Below are positions 1 through 64,000 of a DNA stretch of 64,000 nucleotides, piece after piece (positions within the stretch are counted from its first letter, which is position 1; every line of letters starts with the position of its first letter). This stretch comes from an uncultured Gemmatimonadaceae bacterium (GTDB lineage Bacteria; Gemmatimonadota; Gemmatimonadetes; Gemmatimonadales; Gemmatimonadaceae), in the NCBI GenBank assembly GCA_963829055.1, contig CAWHHI010000011.1:544001-608000 (forward strand). The letters are read 5' to 3'. A program made the translations under genes and the position numbers. Below the pieces are notes generated by a model. It worked only from the letters and a program-made list of their open reading frames with translations, was not told where the DNA came from and searched no databases.

Positions 1-789
1 GCAGGCGTGGACTCGCGCTCCGTCGTCGTTGTGGACAACGGGTCCGGCGACGACTTCGCGGCTCGCCTCGAGTCGCGCTACCCAGACGCGATTCAGCTAC
101 CCCAGTCGACTAACCTCGGGTTCGCGAAAGCGGTCAACATCGGCGCCCGATACGCCATCGCGCACGGCGCGACCGCCGTACTGTTGTTGAACAACGACGC
201 CGTCGTGATGCCTGATGCGATCCGGGAGTTCGCGACACGCCTTCGCGACTCACCCACGCTCGGCGTGATTACGGCAAAGATCTTCCTCACCGAAGCGCCG
301 GATCACCTGTGGGCCGTCGGCGGCAAGTTCACAGGGCGTCGGGTGGTCGAGATTGGCGCTGGCGAGCGCGATATCGGTGCGTACGACGACACGTCGCTCG
401 ACTTCGCCTATGGTTGCGCGCTGCTCGTACGCGCCGAGATGTTTCGCGAGATCGGCGGCTTCGATGAGCGGTTCTTCCTCTACTACGAGGACATCGACCT
501 CTGTCTTCGTGCGCGCGCCGCGGGGTGGGAGGTTGCAATGGCGCCCGCCGCGCACGTGCTCCACGAAGGCTCGAAGAGCACGCGCGGCGAGCCGACCGCT
601 AAGGTCTACCACCACGCGCGCAGTCGCGCCCTGTTCTTCGCTCGCCACGTGCATGGCACCCGCCGAGCACTGTTCATTGCGTCGGAGTTGGCATTCATCG
701 CTCGGCAGATCGGGCAGCATATCCTGAGGGGCGAGCCTCGCAACGCGATCGCGTACGTGCGCGGCACACTCGATGCGCTGCTTTCGTGA
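1..789 (+). CDS. GT2 family glycosyltransferase (5' end truncated by window)
   Basis: VVVDNGSGD, NLGFAKAVN, LLLNND, GGFDERFFLYYEDIDLC motifs; stop at 789. Confidence 0.9.
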   Translation, partial: AGVDSRSVVVVDNGSGDDFAARLESRYPDAIQLPQSTNLGFAKAVNIGARYAIAHGATAVLLLNNDAVVMPDAIREFATRLRDSPTLGVITAKIFLTEAPDHLWAVGGKFTGRRVVEIGAGERDIGAYDDTSLDFAYGCALLVRAEMFREIGGFDERFFLYYEDIDLCLRARAAGWEVAMAPAAHVLHEGSKSTRGEPTAKVYHHARSRALFFARHVHGTRRALFIASELAFIARQIGQHILRGEPRNAIAYVRGTLDALLS

Positions 790-796
790 ACCATCC

Positions 797-2008
797 GTGA
801 ACGTGTTGATGCTCACGCCAATGGTGCCGCACGCCAATGCGCCGAGCGCTGGCGCCATCGTCATGCACGGGGAGCTGATGGCCGTGGCAGCACACCACGA
901 CGTCACGCTCGCCACACTCGCGACGTCGGCCGACGATTCCGCCATTCAGACATTGCGGGATTCGGGGCTTCGCGTGCACGCGGTGCCGCGTCGGCGCGAC
1001 CACGGCGTCGGCGCCCTCGTACGCCGAGGCACGCTCGGCATCCGCTGGCGCTTTGGGCACCTACCGTTGCGTACCCTCGTGTTCCACGAGCGGGCGATGC
1101 AAGCGACACTCGACCGACTTGGCGGCGTGCCGTTCGATGCGGTTCACATCATAGACAACGCCATGGCGCAATACCGCCGTCCGCGTGCGCGTACGACCCT
1201 GCTGTCCGAATACGAGGTGCGCGTGGACGCCGAAGACGGCATGGTCTCGGCGCGCGCGATGCGTTCCGCGCGCGACCGCGAGGCCGAGCGGCAGCGGTGG
1301 CGGCGCTACCAGTCGGAGGTGTGGTCGTCTGTGGACCGCGTGCAGGTGTTCACGGATCGGGATGCAACCACGGTGCGCGAGTTGGCTCCGCAGGCGTCCG
1401 GCCGAGTGTTCGTCAACCCATTCGGTGTGGACCTGCCCGCTTCCGTCGGACACGAGCCTCTGCCCGGGAGTCTGGTCTTCGTCGGCGGGTTCGCGCATCC
1501 GCCTAACGTGGATGCGGCCGTCTGGCTCGCGGAGACAATCCTTCCACTCGTGCGCGCCCGATGCCCCGGCGCCCGCCTGACGATCGTGGGTGCCGATCCG
1601 CCCGGAGCCGTACAACGGCTTGCCGGCGCCGAGACGGTGGTCACGGGACGAGTGGACGCCGTGGATCCCTATATCGACTCGGCGGAAGTGGTCGTGGCGC
1701 CGCTACGGTCGGGCGGCGGGATGCGGCTCAAGGTGTTGCAAGCCATGGCGCGAGAGAAGCCGGTCGTGACCACGCCGCGCGGCGCCGAAGGGATCTGGAA
1801 TCCACCGGGCGCGCCGACGCTTCGCGTGGCCGATGACGCAGAGGGCATTGCCGCACACATCGTCCAGCTGTTGGGGTCGCGCGAAGCACGCTGCACGTTA
1901 GGCGCGCGCGCCCGGGCGGCGGTCGCCGAGCATCACACGTGGGAGCAATTCGCCGAGCGTGTGGACGCGCTGTACGCGTCTCTGCCGGTTGCCGGAGCGG
2001 CCGCATGA
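797..2008 (+). CDS. GT4 family glycosyltransferase
   Basis: FVGGFAHPPNVDA and APLRSGGGMRLKVLQAMA motifs; GTG start at 797 chosen by eye. Confidence 0.88.
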   Translation: MNVLMLTPMVPHANAPSAGAIVMHGELMAVAAHHDVTLATLATSADDSAIQTLRDSGLRVHAVPRRRDHGVGALVRRGTLGIRWRFGHLPLRTLVFHERAMQATLDRLGGVPFDAVHIIDNAMAQYRRPRARTTLLSEYEVRVDAEDGMVSARAMRSARDREAERQRWRRYQSEVWSSVDRVQVFTDRDATTVRELAPQASGRVFVNPFGVDLPASVGHEPLPGSLVFVGGFAHPPNVDAAVWLAETILPLVRARCPGARLTIVGADPPGAVQRLAGAETVVTGRVDAVDPYIDSAEVVVAPLRSGGGMRLKVLQAMAREKPVVTTPRGAEGIWNPPGAPTLRVADDAEGIAAHIVQLLGSREARCTLGARARAAVAEHHTWEQFAERVDALYASLPVAGAAA

Positions 2009-2796
2009 GCGAATCCCGCCAGGGCGCGGTCCCGATTCTCATGTATCACCAGGTCTCGGACACGCCGCACGCGAATTTCGTCAAATACACGGTCACGCGA
2101 CGTGCATTTTCGGCGCAGATGAAGTGGCTGGCGGCTACGGGGTATGTCTCGATCGACCTCGGCAACTTGCTCGCGCATCGGAACGGCGGAACGCCCATCC
2201 CACCTCGCGCAGTGGTCATCACGTTCGACGACGGCTTTCGCGAGTGCGCCGAGCTGGCCGCGCCAGTCATGGAAGCAAGCGGACTGACGGCGACATTCTT
2301 CCTCGTCGCGGGTCTCATGGGCGAGACGAGTCGGTGGCTCGTGGCCGAGCGCGGGATCGAGCTGCCAATCATGTCGTGGGAGAACGCCCGCGCACTCGAG
2401 AATTCGGGACATCGGTGCGAATCACACAGCATGACGCACCCGAGACTGGCCCGTCTCTCGCCATCAGCGTGTCGAGATGAGCTGTCGCGCTCGCGCGCCG
2501 TGCTCGAGAACGAGCTCGGGCATCCGGTGCGCCACCTCGCGTACCCATTCGGTTCCGAGAGTGAGCACGTGCGGGAGATCGCCGCCGAGTGTGGGTACGA
2601 GTCCGGCTGTACGGTGGCCATCGGTCTTTCATCCAGTGCAGACGATCCGCTCGGCCTCCGCCGTGTCCCCGTGTTAGGCACCGACTCGCTGCTCGACTTC
2701 ATCTCGCGTTTGAGAACGGCGTACACGGTTCGTGACCGCCTCTCGGCGCTCGCAAGATCGGTGGTCGGTGCGGCGCCGAGCGGCGTCGACACGTGA
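2005..2796 (+). CDS. Polysaccharide deacetylase (CE4/NodB family)
   Basis: PILMYH, ITFDDG, SHSMTH, AYPFG motifs; ATGA overlap with upstream stop. Confidence 0.92.
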   Translation: MSESRQGAVPILMYHQVSDTPHANFVKYTVTRRAFSAQMKWLAATGYVSIDLGNLLAHRNGGTPIPPRAVVITFDDGFRECAELAAPVMEASGLTATFFLVAGLMGETSRWLVAERGIELPIMSWENARALENSGHRCESHSMTHPRLARLSPSACRDELSRSRAVLENELGHPVRHLAYPFGSESEHVREIAAECGYESGCTVAIGLSSSADDPLGLRRVPVLGTDSLLDFISRLRTAYTVRDRLSALARSVVGAAPSGVDT

Positions 2797-2806
2797 TCGG
2801 TGGTCG

Positions 2807-3797
2807 GTGAGCACACATCCTCGCGCGAGCATCGTGATCCCGACGCACCAGCGTCGCGAGTCGCTCGCGCGCGTGCTGCGCAGCCTCACGAGCCAGTCGC
2901 TGTCGCCTGACGAGTACGAAATCATCGTCGCCATTGACGGCTCGACGGATGGAACGCGCGAGATGGTCGAGGCGTCGCAGAGCGTCAGATCAGTGTGGAA
3001 GCCGCGCGGCGGACGTGCCTCGGCGTGTAACGCCGGCCTCAGGCTCGCGGCCGCGCCGATCGTCATCTTCCTCGATGACGACATGGAGGCGACGCCCGGC
3101 TTCGTCGCCGCGCATCTCGCCGTGCACGGCGCCACATCTGACGTCGGCGTAGTGGGCGCGGTGCCGATCGCGGTGGATGGCTCCGCGACGCTGGTCACCC
3201 GGTACGTCGCGAGCAAGTTCAACGGGCATCTCGAGCAACCTCGCGAAGCCCGGCTATGTGTTCGGGCTTCGAGACTTCTACAGTGGCAACTTCTCGGTGG
3301 CACGTGACGCGATGATCGCCGTTGGCGGGTTCGATGAGGCATTCGCGGTCTACGGCAACGAAGATCTCGACCTGTCGCTGCGCCTGCGTGCCAACGGCGT
3401 GCAACTCGTCTATTCGCCGGACGCCGTGGCGTACCAGCACTACGAGAAGGACTTCGCGGCGCTAGCGCGAGATACGCGGGAGAAAGGGCGGACGGCCGTG
3501 CAGCTCGCGCGGAAGCATCCGTCGTCGGCGGCGGACCTCAAGCTGTCGCAGTTCGATCGCGGGCCGTTGGTGGGTCGGCTTGCGCGCAACGCACTGCTGG
3601 CCGCCAGTAACTGGTGGCCGCGTACGCCTGACATCGTCGTGCGAACAATGTCATGGCTCGGGAACCGACGCGCGCCGGCGTTGCACCGCGTGTACCCGGT
3701 CGCGCTCGACTACCTGTACTGGTTAGGCGTGCGATCCGCTCGGGCAGGTGATGACGCCGTCACCGAACGTGGACCAACGACCGCGCCGGTTCCGTGA
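2807..3797 (+). CDS. GT2 glycosyltransferase, frameshift near 3239
   Basis: SIVIPTH..IDGSTDGT..FLDDD in one frame continues as SGNFS..GGFDE..YGNEDLDL in the next; one extra base. Confidence 0.85.
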
Positions 3798-4906
3798 CCC
3801 GCACCGTCATTCACTACAGCGATAGCACGGTGTTCGGCGGCACGGAGCGCGCGATTCTTCACCTCGCGAAGGGAATGGATCGCGCGGAGTGGCGGGTCGT
3901 GCTGATGCACGACCACGCCGCGCCGTCGGAGCTCGTGGATCGGGCGCGCGCCGTCGGAGCAGAGACGCACGTGGCGCCGCGCGTCGGCGGGAAGCTCGAC
4001 GTCGCGCATCTCGCGGAGCTCACCGCCGCGGTGCGGAGGCATCACGCGGACGTCTTTCATGCGCATCTGCACTGGCCGTTGGCGGCCAAGTACGGGATCG
4101 CCGCGGCGGCGGCAGCGCGCGTACCGGTGGTGGTCGCCACGGCGCAGCTGCACGTGGAGCTCGATCACGCGGGCTTCGTGGACCTGCAGCATCGCGCGAT
4201 GACCAGCATGATCGACCGATACATCGCCGTCTCGCGTGACGTCGGGGCTCAGCTGCAACGGCGGTTCGGGGTCCCACCGGCAAAAGTGGTCGTCATACCT
4301 AACGCGGTCGACCTCGACGACATCGCTGCCCGTCGTGGGCCACCGCCGAACTGGCCGGCGACGCGCGGCCAGCGTGTCGCGCTCATCCTGGCCCGTCTCG
4401 AGACGGACAAAGGCATCGAGTATGCAATCGAGGCCGCTGCTACGCTCCCCAACGTCGCGCTCGTGATCGCCGGCGCCGGCACCCGCCGCGCCGATCTCGA
4501 GGCCCGTGCATCCGCGCTCGGAATCGCCGAGCGCGTGCACCTGCTCGGCCATCGGAGCGATGCCCCAGCGCTGCTCAAATACGCTGACGTGTTCGTGCTC
4601 CCGTCGCTCGTGGAGGGACTGCCGCTGTCGGTGCTCGAAGCCATGGCGGCGGGTGTGCCGGTCGTCGCGACGGACATTCCGGGAACTCGTGAGGCGGTGG
4701 AGCACGACGTCACCGGGTTGCTCGTGCCGCCGCGTGACCCACGAGCGCTGGCGCACGCAATCGACCGTGTGCTCGGTGACGTCGACTCGGCACGAGCCTG
4801 GACGCTGGCGGCTCGCGAGCGTGCGCGACGCGAGTTCTCGACCGACGCCGTCGTCGCGCGGGTGACCGAGCTGTACGCGTCGCTGCTGTCCAGGCACGCA
4901 CGGTGA
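3794..4906 (+). CDS. GT4 family glycosyltransferase
   Basis: FGGTER, ARLETDKG, PSLVEGLPLSVLEAMA motifs. Confidence 0.92.
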   Translation: MTRTVIHYSDSTVFGGTERAILHLAKGMDRAEWRVVLMHDHAAPSELVDRARAVGAETHVAPRVGGKLDVAHLAELTAAVRRHHADVFHAHLHWPLAAKYGIAAAAAARVPVVVATAQLHVELDHAGFVDLQHRAMTSMIDRYIAVSRDVGAQLQRRFGVPPAKVVVIPNAVDLDDIAARRGPPPNWPATRGQRVALILARLETDKGIEYAIEAAATLPNVALVIAGAGTRRADLEARASALGIAERVHLLGHRSDAPALLKYADVFVLPSLVEGLPLSVLEAMAAGVPVVATDIPGTREAVEHDVTGLLVPPRDPRALAHAIDRVLGDVDSARAWTLAARERARREFSTDAVVARVTELYASLLSRHAR

Positions 4907-6474
4907 CCGTCGCAAGCGCAGTGCAGCTGGCGGAGCGCGAACGCAATCGTCTTCTGCGTCGCGTGGACTGGCGATTCCTGCTCGCGCAGCCCGTGGTAGA
5001 TCGGGTGCTCTGCCTGGCCGGCGATGACCTGCGAGATGGATGTCGGCTCGTGGCGACGCACGTCGATGTCGCGCTCGCCGAGAGTAGCGGCCCATACAAT
5101 GTCGCCGTGACGCAGGACGCCGACGATGACACGCTGGCGAAGGTATTCGAGCGCCTGCGCGGCGGGGGAGAGCTATACAGCGAGTGGAGCACCGCGCAGG
5201 ACCACGACGGCATCCGCCGTCGTCTGGCTGTCGCTGGCTTCACCGACATACGGCTGTACTGGCCATGGCCAGCTCCACCTAACGCCGAAGTGTGGGTACC
5301 GCTCGACGCCCCGGTGGCCTTCGGTCACTACCTCGCGACCGATCGCCACGTGTACTCCGGGTGGCGCCACCGGCTTGGCACACAGGCGCGGCGCGCACTC
5401 GCGACCTGGCAGCTCGATTCAGGTCGAGTGGTCCCGCTCTGCGTCGTGGCTCGCGCGCGCGGCGACGCCGACGATCCCGCAGCCGAACCGGGCATTCTCC
5501 AGGCGGTCCGTGCATCGCGGCAGCTCGATCAACGCGAGGAGCGCCTAACGTGCGCGCTGCTGACCGGAGGCCCACGGGCGATCAGCAAGGTCGTTGGTCT
5601 CGTGTATTCCGACCATGCGCCCACTCCGGCGTTCGTCATCAAGTGGCCGCGGGTCGAAGAGTCCGCGGCGGGTCTCGAGCGTGAGGCCGAGGCGCTCGCG
5701 GCGTCTCACACCAGCGGTGTGGTCGTGGGCATCCCACGTCTGCTCGGCCGAACCGGGAGCGGCGTCAGGCTCGCCGTTGCGGAGACAGCGGCCCGCGGCG
5801 CGCCAATGTTCACCCGCGTGTCACGGGCGACGCTCGCACCGCTCGCCAGGGAGGGCGCGTCATGGCTCGCGGGTTTTCACGCAACGCATCGGCGCGCACC
5901 ATGTGACGCCGTGACGTGGAACGCTCGCACCACTCACGCCATCGCGCGATTCGCGGACACGTTCGACGCCGTCATCGATCCCGCGTTGCTGGACGAGACG
6001 ACGTCCGCGCTCGCGTTTCCCGGCGAAGGGATGGCGGACGTCATAGAGCACCGCGACTTCGGGCCGTGGAACATCCTCGTCGAGGACACCGGCGCGCTCA
6101 CGGTGCTCGACTGGGAATCATCGCGCGTCCATGGGTTGCCGCTGCTCGATCTCATCTACTTCGTCACGTACATGGCGTTCTTCGTGGATGGCGCAATGGT
6201 GTCTCGGCGATTCACCGAGTCGTATCGTGTGACGCTCGATCCGCGGAGCTCGACCGGTGCCCTGCGAGCGGAGTTGATGGAGCGGTATCGACAGCGGTTC
6301 GGTATCTCGGTGGCGATGGAGCGCGCGTTGCGTGCGCTCTGCTGGATCGAGCACGCGGACTCCGAATTCCAGCACTTCACCGCCGATGCGGGCGGACGTC
6401 CACCAGATGACGCGTTGCGCGCGAGCGTGTTCGTGCAGTTGTGGAAAGAAGAGATGGTCGCTCTCCGTCGGTGA
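4903..6474 (+). CDS. APH/choline-kinase-fold phosphotransferase with possible degenerate methyltransferase-like N-terminus
   Basis: FVIKWP, EHRDFGPWN and LDWE kinase motifs; N-terminal LRGGGEL..LAVAGF resembles the end of class I MTases. Confidence 0.7.
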   Translation: MTVASAVQLAERERNRLLRRVDWRFLLAQPVVDRVLCLAGDDLRDGCRLVATHVDVALAESSGPYNVAVTQDADDDTLAKVFERLRGGGELYSEWSTAQDHDGIRRRLAVAGFTDIRLYWPWPAPPNAEVWVPLDAPVAFGHYLATDRHVYSGWRHRLGTQARRALATWQLDSGRVVPLCVVARARGDADDPAAEPGILQAVRASRQLDQREERLTCALLTGGPRAISKVVGLVYSDHAPTPAFVIKWPRVEESAAGLEREAEALAASHTSGVVVGIPRLLGRTGSGVRLAVAETAARGAPMFTRVSRATLAPLAREGASWLAGFHATHRRAPCDAVTWNARTTHAIARFADTFDAVIDPALLDETTSALAFPGEGMADVIEHRDFGPWNILVEDTGALTVLDWESSRVHGLPLLDLIYFVTYMAFFVDGAMVSRRFTESYRVTLDPRSSTGALRAELMERYRQRFGISVAMERALRALCWIEHADSEFQHFTADAGGRPPDDALRASVFVQLWKEEMVALRR

Positions 6475-6517
6475 ACGCGACCCGCACCTGTCGTCCTCTC
6501 TCGCACGGTACGTCACC

Positions 6518-7222
6518 ATGTCGTCGCCATTCACCGCCCTGCACCGCCTCATTCGCTCGGTCGTTCCCATCCGCATTCGCGGCATTCCGGAGCGCGCGCG
6601 GTGGATGAACACGCACCCCATGAGCGACTCGTGGGGCTTCGAGCGCGGCACGCCTGTGGACCGGTACTACATCGAACGGTTTCTCGAGCGGAACGCCAAT
6701 GCCATTCGCGGTGACGTGCTGGAGATCAAGAGCAGCGCGTACACGGATCGGTTCGGGCGAGGCGTCGGTTCGCGGACCGTGCTCGACATCAATGCCACGA
6801 ATCCCCAGGCGACGCTCATCGGCGATCTCGCTGATCCTGCGCAGCTGCCCGCCGAACGATTCGACTGCTTCATCCTCACGCAGACGCTGCAACTGATCTA
6901 CGACATGCACTCGGCAATACAAGGAGCGCACACGGTGCTACGGAGCGGTGGCACGCTGCTCGTCACCGTGCCATGCATCAGTCGGGTCGTGCCGAGGTAC
7001 GGGCTCGAGAGCGACTTCTGGCGATTCACACCGGCGTCGTGTCGCAGGCTGTTCGGCGACGCGTTCGGCGCGACGCAGGTGACGGTCGAGCCGGTGGGCA
7101 ACGTGGGAGCGGCGGTGGCGTTTCTGCGTGGTGCCGCCATGGAGGAACTGCCACGCCACGTGCTCAATGCGAACGACCCCTACTTCCCGGTGATCATCAC
7201 CGTTCGCGCGGTCAAGCGCTGA
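6518..7222 (+). CDS. Class I SAM-dependent methyltransferase
   Basis: RGTPVDRYYIERFL, GDVLEI, FDCFILTQTLQ, LRSGGTLLVTVP, DFWRFT motifs. Confidence 0.85.
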   Translation: MSSPFTALHRLIRSVVPIRIRGIPERARWMNTHPMSDSWGFERGTPVDRYYIERFLERNANAIRGDVLEIKSSAYTDRFGRGVGSRTVLDINATNPQATLIGDLADPAQLPAERFDCFILTQTLQLIYDMHSAIQGAHTVLRSGGTLLVTVPCISRVVPRYGLESDFWRFTPASCRRLFGDAFGATQVTVEPVGNVGAAVAFLRGAAMEELPRHVLNANDPYFPVIITVRAVKR

Positions 7223-7252
7223 CGTGCGGCTGACAGCGGCGCGGCTACACAA

Positions 7253-8190
7253 TCATTTCGCATCACGCGGACGTCGGAGTCGATTGGCCACGTGACTGGT
7301 GAATAGACGTAGACGATTCGCCACACTCGGTACACCGGGCTCGCGAGCGCGCGTCATCGCCCACTGCACAGCGCTCCGTAGCTCGTCGTCGGCGAGGCCG
7401 TTCGTTTCAATAAAATCCTGAAGCCACTCCAGGTAGTGATACCGCGCCGCGACCGCGAGCCCGTCCGCTTTCGCGCGCTCGTACACCGAATCGGGATGGC
7501 GGCGATAGCGATCCCAGATGCGGTTCGCGACCAGCACATGCTCGCGCAGCATCACCTTCGCGAAGAATACGAGGTCTTCGCTCGACGCGTTCGCACCGAT
7601 GAACTCCTCGTTGAACCCGCCACTGCGCTCCACCGCCTCGCGGCGAAGAATGACGCTGCACGGACACGGCACGGCGACGGTCCCACGGAGGCAGCGCTCG
7701 AGCAAGCGCGGCGGCTCGATGACTGTATCGTGCGCGAAGCCGAGCTCCGGAACGCGATCGCGGGCGCGATCCGCGGGCGCGTTGGTCCATCCGTACCAGT
7801 AGAGCGAGTTGCCGTACAACATCCCGACGTGCGGGTGCGCCTCCAGCAGTGCGACCTGCTCGTGAAGCTTCGTGGGTAGCCAGACGTCGTCGGCATCGAG
7901 CAGCGCGATGTACGCACCGCGCGCGTGCCGGATGGCGAGATTGCGGGACGCACTCGCGCCTCGATTCTCCCCACCCGCGATGCGACAGCAGCATCATACG
8001 GTGCGGCTCGCGCGCCACGTACTCGGACGCGATGGCCGCACTTCCATCGCCACCGCCGTCGTCCACGAGCAGAAGCTCCCACGCGTCGTAGCGTCTGCGC
8101 CCGCACGCTCTCGATCGTCTCACGCAGAAAGCGCTCGGCGCGATAGACGGGGACGATCACCGATACCAGCGGACGAGCAGTCGCCGACAT
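7253..8190 (-). CDS. GT2 glycosyltransferase, several frameshifts
   Basis: LVSVIVPVY..ETIESV, WELLLVDDG, IALLDADD and SEDLVF segments lie in successive frames. Confidence 0.8.
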
Positions 8191-8195
8191 CGCGC

Positions 8196-9296
8196 TCACG
8201 GCTTCGGTGGCATGGCGCGGCGACTGCGCGACTCGGTCGAGTCGTCCGCGCAGGGCGGCCAGGCGTCGTGAGCCCGGCAGGGTACGGGCAACGAGCGGAG
8301 CCGTTAGGCTCAGGCGATCGAGCGGCTCGGCGGTAGTCGCCATCGGACAAACGCCTGGCATGTTGCTTCAGCGTCGCGGCAATCGTGCGGGCGACGTCGT
8401 GTCTTCAGCGCGTCGGGGTCAGCGAGCATCCGCGGACTCGACGCACACAGCCGATCGAGTACCGCGAGTACGCCGTCGAGCGTGGTGACAAAGTCCGTCG
8501 GCGTAAGCGCCGACGCATCTCCCCGAACCAGTGCGCCCATCGCCGAGAGCGTGGCGGCCGACGGCACGGGGAGGCCTAACGACTCGAATGTTTCGCGCCG
8601 CGATGCGCACGACTTCCCCCGACTGGTCGCCTATGGTCGCCGTGAGCGTCGTCGCCCCCATGCGGTATCTCACGAGCGAGTCGGGCAGGTTGGCGACGCG
8701 ATGAGCCACTGCCAGCCGCGACCAGAGGTCGTAGTCCTGTGCGTAGACGAACGCCTCGTCGTAGTCTCCCATCGCGCGGACCACGGCAGCGCGAAACACG
8801 ACAGCCGAGTGAACGAAGGGGCAGTAGAAGTGGAGCACCCAGCGGATCCGGTCGTAATCCACCGGCAGCGTTCGGTCGCCGAGCAATGCACCGCGTTCGT
8901 CGATCTTCCGATATGCACGCGCCGACCAGCGCCACGTCGGGATTGGCGTCGAGAAACGCGACCTGGCGAGCGAGTCGATCAGGCTCCGAGACATCGTCCG
9001 CGTCGTGTCTGGCGATGAGCATGCCTCGCGCGAGCGCGAGGCCTCTATTCAGGCTGCGCGTCAACCCGATGTTCGTGGCGTTGCGCGTTATGCGGACGCG
9101 TGCGTCGGTGATCGCGCCGAGCACGCGCGGCGGTACCGTCGGTCGAGCCGTCATCGACGACGAGAAGCTCGAAATCGCCGAACGACTGGCCGAGCACGGA
9201 GTCGATGGCCTCGCGGAGATGCCGCTCGCCATTGAAGACCGTCATCAGCACCGTCACCCGAGGCGCGGTCTGCGGCGCACGCACGTCGTCGCTCAT
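8196..9296 (-). CDS. GT2 glycosyltransferase, several frameshifts; 3' end uncertain (may be fused to next GT2)
   Basis: [30 protein letters not shown] and PFVHS..AQDYDLW segments in three frames. Confidence 0.78.
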
Positions 9297-10564
9297 AACG
9301 CTTCGTAGCTCGCCGTCGACGGCGGAACGATGTGGCCGTGATCCGCTGAATGCGGATAACTGCGTCCCGTGGATGGCGACTCGTGCACCTCGAAGCGGAC
9401 CGCGCGTTCCACGGCGTCGAGCGTGTCGGCGTGATGGCTGCCTACCCACACCGTCACGAAGTACTGGCCGGGCACGAGCGGTGGCAACTCGACCGCGATG
9501 CGCACTCGGTGACCGCCACTCGCGTCAGGCACGAACGCTTCCGGCACGAACCCTTCCAGCCGCGGCAGCGCCTGCATGAGGGCCACGCCCGCGGCGTCGA
9601 GTATGTCGACGGTCACGAATGCCGGCTTGTGACGGCCTCGCGTCTCGAGCAGGACATCCAGCTCGAGCGTCAGGTTCGGCTGCACGCCAGCGAGTCGAGA
9701 CTCGATCCGCGTGATGGCGAGCGGCGTATCGGCCGCGGACGACGGGCGCGTCCACGTGGACGCCTCCTCGCGAAATCCGTGGGCGACGTAGTACGCGATG
9801 CACTCGCCCGGCTCGCCAACCCTAACGAGTTGCCCTCCATCGAGCACCATCGCCGAACGACACAGCGTGCGCACGGCCGCCATGTTGTGACTGACGAACA
9901 ACACCGTCCTGCCCTCGCCAGCCACTCGGCCCATCTTGCCGATGCATTTTCGCTGGAACTCCAGGTCGCCGACGGCGAGCACTTCATCCACGAGCAGGAT
10001 GTCCGGCTCGAGATGCGCCGCGACGGCGAACGCGAGGCGCAGGTACATCCCACTCGAGTAGTGCTTCACCTGCGTGTCGAGGAAGCGCTCGACTTCGGCG
10101 AACGCGACGATCTCGTCGAACTTTCGCGCGATCTCCGTACGACGCATGCCGAGGATCGCGCCGTTCAGGAAGATGTTCTCGCGCCCCGTGAGATCCGGGT
10201 GAAATCCCGTTCCGACCTCGAGCAGCGAGCCCACACGTCCGACGACGCGCACTCGTCCCGTCGTCGGCTGCGTGATGCGCGAGAGGATCTTCAGCAACGT
10301 GCTCTTGCCCGCGCCGTTGCGGCCGATGATCCCGAGGGTCTCGCCTTCACGCACGTCGAACGAGACATCGCGCAGCGACCAGAGCGTCGTGGCGTCGTCG
10401 CGCTCCTCGCGCCGCGCGAACGATGCCACTGCATTCGCGGCCCGTCTCACCGCGGCGCGCGAGAACGTCGCGGCGAGCGCATCACGCAACGAATCGGATC
10501 CGGACGTCTCACCCAGCACGTACCGCTTTCCGAGGCCTGACGCGGCGATCACGGCTTCACTCAC
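9293..10564 (-). CDS. wzt: Polysaccharide ABC transporter ATPase with C-terminal extension (Wzt-C type)
   Basis: [29 protein letters not shown]; about 150 aa C-terminal domain. Confidence 0.93.
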
Positions 10565-10576
10565 GGCCAGTCACCG

Positions 10577-11452
10577 TCACACCAGGTCCGCGAACGTGCG
10601 CTCCACGCGCCGGAAGTAGAAGGCGCCCCCAACGAGCACGACCATCGCCGTGATGGCGGATACCGCGACCATCACTCCCGGCGCAGTGCTCGTGCCGAGC
10701 AACGACCAGCGGAAGCCTTCCACAACGCCGGTCATCGGATTGACTGCGTAGAGCACGCGCCAGCGCGCCGGCAGCAGACTGCTCGGATACGCGATGGGCG
10801 TGGCGAACAACCAGAACTGCACGAGGAACGGCACGATGTAGCGAACGTCGCGGTACCGCACACTGAGCGCGGCGAACCATATGCCTGCTCCGAGCGCCGT
10901 CACGAACGCGAGCAACGCGAGCGGCAGCACCCAGATCACGTTCCAGGTTGGGTGCACTCCATAGAAGAGCATCATCCCCACGAGCACGACGAACGCGAGC
11001 GCGAAATCGAGCGCCGCGGACAACACCGTCGCGATCGGAATCGCGAGCCGCGGGAAGTAGACCTTTCGCAGCAGGTTCTGGCTCACCACCAGACTGTTCG
11101 CCGCCTGCGTCAGCCCCTGCGCGAAGAACGTCCAGGGCACGAGCCCCGCAAAGCTCCACAGCGGGTACGGCAATCCGTCCGATGGAATGCGACCGAGGCG
11201 TCCGAAGAAGATGCTGAAGACGACCATCGCGAACACCGGCTGGAGAATCGCCCAACTGGCGCCAAGCGCGGTCTGCTTGTACCGGACCTTGATGTCGCGC
11301 CACGCGAGGAAGTACACGAGCTCTCGCTGGTCCCATAGCTCGCGGAGGTCGAGCGGGACCCAGGAGCGCGGCGGCTCGATGACCGTGACCGGTCGCGAGC
11401 CGCCGACGCCTCGGTCGCTGGCAGCGGCTGGGACGGTGGCGGAAACACGCAT
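10577..11452 (-). CDS. wzm: Polysaccharide ABC transporter permease
   Basis: RDIKVRYKQTALG, KVYFPR, TPIAYP, NPMTGVVEGFR; six hydrophobic segments. Confidence 0.93.
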   Translation of the reverse strand: MRVSATVPAAASDRGVGGSRPVTVIEPPRSWVPLDLRELWDQRELVYFLAWRDIKVRYKQTALGASWAILQPVFAMVVFSIFFGRLGRIPSDGLPYPLWSFAGLVPWTFFAQGLTQAANSLVVSQNLLRKVYFPRLAIPIATVLSAALDFALAFVVLVGMMLFYGVHPTWNVIWVLPLALLAFVTALGAGIWFAALSVRYRDVRYIVPFLVQFWLFATPIAYPSSLLPARWRVLYAVNPMTGVVEGFRWSLLGTSTAPGVMVAVSAITAMVVLVGGAFYFRRVERTFADLV

Positions 11453-11878
11453 GGGATCAGAAGCTAATTGCTGGCGCATTGCGGTCGCACTCGCCCATTC
11501 CTGAGCAAGGCGTGATCCGTATCGTCGAGTGACATCAACGAATGTCGCTCGCGCGCAGCAGTTCGCAGCCGTGGACGGAGGAGATCGTGAAGCCGCGCCG
11601 ACGCGGGAAGCGCTTGCGGGACGCGGTTCTACGGGATCGACCCCTCGCGCACCCATCGACTCCGGCCTGATCGAGAAGGCGAAGGCACATCGGTTGCCTT
11701 GACCTTGGGCCAGAGTCGCGGCGTGATCAGCTAGCGCCGACGACTCGATCGCGCCGGCGCGCGGTCATTCTCGAGCATTCGTTCAATCCGGCCGTGCGGA
11801 GCGTTCAAATGTTCGGGGGGGGCCGCCGCCAGCGCCAACTTCTCGGCGCAAGCTTCTCAGCGCCGGTATGGCGTCAAC

Positions 11879-12568
11879 TCACGCCTCGAGTTGCCAGCCG
11901 CTCTCGCGATGTTTGATCGGCCGAGCGGGAACGCCCACTGCCGTGCAGTTGGACGGTAGGTCGTTGGCGATCACCCCACCGGCGCCCACGATCGTCCAGT
12001 CGCCAACGCGGACGCCTTCAATGGTCGTCACGCCGCTCCCGATGTCGCAGCCCGCCCCGACCTCGACAGCACCCGAGAGATTCGTCGCCGGCGCAATGGT
12101 CGCAAAATCACCCACTCGGCAATCATAGCTGATGTTGCACACGCGATTCACGGTGACGAACGCGCCGATCTGAATGTTCACGGTCAGCATCGTCCCGGCG
12201 GCAATCGCGGTGCCCGGCCCGATCTCGAGCCAGCGACACAGACGCACGGTCGGATGAACGATGGTGATGAAGCGCTGAGCGTCGCTTCCAACGCGCGCAA
12301 CGATATGTCGCTTCGAGATTGGACTCCCCACACCGAGCGCGATGCGCACGCTCGAGCCCTGGGTGTTCAACCAATCGAGGCCGCCGAGCACGGGGAACCC
12401 GTTGATTTCGCGGCCATGCGTGGACGGATCATCGTCGATGAATCCGAGCACATCCCACCGGGCGCGATGGGCATTGATGTCTTCGATGAGCTGAACGGTC
12501 TCGCGACCGTGGCCACCTGCACCGTACACGACGACCGGCTGGATGCGGTCGCCAAATAGATCACGCAC
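11879..12568 (-). CDS. Sugar N/O-acetyltransferase, NeuD/PglD family (hexapeptide repeats)
   Basis: YGAGGHGRE, GFIDDD, IVHP, hexapeptide repeats, GVPARPI. Confidence 0.9.
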   Translation of the reverse strand: MRDLFGDRIQPVVVYGAGGHGRETVQLIEDINAHRARWDVLGFIDDDPSTHGREINGFPVLGGLDWLNTQGSSVRIALGVGSPISKRHIVARVGSDAQRFITIVHPTVRLCRWLEIGPGTAIAAGTMLTVNIQIGAFVTVNRVCNISYDCRVGDFATIAPATNLSGAVEVGAGCDIGSGVTTIEGVRVGDWTIVGAGGVIANDLPSNCTAVGVPARPIKHRESGWQLEA

Positions 12569-12750
12569 GCTGAGCTTCCTCCGAATTGCGACGTTCGCGT
12601 GATCGACGGATCACGCGTGGAGTCGCAACTTCTCGGAAGCCCGATGCGATTCCAGCCGCGCGACCGTTGCGAATCGCAACGGTCATGCGCGAGAGCGACG
12701 ATGAAATAACGACGAGATGACCGTCGTATTACCGTCGCATCAGGGTGGAG

Positions 12751-13782
12751 TCAGGTCGTGTTCGCGAGTTGCTCGATGCCGTGATAGCTGCGATACCACT
12801 CGACGAATCGTCGCACACCTTCCTCGATGCTGGTCGCGGGTCGGAAGCCGACATCACGCTCGAGATCCTCGACGTCGGCGTAGGTTGCCGCGACATCGCC
12901 GGGCTGCATGTCGAGCATGCGCTTCTTCGCCGTGCGGCCGAGCGCCTCTTCGAGCACCTCGATCATGCGACCGAGTTGCACCGGTGAGTTGTTGCCAATG
13001 TTGTAGAGGCGATACGGCGCGCGACTCGTCGCGGGATCAGGCGCATCGCCGGACCAGCGTGGATCGGACTTCGCGACGTTGTCGGTCACGCGAATCACGC
13101 CTTCGACAATGTCGTCGATGTAGGTGAAGTCGCGTTGCATGCGGCCGTGATTGAAGACGTCGATCTCGCGTCCTTCGAGGATCGCTTTCGTGAACAGGAA
13201 CAGCGCCATGTCCGGGCGACCCCACGGCCCGTACACGGTGAAGAACCTGAGACCGGTCGTCGGAATGCCGTAGAGATGGCTGTAGCAATGCGCCATCAGC
13301 TCGTTCGCCTTCTTGGTCGCGGCGTACAGGCTCACGGGATGATCGACGTTGTCGTGCACGGCGAACGGCATGTGCGTGTTGGCGCCGTACACGGACGATG
13401 ACGACGCGTACACGAGGTGCTCGACGGGATTGTGCCGGCAGCCCTCGAGGATGTTCAGGAAGCCGACGACGTTGCTGTCGACGTACGCGTGCGGGTTCGT
13501 GAGCGAGTAGCGCACGCCGGCCTGTGCGGCGAGGTGCACGACGCGATCGAATCGCTCACGGGCGAACAGCGCGGTCATCTGATCGCGATCGGCGACGTCG
13601 AGCTTCTCGAAGCGGAAGCTCGCGTGTGGCCGTAGCCGAGCGAGGCGGGCTTCCTTGAGCCTGACATCGTAGTAGTCGCTCACGCAGTCGACGCCCACGA
13701 CGGTATCACCGCGCTCGAGGAGACGCGTGGCGGTGTGGTAGCCGATGAAACCGGCCGCGCCGGTAACGAGGATCTTGGCCAT
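12751..13782 (-). CDS. NAD-dependent epimerase, UDP-glucuronate 4-epimerase type
   Basis: [32 protein letters not shown] motifs. Confidence 0.93.
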
Positions 13783-13887
13783 TGACGATAGGACGGTCTG
13801 GATGTCGGTGCGTTTCGGAATGCCGCGGGTCCGAAGCAAGATACCATCCTCTCTGGGCGCCCCTGACGTTCGAGATGCGGGACAACG

Positions 13888-14001
13888 GCAGCTGGTGGCT
13901 GGGTGGTCGTGCTGGTGGCTGGGTGACGCTGGGTGCTAGCTGGATGCGGCAGGTCCACCCAGCGTCACCCAGCAACAAGCACACACACCCAGCAACCAGC
14001 T
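13888..14001. repeat. Palindromic element built from GCTGGTTGCTGGGTG / CACCCAGCAACCAGC units
   Basis: Left arm gctggtggctgggtggtcgtgctggtggctgggtgacgctggg pairs with cccagcgtcacccagcaacaagcac..cacccagcaaccagc; related copies at 31716-31755 and 37857-37899. Confidence 0.8.
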
Positions 14002-14026
14002 CCTGTTTTCCTGACTGTCGGCATTC

Positions 14027-14055
14027 TTGCTTTCGGCCTCTGTTCGGTATAGAGT
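14027..14055 (+). promoter_or_regulatory. Putative sigma70 promoter of imuA with overlapping candidate LexA box
   Basis: TTGCTT-N17-TAGAGT; TTTC-N7-GTTC at 14031-14045. Confidence 0.5.
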
Positions 14056-14135
14056 CTGCCTCAGCTGCTCGGCGTCTGGAGCAGGCAGTGTCCGTCGTCG
14101 TTCCGGTCCTCGATGGTCGTCGCCGTCCTCGCCTA

Positions 14136-14831
14136 ATGCCCGCCGTTTCCATTGCCGCTCTTCGTGAGCTCATCGAGCAGCGCTTTCCCGACGCGACGCC
14201 GGCTAATTGGCGGGCGGCGGAGCCGGTGGCAACCGGGGTGGGGCCGCTCGACCGGATTCTTCCGGGAGGTGGGCTTCCGCGTGGGCAGTTGACAGTGTGG
14301 ACGCCCCAGGGCGGGGCCTGTTCCATGTTGCGCGCCGCCTGTCGCTCCACGGTCGCCAACAGCGAGCGCGCCGTCTGGATCGATACGGCGGGGACGGTCG
14401 TCGGTGCGTTCTGGGAAGTCGGGCCGTTTCTCGTGCAACCCAAGAGTCGGAAGGACGCCCTGAAAGGGGCCGAGGAGCTTCTCCGGTGCGGTGGGTTCGC
14501 GCTGGTGGTACTGGACGGTACGGAGCCGGAGGGGACGGAGATGGTTCGTCTCACGCGCGCGGTGCGGGAGGGGGGTGGCGCGTTCGTAGCCATCACGCCT
14601 CATCCGTCACTGGCGAAGCTCCGCATGGAGTCGAAGATCATTCCCCACAGCTATCGGTGGACTCATGGGCCGTTCGATGATCCGGTCGAAGTGCAGCATG
14701 CGACCATCAAGGTCCGGGCGCGGGCCGCGGGATGGAATGCTTCTGCCGAGATCACGGTCCCGATAATTCCTCACGATGTTCGTCTGTCTCTGGAGCCCGG
14801 CCTGGCGGACCGTCGCGGACTCCCTCGCTGA
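14136..14831 (+). CDS. imuA: ImuA-like RecA-fold protein
   Basis: VATGVGPLDRILPGGGLPRGQLT, AVWID, AEELLRCGGFALVVLD; degenerate Walker A; upstream of imuB and dnaE2. Confidence 0.8.
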   Translation: MPAVSIAALRELIEQRFPDATPANWRAAEPVATGVGPLDRILPGGGLPRGQLTVWTPQGGACSMLRAACRSTVANSERAVWIDTAGTVVGAFWEVGPFLVQPKSRKDALKGAEELLRCGGFALVVLDGTEPEGTEMVRLTRAVREGGGAFVAITPHPSLAKLRMESKIIPHSYRWTHGPFDDPVEVQHATIKVRARAAGWNASAEITVPIIPHDVRLSLEPGLADRRGLPR

Positions 14832-16323
14832 CCTCTCCCCCGCTCTTCTCACGGTCGCGCCACGCGTGGTCACAGAGGAGCGGCGAGGGGGGTTGGTGTG
14901 GGTGGACGCCCGCGGCCTGGACGCCGAGCACATTGCGCGCTCGGCGTTGGAAGTGTTGAGGGGGTTGGGATTGTCGAACGTGCGGGTGGGAGTAGGGCGA
15001 GTGCGCAGTCGTGGCGGAGATTTGGGCGGTGGCGGGAGCTGGGAACTGCGGACTGGGACCGAGGCTGCATGCTGCGGCTGCGCGCTGCCCGCTGCTGCCA
15101 ATACCGCCCCGTCACCCACGCAGCACACCCGCAGGCGACCAGCGACCAGCACGAGCGCCCAGCGACCAGTCAGTCCCCGTCCCCAATCCCCAGTCCCCAG
15201 TCCCGGTGAAGATTCGTTAGGCTCTCTCCCCGTCTCCGTTCTCGAGCCCGATCCCGCACTCGCTGCCCTGCTCGATGGCATTGGCGTCGAGACCTGCGGC
15301 GAGCTCGCGGCGCTCGCGGGGGAGTCCGTCGAGGTCCGGCTCGGCGCCGATGGCGTGCGATTGTGGAAGCTCGCGCGTGGCGATGACGACCGACTGATCT
15401 TCTCGCCCATCCCGCGCGCGCTGCCGCACGCATCGCTCGAGTGGAGCGACTACGTGCTCACCGACACTGAGCGGCTCCTCTTCTCGGTGAACGCGCTGCT
15501 CGGTACGGTGTGCGAGAAGCTGATTGATCGCGGATCGCTCGCGCGGGAGATGACGCTCGAGCTCCGGCTCGCGAGTGGCAACACGCTCACGCAGGGCATC
15601 CGCGCGGGCCGAGCGACGGCGAGTCGCAAGACGTGGCTGCGTCTCGCGCGGGCGACGCTCGAACGGATGGTGCTTCCCGCAGGCGTCGTCGGCCTAACGC
15701 TGTACGCGGCGGCGGTCGTAACGGACGAGGGAAACCAGGGCGATCTCTTCGACCGCGGCTTCGCGACCGCCGCCGCGACGGAGGCGGCACTCGCGTCGCT
15801 GGCGGAAGAACAGGGCGACGTGGTCGTGGTGCCGGAGAATACGGAGCATCCGCTGGTGGAGCGGAGAACGAAATGGGTCGGAAAGCGGGAACCGGGAACG
15901 GGCCGGCGGAAAGCGGAAGGCGGACGGAGGAAGGCGGTGAAGCCTAACAAGCCGACTGCAGCAACCGGCGAGCAGCCTGCAGCCCCAGTTCCCAGTTCCC
16001 AGTTTCCTGTTCCCCGTCTATCAGTCGATTCCCAGATCCCGGCTCCTGATTCCCGACTCACTCTTTACCTGCTTCCGACACCGCGTGCCATCGAGGCGCG
16101 CACGGAATCGCGACGCGATCACATCGTGCCGACTGCCTATCGCGACGGCGGGGCGTGGTATGGAATTCTCTCGGTTGCGGGACCCGATCGCGTGTCCGGC
16201 GAGCGGTGGGGCGAAGGCTACGCGCGCGAATACTTTCGCTGCATTGTCGACGACGGAGGCATGGTGTGGCTCTACCGTGATGCACGAGCGGACGGGTGGT
16301 ACATCCATGGCTGGTGGGATTGA
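14776..16323 (+). CDS. imuB: ImuB, inactive Y-family polymerase homologue with repeat-derived inserts
   Basis: LDGIGVETCGELA, clamp-binding-like QGDLF, C-terminal GPDRVSGERW..REYFR..WLYR..WYIHGWWD. Confidence 0.85.
   Translation: MFVCLWSPAWRTVADSLADLSPALLTVAPRVVTEERRGGLVWVDARGLDAEHIARSALEVLRGLGLSNVRVGVGRVRSRGGDLGGGGSWELRTGTEAACCGCALPAAANTAPSPTQHTRRRPATSTSAQRPVSPRPQSPVPSPGEDSLGSLPVSVLEPDPALAALLDGIGVETCGELAALAGESVEVRLGADGVRLWKLARGDDDRLIFSPIPRALPHASLEWSDYVLTDTERLLFSVNALLGTVCEKLIDRGSLAREMTLELRLASGNTLTQGIRAGRATASRKTWLRLARATLERMVLPAGVVGLTLYAAAVVTDEGNQGDLFDRGFATAAATEAALASLAEEQGDVVVVPENTEHPLVERRTKWVGKREPGTGRRKAEGGRRKAVKPNKPTAATGEQPAAPVPSSQFPVPRLSVDSQIPAPDSRLTLYLLPTPRAIEARTESRRDHIVPTAYRDGGAWYGILSVAGPDRVSGERWGEGYAREYFRCIVDDGGMVWLYRDARADGWYIHGWWD
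15033..15204. repeat. Repeat element inside imuB, homologous to intergenic 37750-37927
   Basis: ggctgcatgctgcggctgcgcgctgcccgctgctgc..acccacgc..cgcag..accagcacga..cccagc..ccccagtccccagtcc is colinear with 37781-37927. Confidence 0.8.
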
Positions 16324-16376
16324 ACTGCGCTGCACGCTGGGCACACCTGCCGACGGCTGCATGCAGCTACCAGCTC

Positions 16377-16402
16377 TAGCCGATAGCTGATAGCTGATAG
16401 CT
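16377..16402. repeat. 7-bp tandem repeat (TAGCTGA), about 3.7 units
   Basis: tagccga tagctga tagctga tagct. Confidence 0.8.
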
Positions 16403-16409
16403 TTTTTCC

Positions 16410-17306
16410 ATGACTATTCATACGATCCTCCTTCCCTACGACTCTGGCCACCGCGACGCCCGCATGGGGCGTGGGCCACTGCACTTACGCGAACGTGGCG
16501 CGCTCGATCGACTGCGCGCGGCGGGGCACGATGTCATCGAATCGCTCGTCGAAGCGCCTGACGCGTTCCCGACCGAGATCGGGACCTCGTTCGCGCTCTA
16601 CCGGGTGCTGGCTGAGGACGTCCGCGCGACCGTGACCGGCGGAGCCTTTCCGCTCACTCTCGCCGGGAACTGCGGCAGCGCACTCGGCACCGTGAGCGGG
16701 GTGCGGGCCGCCACGCCTAACGACCGTTCGGATGTCGGCGTCATCTGGCTCGATGCCCACGCCGACTTCAACACGCCCGAGACAACCGCGACCGGCTTTC
16801 TCGATGGCACAGCACTCGCCGCACTCGCGGGCCACTGCTGGCACACGCTCACGGCGTCCATTCCCGGCTTTCGCCCGGTGTCCGACGCCCACGTCGTGCT
16901 CGTCGGCGCACGCGACCTCGACGCCGGCGAGGAAACCGCTCTCGCGCGATCACAGATCGCGCGCGTCGAGGCGGCACGGATGCAGTCAGACGGCGCCCAG
17001 GCTGCGCTCGACGATGCGCTGACCACGCTCGCCCGCCGCCACATCTCGCGCGTCTACCTGCACATCGATCTCGACGTCCACGAACCAACCGACGCTCAGG
17101 CGAATCAGTACGCGGTCCCGGGTGGTCTTTCCCCGAGCACGGTGCGCGACCTCGTCAGCGTCGTCGCCGATCGCTTCGAGATCTCCGCGGCCGCACTCAC
17201 GGCGTACGATCCGGCGTACGACGCGGACGGACGAATGCTGAACGTCGCAATGGAGTTGATGGGACGCGTCGCGAGCGTGTCATCCCGGGTGAAGCGAGAG
17301 ATCTAG
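16410..17306 (+). CDS. Arginase/ureohydrolase family protein
   Basis: GNCG, WLDAHADFN, GARDLD, YLHIDLDVH motifs. Confidence 0.9.
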   Translation: MTIHTILLPYDSGHRDARMGRGPLHLRERGALDRLRAAGHDVIESLVEAPDAFPTEIGTSFALYRVLAEDVRATVTGGAFPLTLAGNCGSALGTVSGVRAATPNDRSDVGVIWLDAHADFNTPETTATGFLDGTALAALAGHCWHTLTASIPGFRPVSDAHVVLVGARDLDAGEETALARSQIARVEAARMQSDGAQAALDDALTTLARRHISRVYLHIDLDVHEPTDAQANQYAVPGGLSPSTVRDLVSVVADRFEISAAALTAYDPAYDADGRMLNVAMELMGRVASVSSRVKREI

Positions 17307-17311
17307 ATCCA

Positions 17312-17450
17312 TGTCATTCCGAGCGGAGGCCGCAGGCCGGAGTCGAGGAATCCTTGGCTTGCAGGGTAGAGGGCCCTTTATAAGGACAGTCTCGATTCCT
17401 CATGCGCCCGCCGTTCGCGGGCACCCGGCTGGCGCTCGCTCGGAATGACA
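17312..17450. repeat. Palindromic REP/MITE-like element, subfamily A (TGTCATTCCGAGCG..CGCTCGGAATGACA)
   Basis: 14-bp perfect terminal inverted repeat plus inner GAGGAATC/GATTCCTC. Confidence 0.9.
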
Positions 17451-17457
17451 CGGTTCC

Positions 17458-20400
17458 GTGTTCGCTGAGCTTCGAGCGCATACCGGCTTCTCGTTCGGCG
17501 ACGGCACCATCACGCCCGAACGGCTCGTCGACCGCGCCATCGCGTTAGGCTTCACCGCCATCGGCGTCACCGACACCGCCGACCTCGGCGGCATCCCCCG
17601 CTTCGTGAACGCCGCGCGTCTGAGCGGCAAGCTGCGACCCATCGTCGGCGTCGAGCTCCGCGTGGATGGCCGACCCGCCGCGTTCCTCGCCCGCACCGCC
17701 GAAGGCTACCGCAACCTCGCCGCGCTCGTCACCCGCGCGCGCATGGGCGCGTGGGCGAGCTGGACCAAGACCAACGGCCAGGACCGCCGCGGCAGGCCTA
17801 ACGTGACGTGGCGCGAAGTCGCCGAGCTCAGCGTCGGGCTGCACGCGCTCACCGGACCCGCGACCGGCCCCATCGCCGCCACCGTCCGCGCCGGTGATCG
17901 CGCGAACGCGCGCCGCATGCTCGACGAATGGCGCGAGGTATTCGGTGAGCGACTCGCCGTCGAAGTGCAACTGCACTACACCGGCGGCGCCGAGGGCGCA
18001 CTCGCTGGCGCGCTCGTCGACCTCGCCGAGCGACGCAAGATTCCCTGGGTCGTCGCGCATGACCCGCGCTACATCGACAACGACGGCCGACTCGTGCACG
18101 ATGCGCTCACGGCGCTGCGCTACAACGTCGACGTCGATACCGCGACCAAGGGCGGCTTCCTCCATCCGAACGGCGAGTGGCGCCTCCTCTCTCCGGAGGA
18201 GATGGGGCGCCGGTGGCAGGGCCGCGAGCAGGGCATCGAGGAGAGCGCGCGCATCGCCGCCGAATGCGGCGACTTCGAGCTCGGGTGGATGCGTCCGCCG
18301 ATGCCGAAGTTCCCCGTGCCGGGTCGCCACACCGACGAGAGCTTCCTCGAGGAGCGAGTCTACATCGGCGCGAAGGAGCGATGGGGAGACACGCTGAGCG
18401 ACGCGCAGGTTGCGCAGATCCAGAAAGAGCTCGGCGTCATCGGCCGCCTCGGATTTGCCGGCTTCTTTCTCGTCATGTGGGATGCGGTGCACTACGCCCA
18501 GGAGAAGGGCATCCTCTGTCAGGGTCGGGGCAGCGCCGCCAATTCGGTGATCGCGTACCTGCTTGGCATCACGGCCGTGGATCCGGTGCGACATGGCTTG
18601 CTGTTCGAACGCTTTCTCTCCGAAACGCGCGCCGACGGCAAGACCGCCGAGCCGCCGGACATCGACGTCGACTTCGAGCACGACCGGCGTGAGGAAGTCC
18701 TCGACTACGTCTACGAGAAATACGAGCGGTCGAAGGCGGCGATTACGTGCACCGTCCAGAATTATCGGGCGCCTAACGCCATACTGGACGCGATGCGCGC
18801 GTTCGGTTATCCCGCGGAGTTGGCCGTGCAGTTCTCCAAGCGGCTGCACTATTCGGAGCCCGCGGACGCCGTCACGGCGATGCGCGACGGGCTGGCGAAG
18901 CGGTTCGAGCTCGACATCGAGGGGCCACGCGGCCGCGCCCTGCTCGCCGCCATCGGGGCATTCGATGGGCTGCCGCGGCTTCGCTCCACACATGTCGGTG
19001 GATTCGTGCTGTCATCGGCGTCGTTAGGCGACTACATGCCCATCGAGCAGACGACCATGGGACGCACGATCATCCAGTTCGACAAGGACGACCTGGACAT
19101 GATCGGCGTGCCGAAGTTCGACTTCCTCGGACTCGGCGCCCTGTCACTCGTGCGCTACGCGTTCGATGAGATCGAGCGGCGCACGGGCAACCGGCCAGCC
19201 ATGTATCGATTGCCGCCGGACGACGCGAAGACGTACGACCTCATCTCCCGCGGCGAGACGATCGGTACGTTCCAGATCGAGAGCCGCGCGCAGATCGCGT
19301 CCATCCTGCACACGAAGCCCGAACGGCTCTACGACATCGTCGTGCAGGTCGCGCTCATCCGTCCCGGCCCTATCCAGGCGAAGTTCGTCCGCCCCTACAC
19401 GCGCAGGCGGCGCGGACAGGAGGAGGTGTTCTACCAGCATCCCAATCTGCGGCCGATTCTCGAGCGCACGCAGGGCATCCCGATCTTCCAGGAGCAGGCG
19501 ATGGCGGTGTCGATGGCGTTAGGCGGCTTCAGTGCCGCCGAGGCTGACGAGCTGCGTCGCACGATGGGCCACATGCGGAAGAAAGGGAGACTCGTGTCGG
19601 TGCTCGAGAAGCTCGAGGCGCGCATGATCGCGAACGAGGTCGCCCCGGACATCGCGCATCAGATCTGCGAAGACCTGCAGAGCTTCGCCAACTATGGATT
19701 CCCCGAGTCGCACGCGTGGAGCTTTGCGCTGATAGCGTACGCGACGGCGTGGCTCAAGACGCACCACCCGACGGAGTTCTACTTCGGCATCCTCAACGCG
19801 TGGCCCATGGGCTTCTACTCGCCGGCGACGTTGATCCATGATGCCGGTCGTCATCGGGTAGAAGTGCGGCCGCCCTGCATGCGTGACGGTCAGCGCATGT
19901 GTACGACCGAGGAGACCGACGATCCGGCGCGCCCTGCCCTGCGTGTGGGCTGGCGTTATGTGCATGGCATCGGGGAGAAAGCGCTCGATGCGCTCGAGGC
20001 GGCCTGGAAGCTCGGGCGGTTCACGTCCATCGAGGACGTCGTGCGCCGAGCGAGCCTCGGCCGATCCGATGCGCTGTATCTCGCACGCGCGGCGGCGTTC
20101 AACGCCTGGGAACCCGACCGTCGCAAGGCTGGCTGGGAGGCGCTCCGCTGTGTGAGCGACACGCTCCCGCTCGCGCCGGCGCGTCCCGCGCATCATTCGC
20201 CGCGCGTGCTCGACCAGACCGAGACGATTTTCCTCGACTACGCGACGACGGGCACGAGCATCCACGGGCATCCGATGCAGCATCTGCGCGAATTTCTCAC
20301 GTCGCGCGGCGCGAAGAGCAGCGCCGACCTGCCATCGCTTCGTGGAGGCGAGACGATCGCCATCGCCGGACTGGTGACGGTGCGTCAGCGTCCGCAGACG

Positions 20401-20625
20401 GCGAAGGGGACGTTGTTCCTGCTGCTGGAGGACGAGTTCGGCTTCATCAACGTGATCGTGCCGAACACGCTCGTGGAGGATAACGCCGAGGTCGTGAAGT
20501 TCGCGCCGTTCATTGCCGTGCAGGGCCAGTTCCAGCGCGACGGGCAGGTGATGAACGTGGTGGGACGCCGCTTCCGCGCGCTGCGTACGCACGAGATCGC
20601 GACGAAGTCACGCGACTTTCGCTGA
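17458..20625 (+). CDS. dnaE2: Error-prone DNA polymerase DnaE2 (ImuC)
   Basis: PHP domain, QGRGSAANS, PPDIDVDFE, FQIESRAQ, YGFPESHA, RQRPQTAKG and C-terminal SRDFR signature. Confidence 0.97.
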   Translation: MFAELRAHTGFSFGDGTITPERLVDRAIALGFTAIGVTDTADLGGIPRFVNAARLSGKLRPIVGVELRVDGRPAAFLARTAEGYRNLAALVTRARMGAWASWTKTNGQDRRGRPNVTWREVAELSVGLHALTGPATGPIAATVRAGDRANARRMLDEWREVFGERLAVEVQLHYTGGAEGALAGALVDLAERRKIPWVVAHDPRYIDNDGRLVHDALTALRYNVDVDTATKGGFLHPNGEWRLLSPEEMGRRWQGREQGIEESARIAAECGDFELGWMRPPMPKFPVPGRHTDESFLEERVYIGAKERWGDTLSDAQVAQIQKELGVIGRLGFAGFFLVMWDAVHYAQEKGILCQGRGSAANSVIAYLLGITAVDPVRHGLLFERFLSETRADGKTAEPPDIDVDFEHDRREEVLDYVYEKYERSKAAITCTVQNYRAPNAILDAMRAFGYPAELAVQFSKRLHYSEPADAVTAMRDGLAKRFELDIEGPRGRALLAAIGAFDGLPRLRSTHVGGFVLSSASLGDYMPIEQTTMGRTIIQFDKDDLDMIGVPKFDFLGLGALSLVRYAFDEIERRTGNRPAMYRLPPDDAKTYDLISRGETIGTFQIESRAQIASILHTKPERLYDIVVQVALIRPGPIQAKFVRPYTRRRRGQEEVFYQHPNLRPILERTQGIPIFQEQAMAVSMALGGFSAAEADELRRTMGHMRKKGRLVSVLEKLEARMIANEVAPDIAHQICEDLQSFANYGFPESHAWSFALIAYATAWLKTHHPTEFYFGILNAWPMGFYSPATLIHDAGRHRVEVRPPCMRDGQRMCTTEETDDPARPALRVGWRYVHGIGEKALDALEAAWKLGRFTSIEDVVRRASLGRSDALYLARAAAFNAWEPDRRKAGWEALRCVSDTLPLAPARPAHHSPRVLDQTETIFLDYATTGTSIHGHPMQHLREFLTSRGAKSSADLPSLRGGETIAIAGLVTVRQRPQTAKGTLFLLLEDEFGFINVIVPNTLVEDNAEVVKFAPFIAVQGQFQRDGQVMNVVGRRFRALRTHEIATKSRDFR

Positions 20626-20655
20626 AGCACTGGTGGCATCTCGATGCGACAGGGT

Positions 20656-20703
20656 TGTCATCCCGAGCGCCCCGTTGTCATCCCGAGCGCAGCGAGGGAT
20701 CTT
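20656..20703. repeat. Two tandem left arms of palindromic element, subfamily B (TGTCATCCCGAGCG)
   Basis: Arms at 20656 and 20676, the second followed by cagcgagggatctt; no local right arm. Confidence 0.85.
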
Positions 20704-20710
20704 CATCGTC

Positions 20711-21091
20711 ATGAACACGCTCGCGCATCTTCTCGTCGATCTGCTGTCGACCGCGCCCGGGCTGGTCCCGATCTACCGCGAGCATCTCGCGCTGCATGAC
20801 GCGTTGCACCCGGAGATGTTCATCGCGCAGGTGGCGGCGTGGCTCAGCGGCACCCTGCATGCTGCCGGTGAGCAGACGATTCCAGGTGGCGCTGGTGGCC
20901 ACGTTGCGCGGACGCTCGTCGAGGTGATCGAAACGCACCTGACAACCGGAGACGCGGAGGTCCGCGAGCTCATCGCGCTGACGTTCCTCGACTCGGTAGA
21001 CGCGGGCCCGGCGAACGAGGTCCTCCGACTACACTTCGGACCATCGCTCCGCGCCGAGGTGGCGCGACGCGACGGCTGGTCGGTGAATTGA
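20711..21091 (+). CDS. Hypothetical small helical protein
   Basis: 126 aa ORF with host-like codon usage; no motif I can assign. Confidence 0.65.
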   Translation: MNTLAHLLVDLLSTAPGLVPIYREHLALHDALHPEMFIAQVAAWLSGTLHAAGEQTIPGGAGGHVARTLVEVIETHLTTGDAEVRELIALTFLDSVDAGPANEVLRLHFGPSLRAEVARRDGWSVN

Positions 21092-21108
21092 CTTCAACAA
21101 AAACGTGG

Positions 21109-21267
21109 TGTCATCCCGAGCGTCAGCGAGGGATCTTCTGTGAAGTACTCGTGGCCGGACTGGCCACGATGACGGCAAACAAGATCCCTCGCTGACGCTC
21201 GGGATGACAATTGCTGTCGCTCGGGATGACAGCCGCTCGGGATGACAACCCGTCGCTCGGGATGACA
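21109..21267. repeat. Palindromic element subfamily B with three extra tandem right arms
   Basis: Inverted repeat 21109-21209, then CGCTCGGGATGACA again at about 21218, 21234 and 21254. Confidence 0.92.
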
Positions 21268-21278
21268 TAACGGATCCA

Positions 21279-21980
21279 GTGGCCGACCTCACCAACGCGC
21301 TCGTCTACTACGTCGTCTTCCTGCTCTCCACCACGCTGCACGAGGCGGCGCATGCGTGGGCAGCGGCACGCGGGGGAGATCTGACCGCCTACCACGGCGG
21401 GCAGGTATCGCTCGATCCCATTCCGCACATCCGCCGCGAGCCATTCGGGATGCTCATCCTCCCGCTCGCGAGCGCGCTCATGACCGGGTGGCCGTTCGGG
21501 TACGCCAGCGCGCCGTTCGACCCGCAATGGGCGATGCGCCATCCGAAGCGCGCCGCGCTCATGTCGCTCGCCGGCCCCGGCGCAAACCTGCTGCTCGTCG
21601 TGCTCGCGGCCGCGCTGATCCGTGCCGGCGTCGCCGCCGACGTGTTCTACGCGCCGAGCAGCATCCGCTTCGGCGAGGTCACCGCCAGCAATGCCGAGGG
21701 TGTGTGGCCCGCGCTGGCGGTGATGGTGAGTGCGTTCTTCTCGCTCAACCTGCTGCTGGCGGCGTTCAACCTGCTGCCGTTTCCGCCACTCGACGGCAGC
21801 GGCGCGGTACCGATCCTCCTCAGCGACAACGCTGCTCGCAAATATCAGACGTTCATGTGGAGCAACCGCGCCTTCGGGCTGCTCGGGCTCGTCCTCGCCT
21901 GGCAGTTCTTCAAGTACGTGTTCGACCCTGTGTTCTTCGGCGCGGTCAACCTGCTGTACCCGGGTATGCGCTACGGCTGA
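21279..21980 (+). CDS. Site-2 protease (M50 family)
   Basis: LHEAAH, SLAGPGAN, NLLPFPPLDG; hydrophobic. Confidence 0.92.
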   Translation: MADLTNALVYYVVFLLSTTLHEAAHAWAAARGGDLTAYHGGQVSLDPIPHIRREPFGMLILPLASALMTGWPFGYASAPFDPQWAMRHPKRAALMSLAGPGANLLLVVLAAALIRAGVAADVFYAPSSIRFGEVTASNAEGVWPALAVMVSAFFSLNLLLAAFNLLPFPPLDGSGAVPILLSDNAARKYQTFMWSNRAFGLLGLVLAWQFFKYVFDPVFFGAVNLLYPGMRYG

Positions 21981-22141
21981 CGACAGCGGGCGTTAGGCGC
22001 GCCAACGAGCGCGCGACGTCCGGCGTCCGACGAAAGGCCGATTCACCCCCCAACCATCGTTGGGGTCAAGTCCAGCCATCCGACCAGCCCCGTTGTGAAC
22101 GACGCCAGGCAAATTGCGCGCAGCATTCAACCCATTTGCCC

Positions 22142-22663
22142 ATGTCGCTCATCGCATTTTCACTATTCGCGCTCACGCTCCCGTCCGCCGCACCTAACGC
22201 CGATTCCACACGACGCCTGGTCCGGACGCCGCAACGAATCGTCTCCACCGCCGCCGACTCCGTCCGGCGGAGACCGCCGGCCGCCCGCGAAGGATCTGTC
22301 GACGCGTTGGGCCTCACTCCCGCGACGACAACCACACCGACGACAGCGGCCTCACCATCGCCCCGCGTAGCGAGCTTTTCGTGGCCGGGCGTCTACGACC
22401 TCGTCGGCTCGGGATTTCCAGAGGGCGACCGAATGGCCGTCCTGGAGATTGGCCGGAAGGACACCTCGTACACGCTACAGAAACTCAGCGGACCGCCGGG
22501 GAACGCGACAATATTTCAGGTCACCGGCAATCGGGCGCACATCGTGTGGAACCTCGGCACCGACCTGATGTACGTTGACCTGCGAGGGTCGGGCGACTCC
22601 CTCACCGGCGAGTGGTTCATCGGCGACGAAGGGGGACCGCTGCGGGGCGCTCGGCGACGCTGA
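22142..22663 (+). CDS. Hypothetical exported protein
   Basis: Hydrophobic N-terminus, Thr/Pro linker, beta-rich C-terminal domain (WPGVYDL..LTGEW..LRGARR). Confidence 0.6.
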   Translation: MSLIAFSLFALTLPSAAPNADSTRRLVRTPQRIVSTAADSVRRRPPAAREGSVDALGLTPATTTTPTTAASPSPRVASFSWPGVYDLVGSGFPEGDRMAVLEIGRKDTSYTLQKLSGPPGNATIFQVTGNRAHIVWNLGTDLMYVDLRGSGDSLTGEWFIGDEGGPLRGARRR

Positions 22664-22773
22664 TCGACTCGCGAGACCGGTGACCGTTGCGAGCGAGCGC
22701 GCATCGCACGACCATTCAACCGACGGGCACGCGACTGCGGCGCGCTCGTCGGTTGTGACATTGGAGGACGATC

Positions 22774-23364
22774 ATGGGATGGTGGCGTGATGCAGTCGCA
22801 CGCGCGAAGGAGCAGATGATGATGGAAACTCGAACTATTCGCGGCGTGGCCGTGACGGTGCTCAACACGCGCCCGGACATCGAAACGAGCCGCGTATTCG
22901 AGCGGCTCGACGGCGCGCTCGGCGTCATCGAACGGTATCAGCCACACCGGCTGCGACGATTTCGGCGCGACGTGCGCGGCATCATCGTCAAACGGTTTGC
23001 CTGTCGCGCGGCGTTCTTCGGCGATACACGGCAGTGTCTGATCGAGCTCACGTTCGCGGGCGAGGGGAACTTCTCCGACGCTCAGGTCGCCGCGTCGATC
23101 GTGCACGAAGGTGTACACGCGCGACTCCTCACCATGGGACTCGCCGGTCATCCAGGGTGTCAGGCGCGTGAAGAACGGCTGTGTCGCAAGGCGGAGCTGG
23201 AACTGGGCCTCGCGGTACCGGGCGCCGATGCGGTCGTCGACCGCGCGCTCGCGTCGCTCGAGCTCGACGATCCGGAGGTCGCACCGGCGGTCGACTGGCG
23301 CATCGCCGAGCAGCGCATTGCCGAGGCGGATGCCGCGGCGGCGCGGCGGCGGTCGGACGCGTGA
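22774..23364 (+). CDS. Hypothetical protein with HExxH motif (possible zincin)
   Basis: GGAGG RBS; IVHEGVHARL..EERLC. Confidence 0.65.
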   Translation: MGWWRDAVARAKEQMMMETRTIRGVAVTVLNTRPDIETSRVFERLDGALGVIERYQPHRLRRFRRDVRGIIVKRFACRAAFFGDTRQCLIELTFAGEGNFSDAQVAASIVHEGVHARLLTMGLAGHPGCQAREERLCRKAELELGLAVPGADAVVDRALASLELDDPEVAPAVDWRIAEQRIAEADAAAARRRSDA

Positions 23365-23858
23365 CCGACGTCGCCGTCGACACACGCGCCAACGGGCCGG
23401 ACGATGCGCCCGTCGAGTCGGTGCGCGGCGAGTACACCATCTCGACCGACCGCGCGCGGATCGACGTCCCGGCCGTGCATGCGTTCCTGTCGCAGACGTA
23501 CTGGTCACCGGGCATCCCCGAGTCGGTCGTTAGGCGCGCGATCGCCGGCGCGATCTGCTTCGGCATCTATCACGGGCGCGACCAGGTCGGGTTCGCACGC
23601 GTGATCACCGATCGAGCGACATACGCGTACCTCTCGGACGTCTACGTACTCGAAGCGCATCGCGGACGCGGGCTCGCGAAGTGGCTGATGGACGTCATCA
23701 TGTCGCACCCGTCGCTGCAGGGACTGCGTCGCTTCTCACTCTCGACGCGAGACGCACACGGCTTGTACGCGCAGTTCGGGTTCGAGGTCGTCGGGAATCC
23801 CGATCGGCAGATGGAAATAATGCGGCGCGACATTTACCTGCGTTCGCCCGAGCGTTGA
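23361..23858 (+). CDS. GNAT family N-acetyltransferase
   Basis: QVGFARVITD, YLSDVYV..HRGRGLA, DAHGLYAQFGF. Confidence 0.92.
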   Translation: MTDVAVDTRANGPDDAPVESVRGEYTISTDRARIDVPAVHAFLSQTYWSPGIPESVVRRAIAGAICFGIYHGRDQVGFARVITDRATYAYLSDVYVLEAHRGRGLAKWLMDVIMSHPSLQGLRRFSLSTRDAHGLYAQFGFEVVGNPDRQMEIMRRDIYLRSPER

Positions 23859-24436
23859 CGCGACTGCTCCGAGTGCTCGCGTCGGCCGGGCTCGTCGCGA
23901 TCGCGTCGTGCGCCGCGGCCGCCGAACGCGCCAGCGACTCCACCGACGCCGCGTCCGCCGCGCCCACCACCGCAGTATCCGGAACGCCGCCGGACAGCGC
24001 GACGGTGGTCGCAGCCACCGAGGCGTTGCGCCAATTCCTCGACGCATCCCGGGAAGGTTCATCCACACGTGCATCGCTGGCGCGTCTCACAGCGTGCGCG
24101 GAAGGGAATGACTCGCCGCCCGGCCCCATGCTCGCCTCGTTCGAGTTGTTGCCGAGTACCGCACGCGCCGACACGGTCGTCGGACGCGCCGTCGTAACTA
24201 CCGTCGCCGATCAGGATGTGGATCGCCAGCATCCCGGGTACTTCGTGGCGCGATTGCGCGTGCGATCGGACACACTCGAGTGGGACGTGCTGCGCTCCGA
24301 ATCGGGCGACTGGACGGTGTGCAACGGCCTGCGGTTCGGACTCACGGCGCCGGACAGCCTCACGACGTGGCGGCCTAACGGCGCGTCATCAGCGGCGGCG
24401 CGCGCGCTCGCCGACTCGGTCGGCGCTCGCCGCTGA
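23855..24436 (+). CDS. Hypothetical lipoprotein
   Basis: TTG start overlapping upstream stop; signal with IASC lipobox-like motif. Confidence 0.6.
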   Translation: MTRLLRVLASAGLVAIASCAAAAERASDSTDAASAAPTTAVSGTPPDSATVVAATEALRQFLDASREGSSTRASLARLTACAEGNDSPPGPMLASFELLPSTARADTVVGRAVVTTVADQDVDRQHPGYFVARLRVRSDTLEWDVLRSESGDWTVCNGLRFGLTAPDSLTTWRPNGASSAAARALADSVGARR

Positions 24437-24444
24437 TCGCTCGT

Positions 24445-25062
24445 ATGTCGCCCCGAGCTCGCACCGTGTCCGACGCGACGATCCTCGTCGCGACCGCCCG
24501 CATGATCTCTCGCGTCGGGCCGGCACGCCTAACGCTGGCGGATGTCGGCGATGAAGTCGGCCTCGCGCCGGCAACGCTGCTCCAGCGGTTCGGCTCGAAA
24601 CGCGGGCTGCTCATCGCGCTCGTCCAGCAGACGCTGGAATCCGTTGATGACTCGTTCACTTCCGTGCGTGCATCGCGGCACAGTGCGCTCGACGCCGCAA
24701 TCGCGGCGGCGGGGACCATGGCGGAGCACGTCCGCACGCCGGAGGAGTTGGCGAACAACCTCGCCTTCTTCCAGATCGACCTCAGCGATGCCGAATTCCA
24801 TCGACTCGCGCTGGAGCACTCTCGTCGCGTGCGGGCGGGCTATCAGGCGCTTCTACAGGAGGCGATCACCGTGGGCGAGCTGATCGAGTGCGACGCCGGA
24901 GCGCTGGCGAGCGCGTTGCAGGCGGTTGCCGCCGGCTCCCTGCTCAACTGGGCGATCCACCGCGATGGCCCAGTGGCCGATTGGGTGCGAGCCGACATCG
25001 AAACGCTGATCACGCCGTATCGCGCCGCCACCGTGACGCCGGCGCTGACACGACGCCGCTGA
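24445..25062 (+). CDS. TetR/AcrR family regulator
   Basis: LTLADVGDEVGLAPATLLQRFGSKRGLL helix-turn-helix. Confidence 0.9.
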   Translation: MSPRARTVSDATILVATARMISRVGPARLTLADVGDEVGLAPATLLQRFGSKRGLLIALVQQTLESVDDSFTSVRASRHSALDAAIAAAGTMAEHVRTPEELANNLAFFQIDLSDAEFHRLALEHSRRVRAGYQALLQEAITVGELIECDAGALASALQAVAAGSLLNWAIHRDGPVADWVRADIETLITPYRAATVTPALTRRR

Positions 25063-25066
25063 TGTC

Positions 25067-27136
25067 TCAGTTCGGCTTGATTGGGAATTCGGGCTTGCGT
25101 ATCGCCATCGAGTCGACCGAGACGGGGCGCCAATCGACCTGGTCGAGCGCGGCGACCGTCGACGACACGAGGTCCGCGAGACCAGCCATCGGGTTTTGCA
25201 TGTCGATTGGCTTGCTCTCGACCACACGCAAGACGCGATTCCGCTGCACGTCGAACAGCTGCAGCTGCAGCACGATGGCAGAGTCGGAGCGCGGGTAGTA
25301 CAGGCCTGTCATGACCGCGCCTGCTCCTACGGCACGCGCGAGTGCCATGCGCGTCCGCGATGCATAGAAGCGCGGATCGGTGAGCGTCGCCGCGTCGACG
25401 GCGTCATAGCCCGGTCGTGCCGCTATGGCGCGACGGAGACTGTCGGAGATGGCCAACGCCACGCCCGCGAGGTCGCGTCGCAGCGTCGAGTTGCGCGCGG
25501 CACCGATCAGCACACGCCGGACGCCCGGCGGCGGCGGTGGCACGGGCGGCGTTTCCGACGGCGCGATGCGATACACCGTCGCCCCGGGGGCGTTAGGGTC
25601 GGGCACCGGGCGCGGACCGCCAGCGGCACCGGGCACGCCCGTGACTCCTGGAACGTTAGGCATTGTCGCCGACATCCTCGCCAACTCGCGGAACTTCTCG
25701 ATCTCCTTCGGATCGAAGCCGGGTGGCATCTCGCCGCGCCGTTCGCCGCGCCGCAGCGCTCCGACGATTCGCATCAGCGAATCGCTCAGCGCCTTTTCGA
25801 AGCGCAGCGACAACGAATCCGCGAGCGCGCGCTCGCCTTTCGCCACCTGCGAATCACGCCGCGCCGTCACGCGCTTGCGGATCGCGTCGGCGATCGCCAG
25901 CGACTCCGCACGCGTGAGCACGATCGGCGCCCGTGCGGCCGAGTCGGCGAACGGACGGGTCGAGGCACCGCTCGGCACTGGCACCGTGGCGGTGGCGGGA
26001 GCCGTCGCCGTGGCGGTCACCGACGCCGCCGCGCCGGTCCCGCTGCGGCGCCACGTGCCTAACGCCACAGCGACGCCGCCAACGACCACCAGCAGCGCGC
26101 CGGCAACGAGCGCGCGTCGTTGTCCAGCCGCGCGTGCCGCCGGCCCCTTCGCGGTCACCGCGCCGGACCCCACCGTACCTCCGGGTGGCGTAGACACCCC
26201 ATCCAGCTCGTCCAGCAGCGCGTTCGCCGTCTGCGGACGATGCTCGGGCAGCTTCTCCAGGCACCGCATGATCACCGCCGACAGTGCCGGCGGCACATCG
26301 TCGCGGATCGTGTCGAGCGGGTCGGGAACGCGCGTGAGCTGCGCCGCCATCGTCGCCTGCGGTGAGGTCCCGACGAACGGCGATTGCCCCGACAGCAGCT
26401 CGTACGCGAGCAACCCGACCGCGTAGATGTCGATGCGATGGTCCGCCGCCGGATCGGCCGCGAGTTGCTCGGGTGCCATGTACGCCGGGGTGCCGATGGC
26501 CATCCCCGCCGACGTCATCCCCGACACTGGCATCGCCGCGCTGAGCGCCTTGGCGACACCGAAGTCGGTGACGAGCGCGTGAGCGCCGCGCGCATCGCCT
26601 GTGTACCCGGCGAGCAGGATGTTGCCCGGTTTGATGTCGCGGTGTACGACGCCTCGACCATGCGCATACGCGAGCGCGCCGACCACGTCGTGCAGGATCC
26701 GCAGCACCTCACGCACCGGAAGCCGGCCACGGCGCACGATCGCCGCGCGCAACGACTCGCCCTCGATGAACGGCATCGTGTAGTACAGCAGCTCGCCTTC
26801 AGTCGCCGCGCCCGACGTGATGCTGGTCGCGCGCGACTGTGCGGTCACGTCGTCGGCGGCGGGAGGTGCGTCAGACGACGGGATTCTGCCGGCTGAGAGC
26901 AGCGGGACGATGTGCGGATGCTGGAGCTGCGCCGCGACCTGGATCTCACGCTGGAAGCGCTCGCGGTTCACACCCGCCGAGAGCTCGGGCGGCAGCACTT
27001 TGATGACGACCTTCCGGCCGAGCGCGTGTTCGGTCGCGGCAAAGACGCGACTCATGCCGGCTCCAACCAGCTCGTCGTCTATCCGGTAGGTGGCAGCGAG
27101 CGCTGCGGCGAGGCGGTCGCGGAAGTAGTCGGTCAC
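25067..27136 (-). CDS. Hanks-type Ser/Thr protein kinase, single TM, Pro-rich extracytoplasmic part
   Basis: VIK, HRDIKPGN, DFG, GTPAYMAPEQ, DIYAVG motifs. Confidence 0.93.
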   Translation of the reverse strand: MTDYFRDRLAAALAATYRIDDELVGAGMSRVFAATEHALGRKVVIKVLPPELSAGVNRERFQREIQVAAQLQHPHIVPLLSAGRIPSSDAPPAADDVTAQSRATSITSGAATEGELLYYTMPFIEGESLRAAIVRRGRLPVREVLRILHDVVGALAYAHGRGVVHRDIKPGNILLAGYTGDARGAHALVTDFGVAKALSAAMPVSGMTSAGMAIGTPAYMAPEQLAADPAADHRIDIYAVGLLAYELLSGQSPFVGTSPQATMAAQLTRVPDPLDTIRDDVPPALSAVIMRCLEKLPEHRPQTANALLDELDGVSTPPGGTVGSGAVTAKGPAARAAGQRRALVAGALLVVVGGVAVALGTWRRSGTGAAASVTATATAPATATVPVPSGASTRPFADSAARAPIVLTRAESLAIADAIRKRVTARRDSQVAKGERALADSLSLRFEKALSDSLMRIVGALRRGERRGEMPPGFDPKEIEKFRELARMSATMPNVPGVTGVPGAAGGPRPVPDPNAPGATVYRIAPSETPPVPPPPPGVRRVLIGAARNSTLRRDLAGVALAISDSLRRAIAARPGYDAVDAATLTDPRFYASRTRMALARAVGAGAVMTGLYYPRSDSAIVLQLQLFDVQRNRVLRVVESKPIDMQNPMAGLADLVSSTVAALDQVDWRPVSVDSMAIRKPEFPIKPN

Positions 27137-27503
27137 GTCGGACGGCGGGGCTCCGGGCGTAGCGCGAAGAAAGTGGAAGTTATCCGGTGTCGGCGTCGCG
27201 CGTAACGCCACGGGCGACCGCACATCCCTCGGACACATCGGGCCGTCCCATCGGTTCGTCGCTGAAGTTTTCGTAACGCATTCATTACCGTTCCCACACC
27301 CAGACGTGGCACCAATGCACCAGCTAATGGGTATGGTGTAGCTACGGGCGGATTATTCCCGGCATTCATGACGACGAGGGAAACGCTTCTGGCTCGAAGA
27401 TGATCTAATCTTCGAGCAACCTGAGCCAGTTTCCCGCGTTTGCGGGGAAGGAGTGGGCCGGCGGGTAGTCTGCAGCGTGACCTTGGTCTCGGAGCACGAG
27501 TTC

Positions 27504-30500
27504 GTGACACTGGCGGGCGAGTTGCGCGAGCAATTGCAGAGTTCCCTGGGCGACGTATTCGCCATCGAGCGTGAGCTCGGTGGCGGGGGAATGAGCCGCG
27601 TATTCCTCGCCCGCGAGCTCGCGCTGGACCGTCAGGTCGTCATCAAGGTCCTGCACCCCGAGCTCGCCGGCGTGAACGTGGACCGGTTCCGTCGCGAGAT
27701 CCAGGTCGTCGCCCAACTGCAGCACCCGCACATCGTTCCGGTGCTCGCGGCCGGCGATACGCTCGGCATCCTGTACTTCACGATGCCGTACATCGACGGC
27801 GAGTCGCTCCGGGCGTGGCTGGTGCGGGAGTCACGACTGCCGGTCGATGACGTCGTCCGGATCCTCCACGACGTCGCCGATGCGCTCGCGTACGCGCACG
27901 AGCGCGGCGTCGTGCACCGCGACATCAAGCCGGACAACGTGCTTGTCAGCCGCCGGCATGCGATGGTCACGGACTTCGGTGTCGCGAAGGCGCTGACCGT
28001 AGCGGCACACGGGGCCGGCGATGACCCGAGCAACGAGCCGTCGATCTCCACGACCACCGGTAGCGGGCTCGCGATCGGAACGCCCGCGTACATGGCGCCC
28101 GAACAGGCGGCGGGCGACCCGTCGACCGACCATCGCGCTGACATCTACGCCTTCGGCGTGCTCGCCTACGAGCTCCTCGCTGGCCGCCCGCCGTTCACGG
28201 GTCGGCGGCCGAGCGAGATTCTCGCGGCGCACATCGCCGAATTGCCGCAACCGATCGAGACGCTCCGCGCCGATCTGCCGCCCGCGTTGTCGGCGTTGGT
28301 GATGAGCTGTCTGGCGAAGCGGCCGATCGATCGGCCGCGCTCCGCAGTGGATGTCCGCGCGACGCTCGAGTCGTTGGCGACTCCGGGTGCCGGCACCGTG
28401 GTCAGCCCAACCGTCCGTCGCCGGCGCGCGGCCAGGCGAGCTGTCGGCATCACGGTCGCCGTGGCGTTGACACTGGTGGCGACGGCGGTCGCGTACTCAC
28501 GGCGTCAGGCCGAACGACCGCCGGTAGACGAGGGCCTCGTCGCCGTGGCGCCGTTCCGCGTCGCGAGTCGAGACGCGTCGCTGCGCTACCTGCGTGAGGG
28601 CATGCTCGACCTGCTCTCGGCCAAACTCACGGGAACCACGGGGCCTCGATCGGCCGACCCGCGATCGCTGCTCACGGCATGGCGTCGCGAGGCCGGCGCC
28701 GACTCGGCCGACCTGTCGCGCGCGCGCGCACTCGAGGTGGCCGAAGCGTTAGGCGCCGGCCAGCTGCTCATCGGTGATGTCACGGGGGACTCGTCGCATA
28801 TCACGCTCCAGGCCGTGCTCGTGCGTGTGCGTGACGGACGGGCGTTGGCACCGGCGAAAGTGGAAGGCGACCCGGACAGCCTGCCGAAGCTCGTCGACAT
28901 GCTGACCGCGCAGCTGCTGACGACGGATGCCGGCGAGGACGATCGTCTGGCGACGCTCACGAGTACGTCACTGCCGGCGCTTCGCTCGTTCCTCAACGGG
29001 CAGTGGCTCTACCGGCGCGGCCGGTATCGCGATGCGGCACAGGCATACTCCGCGGCCGTCGATCTCGACACGACGTTCGCGCTCGCCGCGCTACGCCTGG
29101 CGAGCGCCAGCAACTGGTTTGGTGTCCCCGGCCTCCGCGAAAAGGGCCTGCGACTCGCGTGGGCTGGGCGCGAGCGACTGGATCCGCGAGATCGCGCGCT
29201 GCTCGACGCAACGGCGGGACCGAACTATCCGTCGGCGTCGAGCTATCTCGACATCATGAAGGCGAAAGAGCGGTACGTCACGCTCGCGCCCGACCGCGCT
29301 GACGCGTGGTTCGAGCTTGGCGACGGGCTGTTTCACTTCGGCGCCGTCGTGGGCTACGCGGATTCCGACACACGCGCCGCCGACGCGTTCAAGCGAGCGT
29401 TGGCGCTCGACTCGACGTATGCACCCGCGGCCGAGCATCTCGTTGTTGATCGAGGCGCATCAAGGGGACACGGGCTCGGTGCGCCAGTTGGGCCAGCATT
29501 TCCTGGCGATCGACCCGGCGAGCGAGAACGCCGACGGCGTTCGCTGGCGCATGGCCGTCGCGTTAGGCGACTCGGCATCCCTGGCGGCGATCACACGCCG
29601 GCGTGACACGCTGACGCCGATCAGCGCGCACACGATGGCGTACATGAGCCAGCTCGACGCCGTCGATCTCGATCGTGCGCAGCGCGTTGCTGAGGCGGCG
29701 GTCGAGAACGCGCGCGCGGCGGGTGACAAGTACGCCGCGCTGGTGAGCGCGCATGACCTCGCCCTCAATCGCGGGCGGCCGTCGGCGGCGGTGGTGGCGA
29801 CGGCGCGGAGCCGCGATGTGGCCGTGACGAGTGCGCGCGTGTACCTGCGCGAGCGCATCCGGGACGCGCTGTACTGGGATGGCGACAGCACAGCCGCGGT
29901 CGCCGCGGCGCACGAGCTGGAGCGGACCGCGTTCGGCGCGGCGCCGGAGAAGCCGGCGGATCGTTATGCGCAGCTCGTGGACCTCTGTAACGTGGAGCTG
30001 TGGCGCGCGGGGCACGGCGATGCGCGCACGGTAGCGGGCAGCATCGCGCGACTGCGGCGGGTGTCGGCGTCGTCGGAGGACGCGGGGATCACGGCATTCG
30101 CGCACGCGTGCGCGACGCTGCTGGACGCGGTGGCGGCGACGAGCAGTGGTCGCGCCGATGCGCCAGTCGCGGTCGCGAAGCTCGACTCGATGCTTCGTAC
30201 GGGACCTGGCGGGTTCGTGCAGGATGCTGGGAACCTGATGCTCGCGCGACTCAAGGAGCGCCGCGGCGACGTGCGTGGCGCGTTGGCGGCGGTGCGTCGT
30301 CGCGAGACGTTCCTCACGCGTCCACTCTATCTGTCGACGTTCCTGCGCGAGGAGGGCCGTCTGGCGGCGCTGGCGGGGGAGAACGACGCGGCGATCGAGG
30401 CCTACCGCCACTACCTGACACTGCGCGCGGCGCCGGAGCCGCCGCTCAGGTCAGAGGTGGAGTACGTGCGTGATGAGCTCGGGAAGCTCGAGCGCGCGAA

Positions 30501-30516
30501 CGGCGCGAAAGAATAA
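27504..30516 (+). CDS. Hanks-type Ser/Thr kinase with TolB-like/TPR region; frameshift near 29443
   Basis: GGGGMS, HRDIKPDN, DFG, APE motifs; TPR-like repeats continue in ORF 29317-30516. Confidence 0.9.
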
Positions 30517-30555
30517 GCCATCAGCCATCAGCCATCAGCCATCAGCCATCAGCCA
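30516..30555. repeat. 7-bp tandem repeat (AGCCATC), 5 full units plus a partial
   Basis: Perfect array starting at the kinase stop codon. Confidence 0.95.
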
Positions 30556-30561
30556 CGGCGT

Positions 30562-30660
30562 TGTCATCCCGAGCGGCAGCGAGGGATCTTCTCGAACGGC
30601 ATCGTAGCCGAATTGGCCACGAGAACCGTCAGAAGATCCCTCGCTGCGCTCGGGATGACA
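30562..30660. repeat. Palindromic element subfamily B
   Basis: tgtcatcccgagcggcagcgagggatcttct..agaagatccctcgctgcgctcgggatgaca. Confidence 0.93.
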
Positions 30661-30668
30661 CGCCGTTT

Positions 30669-30736
30669 CTCCGCCCTCCGCCGTCCGCCTCCGCCGTCCG
30701 CCCGCCGCCGTCCTCCTCCTTCCTACGGCCTCCTTC
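30669..30736. repeat. Degenerate 7-bp tandem repeat (CCGTCCG/CCCTCCG)
   Basis: Same family in reverse at 47184-47210 and 15905-15938. Confidence 0.7.
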
Positions 30737-31671
30737 CTAAGGCCTGGCGGGTAGACTCGCCTTCCCGGTCGCGAACTCGAAGTGGCTACCGGACGGGAGA
30801 ACGTGCAGGCGGACGTCGGTCGCGCCTAACGTCGATTTGTCCGGTGTGACCGCCGCGTGTCTCGCGTCGTAGATCACCGCCTGCGACGCGCCAATGACGT
30901 CCCACGCACCGCCGGGCGACACCACGATCGCCGTCGATTCGTCAATGCCGACGCCGACGAAATTCGGGCGCTCCAGCACGACGCTGATGAGCCGGTTGTG
31001 CCGGCGGCGACGCAGGAAGTGCTGATCCACCGTCACGTTAGGCGGCAGGAAGCCGAAGCCGGGGACGAGCACGACGTCCTCGCGATCGATCGTCATCCAG
31101 CCGTCGCTCGAGTCACTCGGCGGGCGAGCACCACCGGGACGCCGTTCGTCACCGCTGATCATCGGATCCGACATCACCGCCGCGCCAGCCGACGTACCGC
31201 CGACAACGGCGCCGTGCCGGAAGCGCGAGCGAATCGAATCGAGAACGGCCGTTCCGAGGATCGCGGCGGTCAGGCGGCTCTGATCGCCGCCGGGGAACCA
31301 GATCCCAGTCGCCTGGCCGAGCAGTCGCGCGATGGAGTCGGCGCCAGTGTCGTTTCGCGCAAGGTTGAGCGACACGGCCTGCGCCGCACCAAGCTTCCGA
31401 AAATCAGCCGCCTTCTCGGCTCCCGACTCCGTGCCGGATTCGCTCGCCATCGGGAACACGACGATGCGCGCCTTCCCTGCTCCACCGGCGAGGTCGAGGA
31501 ATCGGCGATTCACGACCTCCGGAATCGGCCCGCCGCCGACGACGACGAGGTGACCGACTTGGGGACTCGGGGACTGGGGATTGGGGATTGGCGCAGACGG
31601 CACCGTTAGGCGCGGCCGAAGCACAGCCGGCGAGAAGCGACTACGGTAGCGAGTCGGATCAGGCGACGCAT
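30737..31671 (-). CDS. cphB: Cyanophycinase-like S51 peptidase, probably a lipoprotein; two indels in the 5' end
   Basis: GGDQSRL, GTSAGA, DQHF..R.NRL, GIDESTA; ATG at 31671 gives MRRLIRLATV..LLAGC after removing one base, and removing the extra base at 31568 rejoins the catalytic frame. Confidence 0.82.
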
Positions 31672-31673
31672 GC

Positions 31674-31803
31674 TGGGAACTGGGAACGGGAAACCGGGAA
31701 CGGAGACTACCAGCCGCTGGTTGCTGGGTGGTCATGCTGGGTGACGCTGGGTGCCGCTGAGTGCTGCTGAGCTGATGGCTGATGGCTACTGGCTGATAGC
31801 TGC
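31674..31803. repeat. Stack of repeats: GGGAACT-type heptamers, GCTGGTTGCTGGGTG element, GCTGATG heptamers
   Basis: 31674-31703, 31716-31755 and 31771-31803 respectively. Confidence 0.8.
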
Positions 31804-31809
31804 TTGGTG

Positions 31810-33588
31810 CTATGGCCATCCGAAGACTACCGGTGCCTGCGCCGCCAGGCGTGCGCGAGTCAGATCCGACGCGGGGCGCCAGAAGCGCAGGCGGCCCGAC
31901 GTGATCGTGAAATTCACTCCCCAATGTGCGCCCGGGTCCGGGACCAGCGGCCCGGCGACGTCGACTCGCAGGTTCACTCGGCTCGAACGCGGCACCGCGA
32001 AGATGAGCCCCACGCCAGCGCCCACGCGCGGATTCACCGTGTTACCGAACGGGACGTCACCCGCCCACATCTTCCCCGCGTCGACGAACGCCGCGCCACC
32101 GAAGCCCATGTATTTCTTGAACCCCGGGAAGATCAGACGCTCCTCGAGGCGCGCTACCGCGCGGCGACCACCAGCGGTTTTCGACCCCTCGTAGCCACGA
32201 ATGCCCACGCGATTCGTGCCTAACTGGAGCTGCATCGGGATCGACGTATTCCACCCACCGGCAAACTCCACGCTCGCGATCTGCGTGCGGCGCCTCGTCG
32301 GCCGGTAGTACCAGGCAAGTCGCCCTTCCGTGATCAGGTCGGCCCACTCGCCGTCGGAACGCGATGTCTCGACGTTCGACTGCAGTCCGACGAACGACCG
32401 TGGCGTTCCCGCACCGGCGTAGATCTGACTCCCGACGAACCACCCGTTGTTGTCCGATCCGAAACCGCGGCCAATCAACGAGCCGAACTGCATTCCACGC
32501 CCGACGTCCTGCGCGCCCTCGAGCGCGTCGAAGCTCGTTGCCTTGAAGAACGAGAGCGCACGCGCGCCGAGGATCGCCGCGATGAGCGGTCTGTCCTGGG
32601 TACTGTAGCGAGGCCCGAGCGTCGTGTCGGGATCCGCCACGAAACCCTGCTCGGTAATCACGACACCCTCCTCCGCTGGCGCGATGCGATCGGCGCCGAT
32701 CTGCGCGCCGGCGAACAGACCGTAGGAGGTGCGCGTGGAGTTGCCGGCGAAGCGATACACGGCGTTGAGCGCCCAGCTTCGACGCGAGACTTCCAGCGAA
32801 AGCGGATCGATGTCCTCACCGCGAACGAACGTCTGGTAGCCGTCGACGTCGGCGTACGTGGCCGACCAGGCGAACCTCTGGATCTGCGAGTAGAGCGGTG
32901 CCGACAGGGACCCGGCGATCACCTGACCCAACGGGGAGCGTTCGAGCTGGCCGTCGAACAGGTACGGTTTGCCCAATACGTGGTAGTCGGAGAATCGCGC
33001 CGCCCAGCCGTCGCGAAACGCGAAGCCCTGTTGCCACTGCAGCGTCGCCAACATCCCGTAGCCGGCAACGTTGCCGCTGCCGAGCTTGAGGCGCGTCGGC
33101 TTGTTGTCCTTCACGCCGAGGCCGACGATGGTGCGGATGTCGTCGACGGTCGAGAACGACACGACCACGGTTCCACCGGAATCCGGCGTGACGACCGCCC
33201 GTGCGTCCGCCAGATACGGCTGTGCGCGAAGCACGCGCTCGGACTCGGCCAGCAGGGTTTCGGTGCACGCCGCCCCCTGCCTAACGAGAAGGAACGGCTC
33301 CACGGCCGACACGCGCGTCGGCGCACCGGAGAGCAGGAAGCGCAGCACCGGACGCGACCACCAGGTCGACCGTTCGACGATCACCGGCTCCTGCCGCGAG
33401 ACGATCACCATCGAGATCGTCTCGCCATTGCACCGCGGACCCAGGGCAGCGCGTGCCGCCGTAGTAGCGGTGGTGTCCTGCGCGGACAGCGGATTGGCAC
33501 AAATCGCGAGCGCAGTGACAACCGATGCGCTCACGCCTGATGCGGAGCACACACGAGAACGCACGTGAGAACGCACGTGAAACCGCAC
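31810..33588 (-). CDS. Omp85/BamA-TamA-like outer membrane protein
   Basis: Signal peptide, POTRA-like LAESERVLRAQPYLADA, IRGY loop motif, AAFVDAGKMW; start uncertain. Confidence 0.75.
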   Translation of the reverse strand: MRFHVRSHVRSRVCSASGVSASVVTALAICANPLSAQDTTATTAARAALGPRCNGETISMVIVSRQEPVIVERSTWWSRPVLRFLLSGAPTRVSAVEPFLLVRQGAACTETLLAESERVLRAQPYLADARAVVTPDSGGTVVVSFSTVDDIRTIVGLGVKDNKPTRLKLGSGNVAGYGMLATLQWQQGFAFRDGWAARFSDYHVLGKPYLFDGQLERSPLGQVIAGSLSAPLYSQIQRFAWSATYADVDGYQTFVRGEDIDPLSLEVSRRSWALNAVYRFAGNSTRTSYGLFAGAQIGADRIAPAEEGVVITEQGFVADPDTTLGPRYSTQDRPLIAAILGARALSFFKATSFDALEGAQDVGRGMQFGSLIGRGFGSDNNGWFVGSQIYAGAGTPRSFVGLQSNVETSRSDGEWADLITEGRLAWYYRPTRRRTQIASVEFAGGWNTSIPMQLQLGTNRVGIRGYEGSKTAGGRRAVARLEERLIFPGFKKYMGFGGAAFVDAGKMWAGDVPFGNTVNPRVGAGVGLIFAVPRSSRVNLRVDVAGPLVPDPGAHWGVNFTITSGRLRFWRPASDLTRARLAAQAPVVFGWP

Positions 33589-33611
33589 TTGTAACTCCGG
33601 GGCTGAGCTGG

Positions 33612-34868
33612 TCAGCGCGCTTGTGCAAGGATCGCGATGATCAAGGCAGCCCATTGCGGACCAAGCCAGCCGCGATCGCCATCGTCGTACGATTCGGACG
33701 TTGCGTGCGCGCCCTGGCCGTCACCGCCACCGTCAATGGTGATCGCGGGAATGCCGAGGCTCATCGGGAAGTTCGCGTCAGTGCTGGACGCCGAGGTTCG
33801 CGCCGTGAAGCCGAGTGCCTTCCCTGCGTCGACCGCGGTCCGAACGATGAACGCACTGTCCGGCTGCGCGCCGGCTGGTCGAATTCCAATCGTGTCCACC
33901 TTGACGGAGATGCGCACTTTCGACGAAGGCCACCGCGCATTCTCGGCCGCGAGTGCGTTTCGCACCGCGGCCTGGAACTTTTTATCGAGGTCGGCCAGCG
34001 CCTTCGCCGACTCTGAACGCAAGTCTACATCCATCGAGCCGCTGGGCGAGATCGTGTTCACCGACGTGCCGCCCTCGATGATCCCGACGTTGAATGTCGC
34101 CTTCGGAGTTGTCGGTACCTGGATGTCCGCGATCGCCGCGATCGCTCGGCCTAACGCGTGGATGGGGCTCGGCATGCCGAAGGCGCCGTAGCTGTGTCCG
34201 CCAGGCCCCTGATACGTGACACGGTAGCGGTTGCTGCCGACGGCGCGACTGGTGACGCCGAGCCCGGTGCCATCCACCGAGATGAAATAGTCGATCTTGC
34301 CCTTGTACTCACGCGTGACGAGGTGCCGGGTGCCGCGGAGGTTGCCCGGCCCTTCCTCGCCGACGTTGCCGACGAAAATCACCGTGCCGGCGGTCGACAG
34401 CTTCTCCATCTGAAATGCGCGCGCGACCGACAGCACCACCGCGAGCCCACGACAATCGTCGCCAATGCCGGGGGCCGTCATCTTCGTGCCCTCGCGCTTG
34501 ACCTTCACGTTCGTGCCTTCGGGAAAGACAGTGTCGAGATGCCCTTCGATCAGCACCGTCTTCCCGCCACCTGTCCCGCGACGTTCCGCGATCACGTTCC
34601 CGATGGAATCCGTCCGCACCGTCAGGCCGAGTGCCTCGAGCCGCCGCTTATACTCGGCCCCCCGGGTCGCCTCCTTGAATGGTGGCGCGGGGATCTCGCA
34701 GATCGACCGCTGCTGGTCGAGTGTCCACGCGTTGTCGGCTTTGATGCGGTCGAGCGTACGCTTGACCGCGGGGTTCGTGGACGGAACGGCCTGAGCCGCG
34801 AGCGACACTGCGGAACACAGCGCGACTGCCGCGCAGGAGAAGAAGACGCGGCCGGTACGAATAATCAT
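33612..34868 (-). CDS. M20/M25/M40 family metallopeptidase, exported
   Basis: GHLDTVF, GIGDDCRG, VGEEG, GGHS, SSTDAN, GAH motifs; signal peptide. Confidence 0.9.
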   Translation of the reverse strand: MIIRTGRVFFSCAAVALCSAVSLAAQAVPSTNPAVKRTLDRIKADNAWTLDQQRSICEIPAPPFKEATRGAEYKRRLEALGLTVRTDSIGNVIAERRGTGGGKTVLIEGHLDTVFPEGTNVKVKREGTKMTAPGIGDDCRGLAVVLSVARAFQMEKLSTAGTVIFVGNVGEEGPGNLRGTRHLVTREYKGKIDYFISVDGTGLGVTSRAVGSNRYRVTYQGPGGHSYGAFGMPSPIHALGRAIAAIADIQVPTTPKATFNVGIIEGGTSVNTISPSGSMDVDLRSESAKALADLDKKFQAAVRNALAAENARWPSSKVRISVKVDTIGIRPAGAQPDSAFIVRTAVDAGKALGFTARTSASSTDANFPMSLGIPAITIDGGGDGQGAHATSESYDDGDRGWLGPQWAALIIAILAQAR

Positions 34869-34913
34869 GAGCGACAGTGTGAGTGCGGGTTGCGGGCGGG
34901 TTGAAGACGGCGC

Positions 34914-35801
34914 TCAGCGAGCGCCGGCGAGCTCCGGGTTCTTTGCGGCCGTGGTGCCATAGAGCTTCCGCTCGAGCGCGGCGCCGAGCAGCCGCGTTAT
35001 GCGGCCGGGCGTTCCGGGGCCGACAGGGCGACCGTCCAGCTGCACGATGGGCGTGATGTCGCTCGTGGTGCCGGTGACGAACAACTCATCGAGGCGCCCG
35101 ATCTCCTGCTGCAGGATCGGTGTCTCGCGAACGGTGACGCCCTGCTCCACCGCGAGCTCGAGCACGACGTCACGCGTGATGCCGGCGAGGATGTAGTTGG
35201 AACGCGGATACGTACGCAGCTCGCCATCGATCACACCGAACACGTTCGTGTGCGACCCTTCCGTGATGACGCCGTCGCGGATGAACACCGCCTCGAGCGA
35301 GCCCGCGGCGACCGCGTGCTGCTTCGCGAGAACAGCGCCGAGCAGGTTCACCGTCTTGAGGTCGCAGCGGGACCAGCGAATGTCGGGGTACGTCACCGCG
35401 GTGGCGCCCGTCTCACGCTGCGCGTGGTTCGGCGTGAACGGCGAGGCCGAGAGGAAGACCGTGGGCGGCGTGGTCGCGGCTGGGAAGTAGTGGGTGCGTG
35501 GCGCCGCACCGCGCGTGATCTGGAGGTACACGGTACCTTCGCCACTCGTGAGATCGTTCTCGCGGATCAGGCGGGTGTGGATGTCGATGATCTGCTCGGG
35601 CGACAGGCGCGGATCGATGCCGATACCACGAAGCCCGTACTGCAGGCGGCGCATGTGACGGTCGGCCTCGAAGAGGCGGCCGTTCACGACGCGGGTGACC
35701 TCGTAGATGCCGTCGCCGAAGATGAATCCACGGTCGTCGACGGATAGCGTCGCGCGTTCCCGGGGCATGAACTCGCCGTTCAGATAGACCACGCCAGGCA
35801 T
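34914..35801 (-). CDS. dat: D-amino-acid aminotransferase (class IV PLP)
   Basis: DRGFIFGDGIYEV, YLQITRG..PRTH, RWSRCDLKTVNLL, EGSHTN, ILAGITR. Confidence 0.88.
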   Translation of the reverse strand: MPGVVYLNGEFMPRERATLSVDDRGFIFGDGIYEVTRVVNGRLFEADRHMRRLQYGLRGIGIDPRLSPEQIIDIHTRLIRENDLTSGEGTVYLQITRGAAPRTHYFPAATTPPTVFLSASPFTPNHAQRETGATAVTYPDIRWSRCDLKTVNLLGAVLAKQHAVAAGSLEAVFIRDGVITEGSHTNVFGVIDGELRTYPRSNYILAGITRDVVLELAVEQGVTVRETPILQQEIGRLDELFVTGTTSDITPIVQLDGRPVGPGTPGRITRLLGAALERKLYGTTAAKNPELAGAR

Positions 35802-35866
35802 GACATTACTCACATTCAATGGGGTGACCGGAATCACTCGTCTGGCTGAGGGATTGTCAACGAGTG

Positions 35867-35944
35867 TCGGGAATCGGGAATCGGGAATCGGGAATCGGGA
35901 ATCGGGACTGGGGACTGGGGACTGGGGACTGGGGACTGGGGACT
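35867..35944. repeat. Compound 7-bp tandem repeat: (TCGGGAA)x5, one hybrid unit, (TGGGGAC)x5
   Basis: 11 in-phase heptamers; the second half is the reverse complement of CCCCAGT. Confidence 0.97.
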
Positions 35945-36005
35945 ACGGATACTCGCGTCAGGCAGCCCGGGCTATCGGCGAACACCGGTTAATCGTCCTC
36001 ATGGC

Positions 36006-36587
36006 ATGGCGACCCAACGACGTCCGTCAGGAAGCATCGACCCGGTGCCTGCGGGCCAGTCGACGGAATCCAGCGGTGGTACGCTGCGGACGCGGCTTCG
36101 AATCGCATTCCTCGTCCTCATCGCCATTTACGCCGTTGTCCGCGTCGCGAACCCGGAGCACTGGGACCCGCTCGACGACCTGAATCTCGCCGTCCACGAA
36201 GCCGGGCACCTCGTGTTCTCGGCCTTCGGAGAAACGCTGACCATTCTGGGCGGGTCGCTCTTTCAGGTCATCGTACCGCTGACGTTCGTCGGGTACTTCG
36301 CCCGCACGAAACAGCGGTACGCCGCCGCGGTGACCATGGCGTGGGTGGGTGTGAACCTGCTCAACGTCGCCCGCTACATCGGGGACGCTCGCGCGCAGGA
36401 GCTGCCGCTGCTCGGCGGCGAGGACAGCATCCACGACTGGTGGTACCTGCTGATCAACTGGGACCTCCTGCCTCGCGACCTCGTGATCGCGCGCTGGGTG
36501 CATTTCCTGGGCGTCGTCGCGTTCCTCAGCTCGCTGTTGGCTGGGGTCATGACGCTCAAGTCGCGCGGCGCCCCGGATTCGGAATAG
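36006..36587 (+). CDS. Membrane protein with HExxH motif (M50-like)
   Basis: VHEAGH, GGSLFQ, YIGDA, HDW; four hydrophobic segments. Confidence 0.75.
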   Translation: MATQRRPSGSIDPVPAGQSTESSGGTLRTRLRIAFLVLIAIYAVVRVANPEHWDPLDDLNLAVHEAGHLVFSAFGETLTILGGSLFQVIVPLTFVGYFARTKQRYAAAVTMAWVGVNLLNVARYIGDARAQELPLLGGEDSIHDWWYLLINWDLLPRDLVIARWVHFLGVVAFLSSLLAGVMTLKSRGAPDSE

Positions 36588-36592
36588 CCGGT

Positions 36593-36746
36593 CGTCATTC
36601 CGAGCGGAGCTGTCATTCCGAGCGAGCGAAGCGAGTCGAGGAATCGCGATCGTCCCGATAGAGAGCCCCTCTACCCAGTACGGTCACGATTCCTCGACTC
36701 CGCCGCTTCGGCCTCCGCTCGGAATGACAGCCCGCTCGGAATGACA
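36593..36746. repeat. Palindromic element subfamily A with doubled left and right arms
   Basis: Left arms at 36593 and 36611; right arms ending 36729 and 36746. Confidence 0.93.
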
Positions 36747-36798
36747 CGCTCCGCGGCTCTCACGCGGCCGCGGCCGCGAATCTGCAAGACTGCGACGC

Positions 36799-37746
36799 AT
36801 GGCTACCGCGTCGGTTCGATCTCGCGCCTCGGCGCAGCGTTCGCCGGGACGGCGTTCGCCCGCCCAAACGCCGCGAACCGGGCGCATTCACGTGGGCACC
36901 GCGGGCTGGCTGTATCGCGACTGGGAGGGTGTGCTGTACCCGAAGCCGCACCCGCGTGGCTTCGACCCACTCGCATACCTCGCGCGCTACGTCGACGTGG
37001 TCGAGGTCAACTCCACGTTCTATCGACCCGTCGACGCTGACGTCGCGCGTCGGTGGGTCGACCGCGTGACTGACGCGTCCGACTTCAGGTTCACGACGAA
37101 GCTCTGGAAGCGATTCACGCACGAGCGCGACACGGCGTTCACGCGAACGGAAGTGTCCACCGTGCAGCGCGGACTCCGCCCGCTGCATAACGCGGGGAAG
37201 CTGGGTGCGCTGCTCCTGCAGTTTCCGTGGTCGTTCCGGAGGAACGAAGCGAACCAGCAATGGCTCGAGGATCTCGCCAACGCGTTCGAGGAATTCCCGC
37301 TCGCGGTGGAGGTCCGCCACGCGTCGTGGGCGGTACCGGAGTTCTACGGCGAGCTCGCAGAGCGTGGCATCGGCTTCGTGAACATCGACCAGCCGCTGTT
37401 CCGCCACTCCGTCAAGCCGAGCGCGACGGCGACGGCGCGGGTGGGCTACGTCCGCATTCACGGCCGCAACTACCGCGAGTGGTTCCGCAAGGACGCGGGC
37501 GTGGAGGCGCGTTATGACTACCTGTATTCGCCGGCCGAGCTGGCGCCGTGGGCGGAGCGGAGCGTTCAGGTCGCGGAGAGTGGCGCGGACGACGTCTACG
37601 CGATCACGAACAACCACTACCAGGCGAAGGCGGCAGTGAACGCGATTCAGCTGGCGAGCATGGTACGCGACGAGCCAGTGCCAGCACCGGAGACACTCTA
37701 CGCATCGTACGAGGATCAGTTGGCTGCGTGGGCATACCCCGAGTAG
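36799..37746 (+). CDS. DUF72 (YecE-like) TIM-barrel protein
   Basis: VGTAGWLY.DW, VEVNSTFY, LLLQFP, AVEVRH.SW, YVRIHGRN, ITNNH. Confidence 0.9.
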   Translation: MATASVRSRASAQRSPGRRSPAQTPRTGRIHVGTAGWLYRDWEGVLYPKPHPRGFDPLAYLARYVDVVEVNSTFYRPVDADVARRWVDRVTDASDFRFTTKLWKRFTHERDTAFTRTEVSTVQRGLRPLHNAGKLGALLLQFPWSFRRNEANQQWLEDLANAFEEFPLAVEVRHASWAVPEFYGELAERGIGFVNIDQPLFRHSVKPSATATARVGYVRIHGRNYREWFRKDAGVEARYDYLYSPAELAPWAERSVQVAESGADDVYAITNNHYQAKAAVNAIQLASMVRDEPVPAPETLYASYEDQLAAWAYPE

Positions 37747-37749
37747 TAC

Positions 37750-37927
37750 GACGCTGCGAGCGACTGGGCACATCGCCGACGGCTGCCATGCTGCGGCCGC
37801 ACGCTGCCCGCTGCTGCTAGTACGCTCGGTCGACCCACGCGCTGACTCGCAGCGCACTCAGCGTCACCCAGCAACCAGCACGACCACCCAGCAACCAGCC
37901 GCAGTTCCAGTCCCCAGTCCCCAGTCC
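37750..37927. repeat. Composite intergenic element ending in CCCCAGT heptamers
   Basis: Homologous to 15033-15204 and partly to 16326-16365, 13958-14000 and 31716-31755. Confidence 0.8.
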
Positions 37928-37929
37928 AC

Positions 37930-38719
37930 CTAACGCTTCGTCAGTAACTCCTCGAACAGCGCAATCGCACGCGGGTCGTTCGACTGGCCGAGCCAGAACA
38001 CCGCATCACGGCGCACCTCGGGGTCCTTGTGCGTGCGCGCCACGCGAATGAGGATCGGGATGCCCTCGTCGTGCGGACGCTGCGACAGCGCGAACACGAC
38101 CTGCTTCTGCACCTCACGATCGCTATCGCCGTCACGCGAGAGCGAGTCGAGGCCTGACGTCGCCGCATCGCCCGCCGCCTGGCCGAGCCAGAAGACCGCC
38201 TGCTTCCGCGTCTCGCGCGGACGATTCTCATCGCGCGCCAGGCGGATGAGTGCCGGCCAGATCACCGCACTGTCGGCGATCGTCGCGGGGAAGATCGCGT
38301 CGCGACCCGCTCGCCCGGGGAGCTTCGTCGCGAGCGACAGCAGGTAGTCCGCTGCCTCCTTCGCTGGCACCGTGCCAATGTCGGTCACGTCAGAGCCGGC
38401 AGCGCGCCAACGTCCGCCGACCACGAAGCGAAGCGCCACGATCTCCCCGTCGCGCTTCTCGAGTACCAGACGCCCCGGACCGTAGTCGCACGCATTGTCC
38501 CACTCGACGTCACGCGTACGGTCGTTGTCGCCCCAATTATTCCGCCAGTTGTTCCCTCGGCTGATACTACCGCGGTTCCCGCAGTACTCGGGGCGCACGG
38601 CGAAGCTGAGTCGCACCGTGCCGTCGCCAGCACGCGAGACACGGTCCGCGATGGACTGCGCGGCGAGCGTGGATGCGCTGGAAGCAGCGAACGCCAGCAG
38701 TTACGAGATATCGTCGCAT
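37930..38719 (-). CDS. Exported HEAT-repeat protein (indel near start)
   Basis: MRRYLV-LLAFAASSASTLAAQ signal after removing one base; RKQAVFWLGQ repeats. Confidence 0.82.
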
Positions 38720-39993
38720 CATTTGGAGATCCTCTCTTCCAGAAACTTCGAGGCCCGCGGGTCGCGACTCTGGCCGAGCCAGAACGTCGCCTTCGAGCGG
38801 ATCTCGCGATCGGTGTCGTTACGGGCGAGGTCGATGAGCTTGTCCACCGCGGCCGACTCCTGGCGCTGCGAGAGGACGAAGACGTAGTGGTCGCGCAGCT
38901 CACGCGAGTCGAGGCGCGGGTACAGCGCGAGCAGATCGCCTAACGGGGCCGAATTCTTCTGGCCGCGCCAGAACAGCGCCTGCTTGCGAAGATCGACGGG
39001 CTCGTTCGCGTCGAGCACCCGGTCCACCAGCCATCGCTGATCAGCGTCGTCATCCATCTGCGCCACCGCCTGGATGACTTTGTCCTTGAGGTGCCGATCG
39101 TCGAGTCGGCCGTACAGCGAGCGGAGAAACGGCCCGTTGTCGCCATCCCTGTCGAGAAAGCCGAGCGCGAAGATCGCCTGATCGCGAAGGTTCCGGCCTA
39201 ACGTGTCACTCGCCGCGAGCGCTCGGAGCGTCGTGCGGGCACGGTCGTCGTCAGCGTTGCCGAGCCAGAAGATCGAACGCTCGCGAAGCCATTGTTCGCC
39301 GTCGTCACGACGGGCCATCTCGATCAGGGTGGGCACACCCGCGCCGTCGCGGAGCTGAGCGAGCGTCATGATCGCGCCTTCACGCAAGGACTTCGGCTCA
39401 CCGCCGGTCCGTGCCAGGGTGGCGAGCGGTGCCGCCGCCTCGGGCGGCGCGACACCACTCATCCAGAACAGGGCCGAGCTCTGGACGTCGTTAGGCCTGT
39501 TGTCGTCGCGAGCGATGGCAAGCAGCTGGCGCCAGATATCCGCGCTGTCCGCGACCGCCGCCGCCATGACCGCGGAGCTCGCGGCACGACCGCTCGCCGT
39601 GGACGCGACCCCGAGGAAATACGCGGCCGCCGCTGGCGCCGAGACGGTACCCAGGTCGGTCGCGGACGGATCGGCTCGACGCGTGGAGCCGATGTACGTT
39701 CTCACCGCCGTGACCTCGCCGTCACGCCGCGTGATCACGGAGCGGGCAGGCCCGAAGAAACAGTTCGCGTTCGAGTGGCCGTGCCCGCGCATCGACGGAT
39801 ACACCGTGATCAGCCTGCCTAACGCCGCCACGTCGGCACCGTCGCCACAGACATCCGGGCGGGCGGCGTACGTCATCGTGACGCTGCCATCCTTCACCGC
39901 GTTCACGCGGTCTGCCAGCGACTGGGCCGCGAGGTGTGGTGCGGCGACCAGCGCCGCCAGCACCACCCCGCGAATCGAGAGCGTCGTGCGCAT
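38719..39993 (-). CDS. Exported HEAT-repeat protein
   Basis: Signal peptide; alternating FWLG and FALS repeats. Confidence 0.85.
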   Translation of the reverse strand: MRTTLSIRGVVLAALVAAPHLAAQSLADRVNAVKDGSVTMTYAARPDVCGDGADVAALGRLITVYPSMRGHGHSNANCFFGPARSVITRRDGEVTAVRTYIGSTRRADPSATDLGTVSAPAAAAYFLGVASTASGRAASSAVMAAAVADSADIWRQLLAIARDDNRPNDVQSSALFWMSGVAPPEAAAPLATLARTGGEPKSLREGAIMTLAQLRDGAGVPTLIEMARRDDGEQWLRERSIFWLGNADDDRARTTLRALAASDTLGRNLRDQAIFALGFLDRDGDNGPFLRSLYGRLDDRHLKDKVIQAVAQMDDDADQRWLVDRVLDANEPVDLRKQALFWRGQKNSAPLGDLLALYPRLDSRELRDHYVFVLSQRQESAAVDKLIDLARNDTDREIRSKATFWLGQSRDPRASKFLEERISK

Positions 39994-40003
39994 CGGACGC
40001 GTC

Positions 40004-41437
40004 CTACTTGGAGATGAGGTCTTCCAGGAACTTCGCGGCGCGTGGGTCACGGGACTGCCCGAGCCAGAACACCGCCTTGCTGCGGAGCTCCTTGTCCTTG
40101 TCGCTCTTCGCAATGCTCATGAGCTTGTCGAGCGCCTTGGCATCTCGCTTCTGCGAGAAGACGAAGATCAGCTGCTCCTTGATCTCGGCGTCCGTCATCT
40201 TGTCGTACAGCGAGGAGAACGCCTCGATCGATGTTCCACCGTTCTGGCCCGCCCAGAACAGCGCCTGCTTCCGGATCTCGATGCTCTGCTTCGGATCGAG
40301 CGCGATGTTCATGATCCACTCGCCGTTGCCGAAGCCGCGCTGCTGCGAGAGCGAGAAGATGATCTTGTCCTTGAGCGCGTCGCTCTTCACTCGACCGAAA
40401 AGGGTCTTCAAATAATTCGCGTTGTCCGCTGATCCATTCTGGCCGAGCCAGAAGATCGCCTGCTCACGGAGCTCCTCGTTCTCGCTTTCACGCTCGGCGA
40501 AGTCACGCAGGATCTGCCCAGCTCGCGAGCTCTGCTGCTGCGATAGCGCGAACAGCGCCTTGTTCTTGATCTCGTTGTTGTCCGAGTTCTTCAGGATGTC
40601 CTCGAGCAGCGTGACGGCACGATCGGAACGGACCTGGCCCAACCAGAACACGGCCTGCTCGCGCGTCTCCTGATCCGGATCGGTCTTCGCCGCCTGCACG
40701 AGAATGTCGGCTGCCTCGTCACCACCCTTCTGCGACACGAGGAAGACGGCTTTGCGTCGCAGCACGTACGAGCAGGCGTCACGGCGAGCCAGGACCTTCT
40801 TGAGAATCGGCATCGCGCGCTCGCTATCCATCTGCAGCAGGGCGTTCAGTGCGGCCACACGCTCGTCATCGTCGTCGTCCTCGACGCACTTCGTACCCTG
40901 GGTACCCTTCCGACTGCCGGTGGCGCTCGGTGACTGATCGCCACTGTCCTTGCCACCCTCGGCCGCGGCGAAGATCTCGGCCGCGCAATTGGCATCACCA
41001 CGTTGGGCGAGCTCGCCACAGACCCGCGTCCCGAGTGCCTTGGCATCGGAGAGGTCCGCGTTAGGGTAGTTCCGGCCGAGCGCCTTGAGTACGTCGCGTG
41101 CCTCGCGCATGCGGTCCACGCTACCCGTCTGATACAGCGAGAACGCGCGGAAGTACATCGCGGACGGCGCCGACGGCGACTTGGGATAGCGATCCGTAAC
41201 CGCACGGAACAGGTCAGCGGCCTGCGTGTAGCTGCGCCGGTTGAGCGTCTCACGTGCTTTGCGGTACAGCGAATCGGCGGGGTCGCCCTGACGGAGCGCC
41301 GGCACTTCCGGCCCGGCGCGCAAGCCACCGAGGTCCACGCGCGAGTACGACACACCTTGCGTCATGGCGGAGGTGGGAACCGCAGCCAGCGTCATCGCGG
41401 CAACAGCGGCAACGATCGTGATCGTCTTCATTGTCAT
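40004..41437 (-). CDS. Exported TPR (BamD-like) plus HEAT-repeat protein
   Basis: LYRKARETL..RYPKS TPR; repeated REQAVFWLGQ / KALFALSQ. Confidence 0.87.
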   Translation of the reverse strand: MTMKTITIVAAVAAMTLAAVPTSAMTQGVSYSRVDLGGLRAGPEVPALRQGDPADSLYRKARETLNRRSYTQAADLFRAVTDRYPKSPSAPSAMYFRAFSLYQTGSVDRMREARDVLKALGRNYPNADLSDAKALGTRVCGELAQRGDANCAAEIFAAAEGGKDSGDQSPSATGSRKGTQGTKCVEDDDDDERVAALNALLQMDSERAMPILKKVLARRDACSYVLRRKAVFLVSQKGGDEAADILVQAAKTDPDQETREQAVFWLGQVRSDRAVTLLEDILKNSDNNEIKNKALFALSQQQSSRAGQILRDFAERESENEELREQAIFWLGQNGSADNANYLKTLFGRVKSDALKDKIIFSLSQQRGFGNGEWIMNIALDPKQSIEIRKQALFWAGQNGGTSIEAFSSLYDKMTDAEIKEQLIFVFSQKRDAKALDKLMSIAKSDKDKELRSKAVFWLGQSRDPRAAKFLEDLISK

Positions 41438-41442
41438 ATTCC

Positions 41443-42256
41443 TCAGGTTCCCTTCGGCGAGGGAATCGCGGTGCGTATTCTCGTCAGGACCTGGTCGTCG
41501 GTGAGCGCGCCCTTGATCAGGTCACGATCACGCGCCGAGGTCCTCGGAGAGAGTTGAACGATCTGAACGAGCACGAGCTCGAGGTCCTGCAGCAGCTTGC
41601 GGCGAGCCGGGTCACGCGCCGCGGGTGAATCGAGCAGCAGCCGAGTGTTGGAGAGCAGATCCTTGCTCCACGACGTGATCTCGGCGTCCATGCGTCCCTG
41701 CGAGAGATCGCCCTTGAACGCGGTGAGCATCGCTTCGGCCGCGGTGAGATGCTGGGCCGTCGCCACGGTGTAGGCGCGGGCCGAGGCATCGTCGGTCGTG
41801 TTAGGCGCGAATCGCTCAGGCTCTTTCGGGCGTTGCTTGCCCTTGCCATCATCGCTGCGGGCGACCTGCTCATCGGGCTTGCCCAACGGTGCGGCGTCGT
41901 TCCGCGGCGCGCCACGAGCCGAGTCGATGGGGCTGCCTAACGAATCCCGCTGCGTGGGGGTCCGATTCGCCATCTGATCCGACTGCCCCAGGCGCCGCCC
42001 GACCTGAATCCCCACCGCGAGCAGCAGCACTGCCGCGACCGCGAGGTAGACCCACCGAGGAACCCGGCGAACGAATCGGGAGCTCGCGCCCTTTCTCCGT
42101 TCCCTGTTCCCCCTTCCCTGTTCCCGCTGTCCCGGTCGACAGTCCCGCCTGAACAGCGTCCCACATCTGTTCACGTGGCACGATCTGCGGGGGGCGATTG
42201 TACTCCTCCACCGCCATCTGCCTGAGTAATGCGTCCATCTTGTCGTCGTCGGTCAT
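41443..42256 (-). CDS. Putative anti-sigma factor, single TM; frameshift near 42071
   Basis: Overlaps ECF stop; PREQMWDAV N-terminus joins RRVPRWVYLAVAAVLLLAVGI TM after removing one base. Confidence 0.7.
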
Positions 42257-42825
42257 GAGACCCACTCCCCTGCAAAGTCGGCGAGCGCCTCGCGGAGCTT
42301 GGCCCTCGCCCGGAAGAGCTGCGCCTTCGAGGTCCCGCTCTGCACTCCCAGCGCGGCTCCGATCTCCTCGTGCGTGTAGCCTTCCACGTCGTGCATCACG
42401 AACACCGTTCTGTATCCCTCGGGCAGCGCATCGATCGCCTGCCTCAACCGTTCCTTCAAATCCGGCTCGGCCCGTCGCGTCGCAACGCCGATCGTCATTG
42501 CGTCATCCATTGGGGCCTCGCGCGTCCTGAACCGCTTCACCTTCCGCAACCCGTTCAGCGACACCGACATCGCGATCGTGTGGATCCAGGTGCCGAACGA
42601 CGAGTCGCTGCGAAAATCCTTGAGCCGCTGGAACGCCCGGATGAACGTCTCCTGCGTGAAGTCGCGCGCGAGGTCGTCGTCTCCCGCCAGCCGAAATGCC
42701 AGGCGATAGACTCGATCGACGTGCTGGTCATATAGCATTCGCTGCGCTGTGACCTCACCAGCCACTGCCGCGGCGATCAACTGACGTTCATTCACTAGGA
42801 TCTTCGCTTCGGTGTCCCCGTGCAT
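42253..42825 (-). CDS. ECF RNA polymerase sigma factor
   Basis: DFTQETFIRA, FGTWIHTIA, LPEGYRTVFVMHDVEGYTHEEIG..GTSKAQLFRAR. Confidence 0.95.
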   Translation of the reverse strand: MHGDTEAKILVNERQLIAAAVAGEVTAQRMLYDQHVDRVYRLAFRLAGDDDLARDFTQETFIRAFQRLKDFRSDSSFGTWIHTIAMSVSLNGLRKVKRFRTREAPMDDAMTIGVATRRAEPDLKERLRQAIDALPEGYRTVFVMHDVEGYTHEEIGAALGVQSGTSKAQLFRARAKLREALADFAGEWVS

Positions 42826-42839
42826 TTGCTGCTCGGTTG

Positions 42840-42868
42840 GTTGACACGGGCTGGTCCAGGAAGGTTGC
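42840..42868 (-). promoter_or_regulatory. Putative ECF-type autoregulatory promoter
   Basis: Minus strand GCAACCT-N17-TCAAC just upstream of the sigma gene. Confidence 0.55.
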
Positions 42869-42953
42869 GCGGAATCGGCTAACTCAAGTCTGGGCAGTAG
42901 CCTGAGTGTGAGCTAGCTGGCCGACGACACTCGCACCGCGCATATTCGGCCCA

Positions 42954-44474
42954 ATGACGGTCACCCCCGCCCCGCCTCCCTCGGGCCCTTCGCTTGCTTC
43001 CCCGAACGGCGGGATGTCGTCAGTTCCGCCTGACGGACCGCCCGCGCACACGGCGAACGAAACGCTCACCCGGCGCGACCTCATCCTGCGTTGGGGAGCC
43101 GTCATCGCGACGGTCGCGATCATCCTCGCCGCACCGGTCCCGGCCGGTATCACCGTCAAGTCCTGGCGGCTGCTCGCGATCTTCCTTGGCACCATTGTCG
43201 GGTCGATCGTTCGCCCAGTTCCCGCGGGCGCCATCGTCTTCCTTGGCGTTGCGGCAGTCGCGTTCACCGGGACGCTCACGCCTGCCCAGGCCCTCGGCGG
43301 ATACGCCGATCCGATCGTCTGGCTCGTGCTCTGCGCCTTCTTCATTTCGCGTGGCGTCGTGAAAACCGGGCTCGGCCGGCGCATCGCGTTCATCTTCATT
43401 CGCGCGATCGGGCACCGCTCGATCGGGCTCGCGTACGCGTTGATCGCCACGGACACACTGCTCGCGTCGCTCGTGCCGTCCAATGGCGCGCGTGCCGGCG
43501 GCGTCGTGTTTCCCGTCGCGAAGAGCCTGGCCGAGGCGTACGACTCGACGCCCGGGCCGACGCGTCGGCGGCTCGGCGCGTATCTGATGACCACCGTCTA
43601 CCAGTGCGACGTCATCGCCTGCGCGATGTTCCTCACGGGTCAGGCGTCGAACGTGCTCATCGCGAAGTTCGCGAAGGACGTGGCAGGCGTCGAGATCAGC
43701 TACGCGCGCTGGTTCATCGGCGGCATCGTGCCGGGCCTGCTGTCGCTGCTGCTCGTTCCGCTGCTCATCTACCGCCTCTTTCCACCCGACGTGCGGCGCA
43801 CGCCGGGCGCAGCCGCGTTCGCGGCCCAGGAGCTCGCACAGCTCGGGCGCATGACGCGCGGCGAGCGCATCATGCTGATCGTCTTCGCGCTCATCGCCGG
43901 GCTGTGGATGACGACGAGCTGGCATCAGATCAACTACGCCGTCATCGCGCTCGGCGGCGTCTGCGCGCTGCTGCTGACGAACGTGCTCACGTGGGACGAG
44001 GTCGTCAGCGAGCGCAGCGCGTGGGACGTCTACATTCGGTACGGCGGACTGGTCCAGATGGCCGCGGCGTTAGGCGAGACGGGGATCACGAAGCGGTTCG
44101 CTGAGACGGCGGCGGGGGTCACGAGTGGGTGGGCGTGGGGGGCGGCGCTGGCCGTGCTGCTGCTCGTGTACTTCTACGCTCACTATGGGTTCGCCAGCAT
44201 CACGGCGCACGCCACCGCGATGTACACGCCGTTCCTCGTCGTGACGATCGCCGCTGGGGCGCCGCCGGCGTTGGCCGCGCTGTCGCTCGCGTACTTCTCG
44301 AACCTGGACGCGTCGCTCACGCACTTCGGGACGACGCCAGCGCCGATCTACTTCGGGTCGCGGTACGTGACGCAGCGCGAGTGGTGGAAGTACGGGTTCA
44401 TCGTTTCGCTCGCGACGATCGCGATCTGGAGCACCGTGGGCGTCGCGTGGTGGAAGCTGCTGGGCTGGTGGTGA
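42954..44474 (+). CDS. DASS family divalent anion/Na+ symporter (CitT/TtdT-like)
   Basis: KTGLGRRIA, PSNGARAGG, MFLTGQASN, YAHYGFASITAH, LTHFGTTPAP. Confidence 0.92.
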   Translation: MTVTPAPPPSGPSLASPNGGMSSVPPDGPPAHTANETLTRRDLILRWGAVIATVAIILAAPVPAGITVKSWRLLAIFLGTIVGSIVRPVPAGAIVFLGVAAVAFTGTLTPAQALGGYADPIVWLVLCAFFISRGVVKTGLGRRIAFIFIRAIGHRSIGLAYALIATDTLLASLVPSNGARAGGVVFPVAKSLAEAYDSTPGPTRRRLGAYLMTTVYQCDVIACAMFLTGQASNVLIAKFAKDVAGVEISYARWFIGGIVPGLLSLLLVPLLIYRLFPPDVRRTPGAAAFAAQELAQLGRMTRGERIMLIVFALIAGLWMTTSWHQINYAVIALGGVCALLLTNVLTWDEVVSERSAWDVYIRYGGLVQMAAALGETGITKRFAETAAGVTSGWAWGAALAVLLLVYFYAHYGFASITAHATAMYTPFLVVTIAAGAPPALAALSLAYFSNLDASLTHFGTTPAPIYFGSRYVTQREWWKYGFIVSLATIAIWSTVGVAWWKLLGWW

Positions 44475-44528
44475 TCGGGATGATGGCGATGCCGATACCG
44501 CGCACCGGGCTTCACAGGAGACGTGACA

Positions 44529-44849
44529 ATGGGTAGGCCATCTGGGGGCGATAGCGACAAGCCGGTCGGACGCGTTGGTCCGGCGTCGCTCGCGGGCCGA
44601 CTCGGCAGCATCCCACGCCCGGCACAGACGGAGAAGCCGCGGCCACCGTCGATCGAGAAGCCGCAGACCGCGCCGCGGGTAAAACCCGGTGCCGCGAAGC
44701 CACGGCCGGCCAAGCCTAACAAGCCACCACGACCTGTCGTCGCGCAGCGGCCTTCATCGACGCATCCCGCGGCGCCGGCGACGACTCCGCCACGACGCGG
44801 CGTGGCCGGCCGGCTCGGCTCGATCGGACGCGGACGCGGCGGACGCTGA
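44529..44849 (+). CDS. Small basic Pro/Arg/Lys-rich protein
   Basis: AGGAG RBS; fills the gap between two co-oriented genes; AGRLGSI occurs twice. Confidence 0.55.
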   Translation: MGRPSGGDSDKPVGRVGPASLAGRLGSIPRPAQTEKPRPPSIEKPQTAPRVKPGAAKPRPAKPNKPPRPVVAQRPSSTHPAAPATTPPRRGVAGRLGSIGRGRGGR

Positions 44850-44852
44850 CGC

Positions 44853-45611
44853 GTGTCACTCGTCGCGCGAGACGTCGTGAAGCGCTACCAGACGTCTGCT
44901 GGTCCTGTCGATGCGCTGGCCGGTGTGACGCTGGAGGTCGCGAGCGGCGAATGCGTCGCACTCGTGGGCGAGAGTGGGTCTGGCAAGACCACGCTGCTCC
45001 GCTGCTTCAACCGGCTCGTCGAGCCTGACGCGGGGACGATCCTGGTGGACGACGTCGACGTCCGACAGGTGAACGATGTCGAGCTCCGTCGTCACGTCGG
45101 CTATGTACTGCAGGACGGCGGGCTCATGCCGCACTGGACGGTGCGCCGGAACGTCGAGCTCGTACCGTGGCTGCGCGACGCACCTAACGCGGCGACGCTC
45201 GCCGCGGACGCGCTCACACTCGTCGGCTTCGCCGACCGCACGTTCGACGACCGGTATCCACGACAGCTTTCCGGCGGGCAACGACAGCGTGTCGCGATGG
45301 CCCGCGCGCTCGCGGCGCATCCGACGGTGATATTGCTCGACGAGCCGTTCGGCGCGCTCGACGCGATCACGCGGTCGGATCTCCAGGAGATGTTCGCGGG
45401 CATCAGGAAGCGTCGCCCGGTGACGGCGCTGCTCGTCACGCACGACCTGTTCGAGGCGCAGCGACTCGCGGATCGTATCGCGGTGATGCGGGCGGGACGC
45501 ATCGAGCACATCGGCACGCCGCGAGAGATCAGGCAGGCGCCGGCCACCGACTACGTCGCTCGACTGGTAGAGAGGGCGGGGTTGCGGCGGATGGAAGCGG
45601 CCGGCCGATGA
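44853..45611 (+). CDS. Osmoprotectant ABC transporter ATPase (OpuCA/OsmV-like)
   Basis: GESGSGKTT, LSGGQRQR, LLDEPFGALD. Confidence 0.9.
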   Translation: MSLVARDVVKRYQTSAGPVDALAGVTLEVASGECVALVGESGSGKTTLLRCFNRLVEPDAGTILVDDVDVRQVNDVELRRHVGYVLQDGGLMPHWTVRRNVELVPWLRDAPNAATLAADALTLVGFADRTFDDRYPRQLSGGQRQRVAMARALAAHPTVILLDEPFGALDAITRSDLQEMFAGIRKRRPVTALLVTHDLFEAQRLADRIAVMRAGRIEHIGTPREIRQAPATDYVARLVERAGLRRMEAAGR

Positions 45612-45618
45612 GCTCCGC

Positions 45619-47170
45619 ATGAACCTGACGCTTGCGCTGGCGCTCGCGTTCACCGTCGCGCAGGGCGTGCCGCGCTCGCGGCCGATCATCGTCGCGTCGA
45701 AGCCGTTCGGCGAGTCGTACATCCTGTGCGAGATGTTCGCGCAACTGCTCGAGGCCCGAGGCTTCCGCGTGGACCGTCGTCCCGGGCTCGGCGCGACCGA
45801 GATCGCGTTCGCCGCGCTTCGCACGAATGCGATCGACGTGTATCCGGAATACACAGGTACCGGGCTGCTCGCGATCCTCGGCGATACCACCCGTCGGTCG
45901 CCGACTCAGGCATTCACTCGTGTGGCCACGGAGTTCCGCCGGCAATACGGTACGCGCTGGCTCCCGCCGCTCGGCTTCGAGAACACGTACGCCATCAGCG
46001 TGCGCCGCGAGACGGCCACGCGTTATGCACTGCGCACGTTGTCGGACCTCGCGCGTGTCGCCCCAACGCTCCGGGGTGGCTTCACGGCGGACTTCATCGG
46101 CAGAGGCGACGGCTTGCCCGGGCTGTCCCGGTCGTACGGACTGCGATTCCGCGAGGTACGTCCGCTACTCGGAGCGGTGAAGTATCGCGCGCTCGCGTCA
46201 GGCGACGTGGACGTGATCGATGGCTATTCCACCGACGGCCTCATCGCGCGCTACGATCTTGTCGTGCTCGTGGATGACCGGCGCTTCTTTCCGCCTTACG
46301 AGGCGGCGGCGCTCGTCAGCCCGTCGCTCGCCGCCGATGACCCTCGGGCCATTGCCGTTCTGTCGGAGCTGAGCGGACGCATCGACGACACGATGATGCG
46401 CGGATTCAATCGACGACTCGAGGTGGACGGCGTCGCGGTCGACGTCGTCGCACGCGCGGCACTCGACACGCTGGGGCTCGTGGTGTCGAGCACCGGAACG
46501 GCACCCGCGGCGCGCAGCAGTCCGCGCGCTTCGACGTGGGACTCGTTCGTCCACGAGACGGTCGATGAGCGTGGGGCTCTGGCGCAGCGCACGCTGCGTC
46601 ATCTGATGCTCACGTCGGTGTCGCTCGTGCTTGCGGCGCTCGTCGCGATTCCATTCGGGCTCGTGCTCGAGCGCCGGCGGCGGTGGGCGGAGCCGCTCGT
46701 GCGCACAACGGGCGTGCTGCAGACGATTCCGGGCATCGCGCTGCTCGCGTTCATGATTCCGATCCTCGGCATCGGCACCGTGCCGGCGCTGGTCGCGCTG
46801 TTCATCTACTCGCTGTACCCGATCGTCCGGAACACGTATTCGGGCGTGCGCGATGCCGATCCGGTCGCAGTCAACGCGGCGCCACGCGCTCGGGATGACG
46901 GCTGGCCAGGTGCTGCGCCACGTGCGTCTGCCCTTGGCGGCGCCGACGATCATGGCCGGCGTGCGGACGGCCGCGGTCATCAACGTCGGGACGGCGACGC
47001 TCGCGGCATTCATTGGCGCGGGCGGACTCGGCGAACCGATCGTCACGGGTCTCGCGCTTTCGGACACGGGGATGATCCTGAGCGGGGCGATCCCGGCGGC
47101 GCTCCTCGCGCTACTCGTGGATTTCGCCTTGGGGATTTGCGAGCGGGCCGTACGGCCGAAGGGACTGTAG
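45619..47170 (+). CDS. Fused osmoprotectant substrate-binding/permease protein; frameshift near 46880
   Basis: SKPFGESYIL, YPEYTGT, GFENTY, FFPPYEA; permease QTIPGIAL..ALGMT..VGTATLAAFIGAGGLG. Confidence 0.87.
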
Positions 47171-47211
47171 AAGCGAGGCCGCAGGAAGGCGGAGGGCGGA
47201 AGGCGGACGGT

Positions 47212-47356
47212 CGTCATTCCGAGCGGAGCGCCGAAGGCGCGCAGTCGAGGAATCGCGATCGTACGGGTAGAGGAGCCGCTCTACCGGCGCAAGCCGAGGA
47301 TTCCTCGACTCCGGCCTTCGGCCTCCGCTCGGAATGACATACCGCTCGGAATGACA
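47212..47356. repeat. Palindromic element subfamily A with doubled right arm
   Basis: cgtcattccgagcggag..ctccgctcggaatgaca plus extra arm; preceded by GGAAGGC heptamers 47184-47210. Confidence 0.93.
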
Positions 47357-47447
47357 CCTAACTTCGCGGCGTGCGCCGGTCCATATTGCGATCGTTCAGC
47401 CGCCCGCGCGGTGGCCACTCCGTCTTTTATTCCGGCGCGGACATTTA

Positions 47448-48624
47448 ATGAAGCGATCCTCCTCGCAGCGGCGCGCAGCGTTCCCTACGCTCGAGCCACC
47501 CGAACCGCCAAAGCAGCTCTCCGCACTCGAGACGCCCGTCGCCATCGTCGACCTCGACCGGCTCGCGCAGAACCTCGATCGGATGGCGTCCTACTGCACG
47601 TTGCACGGGTTGGCGCTCCGCCCGCACGTCAAGACGCACAAGTCACCCCGCATCGCCGCCGACCAGCTTCGACTTGGCGCGGTCGGGCTCACGTGCGCGA
47701 CGCCGCGCGAGCTCGAAGTCATGGGCGACGTGTCGCACGACCTGCTGCTCGCGTATCCGCTCGTCGGCGCGACGAAGCTCGCTCGCGTCATGTACATCCC
47801 GCACCAGGTGAAGCTGACCGTCTCGCTCGATTCGACCGCCGCTCTCGGACAGCTCTCGGCGGCGACGAAGGTCTCGCAGCGCGAGGTCGACGTGTACGTG
47901 GAGATCGACCTCGGCATGCATCGCGTGGGCGTGCAGACGCCAGCCGAGGCGGTGACGATCGCGCGTCAGATACTGCAGCAACCACCGCTCAACTACGCCG
48001 GCATCGCGTTTTATCCGGGCCACGTGCGCGAGCATGCGAACGACCAGGACGCGAGCATGGCGCAGCTTCGCGCGGACCTCGCTCGCGTACATCGGCGAGC
48101 TCGATCGTGCCGGCGTGCATCCGCGTGTGGTGAGTGGTGGCTCGACGCCGACGGCGTGGCGGATGCACGAAGTGCCGGGCGTCACCGAGGTGCGGCCCGG
48201 GACCTACGTGTACAACGATCGCACGACCGCCGAGATCGGAGCGTGCGGGTGGGAAGACTGCGCGCTGACGGTGTTGGCGACCGTGATCAGCCGCGCCGTG
48301 CCCGGCCAGGCGGTCATCGACGCCGGCACGAAAGCGTTAGGCAGAGAACCCATGCGCGGGGTCGCGGGCGAAGGATTCGGCGTCGTGATGGATCACCCGG
48401 ATATCGTCGTCGCGCGGATGTCGGAGGAGCACGGCATCCTCGACCTCTCGAAGTCGGACTGGAACCCGCAGGTGGGCGATCAGGTCCGGATCATCCCGAA
48501 CCACGTCTGCATCGTCGTGCACCTGAACGACGTGATCTACGGCGTCCGGGATTCCATCGTGGAGACCAGCTGGATGGTCGCTGCACGCGGGCGGCTCGAG
48601 ACCGAGGCCGGCATTGAAGGCTGA
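47448..48624 (+). CDS. D-threonine aldolase/DSD1 family PLP enzyme; frameshift near 48080
   Basis: LRPHVKTHK, GMHRVGV, SGGSTPT, EVRPGTYVYND, DAGTK, SEEHG, PNHVC. Confidence 0.9.
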
Positions 48625-48625
48625 C

Positions 48626-48772
48626 TGTCATTCCGAGCGGGGTGTCATTCCGAGCGGAGGCGCAGCGAGTCGAGGAATCGCGACCATCTGGGTCGAGAGG
48701 CCCTCTACCAGTATGATCGCGATTCCTCGATGGCCGAGGATTCCTCGACTGCGGCCTCCGCTCGGAATGACA
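48626..48772. repeat. Palindromic element subfamily A with doubled left arm
   Basis: Arms at 48626 and 48643; GATTCCTCGA duplicated internally. Confidence 0.93.
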
Positions 48773-48774
48773 GC

Positions 48775-49413
48775 CTAACGCGTCACGCGGATCGAGATCC
48801 GCACCTCATCGCCGATGACGACGAACAGCGGATCCAGCCGACGTATGCCAGTCGGGACGCCGACGCCGTAGGCTCGGCGCGACAGCGTGACGTCCGCCGC
48901 AAGCTGCCCGGTGTTCGTGATGTCGTCGATCGAGCAGCGAAGCTCCTCCGTCCGCGTCACGCCGCGAATCGTGAGCGAGCCCGGCACCGCCACGTAGTTC
49001 GGGAGACGCATCACATCGCCGCCACGGAACGTGATCGCCGGATGGCGCGCCGCGTCCAGAAACAGTGGCCCGCGCAGGTGGCGATCCCGGAGTGAGATGC
49101 CTGTGCGCAGACTCTCCGCCAATATCTCGACGGTCACCGCCACCGTGTCATCGTCATTCGCCGGGACGTGAATGGTGCCGCGCACATCCATGAACCGGCC
49201 GCGGACGAGCATTCCACCGAGCCACCGGACCGACATCGTGACGACGACGTTCTCCGGCGTTAGGCGGATGGGTGTCGTGCCGAGCGGCGCGAGCCACGAC
49301 CAACGGTCGCCGAGCGCGGCACCCGCACCGTCGCGGGTAGCGGCACGTCGGCGCCCCGGTCGCGCGGAACCGGCGGATCGTGACCCGCCACCAGGCCTGG
49401 ATTCAGACTCCAT
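48775..49413 (-). CDS. YceI family protein
   Basis: VRGRF, SLRTGISLRDRHLR..FLDAARHPAITF, GSLTIRGVTR. Confidence 0.88.
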   Translation of the reverse strand: MESESRPGGGSRSAGSARPGRRRAATRDGAGAALGDRWSWLAPLGTTPIRLTPENVVVTMSVRWLGGMLVRGRFMDVRGTIHVPANDDDTVAVTVEILAESLRTGISLRDRHLRGPLFLDAARHPAITFRGGDVMRLPNYVAVPGSLTIRGVTRTEELRCSIDDITNTGQLAADVTLSRRAYGVGVPTGIRRLDPLFVVIGDEVRISIRVTR

Positions 49414-49853
49414 CAGTTTCGCTGCGCCCCCTGCTCGATCCAGCGGACGATCGTCTCGATCTGGTTCGACGTGAGCGGCTGAGTGGCGAGCGGCATACGA
49501 CTGTGCCCCTGTCGCGCCGCGTCGTCGGCGCTGATCATCGTCACGAGCCACGACCGGTTCGGTTCGGTCGGACGCACGCGCACCTCACCTGGCCGGAGCG
49601 TAGATGGCACGCCGACGATCGCGTCGTACGCCGCGCTCGGATCCAACGTGAGCCCGGCCTGATGCGTGGCGAGGGAGTGACAGCCACCCGTCGCGCAGCG
49701 CTTATCGAAGATCGGCACGACGTTCGCCGAGAACGATGGCGTCGGCACGAGGTCATCGGGCGCGCCGCCGGTCGGATCCACGGACGTTTCGAAGTCGACA
49801 CAGCCTAACGCGCCACCGAGCAGGCCAAGCGCTGCCATTGTCCGCATCACCAT
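49413..49853 (-). CDS. Lipoprotein with CX4CH putative heme-binding motif
   Basis: LGC lipobox; FSANVVPIFDKRCATGGCH, RMP, IVRWIEQGA. Confidence 0.72.
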   Translation of the reverse strand: MVMRTMAALGLLGGALGCVDFETSVDPTGGAPDDLVPTPSFSANVVPIFDKRCATGGCHSLATHQAGLTLDPSAAYDAIVGVPSTLRPGEVRVRPTEPNRSWLVTMISADDAARQGHSRMPLATQPLTSNQIETIVRWIEQGAQRN

Positions 49854-50860
49854 AGATGGACGCCCGCCAGCGCACGCACCGTCAACATGCTGCCGGGAGC
49901 GTAGTAGAGCTCGGCCGCGAGGCGCGTCCGCGGAAACCCGAGCCACGATGTGCCGGCCGTTCCGTAGGCGCGCGTCGTCGTGACCTCGAGGATCGGCTGG
50001 TCAGGATCGCGCGTGCCATCCGTGCGGATGACGCCGATGTCGAACCGCGTGCGCTCAGCGCGGGCGCCGGCGGACGCGTACGGCTGCCAGCGTCCACTCC
50101 CCGACGCGCGCGCGAACAGCAGCTCACCCGACACATGGTTCGGCTCGAAGAAGTCGCGACTGTCGTTGTCGTAGCACACGAACGTGAAGTACGTCGCGAG
50201 TGCGGCAGTCCCCTCCGCCGCCGTCTCGCGATTACAGGTGATCGGTCCTTCCACTCGGCCCGTGAGGAACGACGCGCGCGGGACGACTCTCACCCCTAAC
50301 GAGGTGGTGAAGGATCGCGAGATTGCACCCGCCAGGAGATTCGCCTTCACGTCGAACACCTGCAGCGGAGGAATCCAGCTCAGCTCGAGCCCGATTCCAC
50401 CAGGGAGCCGAGCACCGACGCGCGGGCGTACGAACATCGGCGCGAGGTTCGTCGACTCAGGCTTGTCGGAACCCGTCGTCCGCTGCTCCGACGAGAGCGG
50501 AGGCAGGTACGAGAGCTCGAGTGCCGCCTCGAAGCGCGATGAGGCACTGCCTGGTGCACGATCCGATGCGACCGCCATCGCCGACGGACGATCGGCGCCG
50601 AACGGCACGCCCAGCGGTGAGAACGCCACCGTGGACGAGTAGTACAGCATGAGCTTCGCCTCTGGCGCGCCTGGGCCATAACTCTTGATCTCTCGTGGCT
50701 GGGCGACGAGCCCAGCCGACGGGAGCATCGAGCCTAACGCGACGAACAAACGTACGATGGTCTGTCCGGTAGTGTCTCTGCGAATTCGCCGTTGGCTCGT
50801 CGTGTTGCGTCCGACCTGCTGACGCCTACTGCTGCCCGACGTGCGTCGCGGCTCCCGCAT
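49847..50860 (-). CDS. Hypothetical outer-membrane beta-barrel-like protein (start uncertain)
   Basis: Alternating amphipathic strands, C-terminal Trp; overlaps neighbours. Confidence 0.6.
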   Translation of the reverse strand: MREPRRTSGSSRRQQVGRNTTSQRRIRRDTTGQTIVRLFVALGSMLPSAGLVAQPREIKSYGPGAPEAKLMLYYSSTVAFSPLGVPFGADRPSAMAVASDRAPGSASSRFEAALELSYLPPLSSEQRTTGSDKPESTNLAPMFVRPRVGARLPGGIGLELSWIPPLQVFDVKANLLAGAISRSFTTSLGVRVVPRASFLTGRVEGPITCNRETAAEGTAALATYFTFVCYDNDSRDFFEPNHVSGELLFARASGSGRWQPYASAGARAERTRFDIGVIRTDGTRDPDQPILEVTTTRAYGTAGTSWLGFPRTRLAAELYYAPGSMLTVRALAGVHLW

Positions 50861-51484
50861 TACTGGACCACGACAGACCCGCTCATGCCTGCGTGAATCG
50901 TGCAGTGATAGGCGTACGTCCCCGCGGTCGGGAATGTCAGCGCCGCCGATCCGGAGGAGCGGTCGGTGATGTTGCCCGGCGCCCCCTGCGTATCGAACGT
51001 CACGTTATGCAGCGCGGCGAACGTCCAGGTGACGACCCCGTTCCGCGTCACGGTGACGGTGCGCGGATCGAACGAGTTGCTGGCCGTCGCCGAGACACTG
51101 GCCGTCGCCCCCGGTGCCGGTGCCGCCGACACCGTTACGTTGACATCCTGCGTCTTCGTCACGGTTCCCACCGTTCCACTCGCCGTGATGCGCGCGGTGC
51201 CCGGCCGCTACGCCCGTCACGACGCCAGCGTTCGTCACCGTCGCCACGGCCTGGTTGGCGGACGTGTACGTGACCGTGAGTCCCGACATCGTCGCACCCG
51301 TCTGATCTTTCGCGGACGCCGTGAGGGTCTGCGTACCACCAACGATGATTGTCGGATTCGCCGGATCGACCGCCAACGTCGTGAACACTGCCGGCGCGGT
51401 TGTCCCTCCGCCGTCATCGCCTCCGCCGCCACACGCCGCCACCGCCATCACGACTCCGGCCATCATCACTCGCACTGCACGCAT
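50860..51484 (-). CDS. Lipoprotein with Ig-like (Big_2) and cupredoxin domains; frameshift near 51205
   Basis: GGAGG RBS, VAAC lipobox, YTSANQAVATV..GVVTGVAAG, HNVTF..YHCTIHAGM type-1 copper ligands. Confidence 0.85.
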
Positions 51485-51632
51485 AAATCCTCCGTCAATT
51501 GATTCATGACTCGACTCGACGCTCGCATCGTTCGCGTCACGGAACAGGCGCCACGACGCGTGCGACCACGCGCCTGCGCGAGCCATTCGCAGGAACGTTC
51601 GCCCTGGATGGGCGGGTGGGACAATCGTGTCA

Positions 51633-51684
51633 CGGTGAGCACACACGCGCGCGCGGTGAATGGCCTGCGCGGTGGCGTGAGCGC
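51633..51684 (-). promoter_or_regulatory. Three direct repeats at 21-bp period, candidate LytTR binding site
   Basis: cggtgagc 51633, cggtgaat 51654, gcgtgagc 51675. Confidence 0.55.
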
Positions 51685-51704
51685 TGCGGTCACGAAGTCA
51701 AAAC

Positions 51705-52509
51705 CTAGGTGAGCCGCTCGATATACTCGCGCACTTTCGAGCGATAGCTCTTACCCGAATGCAGGCGGGTGCCGTCGTGCAGGATCGAGCACCCAGTCAC
51801 CCTGGAACCACGGCTGGATCTCGCGAATACGATCGACGTTCACGAGCGTCGATCGATGCACGCGCAGGAACTTCGATGCCGGGAGTCGCTCCTCCAGATG
51901 CGTGAGCGTGCTGCGGTGCGCGTGTACGGTCTTACCCGCGTGAATGCGAACGAGATCGTCATCGGCTTCGATCCAGTCGATCTCCCCGACGCGAATGAAC
52001 ACTACTCGGCCATCGGCTTTCACGGCGAGGCGATCGAGCGCCGTGCGCTCGCTACGCAGCGCTTCGATGAGCGCCGTGAGCGGCTCATCGGCCGGAGGTG
52101 CGTCGGAACCATCGCTACGGTCGGTGCGAATTAGACCAATCACACGATCGATGGCCTGCGTGAAGCGTTGACGACTGACGGGCTTGAGGATGTAGTCGAA
52201 GGCGTGAACCTCGAACGCCGCGAGCGCGTGCTCGTCGTACGCCGTCACGAACACCACTGCGGGCATCTTCGTCGGTCCGATCTCGCGAATCACCTCGAGC
52301 CCGCCGAGCTCCGGCATCTGGATGTCGAGGAGCACGAGGTCCGGCGTCAGGCGGCGAATCTGATCGATGGCCGAACGGCCGTCGCCACTCTCACCGATGA
52401 TGTCGACGTCGCCGCGCTCTCGCAGTAACGACTTGAGGTGTGCGCGCGCGAGCGGCTCGTCGTCCACGATGAGCGCGCGCACCGGTGAGATCGTCTGTGT
52501 ATCCGTCAT
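51705..52509 (-). CDS. LytTR family response regulator; frameshift near 51785
   Basis: IVDDEPLAR, LLDIQMP, FVTAYD, FLRVHRS; corrected end ILHDGTRLHSGKSYR..ERLT*. Confidence 0.92.
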
Positions 52510-53840
52510 ACCAATGCCTCACGTTCCGACTCGCGCCGCGCCGACTCTTTCGGCGCGGCGTCCGTGCGATAGGGAATCTCGATGTGAACCGCGAACCCGC
52601 CTGATGACGGAGAGCCAGCCTCGAAGCGATGATCGCTGCCGTAGAGCGAGAGCAGGCGCGCGCGCGTGTTCCCGAGTCCGACTCCGTCGCGATGATCGGC
52701 GCGCGGATTCTCACCGACACCGTCGTCCACCACGCTGAGCTCGAGGCGTCCATCGCGCCTCGTTGCCGTGACCATCACATGCCCCGCCGCGGCCCGCGGC
52801 GCGATGCCATGACGGATCGCGTTCTCCACGAGTGGTTGCAACATCAGGTTAGGCACCAACGCCTGCCGTGCGTCCGGGTCGATGCGAAAGTTGACGGTCA
52901 AGCGATCCTGGAAACGGATCTGCTGAATCTCGATGTAGTGCGTGAGCAGCTCCAGCTCCCTCGCGAGCGACACCTCCTGCTCGCTCGCGCTACTGAGCGA
53001 CATCCGCAGCAGCTCGCTGAGCCCCGAGATCACGCGCTCCGCCGCATGGCGATCCGTACCGATGAGGGCATTGATCGTGTTGAGCGTGTTGAACAGAAAA
53101 TGTGGATGCAACTGCAGCCTGAGACTCTGAAGTTGTGCGCGCGCGAGGCGAGCTTCCAACTGCTCCCGCTCTTCGGTCGCGCGCGAGAAGCTCGTCGCGA
53201 GGCGCTCCTGCCAGTTCGTGGCGTAGGTGGCGATGGCGCCAGCGACGGCCAGCAGCAACAGCTTTGCGCCCTCGTCGAGCGGCGACACGCGGTCCGCCTG
53301 ACTCGCGGTCACCGGGTTCAACACCGTCGGCAGGCGGCCCGCCGTGGCGAAGATCCACAGCAACGTTCCGTAGCACCCGAGGGCCATGCACGTGACGGCA
53401 GCGGCCTTCCGTGTCGACGCGGCGATGGGCAGAGCCGCGAGGATCACGAAGTACATGAGGAAGATCGGCGTCTTGAGCGCGAGCGTTGCCGACTGCGCGA
53501 ATGCATACCCGCCGATGATGGCGGTGACGGCCGCGATGTCGGCCACGGGATTCGCGACGCCGAGCCAGGCGGGAAGACGCGGATCACGATAGAACAGCTG
53601 GCTCTGGAGCAGCGTCCACCCGAGGATCGTCCCGAGCACGGAGATGTTGACGCGGTTCAGCGCCGGCGTCAGGCTCGGCGCATAGAAGAGCGCCGCGACA
53701 CCCAGCAGCACGAGCACGATCAGGCGCGCTCGATTCAACATCCGCTCGGCGCGATCCCGCTGGCGATCGAGCACGACGCGCGCCGAGTCGACGGGTTCGG
53801 TCAGTGGGCGCGGAGCGACATCGTCGACGATTGGGGCCAT
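52506..53840 (-). CDS. LytS-type sensor histidine kinase
   Basis: QLHPHFLFNTLN, LQPLVENAIRHG, DDGVG, GVGLGN; N-terminal TM helices. Confidence 0.93.
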   Translation of the reverse strand: MAPIVDDVAPRPLTEPVDSARVVLDRQRDRAERMLNRARLIVLVLLGVAALFYAPSLTPALNRVNISVLGTILGWTLLQSQLFYRDPRLPAWLGVANPVADIAAVTAIIGGYAFAQSATLALKTPIFLMYFVILAALPIAASTRKAAAVTCMALGCYGTLLWIFATAGRLPTVLNPVTASQADRVSPLDEGAKLLLLAVAGAIATYATNWQERLATSFSRATEEREQLEARLARAQLQSLRLQLHPHFLFNTLNTINALIGTDRHAAERVISGLSELLRMSLSSASEQEVSLARELELLTHYIEIQQIRFQDRLTVNFRIDPDARQALVPNLMLQPLVENAIRHGIAPRAAAGHVMVTATRRDGRLELSVVDDGVGENPRADHRDGVGLGNTRARLLSLYGSDHRFEAGSPSSGGFAVHIEIPYRTDAAPKESARRESEREALV

Positions 53841-53909
53841 GAGTTTATTCTATCGTCGGGGATGCGGGATTGTCAGTTATGGCTTCTGGCATGGCACCAC
53901 CAGTAACAC

Positions 53910-53937
53910 GTCATCAGTCCTCAGTCATCGGACATCA
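53910..53937. repeat. Degenerate 7-bp tandem repeat (GTCATCA) x4
   Basis: gtcatca gtcctca gtcatcg gacatca. Confidence 0.65.
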
Positions 53938-53989
53938 GGTTTCAGTCCCGCCTGGCGAACGGCCCCGCGCGGCCTCTCGCTGCCGGCGA

Positions 53990-55068
53990 TCAGCGCCGAA
54001 CCGCGGTGGTCTCGAGCAGCGCCTTTCTGACGGCATCGGCCTTCCCTGCCCGGCCGAGCGCCGCCCACAAGCGCTCGACGGTATCCTCGTCGACCAGCCC
54101 GGCCGGCGAGCCTAACGCCGGCAAGGAGAGCTTCTCGGCGGCACGAAACGCGTCGACGGCCGCGATCGTTTCGGGCGTGTAGATCAGCGCGTCCGGCGTA
54201 TCGCGCTTGAGCTCAGTCTCGTTAGGTCGGAAGTGGCCGAGTGCGTGCAGCATCACCTTGAGTTGCCAGAATGTCCGCGCCCGTGAACTGCTCGAGCTGG
54301 CGGAAGCCAAGCGTCTGCGAGATCGTGTTGTAGATGCGCCGGAGCTCGGCCACCGGCTCGGGGTTCTCGCAGACGTTGATGTTCGCGGTGACGCCGTCCG
54401 CGCGACGCGAGCGACCCGGCCGAGGGTCCGCGACGATGACGGCGGCGGATTGCGTGCGGCCTTTGCGCGCGTCGCCGCCCTTGGCGTGGCCCGCCGCAAT
54501 CGCGTCGATGAGGCGATCCGCGAGATGCCGCGGCGTGCCCTCGCTCGCCTCGAACGACGCCGCCACTGCCTCGATGACCTCGGGGCCAACGAGCAGATTG
54601 CCCTGCGTCACGTAATTCTTGCCGGCGCGATTGCCCGCCCAGACGCTGTTGCCCGTGCCGGTGTACTGGGCGCTCTTGCCGTTGACCGCGATGACACCGA
54701 TCTGACGCGAGATGGCCTGCGAATCCGCGGCCAGCGCACGGTCGAGCGCACGCGCCGGCTCCTCGCCCTTGGCCAGCGCGTCGAGCAGAATCTGCCCGTA
54801 CTCGGTTCGCGTGTTCGCCTGCGTCGCGACCGCACCCACGCCAGCGCGGACCCAGGGCACGCCATTGCCGACGCACGGAACGCGAGTCGTCACGGCGACG
54901 CCGACCTCGCCAGTCCGCGGGTCGATCGCCGCGATGGAGAACGTGTGGAACTCGAGCGCGTCGCGCGTCGGGCGTGCCCCACGCCGCGGGCTCCTGGGCC
55001 GCCAGGGGACGACGGCCGCCAGCGACCGTGAGAAGAGCGATGGACAGGAGAACCGGATATGAACGCAT
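53990..55068 (-). CDS. DUF1028 Ntn-hydrolase-like protein with C-terminal peptidoglycan-binding-like domain; frameshifted
   Basis: HTFSIAAID..GVAVTT, GAVATQA, QGNLL, GGDARKGRTQSAA; signal and C-terminus in other frames. Confidence 0.82.
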
Positions 55069-55268
55069 GAGGTGGCCTTGGGAGGAGCGAGTTCGGCCGA
55101 CGATGATGAAGATGGACACCGGGGCTGGATAGGCTCGCCGGTCAGGACGACCGAGGGCCGGGGGTGAAAAGCGATACTTTGGTGCTGGACCGATCGGTCG
55201 CAGGGACATAACGTAGCGGGCCGCCTTGTCTGGGCGGAGAGTCGCATCTTCTCACCGGAGGAGCCTTC

Positions 55269-56742
55269 ATGGTCAAGTACGCAGTCCTCGGCGCGTTGCT
55301 CGTCGGCGTTGCCGCATGTCAGGACTCCACGTCGCCGCGTGCCACCGCGGAATCGCCGTCTCGATTGCCAGCTGGCGTGAGCGCGTCGCAGGGCGCCGCG
55401 CAGAATGACTACATCGTCACGTTGCGGGACGACGAGCCGGATCCGGACGGTCAGGCGAATGCGCTGGTGAAGGCGCATGGCGGCTCGCTCAAGCACGTCT
55501 ACCGCGCGGCGCTCAAGGGATTCGCGGTCGGCAACCTGCCGGATGCCGCGGTCGAAGCGCTGCAGCGCAATCCGCGCGTCGCGAGCATCGAGCGGGATGG
55601 CATCATGACAGCGGACGGATCAGGAACTCAGACGGGCGCAACGTGGGGGATCGACCGTATCGATCAGCGGGATCGCCCCGTTGACGGCGTCTACAACTAT
55701 GATGCGGACGGGTACGGGCGTCACCGCGTACATCATCGACACGGGCATCCGCATCACGCATAGCGAGTTCGTTGGACGCGCGAGCAGTGGGTACACCGCG
55801 ATCAACGATGGGAATGGTACGAACGATTGCAACGGGCACGGTACCCACGTCGCCGGCACGGTTGGTGGATCGACGTACGGTGTCGCGCAGAACGTGACGC
55901 TGGTGGCGGTCCGCGTGCTCGATTGCAGCGGGAGCGGCTCGCACGTCGGGCGTCATTGCCGGAATCGACTGGGTGACGGCAAACGCGCATGCGCCGACGC
56001 GGTCGCGAACATGAGCCTCGGCGGAGGATTTTCGTCGGCGCTCAACACCGCGGTCGCGAACTCGGTCGCTGCCGGCGTGACGTACGCGTTGGCCGCTGGC
56101 AACAGCAACGCGAACGCGTGCAACTACTCGCCGTCCAGCGACGCCTAACGCGATCACGGTCGGCGCGACGACGAGCACTGACGCCAAGTCGTCGTTCTCG
56201 AACTACGGTACCTGCGTCGATATCAACGCGCCGGGGTCGTCGATCACGTCGTCCTGGAATACGAGCGACGTCGCGACGAACACGATCAGCGGGACGTCGA
56301 TGGCATCGCCGCACGTGGCGGGAGCGGCAGCGGCGTACCTATCCGCGCACCTCAATTCGACCCCGGCTGCGGTCGCGACCGCGCTCACGAGCGCCGCAAC
56401 GACCGGGCACGTCACGGGTTGCCTGCCGGCACACCGAACCTGCTGCTCTACACGCATTTCAGCGGCGGCGGTAGCACAGCCACCACCGTCCGGCCCAGTC
56501 GCGAGCTTCACGAAGTCGCTGCAACGAATTCACGTGCACGTTCACGCAGCACGTCGACCGGGTCATGCCGTCGTACGCTGTGGACGTTCGGCGACGGACA
56601 GACCGGATCGACGACGAGCTCAGTCGACCCGCACGACTACGGCCCGCCAGAGCGGACGGTTACACTGACGGTCATCGCAACGACGGCCGGGAGCACGAGC
56701 ACCTCACAGACCGTGAGCTGCAACCCGAAGAAGTGCCAGTAA
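55269..56742 (+). CDS. S8 subtilase (aqualysin/proteinase K type) with I9 propeptide and PKD-like tail; several frameshifts
   Basis: [30 protein letters not shown] catalytic motifs; WTFGDG; VAAC lipobox. Confidence 0.88.
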
Positions 56743-56774
56743 TGCAGTAGTCTGGAACGCTAGCCACTGAACAG

Positions 56775-56815
56775 AAGACCTCGGAGCGCCTAACAGGCTC
56801 CGAGGTCTTTCGTTT
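56775..56815 (+). terminator. Intrinsic terminator after subtilase
   Basis: 13-bp stem aagacctcggagc/gctccgaggtctt, loop gcctaacag, T-rich tail. Confidence 0.75.
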
Positions 56816-56869
56816 GGTCAAGTGCGAGTCGCGGGCGAAAGGCATCGCGATCGGTCACGCCAGTAACCA

Positions 56870-57009
56870 TGTCGTGAGTCGTGAGTCGTCGGTCATCCGA
56901 GTTTTCAGTCTCGCCTGGCGAAAGGCTACGAACCGCCACTGCTGCGGTGCTACTCATGACTCGACTGATGACTGATGACCCACGACTGGCCGACTGAGAA
57001 CTCACGACA
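56870..57009. repeat. Imperfect palindrome with heptamer arms (GTCGTGA/GTCATCA family)
   Basis: tgtcgtgagt..actcacgaca ends; gtcgtga x2 on the left, tgactga repeats on the right. Confidence 0.65.
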
Positions 57010-57057
57010 GGCACGAACGTCCGCGATGGCAGCCCTCTCGGGTCCTCGCACGATCGC

Positions 57058-58219
57058 CTAACTCGAGAACCGCGTCATGCGGAACATTGACAGATCGTAC
57101 CGCGGCTGCCGAGCCGGTCACGAGGTCGACTACGATCTCGCCGACCGCCGTCGCGAACTTGAAGCCGTGGCCCGAGCACGCGCTGACGACCACCACCCGA
57201 TTCGAGTGCACGGGGTGGACGTCCACGATGAAGTGCAGGTCCGGAGTATTCGTGTAGAGGCACACCTGCGATTCGCGCAGGCGCCCCTTCGCGTGAGGCA
57301 TGAAGCGACGGAGCAGGTCGGTCGCCTGCGCATCCTCGGCCGTCGACGTGCGCCGGTCCACCTGGTCCGGATCCACGGGCCGTCCCTGATAGTGCACGCC
57401 CGCCTTTACCCCGTCGCCAAAGTCCGGCAGCGTGTAGAACACGCGGTCCGGGCCATACTCCCAGAGCGTCACCGGGCAGCGCTGCGGCGTGAAGTCCGCG
57501 TCGTGCGACGCCGGCTCGAACCAGTGGATGGGCTGCCTAACGACGCTCAGCACGCCCGTCAGCTCCGGCACGAGCTGGCCCATCCACGCACCCCCCGCGA
57601 GCACCAGCTGGCCCGCGCGATACTCCCCGCGGGTCGTCGTGACGCGCACACCGTCGTCGGCGGCCTCCCACGACACCACCGCCTCATCACGGAGCAGCTC
57701 AGCGCCGGCGTTCGTCGCGCGCGCGAGCATCGCCGTGATGCAGTCCTCCGGGAAGAGGACACCCGCTCGTTCCTCGAGCACGCCGACCATGTCGTCCAGC
57801 GGCTGAAGCACCGGGAACTGACGACGAACGCCAGTCGCCGAGAGGACCTGATGCGGCACCTTGAACGCCGCCGCGCTCGCGCGGGCGCCGCGCACGAGCG
57901 TGCCGTCCTCCGGGCCAATGGTGATGCCGCGCGTCTTCACGTACAGCGGACGACCGATCGACCGCTCGAGCTCACGCCAGAGGTCGAACGCGCGGCGCAC
58001 GACTGGCACGTACGCCGGATGCTCGAAGTACGCTTCGCGAATGATCCGCGTACGCCCGTGCGATGAGCCGAGCGTGTGCGGCGGAGCGAACCGGTCGATG
58101 CCTAACACGCGACGCGCCGGCTGCCCGGGACGCGTGAGCGAATACACGGACGCGCTCCCCATCGCGCCGAGTCCAACGACGATCACGTCGAACGGCCGGT
58201 CGGCGCGCGAGGCGGTCAC
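57058..58219 (-). CDS. solA: N-methyl-L-tryptophan/monomeric sarcosine oxidase; frameshift near 57105
   Basis: VVGLGAMGS, GSSHGRTRIIR, CLYTNTPD, CSGHGFKF; corrected end YDLSMFRMTRFSS*. Confidence 0.9.
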
Positions 58220-58233
58220 AGGATAGATGGTCG

Positions 58234-59179
58234 TCAGAGCGTGAAATGGATGCCAGCGCCGTAATAGCGAACGTCGCGACGGAAGAACTGGCCGTAGGGC
58301 GACGGCCCGTCGTACGCCTCGAAGAGGAGCCCCCACCGTCGTCCCGGCGGATCGGTGTCGCGCGGGCGGTCGAATTCGAAGCCGGTGCGGACGCTGACTG
58401 CCGGCTTCCAATCCTGTTCCTCCGATGCCTTCACGTCCGCGGCGGCAACGAAGCGCACGCCGGCAACGGTGCCGAACCGCGCGAGCCGACGCGATGGACG
58501 AAGCTCGAGCCCGCCGTGCAGGAGCGAACGCTCGAGGTCTTCCGGATCGCGGCGCAGCAGATACTCGCCTCCGCCGTACACGCGCACCGGACCACCGTCG
58601 ACGGACAGGATCAACTCGGCGGACTCGAACGAGAATGTTCTCGCGCACGAACGTCGGGTTGTCTTCGCGGAGGAGAAACTCGTCGCCCAGATGCGAGCTC
58701 TGATGGTAGAGACGAAATCGCGTCGAGAACGCGCCGCTCCGGAACGTGATCGGCAGGCCGATGATGTAGTCGGCATTGATCAGGTCGTACGACGAGACAT
58801 CGAGATCGAACTGCGCGAACACACTGCCGGCGATGCTGATCTGGAACCCGTTGCCCGCCTTCGACCCGCCAATGCGTACGAGCGCGAACGCATCGCTGAT
58901 GCCGACCGACCCGACATCCCCGTCGCCCTCGTCAGTGCGTTCGCGCAGGTAGCTCACGAACGATCGTTGACCTTTGGGATCCGCGAGCAGCGGACAGAAC
59001 ACATCTCCACGCGGCAGCGGCACGTACCCCGCCACCTCGCCCGACGGAATGCCGACGCCACACCGTGACGGGACGGGAAGCTCTGCCTGCGCGCCGACAT
59101 TCCTTGGAGCCCCCACCCAGCCGACCGCGATGGCGAGCGACAGGATCGCCAACGCCTTCACTCCGCGACGAACGTGCAT
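58234..59179 (-). CDS. DUF1207-like outer-membrane protein; frameshift near 58635
   Basis: PLLADPK, LINADY, YHQSSHLGDEF, YDGPSPYGQF. Confidence 0.8.
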
Positions 59180-59279
59180 CCGCCCTCCGCTACTGTTCGC
59201 TGTTGAGCTGTTCGCTACCCAACCGGATCAATCGGGTCGACCAGAGCTGTCGTTAGGTCGGCCGCGACCGACCGTCCGC

Positions 59280-59522
59280 TCACGCTGACGGTCGCCCAGT
59301 CGGGGCATTTGGCGCGCCACCGCTGCGGCCACCGACGTGCTTGCGCGCCATCCAGATGGCGACCGCGAGCCCCACGCCGGTCACCCCGAACAGGAACACG
59401 AGCGCGGCCCCGACCGTCTGACCAGCCTGTGCGAGCATGTAGCCGCGGTACATGAAGAAAAGGCCGAACACCAGCGCGAACGCGGCGAGGAATGGGAGCG
59501 CGAGGAGCGATAGGCGGCGCAT
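59280..59522 (-). CDS. Small two-TM membrane protein
   Basis: 80 aa, two hydrophobic helices. Confidence 0.6.
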   Translation of the reverse strand: MRRLSLLALPFLAAFALVFGLFFMYRGYMLAQAGQTVGAALVFLFGVTGVGLAVAIWMARKHVGGRSGGAPNAPTGRPSA

Positions 59523-59697
59523 ACGTGGCGGGCGGAATGAGGGTCCGAAAACGGGTCGTCGCGGGCATCGAGCAACTAGCCCAGAAGCTAGCAGTCGATC
59601 ACTCGACCGGCACGTCAGAGCTCAGAAATCGTTCCGGAAAAAAGCGATGGCGCAACGCCAGCCGAGCAACGCCGACGGGAACCGGATCGTTCGCGAA

Positions 59698-60918
59698 TCA
59701 CCCAACGTCCTCCGACGAGATATCGGGGTCGACGACCACCGTCGGCGCGCGCTTCGTCTCGACGCCTGGCGTGTCCGCCTTCACACCGGTCGCCCCTTCA
59801 TCGTCGCGCTTCTCCCCGCCAATCTCGGCGAGCGCGTCCGACGCGATCCACCCGTGCATGGCCGCGTGTTTTGCGACGGCGAGCGTGTCGTCAGCAAGCA
59901 CGAGCGTCGATCCTGCCTGCTCGATCTCGCGTGCGAGCGCTTCGATGCGCGACAGGCGCTCTGCATGCGGTGTCACGTTGCGAATGTACACGGCCTTCAC
60001 GCGGCCCGGCCGCTCGCGCACGAGCTCCGCGTAGATCTCCGGATCCTCCTGGCCGCTGTCACCAACGAGCAGAAACGGCATTTCCGGGTAGGTGTCGAAG
60101 ATCTCGCGAATCACCGTGCCCTTGTGCCGCGCGTGGCGCTCCGAGAGCCGACCCAGATCCCAGTCACGCAGCAGCAGCGGACCGGTTGGTATCCGCTGCG
60201 CCTCGAGAAACCCGTCGATGACGTCGTACAGATTCCACGGGCTGCTCGACACGTAGAAGATGGGATTCGCTTCCGCGCCAGTCGCGCCACGCTCGAGCGC
60301 TCGATAGAACGCGGCGACTCCTGGGAACGGGAGGCGTGTCAGCGCGTTCTCGAGCAGCACCATGCGCGCCGCCCGGAGGAAGCTCGTGACCTCCGACTGG
60401 AGCACCGTGTCATCCATGTCGCTCACGACCCCGAACGTCGCCGTCGGCGCGGGCGTGAGGATGCGCGTCGTGGCGCGAACCGGAACGGCGTTAGGCGGGT
60501 CGGCCAGGTCGAGCGACACGGTGTGCCAGCCGTGCGGCGTGAACGGCGCGTCGGTCGCCGCGAGCCAGCGACGCAGGAAGCCTTCGTTGTCGGCGATGAT
60601 CTCGTCGTGCCCGGCGTGCGTCGACGCGGCCGGGCGCGCGCGAACCCGGGCGAATGGCAGTGGATCGCTCTCCATGCGCCGCAGCGAGGAGATCAGATTG
60701 CGCCACCGCGACTGGCTGGGATCTGGCGCGCGGACTCCTTCGTCCTGCAGCACGCGTCCGAGCACGAGCGCCCGATCGGCGGTGCCGTACCCGCGATACC
60801 CGACGATCTGGATGGGGTCGCGATCGATCGCGCGGCCGATGGCGCCGGCGGTGCGCCGGGCTTGCCACGCGAGCTCGCCGAAAACACCAAGGAGGTCGTC
60901 ACGCCAGTGGGCCGCCAT
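59698..60918 (-). CDS. App1-like phosphatase (DUF2183)
   Basis: VVSDMDDT, YVSSSPWN, LVGDSGQEDPEIY. Confidence 0.9.
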   Translation of the reverse strand: MAAHWRDDLLGVFGELAWQARRTAGAIGRAIDRDPIQIVGYRGYGTADRALVLGRVLQDEGVRAPDPSQSRWRNLISSLRRMESDPLPFARVRARPAASTHAGHDEIIADNEGFLRRWLAATDAPFTPHGWHTVSLDLADPPNAVPVRATTRILTPAPTATFGVVSDMDDTVLQSEVTSFLRAARMVLLENALTRLPFPGVAAFYRALERGATGAEANPIFYVSSSPWNLYDVIDGFLEAQRIPTGPLLLRDWDLGRLSERHARHKGTVIREIFDTYPEMPFLLVGDSGQEDPEIYAELVRERPGRVKAVYIRNVTPHAERLSRIEALAREIEQAGSTLVLADDTLAVAKHAAMHGWIASDALAEIGGEKRDDEGATGVKADTPGVETKRAPTVVVDPDISSEDVG

Positions 60919-60974
60919 GCTGGAAGATTACTGGGGTGTACCATGGGTTCGGTAACGCGTCTCCGCCGGCATCT

Positions 60975-61503
60975 CAGACGAACGGAGCGCACGGATTCGA
61001 CCGATCCAACGGATTGACTCCTCTGTCATCCCGAGGTGCGCGGGAATCCGGCGTGCGGAAGCATGACGAAGACCTTCTCGATCATTCTCGGGTGGGTCCG
61101 TTCACGCGAATACGGTTGGGTCTCTAAATCCAACAGCGACGCAGAATACGCAGGCGCGCTGGGCGCGCAACGCAGAAGGACGCAGAAAACTGCAACTCAT
61201 GTTCGAGACAGCCCGCATCTCGGCGGGCCGTGAAAAAGGGGAACGACCTCCGGACGCACTGGCCCGCCCGAGGTCGTTCCCCTTTTCAAAGGCCTGGCGC
61301 ACCGCCGGCGTCCCGAGCGGCCGTTTTCTGCGTCCTTCTGCGTTGCGGCCGCGAAGCGGCCGCCTGCGTATTTCTGCGTCGCTGTTGGGATCGCGCGTTC
61401 CACTCTGCTCCACGGCGCGTCCAGCCCTTGCCCGGGATGACAAAGCGTCTCGTGACATGGAATCAATCCGCTCGATCCCCAGCATCCGTGTGCCGTCCGT
61501 CCG
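60975..61503. repeat. Four nested inverted-repeat elements
   Basis: Arm pairs 60975-61021/61459-61503, 61024-61033/61433-61442, 61130-61193/61320-61388, 61231-61256/61265-61288. Confidence 0.88.
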
Positions 61504-61569
61504 GCCTGCCTAACGCTGCAGGCCGACGGCAGGCTGTCACGTTACGCGTGCGTTACGCGTGCGCGCCGC

Positions 61570-62334
61570 TCACGTGCGGAAGGCACTCGCGAGCACAGGC
61601 AGCGCACCCGCCAGCCATATCACGACGCCCGCGATCGCCGCCTTACCTCGACTGATCTTTCCTGTCACGGCCAGCCCGATCACGAGGAGGACGGTCACCC
61701 AGATCGTGAACAGGTCGATGCGGCCCAGCAAGCCGAGCACGACGGGCGACGTCGTGTCGGCATCCAGGAATCGCCCGATGCCGAGCGACAGACTGAAGCG
61801 GTTGTCGAGCGAGTCAGGATCGACGAACAGGCCCTGCACGCGCGCCACCACGCCTTCCACGATGCGCGGCACGTAGGAGAACGTCGCGACGACCATCGCC
61901 GCGTTCAGCGTCTGCTTCGCGTCGAAAAACTTTCCGACGACCCACAGCACGAACCCGATGAACAGCATGGCGATCGGCGGCCCGACGAACGCGCCGACGA
62001 GCGCGAACTTCGTGGCGAATTTGGACGCTGCGGCGATCTGGTCAGGCGTGAGCTTGTTGCCCTGGGCGCTCTGAGCCATCCCGCGCGCGAACTCCGCCTC
62101 CATGATCGGCTCGAACACATCGCGGTTGGCGAGGAACAGGCCTCCCACGATCACCGTGATGATGATCAGCGGAACCCAGAAGTCGCGGTTCGCGCGTCGA
62201 GCGAACACGGACGACGGCGAATAGAAGATGTCCATGAAGTCGTCGAGCAACGACGACTTCTCGGCTTTTGCGGGCGGTGCGGACGGCGGAGAGTCGATTC
62301 CGGGGCCGCGGTCGGACGTCGAGGGTTGGGTCAT
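61570..62334 (-). CDS. Yip1 family membrane protein
   Basis: IFYSPSSVF, FWVPLII, IDLFTIW; five hydrophobic segments. Confidence 0.85.
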   Translation of the reverse strand: MTQPSTSDRGPGIDSPPSAPPAKAEKSSLLDDFMDIFYSPSSVFARRANRDFWVPLIIITVIVGGLFLANRDVFEPIMEAEFARGMAQSAQGNKLTPDQIAAASKFATKFALVGAFVGPPIAMLFIGFVLWVVGKFFDAKQTLNAAMVVATFSYVPRIVEGVVARVQGLFVDPDSLDNRFSLSLGIGRFLDADTTSPVVLGLLGRIDLFTIWVTVLLVIGLAVTGKISRGKAAIAGVVIWLAGALPVLASAFRT

Positions 62335-62520
62335 GGCTCGGTGGCGAGGGCGTTGGGAAGATGGAGCGCCCGTCCACATGTGTCCAGCATCCGTCCAGCG
62401 TACGCGCCCGTCACGCGCCGCCGTCACCCGAGAGGGCGGAACGAAATGTGGGGAGGACAGCGTGGCGTTCAGCCCCGCGCCTCCCCTCGACACATTGCCG
62501 GAAACGTTAGGCTGTGAAGA

Positions 62521-63126
62521 CTACCGCCGTGCAGTCGTCCGCTTCGCCCGTGTGGACCGCTTCGTCGCGCCGGCGCGGCGCGCTCCGCCGCTGCGACCGT
62601 TCATACCGCCGCTCTCGCTCATCTCGTCATCATCCGCCTGCTCGGCTTCGATGTTGATCGAGCTCTCGGCCAGCGACGACAACAGCTTGTCCGTCTCGCC
62701 TTCCTCGTCGAGCGTCTGCTGGAGCAACGTTGCCTGCTCTTCCTCGCCGAGCTGGCGCGCGTACGTGCGCACTGTGCCGTAGCCAGCGATCTCGTAATGC
62801 TCCACGCGCTGCGCGGCCGCGATCAGCCCCGCATCGAGCACCTCGGGCTCCGGACGCTCCTTGATCAACTCCTGCCCTTCCTCGAGCAGACCCTCCATCC
62901 CCTTGCACTTCTTCCCGCGCGTCGACTCGTCGAGAAGCTTGAAGATCCGTTCGAGCCGCTTCACGTGCTGTTGTGTCTGCCGCTCGTGCTGCGTGAACGC
63001 GCGTTTCAAGTCGCTATTCGACGCCGCTTTGATCATCCTCGGCAGCGCTTTCAGGATCTGAGTCTCGGCGCTGTAGAGATCCTTGAGCTCTTCCACGTAG
63101 AGCTCACGCAAGGAATTCATCTGCAC
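62521..63126 (-). CDS. Ferritin-like DUF892 (YciE/YciF) protein with basic tail
   Basis: LKDLYSAETQ, CKGMEGL, AAQRVEHYEIAGYGT, EEGETDKLL; GGAGG RBS. Confidence 0.93.
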   Translation of the reverse strand: MQMNSLRELYVEELKDLYSAETQILKALPRMIKAASNSDLKRAFTQHERQTQQHVKRLERIFKLLDESTRGKKCKGMEGLLEEGQELIKERPEPEVLDAGLIAAAQRVEHYEIAGYGTVRTYARQLGEEEQATLLQQTLDEEGETDKLLSSLAESSINIEAEQADDDEMSESGGMNGRSGGARRAGATKRSTRAKRTTARR

Positions 63127-63193
63127 GGTGACGCCTCCGGACCAGTGAGTGGATGGTTCGACGACCCCGCGTCGTCGACACATCACTCGCTAG

Positions 63194-63209
63194 TGCAATG
63201 GCGGGGCCC
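63194..63209 (-). promoter_or_regulatory. Possible sigma54 -24/-12 promoter for the DUF892 gene
   Basis: Minus strand GGGCCCCGCCATTGCA (GG-N10-GC); only a partial consensus match. Confidence 0.35.
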
Positions 63210-63280
63210 GCAGCGGACATTCTGCCCGGATGCGATCCACTATCAGTGGACCAACATCGAGATCATCGAGGACGACATCA

Positions 63281-64000
63281 TCATCGATCGGTCCTGCGCT
63301 CGAGGATGATGATGTTCTCGCGCTCCGCCGCGGTCATCGGTGACACGCGTGCGCCCGCCGCAGCACCATCCGGCGGCGGAAGCGGACGCGTCCACCGGAC
63401 GCCCGTGTCGATCACGACACGGGTCACGCGCGCCGTGCCGACGACCGCTCCACGCAACGCGTTCGCATCATGCGCCCTCGGCCCGGCGCCGACATCGAGC
63501 GCGCGCACCAACCTGATCTGGTTCGGCAACGCGGTGTTACCCACGGAGATGCGGGGCGCGGCGCCGGCCAGCAGGAGGAGCGCGCAGACACTCACACCGA
63601 ACGCGCTTCTCGTCGATCGCGCACGCGGAGCCGAGCGCTCGCCGAGGATACGACCGACGCGCCGGACGAGCGGCGAGCCACCCGACTCGACCATCGCCGA
63701 CATCGGATGCAGGCGCGGCGTGTCGTCCACCTCGCGAGCGCGTCCCACCCACTCGGCGACCGCCGCGAGACACTTCGCGAGCGTGACTGGATGACTCGTG
63801 CTCGCGACTGCCCAGTCGTCGCAGAGATACTCCGCGACTTCCTGCATGCGATGCCGGGCCAGGCGGTTGAGCGGTTGCATGAACAACACCATCTCGATCG
63901 CTCGCGCGGCGACGAGCCACTGCGGATCACGACGCACCAGATGCGCGATCTCGTGCGCCAGCATGCTGTCCTGCTCCACCGGCGCGAGCTCCATGAGCGC
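63281..64000 (-). CDS. M56 (BlaR1-like) metallopeptidase, 5' part outside window
   Basis: LAHEIAHLVRRD, QPL, EYLCDDWA motifs. Confidence 0.88.
   Translation of the reverse strand, partial: ALMELAPVEQDSMLAHEIAHLVRRDPQWLVAARAIEMVLFMQPLNRLARHRMQEVAEYLCDDWAVASTSHPVTLAKCLAAVAEWVGRAREVDDTPRLHPMSAMVESGGSPLVRRVGRILGERSAPRARSTRSAFGVSVCALLLLAGAAPRISVGNTALPNQIRLVRALDVGAGPRAHDANALRGAVVGTARVTRVVIDTGVRWTRPLPPPDGAAAGARVSPMTAAERENIIILERRTDR

Follow-up and report, generated by a model that had tools for sequence, protein, structure and literature searches.

A dispersed octamer spelled as the integron R-box is maintained throughout a Gemmatimonadaceae genome and may be a DNA uptake or recombination word

Self-tag words spread through genes are known from a few naturally transformable bacteria. 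Chi, KOPS and architecture-imparting octamers are non-palindromic and over-represented genome-wide too, but they are strongly co-oriented with replication and enriched merely few-fold. In integrons, the core site (R-box) follows the consensus RYYYAAC / GTTRRRY. The USS of Pasteurellaceae and the DUS of Neisseriaceae are short non-palindromic words that occur about once per 1-1.5 kb, equally on both strands, mostly within genes and in several frames. They show a graded tolerance of single-base variants, are lineage-restricted and kept at orthologous sites, distort codon and peptide usage (for USS, according to the accessible part of PMC2817400) and accompany uptake genes. The octamer described here shares all of these traits, uptake genes included.

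We analysed a window of 64 kb (GC 0.65-0.69) from a soil bacterium represented by a 7.78-Mb Gemmatimonadaceae MAG (G000; 20 contigs, 86% complete). A sequence-only reading of this window had reported about 43 copies of an octamer and about 65 of its hexamer core CCTAAC/GTTAGG (about 38 vs 27 on the two strands), lying mostly in unrelated genes and in differing frames. Our recount reproduced these numbers exactly and found the octamer at every coordinate it had named (1501, 1896, 17543, 17796, 18771, 19022, 19517 and 62505). The exact octamer, GCCTAACG/CGTTAGGC, is present 24 times on the + strand and 19 times on the - strand, against a mean of 0.90 and a maximum of 4 in 100 dinucleotide shuffles of the window; for the hexamer (38 +, 27 -), shuffles predict 5.84 copies. 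Called ORFs, belonging to unrelated housekeeping genes, contain 35 of the 43 octamers, which are read as x-Leu(TTA)-Gly (16), Pro-Asn (9), x-Leu(CTA)-Thr (5) or Val-Arg(AGG) (5). Two of the 43 supply stop codons and six fall between gene calls. The exact octamers, with strand and context, are:

1501..62512, both strands: span of the 43 exact octamers (~1 per 1.5 kb) and 22 further CCTAAC/GTTAGG
1501..1508, +: glycosyltransferase ORF 773-2005(+); Pro-Asn
1896..1903, -: ORF 773-2005(+); x-Leu(TTA)-Gly
5543..5550, +: ORF 4903-6471(+); x-Leu(CTA)-Thr
8302..8309, -: between gene calls
8574..8581, +: ORF 8422-8994(-); Val-Arg(AGG)
15215..15222, -: ORF 14776-16320(+); x-Leu(TTA)-Gly
15692..15699, +: ORF 14776-16320(+); x-Leu(CTA)-Thr
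16715..16722, +: arginase-family ORF 16410-17303(+); Pro-Asn
17543..17550, -: DNA pol III alpha (DnaE2-like) ORF 17458-20622(+); kept in 5/5 other species of the genus
17796..17803, +: DnaE2-like ORF 17458-20622(+); Pro-Asn; kept in 4/5 other species, GCCGAACG in the fifth
18771..18778, +: DnaE2-like ORF 17458-20622(+); Pro-Asn; common to 1/5 other species, GCCGAACG or ACCGAACG in the others
19022..19029, -: DnaE2-like ORF 17458-20622(+); kept in 4/5 other species
19517..19524, -: DnaE2-like ORF 17458-20622(+); kept in 5/5 other species
21991..21998, -: between gene calls
23528..23535, -: GNAT ORF 23181-23855(+); Val-Arg
24373..24380, +: ORF 23681-24433(+); Pro-Asn
24527..24534, +: TetR ORF 24445-25059(+); x-Leu-Thr
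25654..25661, -: protein kinase ORF 25070-27238(-); Pro-Asn
26057..26064, +: protein kinase ORF 25070-27238(-); x-Leu-Gly
28747..28754, -: protein kinase ORF 27453-29603(+); x-Leu-Gly
29561..29568, -: protein kinase ORF 27453-29603(+); Val-Arg
30824..30831, +: peptidase S51 ORF 30740-31924(-); x-Leu-Gly
31036..31043, -: peptidase S51 ORF 30740-31924(-); Pro-Asn
31604..31611, -: peptidase S51 ORF 30740-31924(-); x-Leu-Thr
33279..33286, +: ORF 31813-33654(-); Val-Arg
34149..34156, +: peptidase M20 ORF 33615-34868(-); x-Leu-Gly
38938..38945, +: HEAT-repeat ORF 38722-40113(-); x-Leu-Gly
39196..39203, +: HEAT-repeat ORF 38722-40113(-); x-Leu-Gly
39489..39496, -: HEAT-repeat ORF 38722-40113(-); Pro-Asn
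39817..39824, +: HEAT-repeat ORF 38722-40113(-); x-Leu-Gly
41935..41942, +: ORF 41446-42174(-); x-Leu-Gly
44068..44075, -: Na/sulfate symporter ORF 42954-44471(+); x-Leu-Gly
48335..48342, -: ORF 48034-48621(+); x-Leu-Gly
48773..48780, +: complement gives the TAG stop of YceI ORF 48778-49551(-)
49258..49265, -: YceI ORF 48778-49551(-); x-Leu-Thr
49803..49810, +: between gene calls
50732..50739, +: ORF 49850-50860(-); x-Leu-Gly
54110..54117, +: between gene calls
56143..56150, +: gives the TAA stop of ORF 55681-56145(+)
57535..57542, +: ORF 57005-59179(-); Val-Arg
60489..60496, -: ORF 59701-60918(-); Pro-Asn
61508..61515, +: between gene calls
62505..62512, -: between gene calls

Across the whole MAG, GCCTAACG is the octamer with the highest z-score, with 5004 copies against ~60 expected (~83-fold; motif-masked order-3 Markov model). 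It is carried by all 20 contigs (0.48-0.80 copies per kb) and by dozens of independently assembled genomes, ruling out a peculiarity of one contig, and the strand balance claimed for the window holds genome-wide (2457 + / 2547 -; adjacent copies same-oriented in 52%). Single-base changes are tolerated in a graded manner, as in a binding-site matrix, at positions 1 (G>A>C), 3 (C>A) and 8 (G>A), the other positions being strict. Within coding regions, 3450 copies were observed, against 136-184 (~170) in 10 within-gene synonymous shuffles, so that the excess persists when amino acids are preserved. All four readable frames and intergenic DNA are used: the octamer contains 45% of TTA codons (1200/2639) and 157 of 619 TAA stops, and writes 46% of eligible x-Pro-Asn-G.. 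contexts. The tripeptide Pro-Asn-[VADEG] reaches 2.0x and 2.7x its expectation in two octamer-rich genomes (G000 and G014), versus 1.1x and 0.9x in two octamer-poor ones (G068 and G124). Six species with 70-86% nucleotide identity retain the octamer at 50 of 74 pairwise orthologous sites, a rate ~3.7 times that of background 8-mers (15-21%), and the dispersed copies originated via point changes inside ordinary genes. GCCTAACG is therefore real, acts at the DNA level, is maintained, and is strong enough to alter codons and amino acids. The sequence-only reading had proposed a genome-wide DNA-level signal read by a protein: the signal stands, being genome-wide, conserved, strand-balanced and robust to the nulls, while the protein reader is putative. 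That a protein reads GCCTAACG, and that the step it favours is uptake or recombination, is what we infer.

An artefactual or neutral origin, whether through faulty assembly, contamination, codon or mutation bias, or copying of a mobile repeat, is extremely improbable. Three large GCCTAACG-free deserts are contig-end segments with a second, ~50%-identical housekeeping gene set, suggesting that the MAG is partly chimeric, and a few dozen copies in G000 do belong to attC sites. Against this stand the presence of the word on every contig and in many assemblies, the survival of the excess under Markov and codon nulls, and conservation at orthologous sites. The flanks carry no information (maximum 0.13 bit) and hence indicate no repeat element, and a single-step repair bias could not yield an 83-fold 8-mer excess. 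For practical purposes, the unconserved flanks, the codon null, the many genomes and the orthologous-site conservation refute such an origin.

It is unlikely that the octamer serves as a Chi-like or repair signal for a helicase-nuclease or strand-discrimination system requiring, in either orientation, one site about every kb. Single-base variants of E. coli Chi are partly active, and GCCTAACG is likewise a non-palindromic octamer with such variants. Copies are also spaced more evenly than chance would give: gaps below 200 bp are under-represented (those of at most 100 bp make up 1.4% vs 6.3% expected) and gaps of 0.5-2 kb over-represented. Orthologous sites are conserved between species, and a site of this kind would promote its own spread by biasing how incoming DNA recombines. 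Yet replication polarity is at most weak: strand counts by GC-skew bin are 327/377 vs 624/603, orientation correlates with GC skew at -0.19, and on contig C16 the counts on the two sides of the skew switch are 99/146 vs 209/185. This agrees with the earlier view that the word resembles USS, DUS and HIP1 rather than polarised Chi or KOPS. RecC was not found in G000 (86% complete), leaving the recombination option in its RecBCD-type form unsupported; searches for Vsr and VirB4 were negative too. The 83-fold excess is far beyond what is known of any Chi site.

HIP1 (GCGATCGC) of cyanobacteria is similar in several respects, being an octamer of very high copy number that is used in all frames, quasi-evenly spaced and patchily lost within its group. 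A comparable role here, with an orphan enzyme or a protein that structures the chromosome binding or modifying the octamer, is nonetheless unlikely. Length, density, frame use and hyperconservation all resemble HIP1 as portrayed in the available portions of PMC4390886 and PMC13756078, the latter proposing that HIP1 is itself an uptake signal. But the palindromic HIP1 is linked with a pair of orphan methyltransferases, while GCCTAACG is not palindromic. Moreover, methyltransferase families are missing from many octamer-rich genomes (octamer-rich vs octamer-poor: N6_Mtase, 16/29 vs 19/32; N6_N4_Mtase, 9/29 vs 21/32; D12 class, 10/29 vs 19/32). All three are absent in eight octamer-rich genomes, and C5 methylases are absent in four of the five tested among these eight; G000 has neither a C5 methylase nor a Vsr that we could find. 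Because four octamer-rich genomes have no match in any of the four canonical DNA methyltransferase families, methylation, one of the options raised from the window, is disfavoured. No candidate structural protein was identified.

Letter for letter, GCCTAACG is the R-box found in integron attC sites. G000's own attC sites are no exception: their arms (GCCTAACGC...ACGTTAGGC) match it at 8/8 bases in both R'' and R'. The sequence-only reading did not contain this identity, the most telling feature of the octamer. Two sister-family genomes, G021 and G019, have cassette arrays in which every attC hairpin (~95 nt) starts with the octamer and octamers lie on one strand (26/27 in L129/L130 and 8/8 in L131). 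G000 also encodes an integron integrase (C20:208041-208958, 265.7 bits). It is possible but not likely that the reader is the integron system or a related tyrosine recombinase, for which the ~5000 double-stranded R-boxes would be attI-/attG-like binding or landing sites, making the chromosome receptive to cassettes or serving another recombinase-dependent function. An identical word in several separate lineages would suit a reader of universal specificity. However, dispersed octamers have no L-boxes, partner arm or hairpin, and intragenic landing pads should be harmful. Abundance also fails to track integrase presence. The integrase is above cut-off in 39/61 octamer-rich vs 126/240 other family genomes; since it was not found in five octamer-rich genomes at least 95% complete (G065, G109, G123, G198 and G227) and is present in near-complete octamer-poor ones (G008, G068 and G075), it is neither necessary nor sufficient for octamer richness, with the caveat that MAGs frequently miss integron contigs. 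A single empty-site comparison for cassette insertion found no synteny at the compared locus. In the sections available of bioRxiv 10.1101/2022.09.11.507474, the AAC triplet, among the strictly kept octamer bases, is the integrase cleavage point, and integrases put cassettes into double-stranded genomic sites, although these require only GWT.

The explanation we tentatively favour, while holding it at somewhat short of even chances, is that GCCTAACG is a USS/DUS-like word sustained by biased DNA uptake or recombination. As a 'self word' of the whole genome, it would mark the alleles favoured by some sequence-specific step that acts on DNA and not on RNA or protein; point mutations creating the octamer would spread and existing copies would be retained. 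The likeliest such step would be biased uptake and/or recombination of same- or close-species DNA during natural transformation, a molecular drive as proposed for USS and DUS, and octamer density in each lineage would reflect the activity of this process there. Because the octamer is spelled as the integron R-box, a point of difference from USS and DUS, its reader may descend from the recombination system of integrons or be adapted to it. G000 has uptake machinery (ComEC, DprA, a PilQ-like secretin and three type IV pilin genes), with ComEA-type HHH_3 as a weak 81-residue match alone. In the panel, ComEC is above cut-off in 28/28 octamer-rich and 27/32 octamer-poor genomes, and HHH_3 is present in 59/60; competence genes therefore do not separate the two groups, unlike USS and DUS, and no specificity factor was found in the searched genomes. 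Nor did the octamer-free stretches of G000 demonstrate that its mobile DNA lacks the word, the three large ones being the contig-end housekeeping segments. Terminators built from inverted pairs, a typical trait of DUS, hardly occur here (one example noted). Literature searches returned no description of GCCTAACG as an abundant genomic word and no paper reporting the motif for this taxon. Octamer-rich genomes number 61 of 301 in the family, density varying continuously, and on a ComEC tree they occupy at least 4-8 separate places with the identical word, whereas Neisseriaceae DUS has dialects. This lack of dialects fits a reader of fixed specificity, for example one tied to the universal integron R-box.

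The octamer GCCTAACG and its reverse complement CGTTAGGC (together, the word) occur 43 times in the window, against a mean of 0.90 and a maximum of 4 in 100 dinucleotide-preserving shuffles, and the core hexamer CCTAAC/GTTAGG occurs 65 times against 5.84 expected, with strands 38/27. The positions, the hexamer strand split and the reading frames proposed in the sequence-only reading all agreed with our recount. Gene calls, here and genome-wide, come from a crude purpose-made caller that was trained on codon usage and covers 80% of the genome. By these calls, 35 of the 43 octamers are internal to ORFs, where they are read as x-Leu(TTA)-Gly (16), Pro-Asn (9), x-Leu(CTA)-Thr (5) or Val-Arg(AGG) (5), two provide a stop codon and the other six fall between gene calls; the last remaining frame of each strand is shut by TAA or TAG. 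The genes that carry them have housekeeping roles and no relation to one another (glycosyltransferases, a DnaE2-like polymerase, protein kinases, peptidases, transporters).

The window lies at C11:544001-608000 of a MAG. The whole MAG (7,784,024 bp in 20 contigs, 66.7% GC, 85.9% completeness, 3.95% contamination) holds 5004 copies, making the word its 14th commonest octamer despite containing TAA, and the first of all octamers by z-score. An order-3 Markov model predicts 257 copies and the same model with the word masked only 60, an 83-fold excess, so that the enrichment predicted against a Markov null holds. Nor is it confined to one contig: density is 0.48-0.80 copies per kb on all 20 of 20, and the word recurs in other genomes of the family. 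Its limits are sharp. Information at the flanking positions does not exceed 0.13 bit, which rules out a longer hidden motif or conserved flanks and means that the word is not a repeat element; a REP/MITE-type element is further discounted by the 69% of copies lying inside gene calls, with 1574 of 5004 in the uncalled 20% of the genome. Among single-base variants, some show graded enrichment (ACCTAACG 21x, GCCTAACA 17x, CCCTAACG 14x, GCATAACG 9x), and those at positions 2, 4 and 7 are at or under expectation. An artefact is practically excluded.

Called genes carry 1612 sense and 1838 antisense copies. Within-gene shuffles keeping protein and codon usage (n=10) left 86-131 sense and 50-69 antisense copies, and resampling synonymous codons from word-masked usage left 63-87 and 18-22. 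The enrichment therefore survives a codon-usage-preserving null (3450 vs ~170 copies in coding regions), under which the sequence-only reading had allowed that it might vanish. The word contains 1200 of the 2639 TTA codons, and among stops 157 of 619 TAA and 120 of 1264 TAG. Its share of the contexts able to spell it is as follows.

Contexts written as the word
x-Pro-Asn-G..: 843 of 1828 (46%)
nGC-Leu-Thr: 583 of 1278 (46%)
[SPTA]-Leu-Gly: 1199 of 5295 (23%)
x-Val-Arg-C..: 441 of 4266 (10%)

Proteins are affected too. In small samples of 35,000-53,000 residues, the tripeptide Pro-Asn-[VADEG] reaches 2.00x its expected frequency in the MAG and 2.67x in G014, another genome with many copies (rich), at 1.48x in the intermediate G010, and at 1.11x and 0.90x in G068 and G124, two genomes with few copies (poor). 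The pull of the word overrides codon preference, alters proteins and doubles one tripeptide.

We compared orthologous sites among six species of the genus, which differ at 14-30% of nucleotides across the compared region, with the DnaE2-like gene (window positions 17458-20622; 84-86% nucleotide identity across the genus) as test bed. Its product, with PHP, NTPase, finger and HHH_6 domains, is a second DNA polymerase III alpha of DnaE2-like type. All six species share two of the gene's five word sites unchanged, and alleles lacking the word at its sites are for the most part synonymous neighbours, for example GCCGAACG. Over ~20 kb the word was kept in 50 of 74 pairwise comparisons, counts that are not independent because the species are related, whereas the rest of the 8-mers in these alignments were kept at 15-21%; the conservation in relatives that the sequence-only reading had proposed to check is thus borne out.

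The DnaE2-like protein groups the MAG with Gemmatimonadaceae MAGs, and all seven genomes of its genus carry 2501-5112 copies. Across a family sample of 301 genomes, 61 are rich (at least 1000 copies, maximum 7821), many have intermediate values, and many hold 2-60 copies, fewer than the reversed control word. Within a phylum sample (n=201), the only genus enriched outside the family is g110, from the sister family (181-1061 copies, 5/5 genomes), the other 157 non-family genomes having at most 91 copies each; G030, from a third family, has 345. Ten unpublished genomes, none of them rich, are among the rows of the family integrase and copy tallies and of the phylum tally, and count only towards the denominators (G013, G051, G052, G150, G264, G282, G309, G351, G378 and G447). 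The rich G014, of a different genus, has the same word in 20/20 sampled contigs with an identical variant ranking. Mapped onto a 56-genome ComEC tree (a single gene, midpoint-rooted), the rich label takes 8 changes, of which well-supported branches force at least 4; shuffled labels take a mean of 19. The poor G049 nests in this tree among the rich g47 and g80. The word is a DNA-level feature, lineage-restricted and actively maintained. With rich, intermediate and poor genomes by the dozens, the family offers a natural experiment in which a protein recognising the word (a reader) could be sought by phylogenetic correlation.

No alternative word (dialect) was found in the poor G068 and G124. The apparent word of G124 is a tandem heptamer array; such (CTGCTTT)n arrays form inverted pairs ~50-130 bp apart at several intergenic loci and are unrelated to the word. 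Strand-polarised word runs in G226 and G065 were an artefact of match listing.

Heptamer arrays in G124
L154: 600-700 and 5690-5810
L155: 13100-13280
L158
L159

The motif also appears undescribed for this lineage, as the sequence-only reading supposed. Literature searches, whose coverage stops short of subscription journals and supplements, returned no description of it and no exact octamer as a whole word; among the matches listed, papers with its 7-mers were unrelated (primers, DtxR boxes), and the titles and abstract starts held no account of a Gemmatimonad uptake sequence, integron/attC or iterated octamer.

On the chromosome, the 5004 copies divide 2457/2547 between strands, and 52% of adjacent copies share an orientation. 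In 50-kb bins we counted 327 + and 377 - copies where GC skew is positive and 624 + and 603 - where it is negative (+ shares of 46% and 51%; correlation with GC skew -0.19). Contig C16 alone shows a modest orientation shift (99/146 vs 209/185), past which we found no replication or transcription polarity. The lack of strand bias first noted in the window, unlike polarised Chi or KOPS, is thus a property of the genome. A Chi-like or repair signal seems to us very unlikely: the strong co-orientation with replication typical of Chi and KOPS is not seen, the skew correlation being only -0.19, and RecC, on which RecBCD-type Chi depends, had no match (TIGR01450) in this 86% complete MAG. Searches of the MAG for Vsr and a C5 methylase gave no match either. 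Copies avoid one another at short range (gaps of at most 100 bp, 1.4% vs 6.3% expected; at most 200 bp, 4.4% vs 12.3%), and gaps of 0.5-2 kb are commoner than expected. Twelve word clusters checked for a neighbouring, possibly autoregulated reader gene showed no pattern.

The word has a counterpart in integrons. Where genomes of the sister family are poor in the word, its few copies are clustered, ~550 bp apart, on a single strand (26/27 copies in contig C95 of G021, 8/8 in contig C3 of G019), and each opens, with its eight bases, a conserved hairpin of ~95 nt ending TGTTAGGC, with short ORFs between. These clusters are integron cassette arrays of textbook form, whose attC R'' box is the word. 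In the dense arrays an attC (~95 nt) recurs every ~550 bp, and 20 kb contain no ORF of 400 aa or more.

Dense cassette arrays of the sister family
G021:C95:1-24000 (L129/L130)
L132
L133
G019:C3 (L131)

The integron R-box consensus is RYYYAAC/GTTRRRY, with AAC as the cleavage triplet. The word fits it, AAC included, and the matching core, GCCTAAC/GTTAGGC, reads the same as the arms of attC sites in L129, in L131 and on contig C20 of the MAG. The MAG has its own integron integrase (265.7 bits vs a cut-off of 265) and attC arms reading GCCTAACGC...ACGTTAGGC, its hairpins being loosely scattered over ~100 kb (C20:103-208 kb).

Integron features of the MAG
C20:208041-208958, minus strand: integron integrase
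C20:103000-209000 (L174-L178): chromosomal integron, attC on the integrase 3'-end side, ordinary genes between
C9:209700-210300 (L274): small attC group, no integrase
C10:178100-179800 (L275): small attC group, no integrase
C20:890462-890555 (L276): small attC group, no integrase

For the cassette site at C9:209.7-210.3 kb, which lies within a small array, an empty-site comparison found no synteny in other species. A preprint covers the R and L boxes together with AAC, the cleavage triplet, and shows cassettes inserting at double-stranded genomic GWT sites (bioRxiv 10.1101/2022.09.11.507474). The attC architecture (R''-L''...L'-R', a hairpin of ~55-140 nt) fits only a few dozen copies in the MAG, where inverted pairs arising by chance overwhelmed a genome-wide search for attC hairpins. 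Copies dispersed elsewhere are not attC sites: their flanks are unconserved, a partner arm is lacking, and they originated through point mutations within ordinary genes.

The same word in separate lineages, identical to the integron R box, argues for a reader of fixed specificity tied to the integron world. An integrase- or recombinase-related reader is nevertheless unlikely in our view, because integron integrase (TIGR02249), over cut-off in 165/301 family genomes, is found in 39/61 rich and 126/240 other genomes. No integrase was found in rich genomes at least 95% complete (MAGs, in which not found does not mean absent), and near-complete poor genomes have one; word abundance does not track it.

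The sequence-only reading had also proposed a correlation across genomes with competence, methyltransferase or integrase genes. Compared by presence or absence, none separates rich from poor: not IntI, ComEC (over cut-off in 28/28 rich and 27/32 poor), ComEA-type HHH_3 (59/60 panel genomes, with only a weak match in the MAG), VirB4 (1/60) or any of four methyltransferase families. We found no receptor candidate for the word. N6_Mtase (PF02384; 16/29 rich, 19/32 poor), N6_N4_Mtase (PF01555; 9/29, 21/32) and D12 methylase (PF02086; 10/29, 19/32) are no more frequent in rich genomes than in poor ones. None of the three was found in eight rich genomes, nor the C5 methylase in 4/5 of these checked, so that G065, G099, G109 and G090 have no match in any of the four; as with the integrase, a gene not found in a MAG need not be absent. 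A regex search of the proteome for methyltransferases picked out nothing but a look-alike, by eye an RNA methylase of THUMP type. We consider a structural signal, or one linked to methylation, improbable, the methylation half being weakened by this panel; HIP1, the iterated palindrome of cyanobacteria, differs on this point, as no co-distributed orphan DNA methyltransferase is found here. Rich genomes tend toward fewer DNA methyltransferases (61-genome panel), which is only a hint, the panel genomes being related, that rich lineages have few restriction barriers.

We tentatively prefer, at somewhat less than an even chance, an analogy with the uptake sequences of Pasteurellaceae (USS) and Neisseriaceae (DUS), in which a bias in taking up or recombining DNA of the same or close species would drive the word. 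Like these, it is short and non-palindromic, numbers thousands of copies, far over Markov and codon-aware expectation, and is dispersed in genes and intergenic DNA evenly on both strands, with at most weak polarity. The host also carries uptake machinery (ComEC, DprA, a PilQ-like secretin and three type IV pilin genes), although the same genes fail to separate rich from poor. Unlike DUS, the word has no lineage dialects, the rich genera sharing a common one, and inverted-pair terminators are not frequent: the MAG has only 40 word pairs at most 60 bp apart. One DUS-style terminator was noted, a perfect 55-nt hairpin just past a gene end (C18:97494-97548, L277) whose ends are the word and its complement. 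To our knowledge, only two bacterial families have genome-wide self words whose role as uptake signals is backed by experiment. If the uptake reading is true, the word would add an independent third, in a soil phylum that is abundant and barely cultured. HIP1, a long-standing puzzle, is only now being connected with DNA uptake (PMC13756078); it is a palindrome, and GCCTAACG differs from its own reverse complement. The Ssn/NTS element (PMC11893778) is a 28-nt intergenic hairpin repeat and not comparable to the word.

Its identity with the integron core suggests that transformation and the capture of cassettes may be mechanistically linked. A more specific version, which we consider quite unlikely, is that uptake or recombination is tuned to the R box, so that transformation would favour cassettes and the 5000 copies would be both its footprint and an attI-/attG-like field. 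Such machinery would explain the convergence of separate lineages on one word, and would make uptake sequences and integrons, hitherto studied apart, one gene-capture device.

The word is also a sharp marker of a genome's own DNA, with a practical use in flagging probable foreign contig ends in the MAG. Its largest word-free stretches are all at contig ends.

Largest word-free stretches (L166-L173)
C6:5440-55037
C11:1-46789
C6:591808-623330

They carry FtsK, chorismate synthase, FolD, DAHP synthase and other housekeeping genes, some split, of which second copies exist elsewhere in the MAG at 46-59% identity. With this second housekeeping gene set, we read them not as islands but as probably foreign segments joined in assembly, hence chimeric. 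The end of contig C19 (C19:1-11556, L270) resembles these three. Gaps of at least 9 kb number 23 against 14 expected, 20 besides the three large ones, which is little above chance, and in the seven annotated most genes are ordinary. The MAG therefore gives no support to the idea that the word avoids recently acquired DNA. One 24-kb stretch, with just one word copy and a lower GC of 0.63, surrounds a gene for replication initiator protein A (RPA family; C3:431600-432500, L268:9616-10464), and may be an integrated plasmid remnant.
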